Source: an uncultured Gammaproteobacteria bacterium (GTDB lineage Bacteria; Pseudomonadota; Gammaproteobacteria; Pseudomonadales; IMCC2047). From it: a stretch of 64,000 bases of DNA. Under the pieces are notes generated by a model, which saw only the letters and a program-made list of their open reading frames with translations, searched no databases and was not told the DNA's origin. This document shows, in pieces, positions 1 through 64,000 of the stretch. Within the stretch, counting starts at the first letter, position 1, and every line of letters begins with the position of its first letter. The stretch spans positions 89,758 to 153,757 of the forward strand of contig CALOEK010000001.1 in the NCBI GenBank assembly GCA_942492345.1, written 5' to 3'. The position numbers and the translations under genes were made by a program.

Positions 1-1677
1 AATGTGCCCGGTGTCACTGTTACCCAACAGGGCGGTAAGGGTGGTTTGACCTTTATTTCTTTACGTGGCGGCGAGCCTAACTTTACCGTTGTGATGATTG
101 ATGGTGTGAAAGTTAACGATATTATCAACTCACGCGGTGGTGGTTATGATTTTGTCGGCCTTGATCCGCTGTTGATTAAGAGTGTTGATGTTTACTTCGG
201 CGGACTGTCATCGGTGTACGGCTCCGAAGCGCTAGGTGGTGTTGTCAGTATTACCACGCTTAGCGAACAATACGAAACGCAGACGGTTACGCTGGAAGCT
301 GGCAGTGACGACCAGTCTGCTGGTGTTTTTCATATTGCTGCACCAATTGGTGTGGGTGCGGTTGTAAATGTTTCGGGAGCTTATCGTGATGGGGGTCACG
401 CGGTTAAGGGGGATTCGCTTGAACGTAGCCAGTTTAATTTCAAATTAAATTCACTCGCGGGCACGGATGTTGATTGGAAATTGAGCTTCTTTCATGCTGC
501 TGGAGATTCATCTTCTTTCCCGGAGGATAGTGGCGGCGATCAGCTGGCCGTTATTCGCGAAACTGAAAAACGCGAGTTTGAACAAAATAACGTTGGCGGT
601 TCGATTGGTTGGTCACTCAATGACTGGTGGCGAGTTGATATGTCGGCATCTCATAGTGTCCACGATGAAGAGCTTGATAACCCAGGCATTGCGGTGGGTA
701 TTTTAGCCGCTGTTCCTGCTGTGATAAGTGATTCTGAGTATCGAAATAGCCGTTTTAATATCACTAATACTCTAACGCTATCTGAAAAAACTAGTCTGGG
801 CATTGGCGCTGAATGGAGCAAGGAAAAAGGTCAGTTTGATAGCGTTATTGATTTTGGTGGACCGGTGTTGGCCAATTTTGATATTGAACGGAGTATTCGT
901 GCGGGGTTTGTGGAGTTAAACCACCAGGTTTCTGATGCCCTGAGTGTAACCGGTGGTATACGTCGAGATGACGCCGATGGTATAGAAGAAACGACTTACC
1001 GGTTTGCATCTCGATACCATATAGCGGCGACTGAAACTGACTTTCTGCTGCATTACGGTGAAGGTTTTAAACTGCCCAGTTTCTTTGCCCTGGGGCACCC
1101 CTTGGTCGGTAATACCGCACTGCAGCCTGAATTCAGTAAAAATGCGTCTTTTGGGGTTGAACAGGTGCTACTCGAAGATCAGCTAAAACTGACGGCGACT
1201 TATTTTTACAACCGCTTCACTAATTTAGTCGACTTTGATCCAATGCTGTTCACCAATGTAAACCGATCGAAAGTGGTAGCGCGGGGGCAAGAGATTAAAT
1301 TGACCTATATGCCGAACCAACAACTTCAAACATCCCTGTATGTGACCTCTACCGATTATTCTGCGGATGCGGGTGTTACCCTGAGGCGACGTCCCGATTG
1401 GACTGGTGGCGTTACGTTGAGGTGGCAACCGGAGGAAAATTATTATCTGAATGTACAGGCTAACTATGTTGACAGCTTTTTTGATAGCTCGGTGCGCACT
1501 GGCTTTATCAAAATGGCTGGCTATACCAAAGTTGATGGCACGCTGGGTTGGCAGTTAAGTGATGTCATCGGATTAAAATTTATTGTTAATAATGTATTTA
1601 ATAGCGGTTACGAGGAAACTGTTGGTTTTTCAAATCTTGGGCGGGAATTGCGTTTACAACTCAATGTCGCATTATAG
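1..1677 (+). CDS. TonB-dependent outer-membrane receptor (BtuB-like), 5' end cut by the window edge
   Basis: Frame 1 is open from base 1. Plug-domain signature ISLRGGEPNFTVVMIDGVKVND...VYGSEALGGVVSITT is followed by a long beta-barrel-type region. Confidence 0.85.
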   Translation, partial: NVPGVTVTQQGGKGGLTFISLRGGEPNFTVVMIDGVKVNDIINSRGGGYDFVGLDPLLIKSVDVYFGGLSSVYGSEALGGVVSITTLSEQYETQTVTLEAGSDDQSAGVFHIAAPIGVGAVVNVSGAYRDGGHAVKGDSLERSQFNFKLNSLAGTDVDWKLSFFHAAGDSSSFPEDSGGDQLAVIRETEKREFEQNNVGGSIGWSLNDWWRVDMSASHSVHDEELDNPGIAVGILAAVPAVISDSEYRNSRFNITNTLTLSEKTSLGIGAEWSKEKGQFDSVIDFGGPVLANFDIERSIRAGFVELNHQVSDALSVTGGIRRDDADGIEETTYRFASRYHIAATETDFLLHYGEGFKLPSFFALGHPLVGNTALQPEFSKNASFGVEQVLLEDQLKLTATYFYNRFTNLVDFDPMLFTNVNRSKVVARGQEIKLTYMPNQQLQTSLYVTSTDYSADAGVTLRRRPDWTGGVTLRWQPEENYYLNVQANYVDSFFDSSVRTGFIKMAGYTKVDGTLGWQLSDVIGLKFIVNNVFNSGYEETVGFSNLGRELRLQLNVAL

Positions 1678-1699
1678 ATAGTCGATAACTAAAACTACG

Positions 1700-3169
1700 G
1701 TGGGTTTTGCTGTGAATATTGGAAAAGTTACTTTTTTATTTTTGCTGTTATGTCTATTCCCACATGCGGAAGCTGCGAAGTGGAATGATGCGACAGCGAC
1801 AAGAGATTTTTACAATGCAGCGGCAAAATTACCTTGGGATAAAAAATTAGGTGATTGGACCGATGCCAAGGGTGAGGCGTGGGGACGTTCTCCATTTTCT
1901 GAAGTGACCGTTACTGTAGAACCTTACGAGGGTAAAGTCCGCATCGATGTTACTGCGCTTGTTAATCTATGGAAATCTCGCAATTTTGATACAGATGGTT
2001 TTTATTTACGCGGACTTGAAGGCTCCAGTGTTATTGAGTTCCATAGCCAACAATCTGGCGTTGAAGCGTTAAGGCCAAAATTAGTTGTATTGACTAGTTT
2101 TGATCGAGTTACTTTGAACCCTGTGCAAGATACCTATTTAAATTCGACGACTTATAAGCCATTGGGATCACAGGCTAAATTACAGGTAACGACGTCTACG
2201 CCAACTTTATTGGGCTTTGATTTTTCACAGTTGCCCGATGGTGAGTTGATTGAAAACGCGTATCTTGAATTGTCTATTCAGAAACTTTATCGACGAGACA
2301 AAATTAAAGTCGGTGTTTTTGAAATAACGCCAGCACCACAGACAAGCAAGCCTTCCGAGGTTAGGCAAGGAATAGCCTCTTCTTATTCTTGGGATGGTGG
2401 CATTGACGCTAATCCAGCGGTTTATTTTGCTAGTGATTTTGAATCACGCAACTGGAAAGATGGTTGGAGTGATGGCGGAAAAATGGGCAATGCCATCAAG
2501 TCGGATGAAAATATGTATGAGCCTTTTTCAGGTCGATCAATTTCTGCAACCATGGGTAAAGGTCAGAACCTTGCCCTAAACCAGCGTTTTAAATTTTCCG
2601 AAAATGGTATTTCTGAACCGGAACAAGCCTATTTTCGTTATTACCTCAGGCTTGGTGATAACTGGAATCAGGTGATGTCTGGAGGAAAAATGCCAGGCTT
2701 TGCCGGGACTTATAATACGGCTGGTTGGGGTAGTAGAAAGCCTAATGGCACAAATGGATGGTCAACTCGTGGTGCGTTTATTAAAACACTTCAACAGGGC
2801 GATAACAGAGTCACGCCGATGGGAAGCTATGTTTACCACTTGGGGCAAGGGGGTAATTATGGCAATACCTGGGCCTGGAACATGGGTAATGCTGCACTTT
2901 TGAAAAATAATATTTGGTACTGTATTGAACAGTTTGTTCAGTTAAATACACCAGGAGAAGCTGATGGCGTCTTGATAGCTTGGCTCGATGGGCGAAAAGT
3001 GTTTGAGCGAAAAAATCTCCAGTTTCGTACTAGCTATGCGCTTAAAATAGAAGAAGTATGGATGAATATTTATCATGGAGGGCTTGATCCCTCTCCGATT
3101 GAACAGACAGCATATATTGATAACTTTGTAGTAGCTAAAGACTATATTGGGCCGGTTAATAAAGAGTAA
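1700..3169 (+). CDS. Secreted protein: DNRLRE-like N-terminal domain plus concanavalin-fold polysaccharide-lyase-like C-terminal domain
   Basis: 489 aa with signal peptide VTFLFLLLCLFPHAEA. The N-terminal half shows DTYLNS...LLGFDFSQLPDGELIENAYLELSI. The C-terminal half shows GGKMPGFAG...GWSTRG...YVYH, typical of the PF14099-like lyase family. Assignment is from motif memory. GTG start; an alternative GTG lies at 1712. Confidence 0.6.
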   Translation: MGFAVNIGKVTFLFLLLCLFPHAEAAKWNDATATRDFYNAAAKLPWDKKLGDWTDAKGEAWGRSPFSEVTVTVEPYEGKVRIDVTALVNLWKSRNFDTDGFYLRGLEGSSVIEFHSQQSGVEALRPKLVVLTSFDRVTLNPVQDTYLNSTTYKPLGSQAKLQVTTSTPTLLGFDFSQLPDGELIENAYLELSIQKLYRRDKIKVGVFEITPAPQTSKPSEVRQGIASSYSWDGGIDANPAVYFASDFESRNWKDGWSDGGKMGNAIKSDENMYEPFSGRSISATMGKGQNLALNQRFKFSENGISEPEQAYFRYYLRLGDNWNQVMSGGKMPGFAGTYNTAGWGSRKPNGTNGWSTRGAFIKTLQQGDNRVTPMGSYVYHLGQGGNYGNTWAWNMGNAALLKNNIWYCIEQFVQLNTPGEADGVLIAWLDGRKVFERKNLQFRTSYALKIEEVWMNIYHGGLDPSPIEQTAYIDNFVVAKDYIGPVNKE

Positions 3170-3186
3170 TTATTTGGGTCGCCGCA

Positions 3187-4170
3187 CTAGGTAAAAGATA
3201 CTTTTTGAGTGTGGTTTAGGGCTAAGCGGAGTAAAAATTTATCTCTGGTATTATCCCATGGGGTAAATCGAGGTAGTTGTAAGGTATTAATACGATGCTT
3301 GCTTACGCCTGGTGATGTTGATACGGCTATTTTATAGCCGGCACTGGATACTATTTGGCTGTGTTCGGGTAAAAAATCTTTTCCAGGTTTGCCATTAGGA
3401 TAAGCAAAAGAAGTGATTTTTTGATCGAGAATTGCTTCTAATATTCTTTTGTTATGTTCAATCTCGTAGCGGGCATCATCTTCATTAAGGTTGGATAGAA
3501 TTGGGTGGTTGTGAGTGTGACCGCCGATTTCCATACCCTGATCATGTAAATGCCGAATTTCCTTGGTGGACATCATTTGTTGGCCAGGATTGGCTTTTGA
3601 CTCTTCAAATAAACGCGTGGCAATATTCGCGCGGTCAGTTTTCTCAATATATTTCAGTTTGTTAAGGATTGTTTGTGCGCTTTTGGCGCGATCCCCTTGT
3701 GTGTTTAAGGGTAGTTTTTCTAATGCTAGCTCAGAAATACAGATACTTTCGGATGGCCAGCTTCGAACGGCTTCTATTACTTGATCGTTCCACATCATGC
3801 CGCCTTCAATAAAAGCTGACGTACAAAAAAATGTGGCGGGCATTTGATGTGACTTAAGCAATGGCAGCGCTATTTCGGCATTATCGAGATAGCCATCGTC
3901 AAAGGTGATACACAAACTACGTTTAGGTAGTTTGTTGGCGAGCAGGGCCTCGGTCGCTTCTTGTAACGGTAAGACGTTAAAAACCCTTGAGACCCACTCC
4001 AAGTGCTGTTTAAAGCTCTGAGCATCGATTTCCCAGGGCCTTAGTGGGTCAGGCTCTGGAAGGACGCGGTGGTAAATAAGAATGTTAAGTTTTGAGCCAG
4101 ATAAGGATAAGGCATCAAATAAGCGGCGAAAAACAAAATCAGGGATCAGTTTAGACATTCTGTTCATCAA
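3187..4170 (-). CDS. Polysaccharide deacetylase (NodB family, PEP-CTERM-locus type)
   Basis: 327 aa with ITFDDGYLDN, LPLLKSHQMPATFF and HTHNHP motifs. It overlaps the upstream asnB-like gene by 20 nt. Confidence 0.8.
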   Translation of the reverse strand: MMNRMSKLIPDFVFRRLFDALSLSGSKLNILIYHRVLPEPDPLRPWEIDAQSFKQHLEWVSRVFNVLPLQEATEALLANKLPKRSLCITFDDGYLDNAEIALPLLKSHQMPATFFCTSAFIEGGMMWNDQVIEAVRSWPSESICISELALEKLPLNTQGDRAKSAQTILNKLKYIEKTDRANIATRLFEESKANPGQQMMSTKEIRHLHDQGMEIGGHTHNHPILSNLNEDDARYEIEHNKRILEAILDQKITSFAYPNGKPGKDFLPEHSQIVSSAGYKIAVSTSPGVSKHRINTLQLPRFTPWDNTRDKFLLRLALNHTQKVSFT

Positions 4171-5971
4171 TATTTTTTTGTAACCACAGCTCCAGCATCA
4201 TCATGATCCAGATGAGTTCACCATAGTAGGCTGCGTGTTCATTTGAGTGCATGTGGATCGCTTTTGTAATGAATTCTGGATTGAAGAGTTCACGTTTTTT
4301 CAAGCTTTCGAGACTATCATAGGCCAGTTTATTTAGTGGCTCATAATCGCTGAGCCAGACGCCAAAGGGTAACCCAAAGCCATGTTTGGATTTATTGAGC
4401 GTTTTGTCGTTGAGAAAGCCCTGCATTGCCTTTTTGAAGAAGTACCGAAGCTTCCTATCTCTTAACTTTAGAGTGGGAGGCACTTTGACAGATAGTTCGA
4501 GTAATTCGTCCGATAGTAAGGGGTATTCAACGTTTATGCCCGCAAGTTCGCACATGGTGCTGACTTTTCGTAAATCATTGTCAGCAAGTGTGAATTGCCA
4601 ATCCAGATAAAGCATACGATGAAGAGGTGATGCGTTATCAGGTTTTTGATATTGCTGCTTTTGAAGCTCTATCGGTAGTTGGGTATCCACTGCTTTTAAA
4701 AAATCAGTTGTAAATAACTCTTCAGGTGGATGTCTGTGTAAAAAGTTATAAACCTGCAGGCGCTCGGGTAGAGGGATATTAGCCTGTGAAACATAGCTTT
4801 TAATTTTTGATGATAGAGGGAGCCAGCTAGGCAGGTTCAGAAAAATCGGGTCAAAAACGTGTTTTCTTAATGTTGCAGGTAGAGTTAAGTAATATTGATA
4901 ATAATCCTGCGCAGCATAGCGTTCGTTACCTGCGAAGAGCTCGTCACCACCATCACCTGCCAGCATAGTTTTTACACCATCGTTGTTCGCAAATTTGGCG
5001 CAATAGTAGGACGGAACCGCTGAGGAATTACCGAAGGGCTCTTCATAGGTTTGAGCGATTTTCGGTACGATGTTGACGACATCATCAGGGGTGACACTGT
5101 GCTCATGGAGCTTGGCACCAAAATGCTCAGCGGTAATTCTGGCAAAGGGCGTTTCATCATATTGTTCAGCGTCAAAACCAATACAATAGCTGTTAGTGGC
5201 TTCTGTCTGAAGACGGGACATCATGCCAACGACGGTTGAACTGTCGATACCGCCACTTAGAAATGCCGCACTTTTATTTTCAGTTGCTAAAGCTGACGCC
5301 ACAGACTCTTCAATTGTGACGAGGAGCTGCTCGGATAAATCTTGTTCATTGTTGCTATCCTCTTCTACAAAGTTGGGTATCCAAAAGGGCGTCAGTGTCA
5401 CCGATATTTCATCAAATGACAGAGTCTGTGCAGGCGGTAATTTTTGGATGTTCTCATAGATGCTGAGAGGTGTTGGCACCATATGGAAGTACATATAGCT
5501 GTAGATAGCGTTGCTAGAAACTTTAAAGTCGGACTTACATAGCGCTTTAATGTGTCTAAGACTGCTGCTAAATACTAGGTCGCCAGTAGCAGTTTGGTGC
5601 CAATAAAGCCTATGAGCACCAATACGATCTGTGGCAAGTAAGCAATTACCATTCGCCGTATTGATGACCGCTAACGCAAAATGTCCTTTGATATGATTGA
5701 GTACGTTACTGCCATTCTCATAGTAATCATCGATAACTTTTTGTCGTATTAACGGCTCTGCTAGCTTGTTTGTTGGATTGTTTTCTTGCCAATAAGGGTG
5801 TCCCACAAAAGCAACAATTAACTCTTGGTGCTGATAGAGGTGAGCTGACTCATGAGCAATAAAAGCAGTGTCGGTTTGAAAACAGGCATTACTTTTAGAC
5901 GTGTCTTTTAACGACAAATTGTAATTTGTTGTGTCTAAATTTTTAGACACAATGCCAGAAATACTAGCCAC
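4151..5971 (-). CDS. Asparagine-synthase-family protein lacking the N-terminal Cys nucleophile
   Basis: 606 aa. The AsnB-type core has TDRIGAHRLYW and an intact PP-loop AFLSGGIDSS. GTG start with an in-frame TAA two codons upstream. The N-terminus reads MASISGIV rather than MCGI. Confidence 0.8.
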   Translation of the reverse strand: MASISGIVSKNLDTTNYNLSLKDTSKSNACFQTDTAFIAHESAHLYQHQELIVAFVGHPYWQENNPTNKLAEPLIRQKVIDDYYENGSNVLNHIKGHFALAVINTANGNCLLATDRIGAHRLYWHQTATGDLVFSSSLRHIKALCKSDFKVSSNAIYSYMYFHMVPTPLSIYENIQKLPPAQTLSFDEISVTLTPFWIPNFVEEDSNNEQDLSEQLLVTIEESVASALATENKSAAFLSGGIDSSTVVGMMSRLQTEATNSYCIGFDAEQYDETPFARITAEHFGAKLHEHSVTPDDVVNIVPKIAQTYEEPFGNSSAVPSYYCAKFANNDGVKTMLAGDGGDELFAGNERYAAQDYYQYYLTLPATLRKHVFDPIFLNLPSWLPLSSKIKSYVSQANIPLPERLQVYNFLHRHPPEELFTTDFLKAVDTQLPIELQKQQYQKPDNASPLHRMLYLDWQFTLADNDLRKVSTMCELAGINVEYPLLSDELLELSVKVPPTLKLRDRKLRYFFKKAMQGFLNDKTLNKSKHGFGLPFGVWLSDYEPLNKLAYDSLESLKKRELFNPEFITKAIHMHSNEHAAYYGELIWIMMMLELWLQKNIDEQNV

Positions 5972-5997
5972 GAATTAGATTCCTTTTTAATAGCCAG

Positions 5998-6720
5998 TTA
6001 ACTGGATGACCACTGATTAGCTGCTTTGAGTTTATTTATTAGCGTTGGTTTTTTAAAGCCAGCCTCTTTGGCTAACTTGGCATTTGCTGCCGCGCCGGAA
6101 AAATCCTTCATTTTAAATTGCAGCATGCCCAAACTATAGTAAATATCTCCGGGAACGGGTTTGTAACTTACAGCTTGCTGATAAACTTTGAGTGCCATGT
6201 CCAACTTTTTTTGTTTCTTTAAATAATGAGCATAGAGCTGATAAACACGGTGGTCATTAGGTTTAAGCTTTAAAGCTCGTTGGAAATAACATTCAGGAGT
6301 ACCAAATTTTGTTTTGTTTTTTGTCTGTAGTTGGTATCTCATCATTGCGTAGAGAGCACGATGGTGGTTAGGGAATGCGCGTAACGTGTAGTCTATATCT
6401 CCATCGGGCTCAGTTGCAGTTCTACCTTTTTTTAGCGTTTCAATATCTTTTGTGAAGTGGGCTGACTCAACAAGGAGCAGAGAGTTTCCCCTGTGCGCGG
6501 GGTTTGTATAATCGAAAGGGCCGAATTTTGATTTTTTTGAATAATTTGCGTTACACGCGATACCAGATAATGTGAGCCCTGGCCAGCCTGGTTCTGGGAG
6601 AGACTTGGCTGATGACATTGGTCCTACAGCATATGAGGACGCACTCAATACAATTATGTAGAATGTAATTATTGCTTTAAAACACTGGTTTTGGGTTAGG
6701 CTCAATTTTAAGACTTTCAT
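5998..6720 (-). CDS. Periplasmic TPR-repeat protein
   Basis: 240 aa with an N-terminal hydrophobic signal (IITFYIIVLSASSYA). C-terminal TPR-like repeats: YFQRALKLKPNDHRVYQLYAHYL...ALKVYQQAVSYKP. Confidence 0.65.
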   Translation of the reverse strand: MKVLKLSLTQNQCFKAIITFYIIVLSASSYAVGPMSSAKSLPEPGWPGLTLSGIACNANYSKKSKFGPFDYTNPAHRGNSLLLVESAHFTKDIETLKKGRTATEPDGDIDYTLRAFPNHHRALYAMMRYQLQTKNKTKFGTPECYFQRALKLKPNDHRVYQLYAHYLKKQKKLDMALKVYQQAVSYKPVPGDIYYSLGMLQFKMKDFSGAAANAKLAKEAGFKKPTLINKLKAANQWSSS

Positions 6721-6809
6721 CTTCGAGCTCCTCTCATCCTTTTTTATTAAAACTTACACGAAGATAATAATGTGTATTTTGATTTGTTTGTATGTGATTA
6801 ATTAAAAAG

Positions 6810-8033
6810 TTAACTGCACGCCGCAATGATTTCTTTAAGTATCCAAGTTATTTCTGTGTTAGTTAGTTCCTGATGACAAGGGAATTGTATGACTTTTTGT
6901 GAGTATTCATAGCTAACTGGGCAGGTTGTGGGTTTAACCTGCGAGTCAAGAAATTCTCCAAAGTGCCAGATAGGAATACCTTTTCGTTTCAGAGCAGTAA
7001 AAACTCTTGCGCAGTCGTCAAAGTATATTGGTACCACAAGGGGTACAGTATGCTCTGCTAACTCTGAGTGTAAGAGATGGCAACCATTTATGTTTTTCAA
7101 TGCATCGACATAGCATTGATAAATCTCTCTGCGTTTTTTTACTAGTTCTGCGTTGTTAGTGTTATTGATGATATATCGACTTACTTTAGTTGCTTTAGTA
7201 TTCAACCAGGCAGGATCAAATGAAAAGCCGCCTTCCGCAGCGCTGGGGCCAATAGAAATTGCACTCCTATGTTTTAGAAAAATGGCTTTTACTGCACTCC
7301 AGATAAAGTCTTTTATTTTTGCAAAAATACCCAAAATTTTGCCAAGCAATGATAAACGCCCAAATGCTACAGCACGTTCAAGGACTGAGAAAACTGCTTT
7401 TATTTCAAAGTGGAGACTTGGTTTCTCAAGTGGGATGTGATTTAAATTGTGGACGTTAGAAGCGAGAACTCCTCCATCGAAGACAGGGAAAAACTTCATG
7501 GTACTGGCAATCGCGTAATCGGCGTAATAGCCCACCGGTTTTCCACTAGACTCCCCAAAAAAGCTATGAGCACAATCCTCTATTAATATTAAATTGTGAT
7601 TGTCACAGAAACTTCTCATTTTTTTTGTGTCTTGGGGGAAGCCAAAAAAATGGGTCAGAATAATGGCTCGTGTTTTTTCTGTTAAAAGTGATGAGATTGA
7701 TTCAATATCAATCATTGTGTCAGATTTGATTCGATAGAAAACAGCCTCAGCGCCGGTATGTCGAATCGGAGCGACCATTGATTCACAATGGTAGGTTGGC
7801 ACAAGAACTTCATCACCTGATCCTATGCGTTCGTTTATCAGCGCAAGAGCTATAGCAATACGACCACTGGTAACAAAACGTTTATATTTTGCGTTACCAA
7901 TAGAAGGTGGTGATTTATCAGCCAGTCCAGAAAAACAGGAAAATGAGAAGACGGGTGAGATGGGGGCTAACGCAGGAGGGTAGTTGCTAGTTTTTTTCTC
8001 ATATGTGCTGTCGTTGTCTTTGGTCATGTCCAT
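6810..8033 (-). CDS. DegT/DnrJ/EryC1/StrS-family PLP-dependent sugar aminotransferase
   Basis: 407 aa. Family pattern TSGRIAIALAL...VPTYHCESMVAPI...IEDCAHSF...ASTMKFFP, with a candidate PLP lysine. It has a ~50-aa N-terminal extension. Confidence 0.7.
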   Translation of the reverse strand: MDMTKDNDSTYEKKTSNYPPALAPISPVFSFSCFSGLADKSPPSIGNAKYKRFVTSGRIAIALALINERIGSGDEVLVPTYHCESMVAPIRHTGAEAVFYRIKSDTMIDIESISSLLTEKTRAIILTHFFGFPQDTKKMRSFCDNHNLILIEDCAHSFFGESSGKPVGYYADYAIASTMKFFPVFDGGVLASNVHNLNHIPLEKPSLHFEIKAVFSVLERAVAFGRLSLLGKILGIFAKIKDFIWSAVKAIFLKHRSAISIGPSAAEGGFSFDPAWLNTKATKVSRYIINNTNNAELVKKRREIYQCYVDALKNINGCHLLHSELAEHTVPLVVPIYFDDCARVFTALKRKGIPIWHFGEFLDSQVKPTTCPVSYEYSQKVIQFPCHQELTNTEITWILKEIIAACS

Positions 8034-8149
8034 TATTGGGTATAATCGCTTCCCGTCGCAGAATTTATGTGCGTCTAAGTATAAGTTAATTTCCGATAAA
8101 TGATTTAAATATTGTTGCTATTGTCGTTAGCGCCGCAAGGAATCTGTTT

Positions 8150-8389
8150 ATGTCTGTCCAAAGTGATGTTATTGAAGTGTTAGTTGATACTCTAAGTTTA
8201 CCTGAGGGGCAGCTAGATGAAAGCTCCGTATTGTTAGGGGCTATCCCTGAATTTGATTCGATGGCCGTTGTATCCGTGTTAACGGCACTGGAAGAGCAGT
8301 ATGGCTTTATGGTCGATGATGATGAAATTGATGCCTCAATTTTTGAATCTGTAGCAAGCTTGATTGATTTTGTGAACGCGAAAGTTTAA
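8150..8389 (+). CDS. Acyl carrier protein (exosortase-A-locus type)
   Basis: 79 aa and acidic, with the phosphopantetheine-attachment motif EFDSMAVVSVLTALEE. Confidence 0.85.
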   Translation: MSVQSDVIEVLVDTLSLPEGQLDESSVLLGAIPEFDSMAVVSVLTALEEQYGFMVDDDEIDASIFESVASLIDFVNAKV

Positions 8390-8407
8390 AGAATTAAATC
8401 AAGTATT

Positions 8408-9235
8408 GTGAGTGATGTGATGCAGCCAAACTTTTTAGCTGGTGGTGTAGGAAAGCTTTTTACCCTTTATTTTCCTTCTGAATGTACACAGTGTAAGGGT
8501 GCTATTTTACATGTGCCTGCTTTTGCTGAAGAAATGAATAAGTCTCGGCACATGGTGGTTAAGCAAGCTCGTGAAATGGCCCGAAATGGCCACAGTGTTT
8601 TGATTGTTGATTTATATGGAACTGGCGATAGTGAAGGTGAATTTGCAGAGGCTAGCTGGGATATTTGGGTAGAGGATGTGCTCCTCTTGGTAGATTGGCT
8701 GGTGCAGAATGCCAGTCCGAATATAACACTTTGGGGGCTTCGTCTTGGTGGTTTGTTAGCGGTGGTTTGTGCCCAACAAAATAGTTTCATTCGGAAGCTT
8801 CTGTTATGGCAGCCAGTTATCAGCGGTGAGCAATTTATGCAGCAGTTTTTACGCTTAAGGATTGCAGCCAGTATTATGGGCAATAGTGAAAAGGAAACAG
8901 TAAAATCGCTTAAAGCTATTTTAGAGAAAGGTGAACTACTAGAAGTTGCAGGTTACGAGCTGCCCCCGACATTATTCTCATCAATTGCTAACACAAATAT
9001 GAGTACATTGGATGTGACAGGTTTGAAGAGTGCGGGCTGGTTTGAAGTAAATAGCAGCGCGAAGTCTTTAACCGTACCCAGCCAAAAGTTAGTGGCACAC
9101 TGGCAGGACGACTTCCATCTTCCTGTTACATCTCAAACTGTGGAAGGTAAACAGTTCTGGTCTAATCAGGAAATTGTGTGGGCCGAGAATCTTATTATCC
9201 AAACGAATCTTTTATTGTCAGCCCCAATCGCCTGA
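8408..9235 (+). CDS. Alpha/beta-fold protein, 'hydrolase 2, exosortase A system-associated' type
   Basis: 275 aa with AILHVPAFAEEMNKSRH...LIVDLYGTGDSEGEF. The nucleophile-elbow position reads LWGLRLGGLLA (Arg where Ser is expected). GTG start; an alternative ATG lies at 8420. Confidence 0.75.
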   Translation: MSDVMQPNFLAGGVGKLFTLYFPSECTQCKGAILHVPAFAEEMNKSRHMVVKQAREMARNGHSVLIVDLYGTGDSEGEFAEASWDIWVEDVLLLVDWLVQNASPNITLWGLRLGGLLAVVCAQQNSFIRKLLLWQPVISGEQFMQQFLRLRIAASIMGNSEKETVKSLKAILEKGELLEVAGYELPPTLFSSIANTNMSTLDVTGLKSAGWFEVNSSAKSLTVPSQKLVAHWQDDFHLPVTSQTVEGKQFWSNQEIVWAENLIIQTNLLLSAPIA

Positions 9236-9247
9236 TGAGTCATCAAT

Positions 9248-10138
9248 ATGTCTTATATTGAATCCCCCGTCGTTTTTGCGTGCAATGAAATGCATTTACT
9301 AGGTATTACCCACCATGGTGATCAAGCTGCTCAGCGTGGTGTTGTGATCGTTGTGGGTGGGCCTCAGTACCGTGTTGGTAGCCATCGGCAATTTTTACTG
9401 CTTGCCAGGGGTTTGGCTGAACAGGGTATCCCTGTTTTTCGTTTTGACTGTCGAGGTATGGGGGATGGCGAGGGGAAATTCCCCGGTTTTGAAGCTATCG
9501 ACGATGATATTAGTGCCGCGATCAATGCATTTTGTGAAGAGGTTCCCAGCTTAAAAGAAATTGTTATCTGGGGGCTCTGTGATGGTGCTTCAGCGGCTAG
9601 TTTCTACGCACATAAAGATGAACGAGTTACGGGCTTAATTCTCGTTAATCCCTGGATAAGAACTGAGCAGGGCGAGGCGAAAGCTTATTTGAAACACTAT
9701 TATTTTAGACGTTTAGTAGACAAAGCATTCTGGACCAAGGTGTTTTCTGGGAAGTTTGAATTTAGTTCATCGGTGCGTTCATTATTGGGTATGTGCAAGC
9801 GGATCTTCTTAAGAGTGCCAGAGCCAATATCTGAAAATGATGCTGAAGACGCTTTTACCACCGAGATAAATATAAAAAGTCATCAGTTATCACTACCGGA
9901 ACGTTTTTATCAAGGACTTAAAGCTTTCTCTAATCCCATACTCTTGATTACCAGCGGTAATGATTTGACCGCGGCCGAATTTTTAGATGTGATTAATAGA
10001 GATAAACCCTGGCGAAAATTGTCGAGTGTAGATAGCTTTCATCATGAAACCCTGCCTGAGGCTGATCATACTTTCTCAAAAAGAGAATCTATGGATGAGG
10101 CGATAGCAATAACGTTAACTTGGTTAAAGGCATATTAA
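9248..10138 (+). CDS. Alpha/beta-fold protein, 'hydrolase 1, exosortase A system-associated' type
   Basis: 296 aa with VVIVVGGPQYRVGSHRQFLLLARGLAEQGIPVFRFDCRGMGDGEG. The nucleophile elbow is IWGLCDGASAA (Cys). Candidate Asp is in SGNDLT and candidate His in EADHTFS. Confidence 0.78.
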   Translation: MSYIESPVVFACNEMHLLGITHHGDQAAQRGVVIVVGGPQYRVGSHRQFLLLARGLAEQGIPVFRFDCRGMGDGEGKFPGFEAIDDDISAAINAFCEEVPSLKEIVIWGLCDGASAASFYAHKDERVTGLILVNPWIRTEQGEAKAYLKHYYFRRLVDKAFWTKVFSGKFEFSSSVRSLLGMCKRIFLRVPEPISENDAEDAFTTEINIKSHQLSLPERFYQGLKAFSNPILLITSGNDLTAAEFLDVINRDKPWRKLSSVDSFHHETLPEADHTFSKRESMDEAIAITLTWLKAY

Positions 10139-10156
10139 AAAGGAGTTTCAAAAGAA

Positions 10157-11446
10157 GTGTCAATTCTTGAGCCGATTCTGTGGTGTGTTTTTAGGTTTAT
10201 CAATGTAATTGCAGATTTGAAGCAAAGGGTGCCTCTCAACCCTGAGCCTAATATATATTATCCCAACGCCTATGAATTCGTGTCGGATGACCACCTCTGG
10301 ATTTTTTGTTCAACGATTGGCGAGTTAAATGCCTGCAAGCCTTTAATTCAAGAGATTAGCCAGGATAGAAAGCTGGTTTTGTTGACTGATCGTAATTGTT
10401 ATAAAGAGGCTTACTTGCAACATTTCCCAAATGCAGTTGTGGTCGAATTATCTGGGCAGTCTGCTGAGGGGCGTGTGCTTTTAAAGCAGCTTTCACCGAG
10501 TGAAATCATTGTCTGTGAAATCCCCTGTACTCCTCATGATGCGCCCTGTCGTTTATCTTATGGCCTGCTAAGAGAAGCGAAAAAAAATGGCATTAAAATT
10601 AGTTTGGTCAACGGTTGGCTCTATCATTACCCACCCTCATGCAAAGTAGATGCAATTGAAAGGTGGTTGTTTAACCGATTTTACATCCAATTATTTGACT
10701 TGATGGTTGTGCAAACAGAGTCTGTACGGCAAGAGTTAATTCGATTGGGTGGAGAGGGTGAAAAAATTAAGGTTGGCGGAAACATAAAATTTGATAGTTT
10801 GAGCGACGCTAGCGTTCAGGTAAGAGATGATGTAAGTAAATTGATCTTAACAACATTTACCGCTGCCAAATATCCCGTAATCGTCGCAGGTTGTGTGATT
10901 GATATTTTGGAATTCGAATTACTTTTAGGGGCTTATCTACAGCTTCTAGAAAAGCGTCCAGATGTTCGTCTTGTTCTTGCACCACGGCACCCTGAGAATA
11001 ATGTGCAAATGTTGGATTTACGGAAACTGCTTTCAAATTCAGAGGTGGCTTTTTGTTTTAAATCTGAGCAATCTTGCGAAATTTTGGAACAGAGGCTCAA
11101 TTCGTTACAGGTATTGGTTCTTGATACGATTGGCGAATTAAGAGGGTACTATTCGTGCGGGGATGTTTGTTACGTAGGTCGTGATCATAATATTTTGGAG
11201 CCGCTAGCTTTTGGGAAGCCTGTAGTTGTATCTGGGGAGTGGGAAACAACTTATCCTAGCTACCCTGTTTATGAGGTTACAAAAAAAGAAAACCTTATTC
11301 GTGAAGTTGATAATGTTCAGTTGATGGAGGCTTCTTTTGATGCATTACTGGAAGCAACAGGAGTTGAAGAAAAGATTCTTCGCGCATCTTTGGTTAAATT
11401 AACAGGCTGCAAAGAAAAGACGCTTGGCTTTTTAAAACACTATTAG
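10157..11446 (+). CDS. Kdo-transferase-like (WaaA/KdtA family) glycosyltransferase
   Basis: 429 aa. It matches WaaA landmarks LWIFCSTIGELNACKPLIQEI, LVLAPRHPE and VLDTIGELRGYY. GTG start. Confidence 0.7.
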   Translation: MSILEPILWCVFRFINVIADLKQRVPLNPEPNIYYPNAYEFVSDDHLWIFCSTIGELNACKPLIQEISQDRKLVLLTDRNCYKEAYLQHFPNAVVVELSGQSAEGRVLLKQLSPSEIIVCEIPCTPHDAPCRLSYGLLREAKKNGIKISLVNGWLYHYPPSCKVDAIERWLFNRFYIQLFDLMVVQTESVRQELIRLGGEGEKIKVGGNIKFDSLSDASVQVRDDVSKLILTTFTAAKYPVIVAGCVIDILEFELLLGAYLQLLEKRPDVRLVLAPRHPENNVQMLDLRKLLSNSEVAFCFKSEQSCEILEQRLNSLQVLVLDTIGELRGYYSCGDVCYVGRDHNILEPLAFGKPVVVSGEWETTYPSYPVYEVTKKENLIREVDNVQLMEASFDALLEATGVEEKILRASLVKLTGCKEKTLGFLKHY

Positions 11447-11456
11447 GATAGTTTGG

Positions 11457-12443
11457 ATGAAAACGCTAGAAGTAATAATGCCCTGTTTTAATTCAAAGCC
11501 AGAGTTTTTTAAGGTTGCAGTTGAATCGGTTGATTCAGCACGGACTTCGCTTGCTGTGGTAGGTGTAAAGTTGAATTTATGTATTGTTGATGATGCCTCT
11601 AACAGTGAAAGTACAAAGAAATTTTTATCAAATATAAATAAACAATACTCATGGATAACGGTTCATTACCTACAGGAAAATCATGGGGCATCGGGGGCCA
11701 GAAATTATGCTCTTGAAAATACAGATTCGGAATGGGTTGCCTTTTTGGATTCTGACGATTACTGGTTGTCTGGCGGAATAAACTTGTTATGCGAGCATAT
11801 GCTGAAAGATAACACTATTGAATGGGCTTCAGGTGATTTCTATATTCAACACAGTGGAGGTGATGTTGAAACACAAAGTTTTTATCCTCAAAACCCTTCA
11901 AGGTATCAGTTTCTCGCTGATGCTTATAAAACAGAGAAGCCAATACGATTAATTAGGCCTGTCTTTGAATTTCTTGAAGGTTCTTTATGTTCAATGGGGA
12001 GTTGTGTCATCTCAAAAGCTTTACTTCAACGAGCTGGCTATTTTGATCTGAGTTTGAAGAAAGGAGTTGATACTGAATTATATTGGCGTTTGGCTAAAGA
12101 GTCAGATTTGGTTTTTTTGCCGCAGCCTATTTTTGTATATAGAAGATATGAAGGTACTCTATCTTCGGATGGGCGGCGTATTTCAGATTGGGAACCTGAA
12201 GTTTTAGAAAAAATGTTGTCGGCACCGGAATGGGGCTCTTATACGCTTTATTTGAAGCGAAGGTATATAAGAACATTAATGAATCTAAGTGCTCTTGAGA
12301 GTGAGTCTGGGCATGTACTTCAAGCATTAACCTTTTCTTTAAAGGCTCTTAAATTAAGACCTTATGGCTACAGAGTATGGAAAAACCTGTTTGATAATTT
12401 TGTCATCTTCTTAAAATCAAAGCGCTCTGGGACAGTGGCTTGA
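11457..12443 (+). CDS. Family-2 glycosyltransferase
   Basis: 328 aa with VIMPCFNS, DDASNSES and the DxD motif AFLDSDD. Confidence 0.8.
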   Translation: MKTLEVIMPCFNSKPEFFKVAVESVDSARTSLAVVGVKLNLCIVDDASNSESTKKFLSNINKQYSWITVHYLQENHGASGARNYALENTDSEWVAFLDSDDYWLSGGINLLCEHMLKDNTIEWASGDFYIQHSGGDVETQSFYPQNPSRYQFLADAYKTEKPIRLIRPVFEFLEGSLCSMGSCVISKALLQRAGYFDLSLKKGVDTELYWRLAKESDLVFLPQPIFVYRRYEGTLSSDGRRISDWEPEVLEKMLSAPEWGSYTLYLKRRYIRTLMNLSALESESGHVLQALTFSLKALKLRPYGYRVWKNLFDNFVIFLKSKRSGTVA

Positions 12444-12477
12444 TGGAGTTGTTATTTAAACGTTCAGATGAGTTCCG

Positions 12478-13926
12478 TTAAATATTTGTTGGTTTTCTAG
12501 TTATCTTTTTTATTTCATTTATTAGTAGATAAAGAGTTTCATGCTTTAGCAGTATTGAGGCGGCGATCCATCCAAGTAAGGCTGCGATGGAGACGTAAAT
12601 AATTGAGATGATCATGGGTAAATTGTCAGCTAGTAAATGCTGCGTTAAGGACGCACTAGCGAACACTGCTGTTAAGATGACTAAATTTATTAAATGAATT
12701 TTAATAATGTCTTGCCAACGTACTTTCATCTTGAATAGAAATCTTGGCGTCAAGAATAATAGCCTGGTTACAGTTAATAAGAAAAAAGAGCATACCAAAG
12801 TGTATAGCCCCATCTCTACAAATATTAAGACTAGTGCTACGCGTGTAATGAACTGAAAAAGTATAAAGTTGAAAATAAATTTCACATCTTGGCAAACATG
12901 TAGAATTTTTTCGGCTAAAGGTAAAAAGCTATTACATATCATAAATAGAGCGTAAATACGGACAATTTCCACCGAATTCCCCCATTGGTCTCCATACAAG
13001 GTGAAAATAATTTCTTCCGCCAGAATGTATACAAGTATGTAAAAGGGCCACGAGATGCTAGTAAGTATGTTCATGACTGAGCAAACTTTTTTACTTAGTT
13101 CAGCATCATCGCTTCTGTTTAAACTGGAAATATAAGGTTGGAGTACTGGAGTAAATGCAGTGAGGATAAGCGTTGAAAAAAGGTTGCAGGTGGAAGCAGC
13201 TTTAGAAAAAAATGCCAGATGTTCAGGTGATAGTTGTTTAGCAATAATGAATTCTGAGAAAGTCTCTTGCAACTTGTCGATTATATAAGACCCACTTACA
13301 AGTGAACTGAATTTTGTGATTTCTACGATATTTTTGAAGTTGAATCGATAATTTCCCCAAGATGTATGAGGCATAGTCATAACAACGGTCGTGGCTGTTC
13401 CTACGACAGAAGCTACTGCCAATGATGTGACGCCTCCGCCCATGAAGGCAATTGTCAGCAGTGCCGAAACACGAAGTATGGTGCTGGCGACATCAATGAC
13501 CATAAGCTTGTCAAAGAGCATTTCACGTTTTAAAAGGGATAGAGTAAACGTGCCGAAGGGGATTAGTAGGAAATTGATGGCCAGAATTTTTATTAAAATT
13601 GAAATAGAGTCATTGTTAAAGTAAGAAGCAATAAACGATGAGGAAAAATAGTAACCGAGAGCTATAGTCCAGCAAAGTATAAGCGAAATCGTAAAGCAGC
13701 TTTGTATTTTTGAAGTGGTGAGTTCTTTCTCTTGTACGATGTAAAGAGAAAGCCCGAAATCACGGAGTAGCTGGCCTATAACGATGCTTGCGGCAGCTAG
13801 AGAGTAGATGCCAATTTCTCCGGGCGTCAGAATTCGTGATATAACCATTACCGATATAAAATCAACGAGAAGAGACGTGTATTTTCCAGCAAATGAAAAG
13901 AATAAAGCACGCTTAAAAGTTGCCAA
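12478..13926 (-). CDS. Polysaccharide flippase (Wzx/MOP family)
   Basis: 482 aa, hydrophobic throughout with many predicted helices. The N-terminus FAGKYTSLLVDFISVMVISRILTPGEIGIYS is Wzx-like. The coding sequence is very AT-rich. Confidence 0.8.
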   Translation of the reverse strand: MATFKRALFFSFAGKYTSLLVDFISVMVISRILTPGEIGIYSLAAASIVIGQLLRDFGLSLYIVQEKELTTSKIQSCFTISLILCWTIALGYYFSSSFIASYFNNDSISILIKILAINFLLIPFGTFTLSLLKREMLFDKLMVIDVASTILRVSALLTIAFMGGGVTSLAVASVVGTATTVVMTMPHTSWGNYRFNFKNIVEITKFSSLVSGSYIIDKLQETFSEFIIAKQLSPEHLAFFSKAASTCNLFSTLILTAFTPVLQPYISSLNRSDDAELSKKVCSVMNILTSISWPFYILVYILAEEIIFTLYGDQWGNSVEIVRIYALFMICNSFLPLAEKILHVCQDVKFIFNFILFQFITRVALVLIFVEMGLYTLVCSFFLLTVTRLLFLTPRFLFKMKVRWQDIIKIHLINLVILTAVFASASLTQHLLADNLPMIISIIYVSIAALLGWIAASILLKHETLYLLINEIKKITRKPTNI

Positions 13927-14058
13927 TTAGTTTTCCTGTTCGATTATTAAGTAGTAAGGGCTATTCTTAGCTAGAGTTAGTGAGGTTGGCAGAGGATAGG
14001 TCGGATTACAAACGTAAAAGCTTCTATTCTCCAAGTCAGGGATTATTTGTAATTAATT

Positions 14059-15048
14059 ATGATTAAACAAGTAGATAAAAAAATTATTGGTGTGGGTAAG
14101 GAATCCCTCATGATGGGAGCAAATTCTTTGATGGATTTGTCGCAGGGCTTGGGCAAAGAATATCTCGAAGCTATTGCACTGTTGGCTGGCTGTAAAGGAC
14201 TTATATTAACTACGGGTGTAGGGAAGTCTGGCTATGTGGCTCAAAAGCTTGCTGCAACGCTAACAAGCACAGGAAAACCCTCTTCCTTTTTGTGTCCATC
14301 CAACGCGCTACATGGTGATTTGGGTATAGTCATGCCTGGGAGTGCATTGATTGTTGTTAGTTTTAGTGGTGAAACTCAAGAATTGCTCGCGCTCATGCCA
14401 TCGTTAAGGCAGCGCCAGACGAAAATCATCAGTATCACCGGGTATCCTGATTCTCAGCTTGCAAAGATGGCGACTGTATCCTTAATAGCCAACGTGCATA
14501 AAGAAGCGTGTCCGCTAAACTTGGCGCCTACTACGAGTATTATTGCTGCACTTGGTTTGGCTGATGCTTTGGCTGTTGGACTAATGGTGTTCAGCAATTA
14601 TAAGGCGGAAGAGTTTGCAGTTAATCACCCGGCAGGTAGCTTGGGGCGGAGACTTACAGTCACAGTAGGTGATTTAATGAGTCATGATAATGATGGTTTT
14701 ATTGTCGGTGAGACCGAATCATTTAAGGAAATTCTTGCAGCTATAACTCATTGTAAACTAGGTGCTGTTTGCGTTGGTGATGATAAAAAACGTCTTATAG
14801 GTATTATCACTGACGGGGATATTAGACGGGCTCTCCAGAAATATTCTTTTGTTGATTTAGAAAAAGTGACAGCTGCCGGGTTGATGACTGTCAATCCGAC
14901 CGTAACTTTTAAGAATATGTTGGCGGTTGATGCACTTAATGAAATGGAGTTAAGGAACTCTCAGATATCCGTCTTACCCGTTGTGGATAGAAATCAAACA
15001 GTGCAGGGTATTGTAAGGGTTCATGACATTGTGAGGGCTGGAATTTAG
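14059..15048 (+). CDS. kpsF: Arabinose-5-phosphate isomerase (KpsF/GutQ family)
   Basis: 329 aa. SIS domain (LTTGVGKSGYVAQKLAATLTSTGKPSSFL, SFSGETQE) plus two C-terminal CBS repeats. Confidence 0.85.
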   Translation: MIKQVDKKIIGVGKESLMMGANSLMDLSQGLGKEYLEAIALLAGCKGLILTTGVGKSGYVAQKLAATLTSTGKPSSFLCPSNALHGDLGIVMPGSALIVVSFSGETQELLALMPSLRQRQTKIISITGYPDSQLAKMATVSLIANVHKEACPLNLAPTTSIIAALGLADALAVGLMVFSNYKAEEFAVNHPAGSLGRRLTVTVGDLMSHDNDGFIVGETESFKEILAAITHCKLGAVCVGDDKKRLIGIITDGDIRRALQKYSFVDLEKVTAAGLMTVNPTVTFKNMLAVDALNEMELRNSQISVLPVVDRNQTVQGIVRVHDIVRAGI

Positions 15049-15162
15049 AATAGTATTTATCGCAACGGACTCATTTTGGTTAGCAAATAGTGATGGCTTA
15101 TGATGGTGCTATTACTATTATTACTGGGGACCTTGTTCGCTAAACGCACGCTCCACGGAGCT

Positions 15163-16137
15163 TTAGCTAAATGGTTTTTTTGCGGCAATCGCGAAAATTC
15201 CTATACCTGAATTTTTCCACTTGGCTGCCTCTGCCAGTTTAAGATGTTTACGGATGAGCTGCGCTGATTTGAAAGGCGACTTTATGATTTTTTGTATAAG
15301 TTGAATTCTTGAGGGGCCAGCATAATCGATAGTATTGTTAACATTTGGCCTAAGCACTTTCGAAGAAATTATAAAGTCTGTGAATCCGGCTTTTAACAAT
15401 ATCTTCTTGATCGAGTCTGGTGAGAAATACCATTTGTGATCTAGTTGATACATCCAATGATTGACGCCCCCTTCAGCCCTAGAAGCACTTTTATAGTTGC
15501 CTGTCTCTATTATAAGCCAGCCACCTTTTTTTAGAAGGTGCTTGGCGGTCAAGATTTGTTCGAACGGCTCAGTCATGTGTTCGATAACATCCCACATTGT
15601 TATAACGTCAAAATTAGTGTCATTGGGGATTTTATCAGTGTTTCCTCTGATTGGAATTATCATGGGGTGTTTTTGAAGATTATTAATCTCTAGTGCAGGA
15701 TCGAGTGCGGTTACATGCCAATTATTTTCAGCGGCCACTAATGAAAATACCCCTGAACCCGCACCTATATCTAATAATGAACCGCGTGGTATTGGTAATT
15801 CAGATAAGAATTCATACTCTAATTCAGCGATTTTTCGTTTATAGCTTGGGCTAAAGTATTCTGATACGGTTTGGCCTTTATCTGCGTACGCGGTTTCAAA
15901 ATGTTGAACGCTCTGTTGTTCGTTATGTGAAAAAGGGTATTGCCAGGCAAAAATACAATCGTTGCACTCAATAACATTTATCAGGGATGGACTTGCCGCA
16001 TCAGATGCTTTTGCTTTAAAAAAATGCAATTTATCGGAACCGCATATTAAGCATTTTTTGTCTTGCGGAATAAAGTCGGAGCTGGCCATGTCATTTTCCT
16101 TTGGGGCTGAAGAATCCTTGTTTGCTAAACTGGGCAT
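15163..16137 (-). CDS. Class I SAM-dependent methyltransferase with an N-terminal Cys4 ribbon
   Basis: 324 aa with SAM motif I LLDIGAGSGVFS. The N-terminus carries CLICGS...ECNDC. An alternative start lies at Met17. Confidence 0.8.
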   Translation of the reverse strand: MPSLANKDSSAPKENDMASSDFIPQDKKCLICGSDKLHFFKAKASDAASPSLINVIECNDCIFAWQYPFSHNEQQSVQHFETAYADKGQTVSEYFSPSYKRKIAELEYEFLSELPIPRGSLLDIGAGSGVFSLVAAENNWHVTALDPALEINNLQKHPMIIPIRGNTDKIPNDTNFDVITMWDVIEHMTEPFEQILTAKHLLKKGGWLIIETGNYKSASRAEGGVNHWMYQLDHKWYFSPDSIKKILLKAGFTDFIISSKVLRPNVNNTIDYAGPSRIQLIQKIIKSPFKSAQLIRKHLKLAEAAKWKNSGIGIFAIAAKKPFS

Positions 16138-16320
16138 TGTTTTTGTCGGTGGAAGTTGTAGATGTTATTTTACTAACTTGCAGTTTAATAGAAATTTTTT
16201 TGATATGTTGGTTAGTGATATAACCAGCATTTATTATTTCGGTAGCCTTCTTCTTTGGGGGAGTAGATACCGTAGGTATTATTTTTCATTATCGTAGCGT
16301 TTCAATAAGGATTTTTGTGA

Positions 16321-17247
16321 ATGGCAACAAATAGAACTTTTGCGGTGGTTATACCTACTTATAGGCGCCCTGATTTGTTGAGTAGATTACTTGATAGCCT
16401 TGTTGAAGCGATTCATCCAGTAAGCATGCTTGAGGTGATAGTTGTTGAAAATGGAGACAGTCATGACGCTGAATCCGTGGTTAAATTTTATATAGATAAA
16501 ATAAAACTCAGGTATATATATATTTCTGAACCGAGTGTATCCAAAGCGAGAAATGCGGGAATTAAAGCAACAAATGCCGACCACTATATCTTCTTTGATA
16601 ATGATGTGCGATTGGGGCGTGAAACGCTGGTAGCTTATGACGATGCATTTCAACGAAATAGTAACGGTCATTTTTTTGGTGGTCAGTTACTTATCGATTA
16701 TGAGGATGTTCCATCTCCATGGCTTTTACCATATTTACCTTGTTCGGCTAGAGGCTTTAACCTTGGGCAGGATCAGGAGCTGTCAGAACCAATCCTGCTA
16801 GGTGGAAATTTCTCATTATCTGCCGAGCAAATTAGGCGAGTTGGGTTGTTTGATGAGCAGTGTGCGGTAGGAGAGAACGGTGGTTTTATGGGCGAAGAAA
16901 CGCGTATTCAGCGGGAGTTATTGACTCAGGGTTGCACAGGACTTTATCTGCACGATGCGGTTGTTTGGCATTACGTGCCTAAAGACCGGTGTTCTGCCGA
17001 ATGGATGTTGAAAAGAAGTTATCGGCATGGGCTAACTGAAGCGAGTCAAATATCGCTTCAAAATTATGACGGAAAATTACTTTTTAATATCCCTAGATGG
17101 ATACTAGTTCGATTTTTAATATCACTTTCAGAATGCTGGATTCATCATCCATTTGCAGATGAAAAAACGCGTTTCAAATATCGTAACACGTACAGCATAG
17201 CGAAAGGTATGCTGTATTATTTTCTAGGAAAACATAGGGTTAAATAG
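16321..17247 (+). CDS. Family-2 glycosyltransferase
   Basis: 308 aa with AVVIPTYRRPDLL, VVENGDS and IFFDNDV (DxD). Confidence 0.8.
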   Translation: MATNRTFAVVIPTYRRPDLLSRLLDSLVEAIHPVSMLEVIVVENGDSHDAESVVKFYIDKIKLRYIYISEPSVSKARNAGIKATNADHYIFFDNDVRLGRETLVAYDDAFQRNSNGHFFGGQLLIDYEDVPSPWLLPYLPCSARGFNLGQDQELSEPILLGGNFSLSAEQIRRVGLFDEQCAVGENGGFMGEETRIQRELLTQGCTGLYLHDAVVWHYVPKDRCSAEWMLKRSYRHGLTEASQISLQNYDGKLLFNIPRWILVRFLISLSECWIHHPFADEKTRFKYRNTYSIAKGMLYYFLGKHRVK

Positions 17248-17282
17248 GGCACTAGGTTTGTGGGGGCTATTCAGGGTTTACT

Positions 17283-18302
17283 TCATCCCCCCAACAGTTG
17301 TTTTATAGACTTAACTATTGGTGTATTGTAATAGGTTAAATGATACATAACCCGTTCATCTTCTGTGAGCTTTTTATGCCACTGCATTGATGGACCATAA
17401 AATTCGATGGATTTAAGGCCGGTTTTTGAACAGTGCGCTATGCCGTCTACATGAAGGCTGAAAGCAGGGGAATATCGCTGCCAGGGTTCGGCATAGGTGG
17501 TTTTTAAAATAAAGATGGTGCTGCCGTCATCAATACAAAGATCTGTTGCTACTAACTCTTCATCGAAAAAATAACGCCATATTTGGCATTGTTCGGGCGC
17601 GAAAGCAGACAACATATCCGTGTAATACTTACCCTGGTTGTTGTCGATGTGGATAGCCGTGCCGGTTTCATTTTTCCAGCCTTCACTTTCTAGTTTTCCG
17701 TAATTTACAACGCCAGAGCGAATATCTTCAACGCAAGATTTCACTTCAAAGCGTATTTCTTTACCTTCTTTTTCTAAGCGGCGTTTTGCTTTGCCAACGC
17801 TAGTTCGCACGTTTTTACTTCGAGACTGCCAATAGTTTTCAAAATCTTCGGGGATATCAAGGCGTGCGGTGGTGATGTAATCCAGCGTTGAAAAGTATTT
17901 GTTTTCCTCTGGACGTGGAAGTAGCTGTGGATCTTGCTGGGTAATGCTTATGGTCAGAACCATGCCGGGCAGAGTTTTAGCTAACTTTTTATAGAAGGAG
18001 CTGTCGTGAAAATGGGCCGGTTGGCATAGCCACATACCCAACGGGGCTTGTGAAGGCTGAAAGGTTTGCCACTGCCCAAAGCCTTTCTTTGAAAGAATGC
18101 TTGCTGCGACAAGTTCTTGTTTCTGGTGTGCTAGAGCAATCACCATTTCTTTGTCAGCGAAGTGCTTTATCAACGGGCTAATGAACCGGGGATCAAGTAG
18201 AAGGGTATTAGCTGTATTTTTATTTAGGTTTTGCCATTGACCTGAAATTTCAATGAAGTATTCAATAGGGTGAATTGTCCACTGAAGCGATAGTTCTGCC
18301 AT
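17283..18302 (-). CDS. GNAT-fold acyltransferase, FemAB/CelD/BioF2-like (PEP-CTERM-locus type)
   Basis: 339 aa. Its size and overall pattern resemble the Acetyltransf_6/FemAB-related proteins of XrtA loci. Assignment is by resemblance only. Confidence 0.55.
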   Translation of the reverse strand: MAELSLQWTIHPIEYFIEISGQWQNLNKNTANTLLLDPRFISPLIKHFADKEMVIALAHQKQELVAASILSKKGFGQWQTFQPSQAPLGMWLCQPAHFHDSSFYKKLAKTLPGMVLTISITQQDPQLLPRPEENKYFSTLDYITTARLDIPEDFENYWQSRSKNVRTSVGKAKRRLEKEGKEIRFEVKSCVEDIRSGVVNYGKLESEGWKNETGTAIHIDNNQGKYYTDMLSAFAPEQCQIWRYFFDEELVATDLCIDDGSTIFILKTTYAEPWQRYSPAFSLHVDGIAHCSKTGLKSIEFYGPSMQWHKKLTEDERVMYHLTYYNTPIVKSIKQLLGG

Positions 18303-18557
18303 TATTTATGTTGTCTTTTTTAGTGATGGGCAGGCTAGCATTTGGCTAGCAGTTTGGGTGTAATCAAGTGTGTACTTAATTCTAGTGGAACAGACCTTTT
18401 ATGCACGTAATTTGATTAAATTAATGCCTGTTTGTAATGGTTTTTAAATTTTTCTGTCTCGCGGGTAAGAGTCGCTTCATAATGATTTTGTGGTTAGTGT
18501 GTTATGTATAACTGTTCATCAGACTTTAGATGGATAATTTCAAATTAAGGAGTAGGT

Positions 18558-19550
18558 ATGTCTGGTTTTTTAGTTATTTCTGGTGCTATTGAGAGGAAAA
18601 ATGGTTTTGAACTCGGTGAAGGGAAGTATTATGGGGAGGCAAAACTGCTAAAGCTTAATCTAGAAACTGGCCAGATCGAAACTATTCTAAAAAAGTCAGA
18701 AGGTGGGCAGAACTACCCTGCTGAGACTCCAAATTTACAGTACACAGCTTGTTGCTTAGTAGACGATATATTATGGCTACCTACTGATACGGAAGTTTAT
18801 AAACTTCACTACCCTTCTCTCGAAGTGCTTACAGTAATATCTCATCCATTCTTTCATAATATTCATTCGGTTAACGTATATGACGAAAAGGTATATGTTT
18901 CCTCTACGGGTTTAGATTTGGTGGCTGTGTTTGATTACGAAGGTAATTTGCTAGAGCGATTAAATACTGAAGGTAAAGAATTATGGCATCGCTTTTCTGA
19001 AGATGTAGATTACCGGTTGGTTTATTCAACACGCCCTCATGATAGCCACCCGAATTTTGTATTTATGTTAGATGGACAGCCCTGGGTTACTCGTTGTCGA
19101 CAGCAAGATGCTGTTAACTTGGATAATGTTAGTGAAAGTATAGAGCTAACGATTCCTGAAAAGCGTATCAGTGTTCATGATGGTGTTCTCTTTGAGAATA
19201 ATTTGTATTTTACATCTGTTGATGGATACATTCTTGTATGTGACATTGAGAAGAAAAAACTGGTTGATGAAATTAACCTGTTATCTCACTTGAAAGGTGG
19301 AAAGCTTGGTTGGTGCCGAGGATTAAATATATCAAGTGATGGTATAGCCTATATTGCTTTTTCTCGAATCAGGCGGACTAAGGTGATGGATAGGCTGTCG
19401 TGGTTGATTCGAGGTCAGCTTGAAAAGATGAACCATATTCCAGCTTCAATTTTAATGTATGACCTTAAATCCAGGAAAGTAATACACCAGTATGATATTC
19501 CTATGGCTGAAATTGATGCGATTTATGGCGTAGCCTATAGCAAAAGTTAG
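18558..19550 (+). CDS. Hypothetical cytoplasmic protein, possibly beta-propeller-like
   Basis: 330 aa with a strong SD (AAGGAG 6 nt upstream of the ATG). There is no signal peptide. Short beta-strand-like segments recur (VYVSSTGLDLVAVFD, LYFTSVDGYILVCD, IAYIAFS). No family was recognised. Confidence 0.6.
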   Translation: MSGFLVISGAIERKNGFELGEGKYYGEAKLLKLNLETGQIETILKKSEGGQNYPAETPNLQYTACCLVDDILWLPTDTEVYKLHYPSLEVLTVISHPFFHNIHSVNVYDEKVYVSSTGLDLVAVFDYEGNLLERLNTEGKELWHRFSEDVDYRLVYSTRPHDSHPNFVFMLDGQPWVTRCRQQDAVNLDNVSESIELTIPEKRISVHDGVLFENNLYFTSVDGYILVCDIEKKKLVDEINLLSHLKGGKLGWCRGLNISSDGIAYIAFSRIRRTKVMDRLSWLIRGQLEKMNHIPASILMYDLKSRKVIHQYDIPMAEIDAIYGVAYSKS

Positions 19551-19675
19551 TTAAAGGTAGTCTTACGATATTTTTGGTTTTTTTCACAATTATCTTAGGG
19601 CCTACACGCTAACTTATACGAGCTAGGCTACATTGCACATGATCTTTTTACGTTAATTATTCTGGACTTGGCTTT

Positions 19676-20911
19676 ATGTCTCAAAAGGTTTTAATGATCG
19701 CATATCATTTCCCCCCTGTGGCGGCGAGCAGTGGGTTTTTGCGGACTTTAAAATTTGCTCAACATTTGTCCGGATATGGGGTTGAACCTACTGTGTTGAC
19801 CGTGAAACCAAGTGCTTATGAACAAATGAACCCGGACAATTATAAATTGCTTGATGACTTGAAGGGGGTTGAGTGCCGCCGTTGTTCCGCAAAGGATGGG
19901 GCGAGAGATTTCGCCTGGAGAGGTAAATATCTTAGCTTACTGGCATTTCCTGACCGTTGGGCGAGCTGGATTCCTTTTGGTATTTTTACTGGATTGCGTG
20001 AAATAAAGAAAAATCGTATTAACGTTATTTGGGCAACATATCCGATCGTTTCAGCATTGGTTATTGGTTACTGGTTAAAAAAAATAACTGGGTTGCCATT
20101 AATTTGTGACCTACGGGATCCTATTTGGGAAGAAGAAACCTGGGTAAATACGCGTAAATTTAGGTGGTTAAAAAAATTCGAGCTTAAGCTGTTGACCATA
20201 GCGGACCGAGTTGTCTTTACTTCCCCAGGAACAGTACAAAAATATATGCATCGTTATCCTGGGCTTATCGATGATAAGTGTGAATTGATCACTAATGGTT
20301 ACGATAGTGTGAATTTCACTGTCGTTCCAAAACTTCTGGAAAGTAAAAAGGTATTTCTGCATAGCGGTATTATTCCAGTCTACGAACGTAATCCCGAAAA
20401 TTTCTTTTTGGCTCTTTCAACACTGAAAAAGAAAGGCTTATTACGGGCTGCAAATTATGAATTTCGCTTGCGAGCTTGTGGCTATGCTGATCAATATCAG
20501 CAGCGGACAAAGGAACTTGGTATAGATGATTTGGTTTCTTTCCCTGACGGTGTAGCGTATGAAGACGCGATTGCAGAGATGCAGTCCGTTGATGCGTTAA
20601 TGGTGTTTCAGGATAAAACTTGTAATTGGCAAATACCCGCCAAAGTATTTGAGTATATGCGGGCCGGGCGACCAATTATTGGTTGGGTTGACCCAGGTAG
20701 TGATACAGCAAAGGTGCTTGCAGATTGTAATATGGATGACTATCTTGCCCCCTTAGATGATGCAGAAGCAATTGGAGACGTGCTCTCCCAGTTTATACGT
20801 GAGAATGATTGGCAAAAAAAATGCGAAGATTATGAACAATTTGAAAGAAAAGCGCTCACTAAAAACTTAGCCGATCTGATTTCAGTGTTAGCCAAGACAG
20901 ATCAGTCTTAG
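19676..20911 (+). CDS. GT-B fold (group 1 / GT4-like) glycosyltransferase
   Basis: 411 aa. N-terminus VLMIAYHFPP; C-terminal E-x7-E-type region PAKVFEYMRAGRPIIG. Confidence 0.75.
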   Translation: MSQKVLMIAYHFPPVAASSGFLRTLKFAQHLSGYGVEPTVLTVKPSAYEQMNPDNYKLLDDLKGVECRRCSAKDGARDFAWRGKYLSLLAFPDRWASWIPFGIFTGLREIKKNRINVIWATYPIVSALVIGYWLKKITGLPLICDLRDPIWEEETWVNTRKFRWLKKFELKLLTIADRVVFTSPGTVQKYMHRYPGLIDDKCELITNGYDSVNFTVVPKLLESKKVFLHSGIIPVYERNPENFFLALSTLKKKGLLRAANYEFRLRACGYADQYQQRTKELGIDDLVSFPDGVAYEDAIAEMQSVDALMVFQDKTCNWQIPAKVFEYMRAGRPIIGWVDPGSDTAKVLADCNMDDYLAPLDDAEAIGDVLSQFIRENDWQKKCEDYEQFERKALTKNLADLISVLAKTDQS

Positions 20912-21005
20912 CATATGGTGAGAGTAGATATTCATTTATTAGGTTAGCTATAGCTACTTCGAAAAGCACTCCAGAGGTGCCTCCTGTAGGACTTGCCGCT
21001 AGGTT

Positions 21006-22411
21006 TTATGGGCTATTACTATAGGAGGGCGTTTTATCTAGTTGATCTGGGTGCTTATAGACCCAGACACCTGTTTTATGGCTGGATAATCCGACGAATA
21101 CATCTTCTTCTGGAAGATAAATCCACTTACCGTAGACTCTAGCGTCACCTGATTGTGGGCCCTGGATACCCCAATCAAACTCTTTCCAGAGTGCACCTTT
21201 TTTTTCTGATTCTATAGAGTAAATCTTAGATTTTCCGCTCCAAGAAACGATACGCCCTTTACTATCGATAGCCAATGATTTGCCGTGTTGTATTTTTGCC
21301 TCTATTTTTTTGATTAATCGTCCGTTACTTGCATCGAGTCCCAGTAATATTGAGCGATGGAGTGACCATATGACATTTTTTTGGTGGTCATATTGTTTGG
21401 TGCCATCGCCCCAGTCAGCTTGACTACTGAAGAATTTTAATGAGTTTGGTGAAGGGTTGGTTGGATTATATATCGCTGTACGATACTTTGAGCCAAATAC
21501 AATCAATCCGCTTTTTAGCTCAACTGATACAGGATATCCTTTATGGATAGCTGCTTTCTGTAGTTGATCTGAATTAAAGACCCTGCGCCAATTTAAGGGA
21601 AGTAAGCCGTTTGTTGATTCTCCCTCTAGCGGATTAAATTCATACCAACCCTGAGTAATACCGCGTGGGCCAATGACGGTCGAATTTTTTTTATAGATGT
21701 CATTTTTATCTTCAAAACAGGCTCCGTTAGCAGCTATTGAAATGTATAGAAATATGGTCTTTGTAGTATGACTGTAAACTATTCCATCATAAGTGTGAGC
21801 ACTGCTTGGTACTTTGCTCACATCTGGGACCCAGCACAGCATTCGCCAAGGTTTTTCAGGGCGCGCATTGTAATCGACTACGACATATAAATAGTTGAGA
21901 GGCGAAGGATCTGTTAGGCGTTTCCATTCACCACTGTCAAGTTTGAAACGATAGACCTCATTACCACCATAGTCTTTATGACCACCGCCAAAAAAATAGA
22001 ATATTCTTTTTCTTTATCAAAGGCTGCGCCGTTCCATGCGATTAATATGGAGGCAGGCCCTGTCCTCATTCTTGTTTTTTTATCAAGATTTTTGGGCCAT
22101 ACAGAGGAAATAGAAGGGTGTTGTTTTGAGACGGAAATTTCACACCAACCTGCACCTTGACGGGTTAATTTGGTGACGCAGTCTTTTAGGTTATTTCCGT
22201 TAATCTTCGCTGGGAGGGCTGTGTTTGAAATTGCTGCAGGTCTGTAGTTCTGGGTTGGAATCAGGTCGTTTTTTTTATCGATAAGCTGGGTGTCTCCCGC
22301 CGATAAAAAGGTAGGTGAAAAAATCAAAAATAGTGCGGTAATCGAGGTGAATACACGCCTTAAATATAAGCCAAGACCATGAGCAGATACGGTATTTACC
22401 ATATTGGTCAA
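21006..22411 (-). pseudogene. Secreted Kelch/beta-propeller-like protein split by a frame change in a T7 tract
   Basis: ORF 21914-22411 has a signal peptide (ITALFLIFSPTFLSAG) and ends just after ...AWNGAAFDKEKEYSIF. The frame one nt over is open from 22013. It reads ...FFGGGHKDYGGNEVYRFKLDSGEWKRL... and runs straight into ORF 21006-21842. The junction is the A7 run at 21990-21996 (T7 on the coding strand). Confidence 0.8.
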
Positions 22412-22486
22412 CTCCTTTGGTCTTTTGCTGATATTAGAGAATAAAACTTCCTTTGAGCTGAAGCAATGTGTGCAGGATTGGTTGCT

Positions 22487-22524
22487 GGGCTACTTTAGAT
22501 AAAATCGATTATCTAAAGTAGCCC
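22487..22524. repeat. Perfect 16-bp-arm inverted repeat
   Basis: GGGCTACTTTAGATAA-aatcga-TTATCTAAAGTAGCCC. It lies between the decarboxylase stop (22617) and the start of the propeller gene (22411). Confidence 0.85.
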
Positions 22525-22616
22525 ATTTATTATTTAGTCTGAATTTTTTCGGTTGTTATGAAAGGCAGCTTTTTATTGATCCTGATGCGACTATTTCTAA
22601 AGGGTGCTTATGTCGA

Positions 22617-23861
22617 TTAAATAAGTATTTCCTGTGTCATCGGATGACTTAAAAATCGATGCGGGCTGGCTGAAAAGCCATAAGCGCCGGATTGATAGAC
22701 AGCTACTAAATCACCAATTTCTGCTGTGGGTAGTGTCATATTGTTAGCCAAAATATCCAACGGCGTGCAAAGCGGCCCAACTACTGATACCTCTTCGGTT
22801 TCAGCGCTCGCCATTTTGTTGGCTACAGCAACAGGGTAGTTTTTACGGATCACTTGGCCGAAATTTCCTGAGGCTGCTAAGTGATGATGTAAACCTCCAT
22901 CGACAACTAAAAAGGTGTGTCCGCGGGATACTTTTTTATCGATTACTTTGCTGATATACAAACCCGCTTCGCCAACGAGATAGCGGCCCAGCTCCATAAC
23001 AATTTCGGCTTCTGGAAGTTGTTCGCAGACTGCCGGTAGCTTGGCCTGCAGGTTTTCTGCAATTGGCGTTAGATCCATGCGTGATTCGCCAGGGAAGTAG
23101 GGGATACCAAGCCCGCCACCGATGTTCAGTAATTCGACGGGGCTTGGTGCATCTTTGGCAAGACGTATGGCGAGTTCAAAGGTGTTGTCGTGGGCTTCGA
23201 TGATTGCTTCGGATTTTAGGTTTTGTGATCCGCAGAAAATATGAAAGCCACGAAAGTGCAGGCCTTTGGTCGCGCCGATTTCTTTTAATACCTCAGGAAC
23301 ACGTTCAGCGTCGATGCCAAATTGTTTGGGGCCACCGCCCATTTTCATGCCGGAGGCTTTGAGTTCAAAGTCGGGATTGACGCGGATGGCGACGTTTGCC
23401 TGCTTGGATGATTCTGCGCTGATACGGGCAATGCGGTGTAATTCGTTTTCCGATTCCACGTTCAGTGTAATCCCTGCTTTGACAGCGGCTTCAAGTTCCC
23501 AATCACTTTTGCCGGGGCCAGCGAAGCTGATTGTGTCGGGGGCTGTTCCCGAGGCAAGTGCTACTTCAAGTTCACCGCCAGAGGCTACATCCAGGCCATC
23601 CACAAGGCTCGCCATATGGTTGACCACTGCAGGCATGGGGTTGGCTTTCATGGCGTAATGCAGGTGGATTTGTTCCGGCAGCGTGCTGCGTAACTCCTTC
23701 ACCCGTTTTGTCATCAGACTGCTGTCGTAGACGTAAAAGGGCGTGGAGCCAATTTCAGTGGCAATATCGGTGATTGAGCGGCTGCCAACGGTCAGGCAGT
23801 TATCGACAACTGGGAACTGGTTCATGGGTGCATGATGTGGAGCCGGTTTAGCGATACTCAT
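22617..23861 (-). CDS. PLP-dependent decarboxylase (DAP/ornithine decarboxylase fold), exosortase-A-associated type
   Basis: 414 aa with the PLP-lysine motif HYAMKANP, plus NIGGGLGIPY, ELGRYLVGEAG and GPLCTPLD. The start overlaps the ligase stop (ATGA). Confidence 0.85.
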   Translation of the reverse strand: MSIAKPAPHHAPMNQFPVVDNCLTVGSRSITDIATEIGSTPFYVYDSSLMTKRVKELRSTLPEQIHLHYAMKANPMPAVVNHMASLVDGLDVASGGELEVALASGTAPDTISFAGPGKSDWELEAAVKAGITLNVESENELHRIARISAESSKQANVAIRVNPDFELKASGMKMGGGPKQFGIDAERVPEVLKEIGATKGLHFRGFHIFCGSQNLKSEAIIEAHDNTFELAIRLAKDAPSPVELLNIGGGLGIPYFPGESRMDLTPIAENLQAKLPAVCEQLPEAEIVMELGRYLVGEAGLYISKVIDKKVSRGHTFLVVDGGLHHHLAASGNFGQVIRKNYPVAVANKMASAETEEVSVVGPLCTPLDILANNMTLPTAEIGDLVAVYQSGAYGFSASPHRFLSHPMTQEILI

Positions 23862-25450
23862 GAACTTTTTTCCTCAAATAAATCTTGCGGCAGGGCATTT
23901 TTTAGACTATTTCGATCAATTTTACCGTTGGGATTACGGGGCAGGTTGTCATGCCATTCGATGTGATGAGGCACCATAAAGTTGGGTAAATTCTGTTGGC
24001 AATAACGCTGTAACGCTTGGCTATCAGGCTCGCCACTGGCTTCGGCAATGACGACAATGCCCTGACCCAGCAAAGGGTGTGGCAGCCCGAACACGGCTAA
24101 ATCTGTGACCAGACCACTGCTCTGAATTTCCTCTTCTACTTCGCTGGGGCTGACGCGATAACCGGAGGTTTTAATCATGTCATCCTGTCGCGTCATGAAA
24201 TATAGGTAACCGTCTTTGTCTCGTTTGACTTGGTCGCCTGACCAAACCGCGATTTCCTGTAGCGGCAAAGCGCCACTTTTACTGGGAGCGGGTTTGAAAC
24301 GCTCAGCGGTTTTGGCTGCATCATTCCAGTAACCCAGAGCAACTAAGGCACCTCGGTGAACGAGTTCGCCGGGTTCGTCTGCGTCGCACTCCGTGCCATC
24401 GGGTCGTACCACCATTACTTCAGCGTTAGGAATGGCTTTTCCGATTGAACCGGGCCGTTGATCAATTTCATCTGGTGGCAGGTAGGTTGAACGAAAGGCT
24501 TCGGTAAGACCGTACATTAAGAAAATGTCAGTTTCCGGTAGTGTATTTTGTAAGGACTTGATAATGCTGGAGGGCATATGACCACCGGAGTTGGTGATAT
24601 AGCGTAGGTGGGTTTTTGCTTCATCAGGCCATTCTAGGTTGACCAGCTGTTTCCACAGTGGCGGTACTGCTGCTAACCCTGTGATTTGATGTTTAGCTAT
24701 GGCCTTGATGACGTCACGAGGCAACAGATAATCCATGAGAACCACTTGAGCGCCGGTTAAAAACGCAGTGGTGAGCTGGCTGAGGCCGTAGTCGAAACTG
24801 AGTGGTAACACGGCCAGCAGTTTGTCATTGGCGCTGTTATTTAAATAGTTGGCAACGCTCTCAGCACCCGCCACGATGTTGCGATGAGACAGCACGACAC
24901 CTTTGGGTTTGCCGGTGCTGCCGGAGGTATAGAGGATGGCTGCGACATCGGCATCAATGGAGGTTTGTTTTGGTGCTGTTGAATTGGAATGATTTTCCAG
25001 CAAACGTTGCCAATCGTGAATTCGAATATTGCCGAGTTGTATTTCGCTTTTCGCCTCGTTACTGAAAATGACTTGGCTGAGGTCCGGGCATTCAAGGAGT
25101 GTTTCGCTCAGTAACTTGGCGCGCTCTGCAGAAGTGATCAACACTTTAGCATTACAGTCTTTGAGAATGTGGCCAACCTGCTTGGCTTTTAAAACCGGGT
25201 TGACGGGTACGAACACACAATCAGCAAGGCTGCTGCCAAACAGGGTAATGACGGTTTCAAACTGTTTGGGTAAATAAACAGCAATGCGATCGCCGCGTTG
25301 ACAGTTCAGCGATTTCAGGGCGGAAGCGAAGCGGCATAGTTGACTCCCCAGCTCCTGATAGCTCATGGTTTCGGATTTGAAAATCAGGGCTGTTTGTTCC
25401 GGCCTGGAGAGTACGTTTTGTTGAATACCGCTGTGTACAAAGCTCGTCAT
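23858..25450 (-). CDS. AMP-forming acyl-CoA/acyl-ACP ligase, exosortase-A-associated type
   Basis: 530 aa with adenylation motifs [53 protein letters not shown] and PRNPNGKIDR. Confidence 0.88.
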   Translation of the reverse strand: MTSFVHSGIQQNVLSRPEQTALIFKSETMSYQELGSQLCRFASALKSLNCQRGDRIAVYLPKQFETVITLFGSSLADCVFVPVNPVLKAKQVGHILKDCNAKVLITSAERAKLLSETLLECPDLSQVIFSNEAKSEIQLGNIRIHDWQRLLENHSNSTAPKQTSIDADVAAILYTSGSTGKPKGVVLSHRNIVAGAESVANYLNNSANDKLLAVLPLSFDYGLSQLTTAFLTGAQVVLMDYLLPRDVIKAIAKHQITGLAAVPPLWKQLVNLEWPDEAKTHLRYITNSGGHMPSSIIKSLQNTLPETDIFLMYGLTEAFRSTYLPPDEIDQRPGSIGKAIPNAEVMVVRPDGTECDADEPGELVHRGALVALGYWNDAAKTAERFKPAPSKSGALPLQEIAVWSGDQVKRDKDGYLYFMTRQDDMIKTSGYRVSPSEVEEEIQSSGLVTDLAVFGLPHPLLGQGIVVIAEASGEPDSQALQRYCQQNLPNFMVPHHIEWHDNLPRNPNGKIDRNSLKNALPQDLFEEKSS

Positions 25451-25517
25451 TGAGAAATCATCAATCCTGAGGATGGGTAAATTGAGAATGCTGTAATTTT
25501 AGGTGTTGGCGGCGTGA

Positions 25518-27941
25518 TTACAACTCAATATGAAGGGTTTTATCGAGAGTTGAAGCGGGTAATTGTATTTGGCTTATGGCGTCTCGCTGTTGAATTTTTT
25601 TAATTGGAGAGCCGTTCAATAATATTTTTCTCGGTTGCTGGAGAGGGCCAATCAGATAAAGTTTATCTATCGACGGTGGAAGAGTGACTTCGAATCGACC
25701 TCGAGTGTGTGTAAATATAACTGCACAGTTAGCGAGTAGCGCACCGTATTGATCTTTATCCGATGTGGGCAGTGGGTTTGCAGTGATTGGATGGGGGGTT
25801 GCAATTGATGGCGCCAATGCAATAAGGAATCGTTGATCTGTATTTTCTTTTGGGGAAAATATTTCAGTTCGCCAAGCAGCATTTTCAAACCATGGAGCTG
25901 CTTTTACTCCGGCACTCATATTAATTCCGTCTAATGTTGAATCATCTCCATCGACCTCTACGTAATGTCGAAAGTTGTCACCACCTATGAGGCGTACTTC
26001 CGCATCGTCTGGAAACAGAGCGGTGACTTTTAATGAGCTATTCTGTTGCTGAACGATGACTTGTTTTGATGAGCTGTTAACAATACCGTTATCAGCACTG
26101 CCCTCAATAACTTTTTCGTCAGAGGTTTTGGGTTTGCTAATAGAATGAAGTAGCCACTTGCTGCGGTAAGTTGGATCTGTTGTTTGGATGCGATCATGGA
26201 CCAATAACAAGTCTTCATTTTTCAAATAAAACAGTGCCCGTTTTACTTGTGCTACTTTACCGCTAGCGCCAGTTTCGTCATAGGTCGTATTGTTATAGGC
26301 GGGCGTTAGATCACTTTGAATATATGTGTAGTTTGACGTGTTTGTGAACTGCTCAAGCTCCGCGGCTTCAAAGTGTTGATTTTTATAGAGGTTGTCCTGC
26401 CAATGCTGGGAAGATTGGATAGAGCTACCTGTAGGTAAGGTGATACGTTGGCCTCCATCAGCTACGTTTTCAGTGAAAAACCGGTTAGGTTTAACCTTTT
26501 CGCCGGGGCGTTGAATCAGCAGAGTATTTTTTGCGATGCTACGCAAAGAATAATTCAAACGATTGGCACCCTTGAAATCACCATAATTACTACTGTTTAC
26601 AGCCAATGGCTGCCCTTTGAATAAGGTGAAATGCCCCGCATCATAGTGACCATGGTGTGTGAAATTGTGGCCGGCTCGGTAGGTTAAATACGTTGCCTCT
26701 GAGCTCCAATCTGAGCGCAAATAAAGTGCGTTGGAGGCATTGCGACCAAAGAGGTTAACCTCTGGAAGTGAGCCCCTGAAATCTTGAAATGATCCAGATG
26801 CAGTAGAGGGTAGCAATTTCGGATCATTGAATAAGTGAAAGCCCCAGCGATAGTCTCGATAATAGCTTTCTACGCCGTGCAGTTTTTGTAGGTAAAAAGA
26901 AAAAGTGGATAACTCTTGATTGCCTGTCGTGCTGGCAATAATGTCAATAACCCTTCGAGTCTCATCTTTTAGGTCTATTCTTGGGCCTTCGTCGGCGTAT
27001 CCCTGAATTTTGTTGTCAGGTCGTGTTGCGTAGATATGCCAGTATCCAACTCGCTCCAACAATTTTTTAATCTCATCGGTATGCTGGCTGTTATCTAGGC
27101 CATTAATATAAGCTGAGGCAGCCAATGAGAAGTAAAAGGCGCGGTTATTGATCCAATAGTTATATCCTTCTGGCCAAGCTTCTGTGATGGCAACTGATTG
27201 TACTGTATCTAGAAAATGACCTTGTGCTCTGGCAATTAATTTCTGTTGCTTTTCAGTGTCAGCGTTAAGCATGACAGCGCAGAGCCAAGCGTTTGATGAT
27301 AAGGATAGGCGGCCATGCCATAGGGACGCTGAGTCTTCGTCAAGAACGCGTAGGTACTCTATGACAGCAGTTTCCAGTTTGCTTTGGATGACTGCGTGTT
27401 GTTCTTTGCTTATTTCGGGGGATGTCGATAAGAGGTCATAATTAAAAGCTAATTGCCAACCGTTACCGTAAATCGCACTGGTATCTGGCGTCTCAACTTT
27501 GAAGCTAAGAAGTCGCTCTAATGCAAGATTAAATTTTTGTGGGTCCCCTGTAGCTAACCAGCAAGTACTAAGTGCAGAGAGGTTATTTTGGCTACAAGGT
27601 AAGGCGGGTGCATTAATGCCTTTGTTTTTATAAGAACTAGCTCTGAACTTGAAGAGCGCAATACGACTCTCCGGTGTCATTGAAGCAATTTCTGGCAATA
27701 ATATACGAGGGTGTTGTGATGTTATCTGACCGTCTAATAGGTGGTTGGAATGCTGCGCTGTTGGTTCAAAAAACGAAATCAGCAAGGGGGCATCGACGCC
27801 GGATTTTTCTACTATTTTAACCAGGAATTGACGGGGTGTTAGCGCATAATAACTTAACGCATAAAAGAGGCCGAAAACTGCTCCGACATGCAAAATAAGC
27901 CCGCAACTTATTAAATAATATTTGAGTGTTTTTTTGAGCAT
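25518..27941 (-). CDS. Heparinase II/III-family protein with an N-terminal membrane anchor
   Basis: 807 aa with an N-terminal TM segment (YYLISCGLILHVGAVFGLFYAL). It has the HPRILL start of an alginate-lyase-like domain and the C-terminal heparinase II/III motif FTHHGHYDAGHFTLF. Confidence 0.75.
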   Translation of the reverse strand: MLKKTLKYYLISCGLILHVGAVFGLFYALSYYALTPRQFLVKIVEKSGVDAPLLISFFEPTAQHSNHLLDGQITSQHPRILLPEIASMTPESRIALFKFRASSYKNKGINAPALPCSQNNLSALSTCWLATGDPQKFNLALERLLSFKVETPDTSAIYGNGWQLAFNYDLLSTSPEISKEQHAVIQSKLETAVIEYLRVLDEDSASLWHGRLSLSSNAWLCAVMLNADTEKQQKLIARAQGHFLDTVQSVAITEAWPEGYNYWINNRAFYFSLAASAYINGLDNSQHTDEIKKLLERVGYWHIYATRPDNKIQGYADEGPRIDLKDETRRVIDIIASTTGNQELSTFSFYLQKLHGVESYYRDYRWGFHLFNDPKLLPSTASGSFQDFRGSLPEVNLFGRNASNALYLRSDWSSEATYLTYRAGHNFTHHGHYDAGHFTLFKGQPLAVNSSNYGDFKGANRLNYSLRSIAKNTLLIQRPGEKVKPNRFFTENVADGGQRITLPTGSSIQSSQHWQDNLYKNQHFEAAELEQFTNTSNYTYIQSDLTPAYNNTTYDETGASGKVAQVKRALFYLKNEDLLLVHDRIQTTDPTYRSKWLLHSISKPKTSDEKVIEGSADNGIVNSSSKQVIVQQQNSSLKVTALFPDDAEVRLIGGDNFRHYVEVDGDDSTLDGINMSAGVKAAPWFENAAWRTEIFSPKENTDQRFLIALAPSIATPHPITANPLPTSDKDQYGALLANCAVIFTHTRGRFEVTLPPSIDKLYLIGPLQQPRKILLNGSPIKKIQQRDAISQIQLPASTLDKTLHIEL

Positions 27942-28050
27942 GATTTATTGGTTATTCAATGTGCCAATTACTACACTCAGCAGAAGGCGGTGTCACGTGG
28001 TGACTATAAAGTTAGACACGAAATATTAAGGGATATATTCCTGGGAAGCT

Positions 28051-28419
28051 ATGGTGCAAAAAAATAAAGGTGTAGATCGGATTATAAAAGCCTGTGGCTA
28101 TTCGTTAGCAGGGTTAAAGTCAGCATGGAAAGAGGAAGCAGCATTTCGTCAGGAAAGTTTGTTGATGCTGGTGATGCTGCCCTGTGCCTTTTGGTTGGGG
28201 CGGAGCCTGATTGAAGAGTTATTGCTGGTTATCGTGTGCGTGTTGGTGATTGTTGTGGAGTTGATGAATTCTGCGATTGAAGCCGTCGTTGATCGAGTTA
28301 GCGATGAGCACCATGTGCTATCTGGACGCGCTAAAGACATGGGTTCGGCGGCGGTGTTTGTTAGCGTTATTCTAGTGATTTTTGTGTGGCTGGGGGTTGT
28401 TTGTGATCGCCTTTTTTAG
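28051..28419 (+). CDS. dgkA: Diacylglycerol kinase
   Basis: 122 aa with three TM segments. DgkA pattern: RIIKACGYSLAGLKSAWKEEAAFRQE...ELMNSAIEAVVDR. Confidence 0.92.
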   Translation: MVQKNKGVDRIIKACGYSLAGLKSAWKEEAAFRQESLLMLVMLPCAFWLGRSLIEELLLVIVCVLVIVVELMNSAIEAVVDRVSDEHHVLSGRAKDMGSAAVFVSVILVIFVWLGVVCDRLF

Positions 28420-28429
28420 GTTGAGTGTT

Positions 28430-29188
28430 ATGCGGTTGTTAGTCGTTGTTTTTTCGATAATTGTGTTATGTCTAGCAACCTTAGTTCGTGCGGAGGCGCT
28501 GCCCGATACTGTTATTAAGGTTAAACCCTCTATTGTGGGGGTGGGGACCTATTTGCCGACGCGTGCACCGCAATCTCGGTTACAAGGGACAGGGTTTGTA
28601 GTAGCGGATGGCTATCACGTCATTACTAATGCACACGTGGTGAAAGTGGAGCTGGATGTTGCCAAGAAAGAGAAGCTGGTGATCTTTACCGGTACGGGGA
28701 AGCGCGCGAAGTTTCGTGAAGCGCGAGTGTTAGTGCTGGATGAGGCGCACGACTTGGCGTTGCTGCGTATTTCCGGGGCACGTTTGCCTGCATTGGAAGT
28801 GGCCGATTCTAAACAGGTCAGAGAGGGCGAGCGCTATGCCTTTACCGGTTTCCCTCTTGGCGGTATTTTGGGCTTATATCCAGCAACCCATCAAGGTATT
28901 GTTTCCAGTATTACGCCTATTGCTGCGCCGATGGGGGATTCACGACAATTGACGCCGGACTTAATAAAACGTCTCAAGGCCGGCTATGAGATATTCCAGC
29001 TTGATGCCACGGCTTATCCCGGTAATAGTGGTAGCCCGCTTTATGATCAAAAAACGGGGCGGGTTGTAGGTGTTATTAATAGCGTGTTTGTGAAGGGTAC
29101 CAAGGAAGCGGCAATCGAAAACCCAAGCGGTATTACCTATGCGATTCCGTCTCGTTATGTCAGGGATATTCTTAGCAGGCCTCAATAG
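28430..29188 (+). CDS. Secreted trypsin-like (S1) serine protease
   Basis: The ATG at 28430 gives signal peptide MRLLVVVFSIIVLCLATLVRA. Catalytic triad: His in VITNAHVV, Asp in HDLALLRI, Ser in GNSGSPLYD. The longer ORF from 28382 would overlap dgkA. Confidence 0.85.
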   Translation: MRLLVVVFSIIVLCLATLVRAEALPDTVIKVKPSIVGVGTYLPTRAPQSRLQGTGFVVADGYHVITNAHVVKVELDVAKKEKLVIFTGTGKRAKFREARVLVLDEAHDLALLRISGARLPALEVADSKQVREGERYAFTGFPLGGILGLYPATHQGIVSSITPIAAPMGDSRQLTPDLIKRLKAGYEIFQLDATAYPGNSGSPLYDQKTGRVVGVINSVFVKGTKEAAIENPSGITYAIPSRYVRDILSRPQ

Positions 29189-29291
29189 CCTTAGCTTATA
29201 CTGTCGAGTATTTTTACAGTATGCTCGGTCGTAAATTATATTAAGTGGTTGTGTTTGGTTAACTGTTTGTTTTTAAAAAAGTATTTTGTTT

Positions 29292-29307
29292 GGGTATAAA
29301 TATTGCA
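29292..29307 (+). promoter_or_regulatory. Possible sigma-54 (-24/-12) promoter upstream of the Tat-protein gene
   Basis: GGGTAT-AAATA-TTGCA compared with consensus TGGCAC-N5-TTGCW. The GG and TTGCA elements sit at the correct spacing, ~115 nt upstream of the ATG at 29421. This is a single weak match. Confidence 0.25.
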
Positions 29308-29420
29308 AGCATAGGCTGTATAGATAACAGTCGTTAGGCCAGTTTTAATTCCGTTTTTTTTGTATGGGGTGTAACTTAGGCCTATAATTCTGAACAGATT
29401 TGAATTTACGGAAAGCCACT

Positions 29421-30089
29421 ATGAGTGATGACATTAAATTGGAACAGGACGAAAGCAAAAAACCGCTTGAAGATAAGCCTGTAGAGTCAAGGCGCAAGTT
29501 CGCTAAAACGGGGCTTGCTGGTGGTGCGGTGTTAATGTCGCTATTAAGTCGTCCTGCACTGGGTACGGGGTATAACGACCCCCGTTGTACGGGTTCTATT
29601 TTGGCGTCGATTGATGCTGGTTCCTCCTTGCATGATTTTGATGCTGATGATTGTCGTTTTGGTTGTACTCCAGGGTTTTGGTGTGGTGGTGCTGCCAGAA
29701 AGGCATGGACTAAGATTGGACAGCTTTCAGGTATTTCATTATCGTCTAGTTTTAGTGAGATTTTCTCTTGTGGGCCAGGCCCTATTGCTCCAGATGTTGA
29801 TGGAAGCACTGAGATATCGAGAATTCTTTGTATTCCTAATGAAGGTCCGTCACACCTGAAACAATCTGCACGCCACTCAATAGCCGCTTGGTTGAATGCT
29901 ACCATTATGGGAAGTTTTTTTGGTCCGACTCCTGAACAAATTGTTCAAGGTTACTGCAGTGCTTTCGCAGCATGGCAAAATGATAATAACAATACGGGGC
30001 CTCTTTCTAACTGGCATCATGAGATGAAAGATTTGAATGAGAGAGGTTGCCCACTTAATAACGATCCGAACAATATGTTCTATGAATAA
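29421..30089 (+). CDS. Tat-signal, Cys-rich secreted protein of unknown function
   Basis: 222 aa from the ATG at 29421. Near-consensus twin-arginine signal ESRRKFAKTGLAGGAVLMSLLSRPALG. The mature part has eight Cys, including CRFGCTPGFWCGG. No family was recognised. Confidence 0.7.
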   Translation: MSDDIKLEQDESKKPLEDKPVESRRKFAKTGLAGGAVLMSLLSRPALGTGYNDPRCTGSILASIDAGSSLHDFDADDCRFGCTPGFWCGGAARKAWTKIGQLSGISLSSSFSEIFSCGPGPIAPDVDGSTEISRILCIPNEGPSHLKQSARHSIAAWLNATIMGSFFGPTPEQIVQGYCSAFAAWQNDNNNTGPLSNWHHEMKDLNERGCPLNNDPNNMFYE

Positions 30090-30196
30090 ACAGTAGTTTT
30101 TAATTGAGACTACAATTTATCTTTTATTTGGATCGTTTTTAAGGTGTTAGTCACATTCTGCCGATACTTTATATCCCTTCGGGCTCAGCGCTTATA

Positions 30197-30433
30197 TTGA
30201 AAACATTTGGGAATGAAACATTATTGTTTCATTCCGCCTCGGGTGATACCTTGCTTTTAGCGCCCACAGCTGTCCCGCTTATTACCCGCCTTCAACAAGG
30301 CTCTTTAGAGAAACAGCAACTTTTTAATTATGTCGCTGAAGAGCTTAATTACGAAGTAGAAGATAGTTTTTTAACTCACATGGAAGAGGTGTTGTCAGGT
30401 TTGATGAAACGGGATATCGTAGCGGCACAATGA
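30197..30433 (+). CDS. PqqD-family (RRE-type) protein, 'HPr-rel-A system' type
   Basis: 78 aa. NETLLFHSASGDTLLLAPTAVPLITRL fits the PqqD pattern (x-F-x-x-x-S-G-x-T-x-x-L). TTG start with no clear SD. The stop overlaps the next gene's start (ATGA at 30430-30433). Confidence 0.7.
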   Translation: MKTFGNETLLFHSASGDTLLLAPTAVPLITRLQQGSLEKQQLFNYVAEELNYEVEDSFLTHMEEVLSGLMKRDIVAAQ

Positions 30434-31350
30434 GTTTCCGCATTTCAGATCTAAGTTTACAGCATTTACTCTCTCTGCTTAGAGGTCCTGGCCTCTATCT
30501 AAAAACAGGCCCTTTTAGCTACCGCATTCGTTCCTCAGCGAAAAGAGTCGCGGAGGGGCTACACCTGTTGTATGGGGAAAATAAATATTTTCAGCAGTTG
30601 GATTTTGTCGATTTTGACATCCGTCTTGACTCACCTAATAAATTGAGACGTCATTTTCGTCCAAAGCTGGATTTTTATTTTGACCATCAAACGCCGTTTA
30701 AACCACTACCTTTAACACAAGCCTATGCATTTTTAGAGTGGGGCATGAATTGGTGTGTGTCGGTACACATGAATCAGTACTTAAAGCTGCATGCCGCAGT
30801 GCTTGAAAAGAACGGTAGAGCGTTAGTTATGCCTGCCGCTCCGGGATCAGGTAAGAGTACATTGTGCGCTGCATTGATGCTCCGAGGTTGGCGATTATTG
30901 TCGGATGAACACGCATTGGTGTCGTTGCAAGACGCAAGTTTGATTCCTGTTTGTCGACCTGTCAGTCTTAAAAATGAATCGATAGATGTCATTAGAAATT
31001 TTGAGCCTACCGCTGTATTTGGTCCCATGTGTGAAGATACGCATAAGGGTACTGTTGTTCATATGCAGCCTGATTCTCGCTCTGTTGAGCGTGATGGTGA
31101 GAGCGCTAAACCGGGCTGGTTGGTGTTCCCCAAATACGTGCCTGAATCAGAAACACGGCTTACCGAGCGCATTAAAGAAACCGCTTTCCTAAAAGCTGGG
31201 GATCAATCCTTCAACTATAGCTTGCTGGGGGTTAAAGGTTTTGAGGTGATGTCCAAGTTGGTTGAGGCGAGTGCTTGTTATAATTTCAGTTATTCTAATC
31301 TTGATGAAGCCGTTGAGACGTTTGAACGACTTAGCGAGACTGCTGCATGA
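30430..31350 (+). CDS. HPr-kinase-related P-loop kinase ('HprK-related kinase A' type)
   Basis: 306 aa. P-loop MPAAPGSGKSTLCAALMLRGWRLLSDEHA resembles the HprK/P C-terminal domain. It is coupled to both neighbours by ATGA overlaps. Confidence 0.75.
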   Translation: MSFRISDLSLQHLLSLLRGPGLYLKTGPFSYRIRSSAKRVAEGLHLLYGENKYFQQLDFVDFDIRLDSPNKLRRHFRPKLDFYFDHQTPFKPLPLTQAYAFLEWGMNWCVSVHMNQYLKLHAAVLEKNGRALVMPAAPGSGKSTLCAALMLRGWRLLSDEHALVSLQDASLIPVCRPVSLKNESIDVIRNFEPTAVFGPMCEDTHKGTVVHMQPDSRSVERDGESAKPGWLVFPKYVPESETRLTERIKETAFLKAGDQSFNYSLLGVKGFEVMSKLVEASACYNFSYSNLDEAVETFERLSETAA

Positions 31351-32459
31351 GCCGACCTTCCTACCTGTTGCTTGATGTATTACGTTGCCCGCAAAAACTG
31401 GTTGATTTAACACTTAAGGACTGGAATAAGCTGATTCCCCAAGCGCGACATGCGCTGCTTTTAGGGCGTTTGCATGCAGTTATTGTTGATAATGGTTTGC
31501 TTGAAAAGTTGCCGGAAAAACCTTTAAACCATACATTATCCGCTTTCCTTGCGTCTGAAAAACAGCGGACGACAACGGCATGGGAAGTGACAAAAATCGA
31601 ACGTGCGTTGCTGCCCTTGGGATTATCAGTGCTTTTGTTAAAAGGCGGGGCATATATCCAAGCTGGACTGGATATATCACGGGGTCGACTATTATCCGAT
31701 ATTGATATTTTAGTGCCCAAAGCTCAATTAGATGACGTGGAACAGGCGTTGAACTCGCGAGGCTGGATGTCAAATAAGGCTGAGGAGTATGACCAGCGCT
31801 ATTATCGTGAATGGATGCATGAGATTCCGCCCTTAAAACATATTACGCGCGGTAGCTTTTTAGATGTACACCACACTATTTTGCCACCGACGGCAAAATA
31901 TAAGCCGGACCCTGGAAAAATCATCAAGGCGGCTCAAAAAATCACGTCTGAGGTTTGTACGCTTGATCCTGTCGATATGGTCATTCACAGCGCCACTCAC
32001 CTGTTTCATGAGGGTGACTTCGATCACGGTCTGCGCGATATTCTTGATCTACACGGTCTGCTGATTCATTTTGGTGAACATGAATCAGGGTTTTGGGATA
32101 GGCTTGTGCCACGGGCTATTGAACTGGATCTAATTAATCCTCTTTATTACGCGTTACATTATTGCGCGTTAATTTTGGATACCGATATCCCTCAAACCGT
32201 GCTGCAACAGGCGAATAAAGGTAAACCGAATCTATTAATGAGTTGGGTCATGGACGGGCTTTTTATGCGCGCATTAAGGCCTGATCATCCCAGCTGTGAT
32301 TTACCTTTTACAGGGCTTGCGCGTGGGCTGCTTTACATACGATCTCATTATTTGCGTATGCCGTTGCATCTGTTAATACCACACCTAACCCGTAAGGCCT
32401 GGAAGCGTCGCGTTGCTGATAATAAGCAACAAACAGCCGACGTTAATCTCCCACAGTAA
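31347..32459 (+). CDS. Nucleotidyltransferase-family protein (NTP_transf_5-like)
   Basis: 370 aa with GRLLSDIDILVPKAQLDDVEQAL (nucleotidyltransferase Asp pair) and downstream LDVHHTILP. The start overlaps the kinase stop (ATGA at 31347-31350). Confidence 0.7.
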   Translation: MSRPSYLLLDVLRCPQKLVDLTLKDWNKLIPQARHALLLGRLHAVIVDNGLLEKLPEKPLNHTLSAFLASEKQRTTTAWEVTKIERALLPLGLSVLLLKGGAYIQAGLDISRGRLLSDIDILVPKAQLDDVEQALNSRGWMSNKAEEYDQRYYREWMHEIPPLKHITRGSFLDVHHTILPPTAKYKPDPGKIIKAAQKITSEVCTLDPVDMVIHSATHLFHEGDFDHGLRDILDLHGLLIHFGEHESGFWDRLVPRAIELDLINPLYYALHYCALILDTDIPQTVLQQANKGKPNLLMSWVMDGLFMRALRPDHPSCDLPFTGLARGLLYIRSHYLRMPLHLLIPHLTRKAWKRRVADNKQQTADVNLPQ

Positions 32460-32505
32460 GTTCAGCTGACCATTGATGTGCCATCGGGCGAGTTAAACGT
32501 TGAGT

Positions 32506-33114
32506 TCAGTCGTTTTTTAGCAGCGGCACAAGATGTCCCCAAACATTCTCCAGAATTAAAGGCTGCGCCTTGGCATTAGGGTGTAGCCCATCCTCCTGAA
32601 TAAGTCCGTTGACACCACCAACATTTGCTAGCAAAAAAGGAATGAGAGGAAGATCTCGGCTGGTTGCCAGTTCCTCATAGATAGCCTTAAATTGATTAGT
32701 GTAATAAGGTCCATAGTTGGGCGGTAACCGCATCCCGGCTAGCAGAACCTGACTGCCCTGTGATGTTGATAGCTCGATCATTTTGGTCAGATTTTGTTTC
32801 ATATTAGTTAACGGTTGGGCCCGCAATCCATCATTGGCGCCTAGTGCCAAAATGACAATGTCTGGCTGATTAGAGCGCAGTGTCTGGGGGAGACGGCTAA
32901 GGCCACCCTGAGTCGTGTCACCGGAAATACTGGCGTTGATAACTTGATGTGAACCTGTTGTCTGATTGAGACGTTTATCGAGTAAGGCCACCCAGCCATC
33001 ATTGATTGGCATGTTATAAGCCGCGCTAAGGCTGTCTCCCACAACCAGAATAGTTTTGGCGTTCAATAGTGGCGAGAGTAAAAAAAGCAGCATCAATAAC
33101 AGGAAGTGCGACAT
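32506..33114 (-). CDS. tesA: SGNH/GDSL arylesterase - acyl-CoA thioesterase I
   Basis: The start at 33114 gives signal peptide MSHFLLLMLLFLLSPLLNA. SGNH blocks: VVGDSLSAAY, ISGDTT, LGANDG, DGLHPN. It is divergent from ybbA, as in E. coli. Confidence 0.88.
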   Translation of the reverse strand: MSHFLLLMLLFLLSPLLNAKTILVVGDSLSAAYNMPINDGWVALLDKRLNQTTGSHQVINASISGDTTQGGLSRLPQTLRSNQPDIVILALGANDGLRAQPLTNMKQNLTKMIELSTSQGSQVLLAGMRLPPNYGPYYTNQFKAIYEELATSRDLPLIPFLLANVGGVNGLIQEDGLHPNAKAQPLILENVWGHLVPLLKND

Positions 33115-33796
33115 GGAAAAATGTGAGTCTGAATCAATCGTCATTGCGAATAATCTCGGTAAAGAGGTTGCGAGCCAGTATGAGGCTTTGACTATTTTGT
33201 CTGGTGTTAGTTTACAGATCAAACGCGGTGAAAGCGTCGCAATTGTCGGTGTTTCGGGTTCGGGAAAATCAACCTTGCTGGGTTTGTTGGCTGGCTTGGA
33301 TGAGCCGAGTAGCGGCGATGTAGAGTTGTGTGGGCAATCGTTGTCCCGATTGGATGAGGATGGACGTGCACTGGTGCGCGGTGAACACGTCGGTTTTGTG
33401 TTTCAGTCCTTTCAGTTATTACCAAACCTTACCGCGCTTGAAAATGTGCTGTTACCACTGGAAATTGCTAACAGTGATTATGATGATAATCATGTTGAAG
33501 AGTTGCTGAAAAAGGTGGGTTTGAGCGACCGTCAGCATCATTATCCCAATCAGCTTTCTGGCGGTGAGCAGCAACGAGTGGCTATTGCCCGCGCTTTTGT
33601 GACGTCGCCGACTATTTTATTTGCCGATGAGCCGACCGGTAATTTGGATACGGCCACCGGCGGCACCATTATCGATTTGCTGTTTGAGCTTAATCGCTCC
33701 AATAACACCACATTGGTGATGGTGACCCACGACGACATGCTGGCACAACGATGTGATCGTCAGATTCGATTGCAAGCGGGGCAGTTGGTGGCATGA
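33113..33796 (+). CDS. ybbA: ABC transporter ATP-binding protein YbbA
   Basis: From MEKCESESIVIANNLGKEV. Walker A GVSGSGKST, signature LSGGEQQR, Walker B LFADEPT. It is collinear with my recollection of E. coli YbbA. Confidence 0.88.
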   Translation: MEKCESESIVIANNLGKEVASQYEALTILSGVSLQIKRGESVAIVGVSGSGKSTLLGLLAGLDEPSSGDVELCGQSLSRLDEDGRALVRGEHVGFVFQSFQLLPNLTALENVLLPLEIANSDYDDNHVEELLKKVGLSDRQHHYPNQLSGGEQQRVAIARAFVTSPTILFADEPTGNLDTATGGTIIDLLFELNRSNNTTLVMVTHDDMLAQRCDRQIRLQAGQLVA

Positions 33797-36348
33797 AGGC
33801 TGAGAGTAGAAAACGTCAGCAGCAGAACATCAAAACAGTTTTTACGCTGTCGACTCGTCTATTTAAGCGTGAATGGCGTAGCGGTGAGCTGCGTATTCTG
33901 GCGCTGGCTTTATTGATCGCCATTTCCGCCACTACCAGCATCAGTTTTTTTACCGATCGGCTGGCTCAAGCATTGTTGAATCGTTCTGCCGAAATGATTG
34001 GCGGTGATTTGGTGGTCAGAGGCACGCGACCGCTGGATAGTGAGTGGTTGAAACTGTCAGAGGCAGAGTCTTTAGAACATGCACAAATAACCGAGTTTTC
34101 AACGGTTGCGATTAATCGTGAGCAGCTGTTATTGGCCAGTGTGAAGGCGGTTAGTGAAAGGTATCCGTTGTACGGCTCGGTTCAGCTTGCAGCAACACGT
34201 TACGGGCAGTCTTTGTCGAGGAATAAGGCGCCAGCGCTCGGTACTGTGTGGGTTGATTCGCGTGTGCTGGATCGTTTGCAGGCTGAAGTAGGCGATGAGA
34301 TCAGTATTGGTGCAGCGCAGTTTCGAATTGAAAGCGTGCTGATGCTAGAGCCAGATCGCGGCGGTAATTATTTTAACCTGGCTCCAAGGATTCTGATGAA
34401 CCAGCAGGATTTGGCTGCCGCGCAGGTACTGCAATTGGGCAGTCGGGCGAACTATAAATACTTGTTTGCCGGTAATCGAGAGGCAATCGAAAGGTTAAAA
34501 GCCGGTCTTGCCTTGCAAATGGGAGTGGGATATCGGTTGTTAAGCGCCGGGGAAGAGCGAGAGGGTGCTGGCTTGGTATTGAAGCGGACTCAGCAATACC
34601 TGGCGTTGACAGCCTTGTTAGCGATTATTTTGGCATCAATTGCCATTGCTGTGTCGGCGCGTCGTTACAGCCAGCGGCAATATGATGTGAGCGCGATTAT
34701 GCGTTGCCTGGGTGCGACGCAAAAAACAATTTTCAGGCTGTATTTTTTACAGTTACTGGTGCTGGTTTTAATATGCGGCATTATTGGTACCCTGCTGGGT
34801 TGGGGCGTACAGGCTGTGCTGGCAAATGTATTGCAGACATCCATCCAGCTGGTTTTACCAAGTAGCGGCTGGATGCCCTGGTTAGTGGGCTTCGCGGCGG
34901 GTGCTCTGGTGTTGTTTGGCACAGCGCTGCCGCCGCTCTGGCGCCTGAAAAGTGTTTCACCGTTGCGTGTTATCCGGCGGGATCTGACACCGTTACCTGT
35001 GCGGGGTTGGTTGGTTTTTGCCTGTGCCTGGTTGATGCTATGCCTGTTGGTATTGCTCTTTACTCAGGAACTCGTGTTAGTGCTGGTCCTGTTGGGCGGG
35101 CTTGGTGTGGTGGTGGCGTTAATGGCTGGCATGGTCTGGGTGCTTTTGCGTATCAGTAAAGGTTTTGGTCTGACTCGACTGGGATTGGTAGGACGCGGCC
35201 TTGGTCGTATCACCCAGCGTGCAAAAAGCCATACTCTGCAAATCACGGCGCTGGCAATGACGTTAATGCTGATGGCCGTGATCGGCATGTTACGATTCGA
35301 ATTGCTTGCCAATTGGTCCATGCAAATTCCTGACGATGTTCCCAACCATTTTGCTTTTAACATCATGCCGACCGACACGGCTCGCCTGAGTCAGTATTTC
35401 ACTGATCAGGCTATTTCCGCACCAACGCTTTATCCCATGGTGCGTGGTCGTCTGACACAAATTAATGACCGTGATATCAATACTGAGTTGTTCCCCGACA
35501 AGGATGAAACACCTTCCCGGCGTTCTGGTGATGGCATAAACCGGGAGTTAAATTTAAGTTGGACCAACAGCTTGCCAGCCGATAATAAAATCACAGCAGG
35601 CCAATGGCAAAGCCCATTAGCAAGTGACAACCAGTTGTCGACTGTTTCAATTGAAGAGGGGCTCGCTGAGCGACTCGGCATTGAACTGCAGGATCAACTT
35701 GAGTTTGATGTTGCTGGACAAAAACTATCAGCCAGGGTCACCAGTTTACGCAGTGTGGTGTGGGAATCTTTCACCCCCAATTTTTATCTGCTTTTTTCAC
35801 CTGGCGCTCTGGAGGGGTTGCCGGCTACTTATGTGACCAGTTTCCGGCTGGAGGCTGAGCAGCGACAAACACTCATGCAACTGGTGCGAGCATTCCCGGC
35901 GATCACTATTTTGGAAGTGGATGCCCTAATTACTCAGTTACAATCGATCCTTGAACAAGTAACGATACTGGTCGAGTTGATGCTGCTGTTCGTCTTGCTC
36001 GCAGGGCTGTGCGTGTTGCTGGCGATTATTCAAAGTGATCTTGATGAACGCTTGCGAGAGGGCGCACTGATGCGGGCGCTGGGGGCCAGCCGACGTTATC
36101 TACAGAGCATAAACTATCTGGAGTTTGCCTTGATGGGGTTGTTAGCGGGCCTGCTGGCAATGGCCGGAGCTGAATTGGTCACAGCGCTACTTTACCAGCG
36201 TGTTTTTGATTTGCCGACGCACTGGCATTGGCAGTTTTGGCTTAGCGTACCGTTATTAGCGACTTTGCTGGTTGCCATGGTGGGTAATTTGGCAACTCGG
36301 CGCACGGTTCGGCAGAGCCCGGCATTGCTGTTGAAACAGTACGATTAG
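33793..36348 (+). CDS. ybbP: ABC transporter permease YbbP (double FtsX-type)
   Basis: 851 aa with two MacB/FtsX-like membrane modules. The start overlaps the ybbA stop. Confidence 0.85.
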   Translation: MKAESRKRQQQNIKTVFTLSTRLFKREWRSGELRILALALLIAISATTSISFFTDRLAQALLNRSAEMIGGDLVVRGTRPLDSEWLKLSEAESLEHAQITEFSTVAINREQLLLASVKAVSERYPLYGSVQLAATRYGQSLSRNKAPALGTVWVDSRVLDRLQAEVGDEISIGAAQFRIESVLMLEPDRGGNYFNLAPRILMNQQDLAAAQVLQLGSRANYKYLFAGNREAIERLKAGLALQMGVGYRLLSAGEEREGAGLVLKRTQQYLALTALLAIILASIAIAVSARRYSQRQYDVSAIMRCLGATQKTIFRLYFLQLLVLVLICGIIGTLLGWGVQAVLANVLQTSIQLVLPSSGWMPWLVGFAAGALVLFGTALPPLWRLKSVSPLRVIRRDLTPLPVRGWLVFACAWLMLCLLVLLFTQELVLVLVLLGGLGVVVALMAGMVWVLLRISKGFGLTRLGLVGRGLGRITQRAKSHTLQITALAMTLMLMAVIGMLRFELLANWSMQIPDDVPNHFAFNIMPTDTARLSQYFTDQAISAPTLYPMVRGRLTQINDRDINTELFPDKDETPSRRSGDGINRELNLSWTNSLPADNKITAGQWQSPLASDNQLSTVSIEEGLAERLGIELQDQLEFDVAGQKLSARVTSLRSVVWESFTPNFYLLFSPGALEGLPATYVTSFRLEAEQRQTLMQLVRAFPAITILEVDALITQLQSILEQVTILVELMLLFVLLAGLCVLLAIIQSDLDERLREGALMRALGASRRYLQSINYLEFALMGLLAGLLAMAGAELVTALLYQRVFDLPTHWHWQFWLSVPLLATLLVAMVGNLATRRTVRQSPALLLKQYD

Positions 36349-36437
36349 CTTGCGGCTGCTGGACCGATCCAGTTAAATAGAACTCTATCAAGCCCGTGAA
36401 ATTTGATTGGGTTGGCGAATCAAAAGGAGAGCAAAGC

Positions 36438-46081: not shown

Positions 46082-46709
46082 TGGTCTTGTCTTTAAATTC
46101 ACACAAATCTTCAATAATGCAGGCGCTGCAGCGTGGTTTGCGCGCAGTGCAGATATAACGGCCGTGCAGAATCATCCAGTGGTGGGCGTCGAGTAAAAAC
46201 TCCTTGGGCACGAAGCGCATCAGTTTTTGTTCGACTTCCAGGACGTTTTTACCGGGTGCGACGTTGGTGCGATTGCTAAAACGGAAAATATGGGTGTCCA
46301 CGGCCATGGCGATTTGGCGGAAGGCGGTGTTGAGTACGACGTTGGCGGTTTTTCGACCGACGCCGGGCAGGGCTTCCAGTTCTTCACGGGTGTCCGGTAC
46401 TTCGGAATTGTGCTTCTCAACCAGCATATGGCAAGTTTTGATGACATTCTCGGCTTTACTGTTAAACAGGCCGATGGTTTTGATGTATCCCTTGAGACCA
46501 TCGACACCGAGTGCGGCAATCGCTGCGGGTGTGTTGGCAATGGGGTAGAGTTTGGCGGTGGCTTTATTGACACCAACATCGGTGGCCTGCGCCGATAAAA
46601 TTACAGCGATTAGCAGCTCGAAGGGGCTGCTGTAGTTCAGCTCGGTTTTGGGCTCCGGGTTTTCTTCCCTGAGACGGCGGAAAATTTCATAGCGCTTGTC
46701 AGCATTCAT
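46074..46709 (-). CDS. nth: Endonuclease III
   Basis: 211 aa with HhH LPGVGRKTANVV and the Fe-S cluster loop CTARKPRCSACIIEDLC. It follows rnfE, as in E. coli. Confidence 0.95.
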   Translation of the reverse strand: MNADKRYEIFRRLREENPEPKTELNYSSPFELLIAVILSAQATDVGVNKATAKLYPIANTPAAIAALGVDGLKGYIKTIGLFNSKAENVIKTCHMLVEKHNSEVPDTREELEALPGVGRKTANVVLNTAFRQIAMAVDTHIFRFSNRTNVAPGKNVLEVEQKLMRFVPKEFLLDAHHWMILHGRYICTARKPRCSACIIEDLCEFKDKTSD

Positions 46710-46727
46710 CTTGTAATTAAACGCCGT

Positions 46728-47441
46728 TTATTTGATATCGCCAGTAACACGCGCACGTTTGGAACCGGTTACCGGTGCTTCCTTACGTGCATCACGGAAT
46801 TTTTTGATACGGCTGTCGGTAATGTTTTTGAAGGCAATTAGCAGGCCCATGCCAACAAAAGCGCCGGGAGGAAGGATAGCAAACAGGAAGCCGCGATAGT
46901 CTTCTATTAGCACGATTTTCCAGTCGGCAGCGACCGGGCCAAGCAGTAACTCCATATCGGCAAACAGTGTGCCTAAACCAATGACTTCACGCATCGCGCC
47001 GAGTAATAACAGAATTAGCGTAAAGCCTGCGCCCATCATCAGACCGTCCATCACAGCAGGCAGGATAGGGTTTTTGCGGGCAAAGGCTTCGGCACGACCA
47101 AGGATGGCGCAGTTGGTTACGATCAAAGGAATGAAGATGCCCAGTGATAGATAGAGCTCGTAGGTGAGCGCCTGGCTGAGTAATTCAACACAGGTTACAA
47201 AGGAGGCGATGATCATCACAAAGGCGGGCAGACGTACGGTGTCCGGTACGTGGTTGCGAATGACGGAAACCGACAGGTTGGAACCAATCAAAACCAAGGT
47301 GGTAGCCAGCCCTAATCCCAGCGCGTTAACCACCGAGCCAGTGACGGCCAGCAAAGGACACAGACCCAACAACTGAACCAGAGCAGGGTTATTGCTCCAT
47401 AGGCCGTCGGAGGTTATTTCGCGGTAGCTTTTGGTCGCCAT
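46728..47441 (-). CDS. rnfE: Rnf electron-transport complex subunit E
   Basis: 237 aa polytopic protein with [20 protein letters not shown]. Its operon position is as expected. Confidence 0.93.
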
Positions 47442-47487
47442 GATGAGTCTTCTCTATTCGCTGCGGCGGTTGTTGTTCGCAGCGGTG

Positions 47488-48132
47488 CTATTGTGCTTCG
47501 TCGCTGGCGGCTGCGGTTTTTTCAGCCAGTAACGTGTCACGGTTGTTATTAAAGTACTGTAAAGCGGCGTGCACGGATCTTACCACTGCACGTGGTGTAA
47601 TGGTGGCACCGGTGAATTGGTCGAATTCTCCACCATCCTTTTTAACTTGCCAGCCCTGTGATGCCGGGTTATCGATGGACTTGCCGTTGTAATTCAAAAC
47701 CCAGGGTGATTTTTTCAGTTCGACTTTGTCACCTAAACCGGGTGTTTCGCGGTGCTGTAAAACCCGTACGCCGGCAACACTGCCATCAGCGAAGATACCC
47801 ACGATGCTGTGGATTTTGCCGGTATAACCATTAGGAGCGATCGTAGGAAGAATGACGGCAATGGCCTTGCCGTCTTTACGAGCCACAAAAGCTTCGCCTT
47901 CACCTTCATCAGCCACCAGCACCGGGTCGGTGATAATGATGGTGTCATCAAGCAATACGTTATCGTGCGTGTCTTCAGGCAAAATTTCGAATAAGGCCTT
48001 GGATTTTGCGGCATCTATGTTGCTCTGAATCAGCTCGGCGGTCAGCGTTTGAGTGACGGCAATGATGCCCGCCGTGACAATCGCAAACAAGCTGAGTCCG
48101 ATGGCGTTTTGTTTAATGGATTGACCTAGCAC
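47488..48132 (-). CDS. rnfG: Rnf complex subunit G
   Basis: 214 aa with an N-terminal anchor and the FMN-attachment motif FTGATITPRAV. GTG start. Confidence 0.9.
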   Translation of the reverse strand: MLGQSIKQNAIGLSLFAIVTAGIIAVTQTLTAELIQSNIDAAKSKALFEILPEDTHDNVLLDDTIIITDPVLVADEGEGEAFVARKDGKAIAVILPTIAPNGYTGKIHSIVGIFADGSVAGVRVLQHRETPGLGDKVELKKSPWVLNYNGKSIDNPASQGWQVKKDGGEFDQFTGATITPRAVVRSVHAALQYFNNNRDTLLAEKTAAASDEAQ

Positions 48133-48149
48133 AGTATTAACTCAGCTCG

Positions 48150-49208
48150 TTATTTAGTGGACTTGTGGCCGTAGGTGCGCGGCTGGGTGTAATGATCAAT
48201 CAGCGGTGCGACAAAGTTCATCAGCAGTACGGCAAAGGCGACGGCATCGGGATAATTGCCCCAATTACGAATCAGGTAAATCAGGATACCGATTCCGGCT
48301 CCGTAATAGAGTTTGCCCTTAATGCTAGTGGCAGCTGTTACGGGGTCAGTGGCAATGAAAAACGCACCGAGCATAGTCGCGCCGCCCAGCAGGTGTAATT
48401 CAGGATAGGCATAGTTGCTGGGGTCCGTTGACCAGAAAATCAGCGACATAATTGCAATCGCTGCCAGCATACTGACGGGAATATGCCAGGTGAATACGCG
48501 GCGATAGATCAGGTAAGCGCCGCCAGCCAGGAAGCCGGTGCTAACCAGTTGCCAGGCTTTCCAGCCTTCAGTACTGACCACCAGTTCTGTGGCCCAAAAT
48601 TCCTCTGAGGTCAGAGCGCCTTTGTGCTTGAAAGCATCCAGTGGTGTTGCCATGGTTACGGCATCAAAGGCTTCAGTGCTGACGCTCAATGCTATTTCAG
48701 ATAGGAAGGGGAAGATGGTAAACAGGGTATCCATAAAGCCCATTGTTTGGCCGGGTGTGATGGACAACGTTTGTGGTGCCAGCCAGCTGGTCATTTCCAA
48801 AGGAAAGGCAATTAAAACCAGTGCGTAGCCAATCATCGCCGGGTTGAAGGGGTTTTGCCCCATGCCGCCGTAAAGGTGTTTGGCGACGATAATCGCAAAG
48901 CCGGTAGCAATCATGGTCAGCCACCAGGGTGCCAGCGGCGGCAATGACAGGCCCAGCAACACAGCAGTTAACACAGCGCTGTAATCGGTTAAATAGTGTC
49001 GCAACGGGCGACGACGCAGTGTCAGTACCAGCGCTTCGCAGGCAACAGCAACCACTGAAGCCCAAAGGATATTAATGAAATTGCCCCAGCCGAAGAACCA
49101 GGTCAGCATGGCAAGACCGGGCAGGGTAGCCATGATCACCAACAGCATGACATCGCCAGTGTTACCACGGCGTGTCATGTGTGGGGATGAAACTCTTAAA
49201 AGTGCCAT
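48150..49208 (-). CDS. rnfD: Rnf complex subunit D
   Basis: 352 aa polytopic protein with FNPAM and TMATPLD motifs. Confidence 0.93.
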
Positions 49209-49225
49209 GTTAGTGCCATGCTGCG

Positions 49226-51577
49226 TTAATCTCTCGTTTCTGTGTCAGCCGTTGAACCGTCGGCTGCTTGCTGTGCGGCTTTTTCAGCGCGTTTGGCCTT
49301 GGCGCGTTCCAGTGCAGACATAGGAACGGCAGGCTTTTCTTCGACGGATTCAGTCGGCGCAGTTGCTTCTTTTTCTACATCTTTTGCTGCTTCGGCGCGC
49401 TTGATTTTTGCTCGTTCCAGCGCAGATAGGGGTTTTTCGTCGGCATGATCTGTTGTTTTATCTTCAGCAGTTTTATCGCTGCTCTGGGTTACTATCTGTA
49501 CCCGTTTTAATTTTGCGCGTTCCAGTGCCGATAACGTTTTTTCTTCGTTATGCCCTGTGCTTGCGGTCTTATTGTTGTCAGCCTTGGCAGGCGTTCCTGT
49601 TTGAGCGGCTTCGGCGCGCTTAGCCTTGGCTTTTTCTAAAGCACTCATGGCTTTGGCAGGTTTTGATTCTGTCTGGGAAATGCTGTCAGTATCAGCTTTG
49701 GCAGGCTGGTCATCATTGCCTGACGCACGCTTAGCTTTTGCTCGCTCCAGGGCGGAAAGGCCCTTGCTTTCCGTTTTCTCTGCACCGCTATCTTTAGCGC
49801 GTTTGGCTTTGGCCTTTTCCAATGCCGACAAGCCAGCGGCTTTTTCTTGGTCTTTAACGGTTGCTGTATCATCGCCATCTTGCTCCGCTGCACGAGCAGC
49901 TTTACGGGCTTTGGCGCGTTCAACCGCGCTCATTGCTGGCGCGGCATCTTTTGCTTGCTCAATGGCCGGTGCATCAGTATCGCCTTTAGCGTCGGCAGCC
50001 TTTTGGGCTTTACGAGCTTTAGCGCGTTCCAGTGCAGCTTGCACAACGGCGGCTTTGGGGTCGACTGGTTTTTTGTCGCCAGTGACGTCCGTTGTTTCTT
50101 TAGTTTTTTTGGACGCTGCGGCAGCTTCAGAGCGGGCCTGGCGTTTGGCTTCTTTTTCAGCCTCTTCCTGTTCCAGGCGAGCAGTGCGTGCTTCAAAACG
50201 TTGACGTGCGTGATCGGAGGAAGTGCGTTCGTGCTCCTCGATACGTATTTCGCCCTTGGCGAAACGGTAGTACTGCACCAGTGGAATATTGCTCGGACAC
50301 ACGTAAGAGCAGGCGCCACATTCGATGCAATCGAGCAGGTTATGTGACAGCGCTTTATCAAATTCGCGGGACTTGGAGAACCAATACAGCTGTTGTGGCA
50401 GCAGTGTAGCGGGGCAGGCTTCGGCGCACATGCCGCAACGAATGCAGGCTTGCTCAGGTGCCGGGTCCGGCAGTTCTTTGCGGGTGGCTGCGAGAATACA
50501 GTTGCTGGCTTTAACGACTGGCAGGCTGATATCGTCAAGGGTGAAGCCCATCATCGGGCCACCCATGATTAGGCGATGCAGTTTGTCCTGTTTGATTTCA
50601 AAATGGGCCAGCAAACTTTCAATCGGTGTGCCGAGTAGCACTTCAATGTTGCCCTGACGAGATACCGCATCACCGGTGATGGTGGTGATACGTGAGATTA
50701 GCGGTTCGCCTTTGGCTATAGCTCGATAAACCGCGGCAGCCGTGCCGACGTTATGGCAGACCATGCCGATATCAGCTGGAATACCACCGTTGGGTACTTC
50801 TTTGCCGGTGAGAATCTGAATCAGCTGCTTTTCACCACCGGAGGGGTATTTAACAGGGATACGTTCAACAACAATTAACTCGCTGAGCTGTAAAGACTCA
50901 ATGGCGTGTCGGAGTGCTTCTATTGCCTGAGGCTTATTTGTTTCGATACCGATGAGACACTTTTCAGGCTGCAGAATGTGAGCCATGATTTGCAGGCCTT
51001 GAACGACCTCTTCGGCACGTTCACGTATCAGCATGTCATCAGCGGTGATGTAAGGTTCGCACTCGGCGGCGTTTAAAATCAGTGTATCGATAGTCAGGTC
51101 TGTCGAGGGATTAAGCTTAACCGACGTCGGGAAACCCGCGCCGCCAAGACCGGTAATGCCTGCCTCTCTGATGTGCTGTAACAGCTGCTGTGTGTCCAGC
51201 TGTTGATAGTCGGCAACGGATGACAACTCGGTCCACTCATCTTTGCCATCGGGGTCGATAATAATGCACAGCTCACTCAAGCCGGAGGGGTGAGGCAGGG
51301 CATGGGGTTTGATGGCGGTGATAGTGCCGGAAGTCGGCGCGTGCACTGCGGCGCTCACATAACCCGTTGGTTCGGCAATCATCTGGCCCTTGAGTACGCG
51401 CTCGCCAACTTGAACCAGCGGTTTGGCCTGTTGGCCGATATGTTGCTGCAGGGGCAGAATCAGTTTATCGGGCAGCAGTGCAACTTCAATCGGTGACTGT
51501 GTCGATTGGTCTTTGTTTTCAGGTGGATGAATGCCGCCATGGAACGTGTGCAGGTGTTTGTTGGACTGCCAGTTCAT
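49226..51577 (-). CDS. rnfC: Rnf complex subunit C with a long repeat-containing C-terminal tail
   Basis: 783 aa. It has the NADH/FMN-binding core, two ferredoxin motifs ([24 protein letters not shown]), and then ~330 aa of Ala/Lys/Glu-rich repeats. Confidence 0.93.
49289..50046 (-). repeat. rnfC: Eight in-frame copies of an (M/L)SALE(R/K)AKAKRA-type motif in the rnfC 3' region
   Basis: The protein tail reads [88 protein letters not shown], each separated by ~25-30 variable residues. Confidence 0.85.
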
Positions 51578-52215
51578 GCGCTGGCCTCCGTGCTGTCTTC
51601 GGCTGCGTCATTGGCGCTGCTTTGCACTGAAGCCGGGGTTTTGTCTGTTGCAATGAGCTGGGTTTTTTGTTCTGTTTCGGGTGCGCCTGGCAAATGCCAG
51701 CGCCAATCATTCAGTGTCACTTCCACAGGCACCATATCAATACAATCCACCGGGCAGGGCTCAATACACAGGTCGCAGCCGGTGCATTCATCGGCGATCA
51801 CCGTATGCATTTGTTTGGCGGCGCCAAGAATGGCGTCCATCGGGCAGGCCTGAATGCACTTGGTGCAGCCGATGCATTCGGCTTCACGGATCAGCGCAAC
51901 GCGTTTACCTTTTTCTTCGCCGTGTTCTTCATCGAGTGCAACAAAGTCGCGGCCTAATAACTCGGCCAGAGCGTGAATGGTCGCTTCACCACCGGGTGGG
52001 CATTTGTTGATTTCGTCACCATTAGCGATAGCTTCGGCATAGGGGCGACAGCCCGGATAGCTACACTGGCCACATTGTGTTTGCGGCAGGATATTGTCGA
52101 TTTGATCCACCACGGGATCTTCGTCTACTTTGAAGTGCACAGCAGCAAAACCCAGTATGACACCGAAAATAGCGGCCAGGGCAAGCAGGATCAGGATGGC
52201 GGTTAGGATGCTCAT
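51574..52215 (-). CDS. rnfB: Rnf complex subunit B
   Basis: 213 aa with an N-terminal anchor and motifs [27 protein letters not shown] and [12 protein letters not shown]. Confidence 0.93.
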
Positions 52216-52233
52216 GGATTAAGGGTAACCCGG

Positions 52234-52815
52234 CTAAGCCTGAGTCAGGCCGGTGAAGCCCATAAAGGCCAGCGCCATCAAGCCAGCAGTGATCATGCCA
52301 ATGGCTGAGCCCTTGAATGGCTCAGGTACGTCAGCGGTGTTAATACGCTCGCGCATGGCGGCAAAGAGAATCAGCACCAATGAGAAACCTACTGCAGCGC
52401 CAAAACCGTAGAACAGAGATTCAACAAAATTGTTGTCTTTGTTCAGGTTGAGCAGGGCAACACCCAAAACCGCACAGTTGGTGGTAATCAGTGGCAGGAA
52501 AATACCTAGAACACGGTGCAGAACGGGGCTGACTTTTTTAATGACCATTTCAGTGAATTGCACCATCACCGCAATCACCAGAATAAAACTGATGGTTTTC
52601 AGATACTCAAGGCCCAGCGGCGCGAGCAGATAGGTGTAAACCAAATAGCTGCACACAGAGGACAGCGTCAGTACAAAGGTGGTCGCCAACGACATGCCCC
52701 AGGCAGAGTCGAGTTTGTTCGACACGCCCATAAAGGGACACAGGCCCAGAAACTGGACCAGTACGAAGTTGTTTACCAGCACGGTGCTGACGAGTATCAG
52801 TAAATATTCAGACAT
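52234..52815 (-). CDS. rnfA: Rnf complex subunit A
   Basis: 193 aa with [21 protein letters not shown]. Confidence 0.93.
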
Positions 52816-52866
52816 TGCTTGTCGTTTGTTTGTCCGTTAGGTGTTTGTTTAGTCAGCCAGTCAATA

Positions 52867-54936
52867 TTAACTGACGCGCTCGCCTTCGCGCGCACCTTCG
52901 TGCGGCTCCAGCAGCCAGATTTCTTCTTCGCCAGGGCCAGCGGCCAGCACCATGCCCTCGGAAATACCAAAACGCATTTTACGGGGTTTCAGGTTGGCAA
53001 CCATCACGGTCAGGCGGCCTTCCAGCTGTTCGGGCTGATAAGCGGTTTTAATGCCGGAGAAGACATTTCGCAGACGCTTGTCACCAAAACCTTCGCCCAG
53101 ATCCAGTGTCAGTTGCAGTAGTTTGTCTGCGCCCTTAACGTGATCAGCTTTCACGATACGCACAATGCGCAGGTCAGTCTTGGCAAAATCATCAAACTCG
53201 ATTTCATCGGCGATGGCTTCAATCTTGCTCACAGCAGCTGGCGCAGACGCTTTTGTTTTTTCTTGCAGAGCGGCGTGTGCTGCTGCATCGGCCTTGGTTA
53301 CTTCCAGCATGGCGTCGATTTTATCCTGTTCGATACGCTGCATCAGTGGTTTGAATTTGTTGATTTCATGACCGGTCAGCGTTTGCTTGCGGTCATCCCA
53401 GGTCAGGCTTTCAACATTCAGGAAGGTTTCGGCGTTCGCGACCATCGCTGGCAGTACGGGTTTCAAATAGGTACACAGCACGCGGAACAAATGGATGCCC
53501 ATGGAGCAGGCGTCCTGCACGTCCTGGTCACGACCTTCTTCTTTGGCCAATACCCACGGCTTTTGCTCGTCGATGTATTGGTTGGCTTTGTCGGCCTGCG
53601 CCATGATTTCACGAATTGCCTTGCTGAACTCGAGGTTTTCAAAGTGCTCGGCAATTTGTTCGCCAGCAGCAATGACTTCGTCCAACAGTTCAGGGTTGCT
53701 GATTGTGTCAGACAACTTGCCATCAAAACGTTTTTTGATGAATCCGGCACAACGGCTGGCGATGTTAACCACTTTGCCCACTACGTCAGAATTCACGCGC
53801 TGCATGAAGTCTTCCAGATTCAAATCGATATCTTCCGTGCCGTTGCCCAGTTTGGCGGCAAAATAGAAGCGCAAGTATTCGGGATTCAAATGATCCAGAT
53901 AGGTGCGCGCCTGAATGAAGGTGCCGCGTGATTTGGACATTTTCTTACCGTTCACTGTCACAAAACCGTGGGCTTTAACGGCGGTTGGTGTGCGGAAATC
54001 GGCGCAGCTCAACATGGCAGGCCAGAACAACGCGTGGAAATTGATGATGTCCTTGCCGATAAAGTGATACACCTCGGCGTCGGAATCCTTGGCCCAGTAT
54101 TCTTCGAAGTTCAGGTCGTCACGGCGTGCGCACAGGTTCTTGAAACTGGCGATGTAGCCAATGGGCGCATCCAGCCACACGTAGAAGTATTTGCCTGGTG
54201 CATCTGGAATTTCAAAACCAAAGTAGGGTGCATCGCGGCTGATGTCCCACTCCTGTAAACCTGCTTCGAGCCATTCGTTGAGTTTATTGGCAACAGACTC
54301 CTGCAATGTGCCGCTGCGGGTCCACTCTTTTAGCATGTCAGCAAAGTCAGGCAGCTTGAAGAAGTAATGTACCGAGTCTTTTTCAATGGGCGTGGCACCG
54401 GAAATCGCCGATTTTGGATCAATCAGTTCCGTCGGGTTGTAGGTGGCGCCACAGGCTTCACAGTTATCACCATATTGGTCTTCTGCTTTACAGCGAGGGC
54501 AAGTGCCCTTGATGAAGCGGTCAGCCAGGAATAGATTTTTCTCAGGATCAAAGGCCTGCGTAATGGTGCGCTCGGCAATGTGGCCCGCATCGCGGCAGGC
54601 TTTGTAAATAAACTCACTCAGCTCTTTGTTCTCAGACGAATGCGTTGTGTGGTAATTGTCGAAACCAATATGGAAATCCGAGAAATCTGCTTCGTGATCC
54701 TGCTGCACGCGCTTGATTTGTTCTTCAGCACTGATACCCATTTGTTCGGCACGCAGCATGATGGCAGTGCCGTGTGCATCGTCAGCACAGACATAGGTGC
54801 AGGTTTCGCCGCGTTGCTTTTGGAAGCGTACCCAGATGTCAGTTTGGATGTACTCCAGCATATGACCCAGGTGGATGGGGCCGTTGGCGTATGGGAGTGC
54901 ACTGGTAACCAGAATTTTGCGAGCTGTTTGCGTCAT
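52867..54936 (-). CDS. metG: Methionine--tRNA ligase
   Basis: The ATG at 54936 gives [25 protein letters not shown] (HIGH motif). It also has the KMSKS motif, a Zn knuckle (CPRC...CEAC) and a C-terminal tRNA-binding domain. Confidence 0.95.
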
Positions 54937-55225
54937 GTTTCCGCTGATTTCTCTATGAAAATTGAAGCCCGCAACTATACCCTCCGTAGCGTTTTTTTGC
55001 ATCTGAAATCGCCCTCAGCGGTACGATTTTGTATCAAATCGAAGAGTGGTCGAAGATTCTGCCGTTTTTCGAGCGTTCCCCGGTGGTCCATTGGAGGGTA
55101 TAACCCTGTTTTTATTAGGGTTTTTGTCGCTAAAAATAACTGGATATTTGATACTTTTTCCCTTTTAATTTCGCGCTTTATCCCCATTATCGGGATACGT
55201 TTCCAAATCAAGCAGAGAAATTTCT

Positions 55226-56323
55226 ATGTCAGAACTCACCGCCGCGCAGGTTGAAGCCGCACTTGCCAGTTATCAGGATAAATATTTAGACAGCGACTAC
55301 GTTTCAATAGGCGCTGTGAAAGCCATTGATATCGATGCCAATCAAGTGCAAATCACCATTGGTCTGGGTTACCCGGCGGCGGGCATTGCCGACGAAATCA
55401 AAGCGGCACTGATCGAGACGGTTTCTCCGATTGCTGGTGGTCGTGCGGTTAATATTGATCTGCAATGGCAAATCGAAGCGCAACAGGCGCAGGCGAATCT
55501 GGAAGGTATGCCGGGCGTTAAAAACGTCATTGCTGTGGCTTCCGGTAAAGGGGGCGTGGGTAAATCCACGACTGCTGTGAACATCGCCTTAGCACTGTCT
55601 GTGGAGGGAGCCCGAGTGGGTATTCTGGATGCCGACATTTACGGTCCCAGTCAGGGTTTGATGTTGGGCATGGTTGAAGGCACACGTCCGGTTTCAGTCG
55701 ATGGTAAAACCTGGCAGCCGATTGAAGCGCTGGGTCTGCAAGCCATGACGATGGCCTGTATGCTGGACGACAACTCACCGATTGTATGGCGTGGACCAAT
55801 GGTAACCGGTGCCTTACAGCAAATGGTTTCCCTGACTAAGTGGGATGATCTGGATTACCTGATTATCGATTTACCCCCTGGCACGGGTGATATTCACCTG
55901 ACGCTGGCACAGAAGGTGCCTGTGACGGGTTCGCTGGTGGTGACAACCCCACAGGATATTGCACTGCTTGACGCCAAAAAAGGTATTGAGATGTTCCGTA
56001 AAGTGGATATTCCTGTACTGGGTGTGGTTGAAAACATGAGCGTCCATATCTGCAGCAAATGTGGTAACGCCGAGCCTATTTTTGGTTACGGTGGTGGTGA
56101 TGAAATTGCCGAAGATTACGATACTGAATTATTGGGCCAGCTGCCGTTGAAACTGTCGATTCGTGAACAGGCTGATTCTGGTCGACCAACCGTCATCGCT
56201 GAGCCTGATGGTGAAGTGGCGGCTATTTACCGTGATATCGCACGTCGTCTGGCTGCGCGTTTGGCGCTGCGAGCTAATGATGAGAGCAATGCCTTTCCTG
56301 AAATTCAGGTTATAGAAGACTAA
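55226..56323 (+). CDS. apbC: Fe-S cluster carrier ATPase ApbC/Mrp
   Basis: 365 aa with VASGKGGVGKSTTAVN and CSKCG motifs. It is divergent from metG, as in E. coli. Confidence 0.93.
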   Translation: MSELTAAQVEAALASYQDKYLDSDYVSIGAVKAIDIDANQVQITIGLGYPAAGIADEIKAALIETVSPIAGGRAVNIDLQWQIEAQQAQANLEGMPGVKNVIAVASGKGGVGKSTTAVNIALALSVEGARVGILDADIYGPSQGLMLGMVEGTRPVSVDGKTWQPIEALGLQAMTMACMLDDNSPIVWRGPMVTGALQQMVSLTKWDDLDYLIIDLPPGTGDIHLTLAQKVPVTGSLVVTTPQDIALLDAKKGIEMFRKVDIPVLGVVENMSVHICSKCGNAEPIFGYGGGDEIAEDYDTELLGQLPLKLSIREQADSGRPTVIAEPDGEVAAIYRDIARRLAARLALRANDESNAFPEIQVIED

Positions 56324-56547
56324 AAAATAAGTTATTTCCGCGATTGCGGTGTCAGCGCCGTGCTCATCTCCTCATGTGTTTTATATACACTCGGGTCTTG
56401 CGCGCGGTGCTTCCTAGTACTCACGAAAATACCACTATTTTTTAAGCTCCAGATTTGAGCATTTGGAGCAAAGTTGAGCACTGGAACAAATTCGCTATTT
56501 ATGGCACGATTCGGCCCCATTAAAATCTTCTAACTGAGTAATACGTA

Positions 56548-57117
56548 ATGAGCATCAAAGCGGATAAATGGATTCGGCGCATGGCCGAAGAGCAAGGCAT
56601 GATCGAACCCTTCGAAGCAGGGCAGGTTCGCCACTCAGAGAGCGGCGAAAAGCTGATCTCCTACGGTACCTCTAGCTACGGTTACGATGTGCGTTGCTCC
56701 AATGAATTCAAGGTTTTCACCAATATTCATTCCGCGACGGTTGATCCGAAAAACTTTGATGAAAACAGCTTTGTTGATGTTCAAAGTGATGTTTGTATTA
56801 TCCCGCCTAACTCTTTTGCACTGGCGCGCACCATTGAATACTTCCGTATTCCACGTGATGTGCTGACGGTTTGTCTGGGTAAATCCACCTACGCACGTTG
56901 TGGCATTATCGTTAACGTAACGCCGCTGGAGCCGGAGTGGGAAGGCCACGTAACACTGGAATTTTCAAATACCACAACACTGCCTGCGAAGATTTACGCT
57001 AACGAGGGTGTGGCGCAGATGTTGTTTTTTGAATCTGATGAAACTTGTGAAACCAGCTACAAGGATCGTGGTGGTAAGTATCAGGGACAGCGCGGAGTGA
57101 CACTGCCTAAGACCTAG
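56548..57117 (+). CDS. dcd: dCTP deaminase
   Basis: 189 aa with [13 protein letters not shown]...[33 protein letters not shown]. Confidence 0.95.
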
Positions 57118-57139
57118 ATTTGTTTAGGGTATAGAATTA

Positions 57140-57177
57140 AAAAAGCGCCTCGGTTTTGCCGGTGGCGCTTTTTTTTA
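57140..57177 (+). terminator. Rho-independent terminator after dcd
   Basis: AGCGCC (57144-57149) pairs with GGCGCT (57164-57169) and is followed by a T-run. An A-run precedes it. Confidence 0.75.
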
Positions 57178-57888
57178 TCTTGATTTAGGTGTTGTGCTTT
57201 AAGTATCTGCTTCGCCTTTGCTGGCGAGTCAAGGCTGTTGGACGCCCAACAGCCTTAACGATCCAAAACCGCCCCTGCAGCTTGGTCGCTTCGCGACTGC
57301 CCTGCGCGTCTCACTTTCAAATGGGGGCTGCGGAACTCGGCTTCGCCTCAGACAGTCCTCGCCCTTTTTCCATTTGAAAGCTCAATGCTCGGCTGCGCAG
57401 AAGGGGAGTCATTTGGTGCCTGCCATAGCCTCGGAGAAATATAGCTTTGCCTAGGTATGCTTAGGTTAAAACATTTCGTCATGCCGGATTTAATCCGGCA
57501 TCCAGTTTTTAAAAGCTATGGATTTCGGGGCTTCTCTTCGTTACGCCCGGCATGACGGGACGGTGTTTTGTTCTCTTGGTAATCGCCGAGCAACGGAGAA
57601 AAATAACGGCACGCAGTAGCGAGGATTGTTTGAGCCGTTTAAAGATTAAGTATCTTTAAACGACGAGTTCCGCAGCGGCCGTTAGTTTTTGAGTAGCGCA
57701 GGGTATCGGCGCAGCCGACGATGGACTAGAGAGGGCTTTCTTTTGGTTCGTTTACTTTGGCCGCAAAGAAAATGAACTCGCCCAGGAGGGTGAAAGGATT
57801 GGTGGGAAATGTCTCTAAAATAAATGCGTCCCCTTTATCGGTCGTCCCCTTTATCGGTTCTCGGTTTGCCATCTCAGCTTATTAGTTT
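57178..57888. repeat. Gene-less, hairpin-dense region with REP-like elements
   Basis: Three perfect hairpins: 57231-57256 (11-bp stem), 57481-57501 (9-bp stem), and 57636-57662 (11-bp stem). A nested outer pairing joins 57477-57487 to 57547-57557. An inverted 12-mer GCTGCGGAACTC (57327-57338) pairs with 57665-57676, inside two alignable inverted ~100-nt segments. Confidence 0.6.
57827..57858. repeat. Perfect tandem duplication of the 16-mer CGTCCCCTTTATCGGT
   Basis: Copies at 57827-57842 and 57843-57858 are identical. Confidence 0.9.
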
Positions 57889-58647
57889 CTATTGTCCCGA
57901 GATGGGGCGACCATCTAACTCACCCTCAGTCATCACCACCTCGTAGTTCTTTCCCTTTTCCTGTTGCTTGACTTTAACCAGCAGGTAATCCCAGTCCTTG
58001 GCGAGCCATAGTGTTGTTTTACGGTTGCTGTCGGCGCCGCGATCACGTTGGATTTTGAGGGTTTCAAGCTTGCCAACAGGGGTGTCGAGTAGCTCTGAGC
58101 CAAGCAGAATAAAGCCGTACTCTTTGAGTTTACGCTTTTCCGCAACAGTATAAACGCCAGGCTCTTGTCCGTTGAGTAAATCCTGGCGGAGTTTTAATTG
58201 ATAGGTTAGTTTATCGAAGGTGTTGGCTGGGATGTCTAGCGTGCCAGCGGGTTTATTGGTTGTGTGATGGACCTGTAGTTTTCTCCAGTCGAACGCTAAT
58301 AACTCAGCCTTCTTTTTGCTGACGCTGTTTTGTTCGAGCTGATAGGTCTGTGGTTTGGGTTGCTGTTGTTGCCAGTCAAACAGGCTGGTTTCTTTGAGGG
58401 TCAGCATTGAGGCGTCGACGGTATGAGATAACAACCACTGGCCGTTTTCCTGTTGTTTTAATTCACGAATGGCTGTGCCTTCAACGGGTAGAAAAAATTC
58501 GTAGCTGACATGATAAACGACGCGATAGGGTTTGAGTAAGTCAGGAGTGCTTCTGGTTTGTTCGCTGGGATTACCGCCTGCAAAGCTGCTGCCAATAATG
58601 GAGAGGCAGCCCAGTGTCAGGGCCATTTTTTTTAACAAAGAGGGCAT
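57889..58647 (-). CDS. DUF3108-family periplasmic protein
   Basis: The ATG at 58647 gives signal peptide MPSLLKKMALTLGCLSIIGSSFAG. The longer ORF would overlap purN. The position downstream of purN is typical of this family. Confidence 0.7.
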   Translation of the reverse strand: MPSLLKKMALTLGCLSIIGSSFAGGNPSEQTRSTPDLLKPYRVVYHVSYEFFLPVEGTAIRELKQQENGQWLLSHTVDASMLTLKETSLFDWQQQQPKPQTYQLEQNSVSKKKAELLAFDWRKLQVHHTTNKPAGTLDIPANTFDKLTYQLKLRQDLLNGQEPGVYTVAEKRKLKEYGFILLGSELLDTPVGKLETLKIQRDRGADSNRKTTLWLAKDWDYLLVKVKQQEKGKNYEVVMTEGELDGRPISGQ

Positions 58648-58666
58648 AAGAAGTGAGTCCAAAAAA

Positions 58667-59320
58667 TTAGTCGCTGGTTTGATGACCGTTGGGTGGCAAT
58701 AGTTCCCCGTCCAGGTACACCTGATTTTCTTCAAAGCGGATTTTTTCTTCGGCAATCCAGCGTACCGACTGCGGATAAATTTTGTGTTCCCACGTTAATA
58801 CACGTGCAGCGAGCTCACTGGCTGTATCATTGGGAAGAACAGCAACTTTGGCCTGCAAAATAACCGGGCCAGCATCCAGTTCCGGGATGACATAATGCAC
58901 GCTGGCACCGTGATACGATTCACCGGCATCAATAGCGCGCTGATGGGTATCAAGACCAGGGTAGTTGGGTAACAGGGCGGGATGGATGTTGATCATGCGG
59001 CCTAGGTAATGCGTGACAAACCCTGGCGTGAGAATGCGCATAAAGCCGGCCAGTACCACTAAATCGGGTTGCCAGTTATCGATGGCCTCAACCATGGCTT
59101 GGTCAAACTGTTCTCGACCATCAAAGTCATGGTGATCAATGATAACCTGTTCGATACCCGCGCGTTCTGCATGTTTCAGGCCGCCAGCGTCTGGGCGATT
59201 GCAAAGTACACCAACGATTTTGTAGGGTGCATTGGGACGTTGGGAGTCTTGAACCAAGGCTTGTAAGTTGCTGCCGCCACCGGAAATTAGTACTACGACA
59301 TTTAGCGGATGTTGGCTCAT
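58667..59320 (-). CDS. purN: Phosphoribosylglycinamide formyltransferase
   Basis: 217 aa with VVLISGGGSNLQAL, LVVLAGFMRIL, INIHPALLP and GASVHYV. Confidence 0.95.
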   Translation of the reverse strand: MSQHPLNVVVLISGGGSNLQALVQDSQRPNAPYKIVGVLCNRPDAGGLKHAERAGIEQVIIDHHDFDGREQFDQAMVEAIDNWQPDLVVLAGFMRILTPGFVTHYLGRMINIHPALLPNYPGLDTHQRAIDAGESYHGASVHYVIPELDAGPVILQAKVAVLPNDTASELAARVLTWEHKIYPQSVRWIAEEKIRFEENQVYLDGELLPPNGHQTSD

Positions 59321-59623
59321 AGTTGGAGTTTCCTGGGGTTTCTGGTGTTGGTCGGGTTAGGTGCTATGGGCAGGAATTATTGCTAAGACATGCGGTCGCT
59401 ATAGTAACTTAGCCGGATGTTGTAAATCTATCTGCGGCGCGGTTGGGGTGCTAAAAAGTCGGATTAATTCGAATGGATATTTGGCTAACAGGGAGCGTGA
59501 GACTTAATTAACGCATAGCCGTGCACTCAACTGGTTATTTTCCATTTACGCCCCTACAATAACGCGGTTGTGTTTATACCTACTTTTAATACGAGGAAGA
59601 GTGATTTGACTCTGCCATTGAGA

Positions 59624-60700
59624 ATGACAGATCGACCGATTGGAAATGGTTATATCGCCGCATTGTTAGGCGTGCTGTTGCTGTGTTTGGCAACGACTGC
59701 TAAGGCGGTGGAAGTATCCGGGCTTTATCGTGTTGAGCTGCCGGTTGAGTCGCAGAGTCAAAATGAGCGTCAGCGTGTTAGCGGCGTTGCGCTCGAGCGT
59801 GTTATTCAGCGTATTACGGGTGATACGGTTGCCTTCAATGAGCCAGCCGTTCAAGTAGCACTAAAAACTTCAGAACGTTATTTACGACAGTTTAGTTATT
59901 TTCAGAGTGACAGTGGTGATCAGCAATTTTTGAGATTGATGTTTGATCAAGCATTGGTGAACCGTTTGTTGCGACAAACCAAACAGCCTATTTGGGGTAA
60001 TAATCGCCCTAGTTTGATGGCATGGGTGGCGGTTGAAGGGGCCGGTGAACGCTATCTGCTCAATGCCGGGGAAGACAATATTTGGCAGCGCGCCGTTAAG
60101 CAGGCCGGGCAGGACAGTGGTGTGCCGATTCTGTTGCCGTTAATGGATTTGCAGGATGAAACTGCTATCTCCGTGATGGATGTTTGGGGATTGTTTCGCA
60201 GTAAGCTTGAGCAGGCGTCATTGCGTTATCGTTCGGAAGCTGTGCTAGGTGGGCGGCTCTATCAACAAGCACCTGGAAAGTGGGCCGGACGTTGGTTACT
60301 GGTGTTTAATGGTGAGGCTGTCAGCTTTACTACATCACCGACAGCGATGGAAAATTCAGCCTCTGAAGCGCTGGCTCAGGTTGCAAAAATCATGGTTAAG
60401 CGATATGCCATTGATACAACTGCGCAGGATGCCAGAGAAATTAAGTTGGCCGTGCAGGGCGTTAAAACTTTGCAAGATTATGCGCGAGTGCAGGCATATC
60501 TGAAGGGCTTTTCTATGGTACACGATGTGGCCGTGAGCCACGTTGAGGGTGAGCGTTTAACGTTAGTTTTAAGTACTGAAGGTGAATGGTCAAAATTAAA
60601 GAGTTTGATTGCGCTGGATAAGCAGTTGCAGCCAATGCCTGATGCGCCCGCGGAGTTTGCGGATGGTTTGATGGTCATTCCTTATCTGTGGCGTCCCTGA
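59624..60700 (+). CDS. DUF2066-family secreted protein
   Basis: Signal peptide IAALLGVLLLCLATTAKA. The start is uncertain: ATG at 59624, or the TTG at 59606 that lies 5 nt after AGGAAGA. Confidence 0.7.
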   Translation: MTDRPIGNGYIAALLGVLLLCLATTAKAVEVSGLYRVELPVESQSQNERQRVSGVALERVIQRITGDTVAFNEPAVQVALKTSERYLRQFSYFQSDSGDQQFLRLMFDQALVNRLLRQTKQPIWGNNRPSLMAWVAVEGAGERYLLNAGEDNIWQRAVKQAGQDSGVPILLPLMDLQDETAISVMDVWGLFRSKLEQASLRYRSEAVLGGRLYQQAPGKWAGRWLLVFNGEAVSFTTSPTAMENSASEALAQVAKIMVKRYAIDTTAQDAREIKLAVQGVKTLQDYARVQAYLKGFSMVHDVAVSHVEGERLTLVLSTEGEWSKLKSLIALDKQLQPMPDAPAEFADGLMVIPYLWRP

Positions 60701-60726
60701 ACGCGTAAATTGAAGCGAGAGTAGTT

Positions 60727-61287
60727 TTGGATTTAAGTGTTATCCCTAATCTGATTACCTTGATGCGGTTGCTATTGGTGGTGCCGGTGGCGGTGGCTAT
60801 TCTCAGTAATGAGTTTGTGCTGACTCTGATTCTGTTTGCCGTTGCCAGTGTGTCGGATGGTGTCGATGGTTATCTGGCTCGTCGTTTTGACTGGACCAGT
60901 CGCTTTGGTGCGATTCTTGACCCGATCGCCGATAAGCTCATGTTGATCGTGTCTTTTTTCCTGCTGACCTATATCGGTATTTTCCCAATGTGGCTGGCGG
61001 CTGTGGTGATTGGCCGGGATTTGATTATTGTCGCCGGAGCAGCGGCTTACCATATCCTGTTTGGTGAATATGATTTTTTACCCTCACGCATCGGTAAACT
61101 CAGTACCTTGTTACAGTTTTGTTTGGTGTTGCTAGGATTGGTAGGGTTAGCTGTTTTTCAGATAGATGCCTGGGTGTTGGAAATGGGCGTTTGGTTGGTA
61201 TTTGCCGTCAGTTCCCTTAGTGGTCTGGATTACTGTTTTACCTGGGGGCGTAAGGCCATTGCTGCCAGTCGTCGTAAGTCTTTATGA
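60727..61287 (+). CDS. CDP-alcohol phosphatidyltransferase-family protein
   Basis: 186 aa with motif DGVDGYLARRFDWTSRFGAILDPIADKL. TTG start. The stop overlaps the hda start. Confidence 0.85.
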   Translation: MDLSVIPNLITLMRLLLVVPVAVAILSNEFVLTLILFAVASVSDGVDGYLARRFDWTSRFGAILDPIADKLMLIVSFFLLTYIGIFPMWLAAVVIGRDLIIVAGAAAYHILFGEYDFLPSRIGKLSTLLQFCLVLLGLVGLAVFQIDAWVLEMGVWLVFAVSSLSGLDYCFTWGRKAIAASRRKSL

Positions 61288-61988
61288 TGAATGCGGCACA
61301 CCCTCAAATTCCTTTCAGTTTTCGGCTGCTGGAACTCTTCACCTTCGATAATTTTGTGGTGGGTAGTAATCAGGTTATTGTGCAGCAGTTGCAGCAGCAG
61401 CTGACGCCAACGGGCGACCCGCTGGTTTATTTATGGGGAGTTGAGGGTGCAGGCTGCAGTCATTTGCTACAGGCAGCTTGTCAGCAAGCAACCGCGCAAC
61501 AGAAAACGGCAATTTACCTGCCGATGAATGAAATCCGCAACTTTGATCCGGCGATGCTGCAGGGTGTTGAAGGTGTGGATTTGATTTGTATTGATCATCT
61601 ACAGGCAGTTGTTGGTGAGGTTGAGTGGGAAGAGGCACTTTTTCACCTGTTTAATCGCGTATTACAACAACAGTCTGCCTTACTCGTGGGCGCGACACAG
61701 CCGCCTCGTGGTATCGGTATTCAGTTACCGGATTTACTGTCGCGGCTGGCATCCTGTGCGGTGTTTCAGGTTAGTCCTCTGAATGATGAGGAGAAAACAG
61801 TTCTGTTGCAGGAGAAGGCGGCTGAAAAGGGGATTGAGTTATCTGCTGAGGCGGCACACTATATTCTCAACCGCAGTGAGCGCAGCACTGGGCGATTACT
61901 CGATATTTTGGATCGGCTCGATCATTCATCACTGTCGGCGGGCCGAAAACTGACAATTCCTTTCATTAAAGAAAGTATGAGCTGGTAG
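61284..61988 (+). CDS. hda: DnaA regulatory inactivator Hda
   Basis: 234 aa. N-terminal clamp-binding-type motif QIPFSF, then an AAA+ core with LYLWGVEGAGCSHLLQA. Size and neighbourhood fit Hda. Confidence 0.85.
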   Translation: MMNAAHPQIPFSFRLLELFTFDNFVVGSNQVIVQQLQQQLTPTGDPLVYLWGVEGAGCSHLLQAACQQATAQQKTAIYLPMNEIRNFDPAMLQGVEGVDLICIDHLQAVVGEVEWEEALFHLFNRVLQQQSALLVGATQPPRGIGIQLPDLLSRLASCAVFQVSPLNDEEKTVLLQEKAAEKGIELSAEAAHYILNRSERSTGRLLDILDRLDHSSLSAGRKLTIPFIKESMSW

Positions 61989-62095
61989 TCAACGTTCTTT
62001 TGCCTAACGACGATTAAAGTGCGGCAAAGCAGCTTGATATATTGCCATGTCGAGTCCAATATTAGCGGAAGCATAATTCTTCAAGGGGAGCAAGG

Positions 62096-62437
62096 ATGTC
62101 AGCGGAACGTCGTGGGGATCTCAGGGGAGCCAGAGAAGAACGTTTATTCGTTAAAGTGCTTTCTTCAAGTGCCGAGGCGCCGGATCTCGAATCAATAATT
62201 TTTTCCGGTTCGACGGAAGATGTGTCTGCCAGTGGTTTGTCTTTGGTGGCATCGGAAAATTTACCCAAGGACAGCGAGCTGGAGCTGTGGGTAGAAATCA
62301 AAGGATGTCCTGGTAAGTTTCTGCTGACCGGTATTGTGCGCTGGTGTTGTTCACGCGGTTCTGATTTTTGTTGTGGTGTTGAATTTACCCCTGAAGCTGA
62401 ATCTGATTTTAATGAGTGGCAGGATTTGTTTATCTAA
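62096..62437 (+). CDS. PilZ-domain (c-di-GMP-binding type) protein
   Basis: 113 aa with RxxxR (RGDLR) and DxSxxG (DVSASG) motifs. An SD (AAGGGGA) lies upstream. Confidence 0.8.
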   Translation: MSAERRGDLRGAREERLFVKVLSSSAEAPDLESIIFSGSTEDVSASGLSLVASENLPKDSELELWVEIKGCPGKFLLTGIVRWCCSRGSDFCCGVEFTPEAESDFNEWQDLFI

Positions 62438-62557
62438 CGATATGTAGGTTTGCGTTACCCCTCTCTAGTTGCATCGCCGAGCCGCGGATGCTGTGTTACC
62501 TCCTTTAGAAATCGTTCTTTTTTGTATCTTATTGATGTATCAATATTAGGAGTTTTT

Positions 62558-63577
62558 ATGTTGAAACGGTCAGCCTGTTTGGCTGTGTGTTTGAGTGCGT
62601 CTTCGTTGGTGTTGGCGGATCAAGTGGTGCTGAATAATGGTGATATCCTGCAGGGTAAAATTGTTTCGATGGCCGACGGCCAGATGCTGTTCCATTCACC
62701 AGTGCTCGGTAAGCTGAAGATTGCCATGAGTAAGCTTCAAAATTTTAGTACTGACAAGCCTATTAAGTTACAACTTGTGGATGGTTTGTTGATTGAGTCT
62801 CGGTTGAATTCCTCGGCATCGGGTTTTGTTGAACTGAGTGATATTGAAACGCCGCAAACATTGGCAGTGGATCAAATTAGAGGTATCAACCTAGCGCCAG
62901 AAAAACCTGTGAAGTGGACAGGTAAGCTGTTTGCTGGCGTCAATGTGCAAACCGGCAATACTAAAACGCAGGACGTGGATCTTGATGTCAAGGCGATCCG
63001 TGAGACTAAAGGCGACCGGGTTATTCTTGATGCCCGTTACGAAGAGGAGCGTAGTGAAGATAGTATCAGTGGCGACCTCACCACAGATAAACGCTATTAC
63101 ACGCTGGGAGGTCACTATGACTATTTTATCAGTGAGCGGGTTTATCTCTACGGCGATGGGCGAACTGAAAAAGAAACAACGGCCAATCTCGATCAGCGTA
63201 TTAAACTGGGTGTTGGTAGTGGTTATCGTTGGGTTGAGACCAGTCGTACACGCTTTGAGGTTGAGGGCGGTCTAAGCTGGGTAAGCGAAGCATTTACCAA
63301 TAACAGTGCGGATGAATCGTATACGGCGTTACGTGCCGCAACCCGGTTGACTCATGACCTGACGTCCGATATTGATTTCTTTAATGATGCCGAATGGTTG
63401 GCGAGCTTACAGAACAGCGAAGATCAGTTGTTTTCAATGGATACCGGCCTTGCTTATCAGATCAACGGCCATCTTTCATTGGAAGCGAAGTTTCACTATG
63501 ACTGGGATAAGTCGCCCTCAGAGGGCAATAAAAAGGAAGATTCGCGCTATGTGTTTGGGGTGAGCTGGGGCTTTTAA
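62558..63577 (+). CDS. DUF481-family outer-membrane beta-barrel protein (YdiY-like)
   Basis: The ATG at 62558, 5 nt after AGGAG, gives signal peptide MLKRSACLAVCLSASSLVLA. The C-terminal two thirds have an alternating beta-strand pattern ending in ...YVFGVSWGF. Confidence 0.75.
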   Translation: MLKRSACLAVCLSASSLVLADQVVLNNGDILQGKIVSMADGQMLFHSPVLGKLKIAMSKLQNFSTDKPIKLQLVDGLLIESRLNSSASGFVELSDIETPQTLAVDQIRGINLAPEKPVKWTGKLFAGVNVQTGNTKTQDVDLDVKAIRETKGDRVILDARYEEERSEDSISGDLTTDKRYYTLGGHYDYFISERVYLYGDGRTEKETTANLDQRIKLGVGSGYRWVETSRTRFEVEGGLSWVSEAFTNNSADESYTALRAATRLTHDLTSDIDFFNDAEWLASLQNSEDQLFSMDTGLAYQINGHLSLEAKFHYDWDKSPSEGNKKEDSRYVFGVSWGF

Positions 63578-63598
63578 TCGGCAGCAATTCTTGCGTCA

Positions 63599-63645
63599 TA
63601 AAAAAGCCGGGTTGTCTGATAACGTCAGATTGGCCGGTTTTTTTA
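63599..63645. terminator. Bidirectional terminator between the convergent DUF481 gene and ttcA
   Basis: A-run, then the composite hairpin AGCCGG..TCTGA-TAACG-TCAGA..CCGGTT, then T8. Confidence 0.7.
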
Positions 63646-63664
63646 TGACTGAAAATTGCACTAA

Positions 63665-64000
63665 TTACTGGATGTTTATCGCCAGTAAACGATCATTTTT
63701 TTCGAACGCATCCTGCGGCTCAACCTGCAGACTTTCGAAGTCAAACAGGTCTCGGTCAGCCAGCTGCGAGGGGGCAACGTTTTGAATGCTTTTGAAGACG
63801 ACATCCAGCCGCCCGGGATGCTGTTTATCCCAGCTTTGTAGCATGTCTTTAATGACTTGGCGCTGTAGCCCATCCTGCGAGCCACAGAGGTTGCAAGGGA
63901 TAATGGGGAATTCTTTAAGATCTGAAAATGCTTGAATGTCTGACTCTTTACAGTAGGCTAGCGGGCGAATCAGGACGTTCTTTTTGTCGTCACTGAGTAG
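63665..64000 (-). CDS. ttcA: tRNA 2-thiocytidine biosynthesis protein TtcA, 3' end only (gene continues beyond the window)
   Basis: This gene is absent from the ORF track because there is no start codon in the window. The minus-strand frame is open from 64000 to the TAA at 63667-63665. It reads ...[44 protein letters not shown]..., the TtcA C-terminal CxxC region. Confidence 0.85.

Follow-up and report, generated by a model that had tools for sequence, protein, structure and literature searches.

A two-block carrier-protein gene set around an exchangeable polysaccharide cassette suggests on-carrier amino-acid tailoring in a gammaproteobacterium

The loading of glutamate or aspartate on a carrier protein through the side chain, followed by PLP-dependent decarboxylation, has been described for BtrJ/I/K, FlvN/L/O, CtaD/E/F and VinN/L/O (PMC11350588, PMC11284099). 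The published precedents of the adenylation type belong to antibiotic pathways of Gram-positive bacteria, a point against carrying them over to the module analyzed here, which is found in a polysaccharide locus. It consists of genes for an ACP, hydrolase 2, hydrolase 1, a ligase and a decarboxylase, a set that is already catalogued, yet uncharacterised. No publication establishing these five genes as a co-occurring set was found in the literature searched, and the claim of their co-occurrence rests on the curated family names.

The five ORFs were located in the 64 kb window (the whole stretch of DNA that was analyzed) at the positions and on the strands proposed in a preliminary description, the trio of ACP and hydrolases on the plus strand and the ligase-decarboxylase pair on the minus strand:

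8150..8389, plus strand: ACP, a standalone carrier protein (PP-binding; attachment serine in FDSM)
8408..9235, plus strand: hydrolase 2, alpha/beta fold (TIGR03101, 274.6 bits against a cutoff of 202.75)
9248..10138, plus strand: hydrolase 1, alpha/beta fold (TIGR03100, 335.2 bits against a cutoff of 168.45)
22617..23861, minus strand: PLP-dependent decarboxylase of the BtrK type (TIGR03099, 623.9 bits against a cutoff of 478.45)
23858..25450, minus strand: putative standalone adenylation enzyme with the annotation acyl-CoA ligase (TIGR03098, 771.8 bits against a cutoff of 592.35)

A score above the curated cutoff was taken as membership of an NCBIfam family. The family numbers suggested for the HMM check (TIGR03098-TIGR03101) were right, and four of the five proteins, namely the ligase, the decarboxylase and both hydrolases, scored above these cutoffs. 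The ACP (8150-8389) matched none of the exosortase-specific NCBIfam models and was assigned only through Pfam PP-binding, by a narrow pass (21.5 bits against a cutoff of 20.8). Its DSMAV motif was kept in at least 95% of 72 orthologues, and its best solved relative was 2lki_A (64.7 bits). The ATGA overlap that couples the ligase and decarboxylase genes was confirmed in the sequence, and the N-termini of all five proteins, read directly from their sequences, carried no signal sequence. The locus is a genuine copy of the catalogued set.

The organization of the set was surveyed in 80 genomes, and layout statistics were taken from the 51 loci with at least 9 kb of flank on either side. The trio formed a tight unit, complete, in unchanged order and with the ACP as its first gene in 70 of 74 loci, and in the 80 loci hydrolase 2 was immediately preceded by the ACP gene. 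The pair formed a second tight unit, with a spacing of -3 to 95 bp in most loci. It was absent within 10 kb of the trio in 30 of the 51 fully flanked loci and in range in 19, 17 of which had the two units on opposite strands (10 divergent, 7 convergent). A single co-directional five-gene operon was found in none of the 80 genomes. The preliminary description had measured the distance between the blocks correctly (about 12 kb; 12,478 bp between the hydrolase 1 end and the decarboxylase), but had read the split as a departure from a module that might be contiguous elsewhere; this reading has to be abandoned, as the two-block layout is normal for the five-gene set across bacteria. In Plasticicumulans (L089), no ACP gene was called within 10 kb of the pair; since the ACP gene is sited beside hydrolase 2, the two blocks need each other.

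The genes around and between the two blocks, of which the cassette (10157..17247, six genes on mixed strands) and the right-hand framework (25518..29188) were assigned by family scans, were the following:

3187..4170, minus strand: polysaccharide deacetylase (Pfam Polysacc_deac_1, 91 bits)
4151..5971, minus strand: asparagine-synthase-like amidotransferase (Pfam Asn_synthase, 254 bits)
5998..6720, minus strand: small TPR protein (Pfam TPR families)
6810..8033, minus strand: DegT/DnrJ/EryC1-type sugar aminotransferase (PF01041, 127.5 bits), divergent from the ACP gene
10157-11446, plus strand: GT30-like glycosyltransferase of the Kdo-transferase type (cassette)
11457-12443, plus strand: GT2 glycosyltransferase (cassette)
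12478-13926, minus strand: MOP flippase (cassette)
14059-15048, plus strand: KpsF/KdsD isomerase (cassette)
15163-16137, minus strand: methyltransferase (cassette)
16321-17247, plus strand: GT2 glycosyltransferase (cassette)
17283..18302, minus strand: Acetyltransf_6 (FemAB-like GNAT) protein (PF13480, 64.9 bits)
19676..20911, plus strand: GT4-type glycosyltransferase (Pfam Glyco_transf_4 and Glycos_transf_1)
21006..22411, minus strand: gene of about 455 aa downstream of the decarboxylase, split into ORFs 21914-22411 and 21006-21842
25518-27941, minus strand: heparinase II/III-like protein (right-hand framework)
28051-28419, plus strand: DAGK_prokar kinase (right-hand framework)
28382-29188, plus strand: trypsin-like protease (right-hand framework)

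From the trio through the first two glycosyltransferase genes, the intergenic gaps were 18, 12, 18 and 10 bp. The cassette had no counterparts in the closest relatives except for the flippase, which was 30% identical. Relatives with a decarboxylase 72-91% identical shared the flanks, and their inter-block cassettes, of about 7-12 kb, differed. A different 7-kb gene set occupied the cassette position in L003, the same flanks enclosed different contents in L003, L087/88, L090 and L091, IS elements lay inside the inter-block gap of one relative, and the trio was relocated in L085/86. In Sedimenticola (L077), the gap contained only the GT4 gene and the 455-aa gene. Since close relatives keep the flanks and differ in the genes between the blocks, the idea of variable glycan genes within a conserved frame holds. 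Here the exchangeable part, about 7 kb long, separates hydrolase 1 from its usual successor, the GT4 gene. Homologues of this GT4 gene, whose ORF cluster was present in 33 of the 80 loci, came immediately after hydrolase 1 in L077, L040, L056, L085, L090 and L091, and the gene is displaced here by the cassette.

Two further points of the preliminary description stood in part. The DNA between the blocks is AT-rich, as stated, but this composition is not restricted to it: the GC content stayed at 0.40-0.44 between about 1.7 and 22.4 kb, a stretch that takes in the ACP and the two hydrolases as well as the genes left of them, and only the ligase and decarboxylase (0.50) agreed with the genome backbone (0.495). 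As for the Kdo genes, the KpsF/KdsD isomerase passed TIGR00393, whereas the glycosyltransferase carried the Kdo-transferase N-terminal domain (PF04413, 46 bits) and fell below every KdtA equivalog cutoff.

The most frequent neighbor of the trio was the TPR protein, found in 35-37 of the 80 loci and usually just downstream of hydrolase 1. DegT-type homologues were present in 17-19 loci, often directly upstream of the ACP, and Acetyltransf_6 homologues adjoined DegT and ACP in 16; the protein itself was 75-76% identical in L003 and L087. In 17-18 loci, amidotransferase homologues were close to one of the two units, trio or pair, and in 10 loci deacetylase homologues lay no more than 10 kb from the trio. 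Both were considered as curated XrtA-system members and rejected, the deacetylase with 27 bits on TIGR03006 (cutoff 276) and the amidotransferase, a distinct paralogue, with 296 bits on TIGR03108 (cutoff 817). The right-hand framework genes beside the ligase were conserved in relatives of the lineage, and a heparinase-like gene directly followed hydrolase 1 in L015, L039 and L052. The two ORFs downstream of the decarboxylase matched consecutive parts of one 454/455-aa gene (L085-L088, L077); in the same-strain contig L002 an extra A near window position 22010 lets the frame read through, so that the split into two ORFs here comes from the loss of 1 nt in an A-run.

Neither an exosortase nor another curated XrtA-system marker was found among the scanned ORFs, including all the exosortase-length ORFs of the window, and a search for PEP-CTERM-like tails over the 64 kb yielded none. 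Because no such substrate or exosortase was found nearby and the five proteins lack signal sequences, a modifier of sorted proteins, as had been considered, is less likely.

The predicted substrate of the decarboxylase is an amino acid tethered to a carrier. The enzyme's best solved relative was BtrK (7ru7, 2j66; 270 bits), with any named DAP decarboxylase at 183 bits or less; reciprocally, the best NCBIfam family of BtrK was TIGR03099 (379 bits; lysA, 265 bits). BtrK decarboxylates glutamate tethered to a carrier protein, and both enzymes have the motif GPLCTPLD where LysA enzymes carry CESGD. On the lysA model, the decarboxylase scored 278 bits against a cutoff of 297.9. At 38% identity to BtrK, the enzyme may act on a tethered or on a free substrate, the former being the more probable.

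The ligase appears to adenylate amino acids: it scored 274.8 bits on the NCBIfam amino-acid adenylation domain model, and its top solved relatives were NRPS adenylation domains, beta-aminoacyl-ACP synthetases and a Pro-carrier-protein ligase. Its specificity positions read D-Y-S-A-T-S-M-(gap)-K; the equivalents of the amino-binding Asp235 and of Lys517 were conserved, and Arg320, which lies in the pocket, was invariant. The single best solved relative was the second adenylation domain of LgrA, which activates glycine; as this leaves nothing to decarboxylate, the match counts against the loading of an acidic amino acid.

Hydrolase 1 is a predicted acyl-transfer enzyme with a Cys111-Asp239-His274 triad, in which GLCD, D239 and HTFS were kept in at least 95% of 81 orthologues. 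The Cys aligned to the catalytic Ser of solved hydrolases, and the AF2 model (pLDDT 82) placed the triad residues at canonical strand-loop positions. Fold searches returned generic esterases, lipases and thioesterases only, including the thioesterases DcsB and GrgF and the amidohydrolase VinJ, so that the Cys is the sole pointer to transfer instead of hydrolysis. In hydrolase 2, Arg112 occupied the nucleophile position and was shared by at least 95% of 75 orthologues, an alignment in which no conserved His was found. Its GLRLGG aligned to GLSLGG and GLSMGG of solved serine hydrolases, and Arg112 to Cys111 of hydrolase 1 (hhalign). Hydrolase 2 is thus predicted to be a non-catalytic partner.

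In the route that we propose, the ligase would load an acidic amino acid, with aspartate as the leading candidate and glutamate as the second, onto the standalone ACP via the side-chain carboxyl. The BtrK-like decarboxylase would then strip the free alpha-carboxyl on the carrier, giving a beta-alanyl- or gamma-aminobutyryl-type thioester. Cys111 of hydrolase 1 would accept the aminoacyl group and hand it to an acceptor in the cytoplasm, for which an amino sugar or a hydroxyl group of the polysaccharide repeat unit is the likeliest candidate, and hydrolase 2 might, for example, dock the carrier or the substrate.

The same loading and on-carrier decarboxylation could also be completed by the Acetyltransf_6 protein, perhaps the real transferase, moving the aminoacyl group from the ACP to a DegT-made amino sugar, while the two hydrolases would act as a thioesterase with an editing or releasing role, clearing carrier that was mis-loaded or setting the amino acid free. 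In 16-19 of the 80 loci, Acetyltransf_6 and DegT homologues do come just before the ACP, in the order DegT-GNAT-ACP-hyd2-hyd1 in Oxalobacteraceae, and the thioesterases and VinJ among the fold matches of hydrolase 1 are in agreement. Nevertheless, the trio (70 of 74 loci) is far more constant than the GNAT association (16 of 80), the GNAT gene of the window is 7 kb from the ACP, and an invariant Cys nucleophile with a dedicated dead paralogue would be unusual for a simple editing thioesterase, which makes this alternative rather doubtful.

The chemistry first envisaged, in which the ligase loads a fatty or other carboxylic acid on the ACP, a free amino acid is separately decarboxylated to an amine and the alpha/beta-fold proteins condense both into an N-acyl amine or a lipid-like molecule that modifies the polysaccharide or sorted proteins, seems quite unlikely. 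It does not fit a decarboxylase that is the reciprocal best match of BtrK, with the decarboxylases of DAP, ornithine and lysine ranking lower in these searches, a ligase that retains the amino-group-binding Asp and has amino-acid adenylation domains as its highest-scoring relatives, a hydrolase 2 devoid of nucleophile, and a window in which neither exosortase nor PEP-CTERM-like tail was found. In its favor are the sub-cutoff scores of the ligase on long-chain fatty-acid CoA ligase models (NF004837, 330 bits against 476), the presence of FadD5 (171 bits) among the solved relatives of the ligase and, in Plasticicumulans, a gene for a FeeM-type N-acyl amino acid synthase that immediately precedes the pair. 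Highly improbable is the loading of meso-diaminopimelate via its L-centre alpha-carboxyl, with LysA-like action at the distal D centre yielding lysyl-ACP: the lysA score, the small residues at the ligase specificity positions, suggestive of a long pocket, and Arg320, which could bind the distal carboxylate, would agree with it, but that score is below the cutoff, BtrK is much closer than any DAP decarboxylase and shares the motif that differs from LysA, and direct lysine loading would be simpler.

A genuine gene set in two units, with an exchangeable cassette and amino-acid tailoring on the carrier, is the best overall explanation, and we give it slightly better than even chances. The lineage of this gammaproteobacterium has the two units facing each other, with a polysaccharide cassette in between that is exchanged among close relatives, and the sequence relationships suggest that the module makes a decarboxylated amino acid bound to a carrier protein and then attaches it to the sugar polymer.

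The five genes were all recovered in the ORF list at the positions previously assigned to them, and four of the proteins scored well above the cutoffs of the curated NCBIfam models TIGR03098–TIGR03101:

8150–8389, plus strand: acyl carrier protein (ACP), 79 aa; Pfam PP-binding, 21.5 bits (cutoff 20.8), a marginal match
8408–9235, plus strand: hydrolase 2; TIGR03101, 274.6 bits (cutoff 202.75)
9248–10138, plus strand: hydrolase 1; TIGR03100, 335.2 bits (cutoff 168.45)
22617–23861, minus strand: decarboxylase; TIGR03099, 623.9 bits (cutoff 478.45)
23858–25450, minus strand: ligase; TIGR03098, 771.8 bits (cutoff 592.35)

No exosortase-specific NCBIfam model matched the ACP. Its attachment serine lies in the motif FDSM, and the serine of DSM was conserved in 72 orthologues. 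Hydrolase 1 adjoins the TIGR03101 gene (12 bp to hydrolase 2), and the ATGA overlap of ligase and decarboxylase is present (4 nt). Judged by these model scores, the locus is a member of curated, functionally uncharacterised families.

The best solved relative of the decarboxylase was BtrK (7ru7 and 2j66; 270 bits, E ~1e-79), deposited as L-glutamyl-[BtrI acyl-carrier-protein] decarboxylase. The next-best entry, a “probable diaminopimelate decarboxylase”, reached 183 bits and the E. coli-type LysA (1knw) only 79; the window protein is thus closest to a characterised aminoacyl-ACP decarboxylase, all others scoring 183 bits or less. The relationship held in the opposite direction: when residues 25–414 of BtrK, rebuilt from the printed alignment, were used for the reverse search, the best NCBIfam family was TIGR03099, with 379 bits versus 265 for lysA. 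The two proteins share 38% identity over 379 residues, and the motif GPLCTPLD of the window protein corresponds to GPLCTPED in BtrK; LysA enzymes have CESGD at this place. On the lysA model the window decarboxylase obtained 278.4 bits, under the cutoff of 297.9.

The ligase was most similar, among solved structures, to the second adenylation domain of LgrA (260 bits). It matched 3wvn and 3wv4, which we take to be VinN, with 185 bits, a proline-carrier-protein ligase with 157 bits and beta-aminoacyl-ACP synthetases with 149 bits, and on the amino-acid adenylation model TIGR01733 it scored 274.8 bits, under the cutoff of 317.4. The window ligase and 24 orthologues were aligned to GrsA-PheA, for which the sequence used reproduces the published code DAWTIAAICK. 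The specificity code obtained, D-Y-S-A-T-S-M-(gap)-K, was identical in 18 of the 25 ligases. The residues equivalent to Asp235 and Lys517, namely D220, which binds the amino group, and K510, were conserved. Arg320, in the motif TEAFRST of the 330/331 region, is invariant and lies in the pocket. The use of the Stachelhaus code DYSATSM--K to name the substrate yielded no assignable specificity match. The name “acyl-CoA ligase” is probably misleading for this protein.

Enzymes of these two kinds have been described acting together on a carrier. In the BtrJ/I/K, CtaD/E/F and FlvN/L/O systems, Glu or Asp is adenylated and attached through its side-chain carboxyl to a standalone ACP, and a PLP enzyme then strips the alpha-carboxyl to give GABA- or beta-alanyl-ACP (PMC11350588). 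In the vicenistatin system, VinN/L/O, thioester formation is needed before decarboxylation (PMC11284099). By analogy, the window ligase would most likely load an acidic amino acid on the ACP by its side-chain carboxyl, and the decarboxylase would act on it there. Aspartate is the leading guess, since VinN and FlvN, the precedents of adenylation type, act on Asp-type substrates; glutamate, by analogy with BtrK, comes second.

The two hydrolases turned out to be of different kinds. Hydrolase 1 carries G-L-C-D at the nucleophile elbow, together with Asp239 and His274 (HTFS), and 95% or more of 81 orthologues keep each of them. In alignments with solved hydrolases, Cys111 falls on their catalytic Ser, and in the AlphaFold model (pLDDT 82) the triad follows strands 104–110, 231–236 and 264–269, the canonical positions. 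Hydrolase 1 therefore has the nucleophile-acid-His arrangement of competent alpha/beta hydrolases, with a Cys and not a Ser as nucleophile. A specific functional analogue was sought by fold search, which returned only generic esterases, lipases and thioesterases. Hydrolase 2 has G-L-R-L-G-G at the corresponding site, where Arg112 stands in place of the nucleophile in 95% or more of 75 orthologues, among which no invariant His was found; it thus lacks the nucleophile that competent alpha/beta hydrolases have at the elbow. In alignments with solved enzymes this Arg matches the Ser of their GLSLGG and GLSMGG motifs, and profile-profile alignment (97.8% probability) puts it on Cys111 of hydrolase 1. 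The name of hydrolase 2 is probably misleading as well. From these residues we infer that hydrolase 1 would take the acyl group as a thioester and then transfer it, with hydrolase 2 as a putative non-catalytic partner. No signal peptide was found at the N-terminus of any of the five proteins, and the acceptor should for this reason be cytoplasmic, which would favour a nucleotide-sugar or a lipid-linked repeat unit rather than exported proteins.

Other schemes were weighed against this one. The scheme of the preliminary description, in which a carboxylic acid (taken here as a fatty or other acid) is activated and an amino acid is decarboxylated to an amine (taken here as free), is disfavoured by the resemblance of the ligase to adenylation domains and by the decarboxylase having BtrK as its reciprocal nearest relative. 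Loading of meso-DAP, which would give lysyl-ACP, is unlikely in view of the score below the lysA cutoff and of a decarboxylase nearer to BtrK than to the DAP decarboxylases. A plausible alternative concerns the last step, in which an Acetyltransf_6 protein would be the transferase and the hydrolases an editing thioesterase: this gene recurs in 16 of 80 related loci, and thioesterases are among the folds returned for hydrolase 1.

The arrangement of the genes was surveyed in 80 loci, each from a different species, which were retrieved with flanks of at most 10 kb by means of an alignment of hydrolase 1 and 18 relatives; all five window proteins were mapped on them. ACP, hydrolase 2 and hydrolase 1 (the trio) occurred on the same strand and in this order in 70 of the 74 loci with enough upstream sequence, and the ACP lay directly upstream of hydrolase 2 in the 80 loci. 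Ligase and decarboxylase formed a second tight unit (the pair), with a gap of -3 to 95 bp in most loci having both. In the 51 loci flanked by 9 kb or more on each side, the pair was in range in 19, one of its genes in 2 and neither in 30, where out of range means none within the 10-kb flank and has no bearing on the actual distance. When the pair was in range, it lay on the opposite strand in 17 cases (upstream and divergent in 10, downstream and convergent in 7) and shared the strand of the trio in 2. The convergent gap was 10 bp in L068, 34 bp in L064 and up to 4.6 kb in L056. In Plasticicumulans, the locus of the trio (L029) and the best match to the decarboxylase (P0216) are both listed on a contig of 526,106 bp, at more than 10 kb from each other. 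The five genes were not found as one co-directional operon in any of the 80 loci. Hence, the layout in two opposite-strand blocks is the norm of the family, as this survey shows, and a contiguous five-gene operon was rejected as the ancestral state. The split of the module pointed out in the preliminary description is therefore not a departure; only the distance in the window, estimated earlier as about 12 kb and measured as 12,478 bp, is largish. Since the ACP is encoded with hydrolase 2 and no ACP gene was found beside the pair in the Plasticicumulans locus L089, the carrier may be what links the two blocks functionally.

Some of the loci held further enzymes of related types. Divergent ligase- and decarboxylase-like genes (37% identity) were located near the trio in a Rhodospirillales locus (L019:2639–8557), and a distant AMP-ligase (24–26% identity) 2–3 kb downstream of hydrolase 1 in the Thioalkalivibrio loci L030, L073 and L081; both finds may represent alternative loading enzymes. 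In Plasticicumulans, the gene directly upstream of the pair, far from the trio (L089:7429–8280), belongs to the N-acyl amino acid synthase family (FeeM / Acetyltransf_5).

Additionally, all of the ORFs of the 80 loci were clustered, the cluster representatives were scanned and the window proteins were mapped on them, which gave the recurrent partners listed below.

Genes recurring in the 80 loci
Small TPR protein: 35–37 of 80 loci
GT4-like protein: 33 of 80 loci
Asparagine-synthase-like amidotransferase (under the TIGR03108 cutoff, as in the window): 17–18 of 80 loci
DegT-type aminotransferase: 17–19 of 80 loci
Acetyltransf_6 protein: 16 of 80 loci
Deacetylase: 10 of 80 loci
HprK-related kinase A and NTP_transf_5 protein: 7 of 80 loci

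The conserved set is larger than five genes. In Oxalobacteraceae, one strand carries the AsnB-like gene, decarboxylase and ligase, and the other DegT, Acetyltransf_6, ACP, hydrolase 2, hydrolase 1 and TPR; the window holds all genes of this layout, but dispersed. A three-gene cassette at 30197–32459 on the plus strand comprises a small ORF of 78 aa, the HprK-related kinase A (TIGR04352, 415.7 bits) and a nucleotidyltransferase (NTP_transf_5); the latter two were also present in the lineage relatives.

The region between the blocks was compared by reading the contigs of relatives with a decarboxylase 72–91% identical to that of the window and tabulating the protein identities. The contents of the cassette differed among relatives, in agreement with the earlier suggestion that variable glycan genes were inserted into, or recombine within, a conserved framework. 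The contigs L003 and L087/88 have the left and right frameworks in common with the window (70–85% identity). In place of window positions 10157–17247, L003 carries a flippase (30% identical), a GT2, a TylF-type methyltransferase, a GT1, a GT4 and an Acyl_transf_3 gene. Beyond the right end of the cassette, the Acetyltransf_6, GT4 and 455-aa genes were kept in L003 and L087/88 with 58–76% identity. A GT4 gene directly follows hydrolase 1 in Sedimenticola (L077), L040 and L056, with a matching ORF cluster in 33 of the 80 loci, and its window counterpart is at 19676–20911. The simplest reading is that a variable cassette of ~7 kb, the Acetyltransf_6 gene and one unknown ORF lie between hydrolase 1 and its usual GT4 neighbour, which supports variable genes in a conserved frame and not a broken five-gene module.

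Other relatives differed further. The related locus L090 has a gap of 8.1 kb between the blocks in which Antibiotic_NAT, FkbH-like, second ACP, MaoC/KR and methyltransferase genes were found (the first four types at 11283–15536); these genes resemble a second tailoring route, likewise based on a carrier protein, at the same place. In L091, the 7.1-kb gap contains elements of the IS21 (IstB and integrase) and Transposase_mut types, located at 13290–16934 between the decarboxylase side and the trio side, which suggests one route for cassette turnover. In L085/86, ligase and decarboxylase are 87–90% identical to those of the window, hydrolase 1 is only 50% and hydrolase 2 43% identical, and the trio sits beyond TonB-receptor and GSDH genes. 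Given the high identity of the pair, the low identity of the hydrolases and the relocated trio, the trio allele has been replaced or moved while the pair was kept with the backbone. The two blocks thus have discordant histories among close relatives (L085 and L086 versus the window).

The composition of the window was also examined. The stretch between the blocks is AT-rich, as had been described, but the low GC content (0.40–0.44) spans ~1.7–22.4 kb and takes in the ACP, both hydrolases and the genes to the left of them; only ligase and decarboxylase (0.50) agree with the backbone (0.495). That the AT-rich island coincides with the inserted genes was therefore rejected, the trio and the left framework being low in GC as well. 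The “Kdo genes” named in the same description are a KpsF/KdsD isomerase, passing TIGR00393, and a glycosyltransferase of the cassette that has a Kdo-transferase N-terminal domain but scores under all of the KdtA cutoffs. The polysaccharide locus extends over ~1.7–32.5 kb, flanked by a TonB-dependent receptor and tesA/ybbA/ybbP, and to its right follow ordinary gammaproteobacterial housekeeping genes (acs, mnmC, nth, rsxABCDGE, metG, apbC, dcd, purN and hda). A promoter and terminator scan gave counts no higher than chance. Outside the polysaccharide locus, a 649-aa ketoacyl-synthase-like protein, well under the FabF cutoffs and with KS domains from ~residue 200, is encoded at 40567–42516 (plus strand), divergently from an AraC/FtrA-type regulator at 39473–40462 (minus strand).

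Several sequence irregularities were observed in and beside the cassette. In the Logan contig L004 of the same strain, the genes for hydrolase 1, the Kdo-transferase-like glycosyltransferase, the flippase and the GT4 are split into fragments; the window has all four whole (9248–20911). On the minus strand, the ORFs 21914–22411 and 21006–21842 (together 21006–22411) correspond to one gene of ~455 aa, broken by a 1-nt deletion in an A-run near 22010 relative to the same-strain contig L002; behind the deletion is an error of assembly or else a frameshift in the homopolymer. There are therefore indel errors in both assemblies of this AT-rich region. The ~455-aa protein has a hydrophobic N-terminus and a weak Kelch-like match, and its gene is directly downstream of the decarboxylase in relatives. 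At the boundary in GC content, in the 205-bp gap that follows the stop of the decarboxylase, there is a perfect inverted repeat with a 17-bp stem (22486–22525); since a T-run follows it on the plus strand only, it does not qualify as a canonical terminator of that gene. As a recombination boundary this hairpin was rejected: exact copies were present only in same-strain contigs, and none was found at other junctions or in relatives.

Among the known systems that come close are the butirosin side-chain enzymes BtrI/BtrJ/BtrK, in which an acidic amino acid is loaded through its side-chain carboxyl on a standalone carrier and a fold-type III PLP decarboxylase removes the alpha-carboxyl on that carrier (PMC11350588). 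BtrK is also the closest solved relative of the window decarboxylase, reciprocally; however, the Btr genes belong to an aminoglycoside antibiotic cluster in Bacillus, whereas the window is a Gram-negative polysaccharide locus. BtrJ is an ATP-grasp and not an adenylation-domain enzyme, and the downstream enzymes BtrH and BtrG are not known to be alpha/beta hydrolases. In the formation of the beta-amino-acid starter units of macrolactams by VinN/L/O and FlvN/L/O, an adenylation-type enzyme loads 3-methylaspartate or aspartate on a standalone ACP and a PLP enzyme decarboxylates the ACP-bound amino acid (PMC11284099). The later steps of those systems are a second aminoacylation and the work of a malonyl-transferase-type acyltransferase and a polyketide synthase, all absent from the window; instead, the window has a Cys-type alpha/beta hydrolase and its dead paralogue amid glycan genes.

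The XrtA/PEP-CTERM exopolysaccharide loci, from which the names of TIGR03098–03101 derive, resemble the window in that four of its five proteins pass the curated models and in the presence of the HprK-related kinase A. They differ in that the window deacetylase and amidotransferase fall under the XrtA-specific model cutoffs. No exosortase was found in the scanned ORFs of the 64-kb window, including every ORF long enough to encode one, nor any PrsK/R/T, EpsB_2 or O-ligase-like protein, and a regex scan of the C-termini of the window ORFs gave no PEP-CTERM-like tail. XrtA was found neither in the window nor in the gene listings of the lineage relatives. PrsK, PrsR, PrsT, EpsB_2 or an O-ligase-like protein occurred within 10 kb of the trio in 31 of 80 other genomes.

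In the Dlt D-alanylation of the teichoic acids of Gram-positive bacteria, DltA loads the amino acid on the small carrier DltC, from which it passes to a cell-surface polymer by the action of an MBOAT protein and of DltD outside the membrane. The adenylation enzyme, dedicated carrier and polymer acceptor would be the likeness; Dlt differs by having no decarboxylase. The Cys-Asp-His of hydrolase 1 on an alpha/beta fold parallels Cys-nucleophile acyl-transfer enzymes such as the PHA synthase PhaC, and hydrolase 2, which keeps the fold without the nucleophile, pseudo-hydrolases such as ABHD5; both likenesses are in principle only. The searches with hydrolases 1 and 2 detected no sequence relation to PhaC or ABHD5.

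We advance, tentatively and as a possibility rather than the expected outcome, that the module is a polysaccharide-tailoring version of the on-carrier decarboxylation of antibiotic type: beta-alanyl- or GABA-type thioesters would be formed, and the Cys enzyme with its Arg-bearing dead paralogue would be an undescribed aminoacyl transferase placing a cationic aminoacyl group on the exopolysaccharide. In a more extreme version, the Cys enzyme might oligomerise the aminoacyl units as PHA synthase builds polyesters. If the transferase reading is true, the module would be independent of an exosortase, because none was found in the 64-kb window. In the library searched, no paper was found on the chemistry or product of these families, and the founding PEP-CTERM paper does not mention them; the reciprocal BtrK link, the Cys- and Arg-type hydrolases and the ten-gene association appear to be absent from the literature found.

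For annotation, these results mean that the genes are to be read as two units and not as one operon, and that the set can occur without an exosortase nearby. The four curated families are widespread in environmental Proteobacteria such as nitrifiers, methanotrophs and the floc formers of activated sludge; for hydrolase 1 the searches gave over 7,000 relatives, and for the decarboxylase at least 8,000, a figure limited by how many candidates were scored. The BtrK-/VinO-type link turns “function unknown” into a specific and cheaply testable hypothesis and, if it is true, a positive aminoacyl decoration would alter the polysaccharides of biofilms and flocs in their charge and adhesion.
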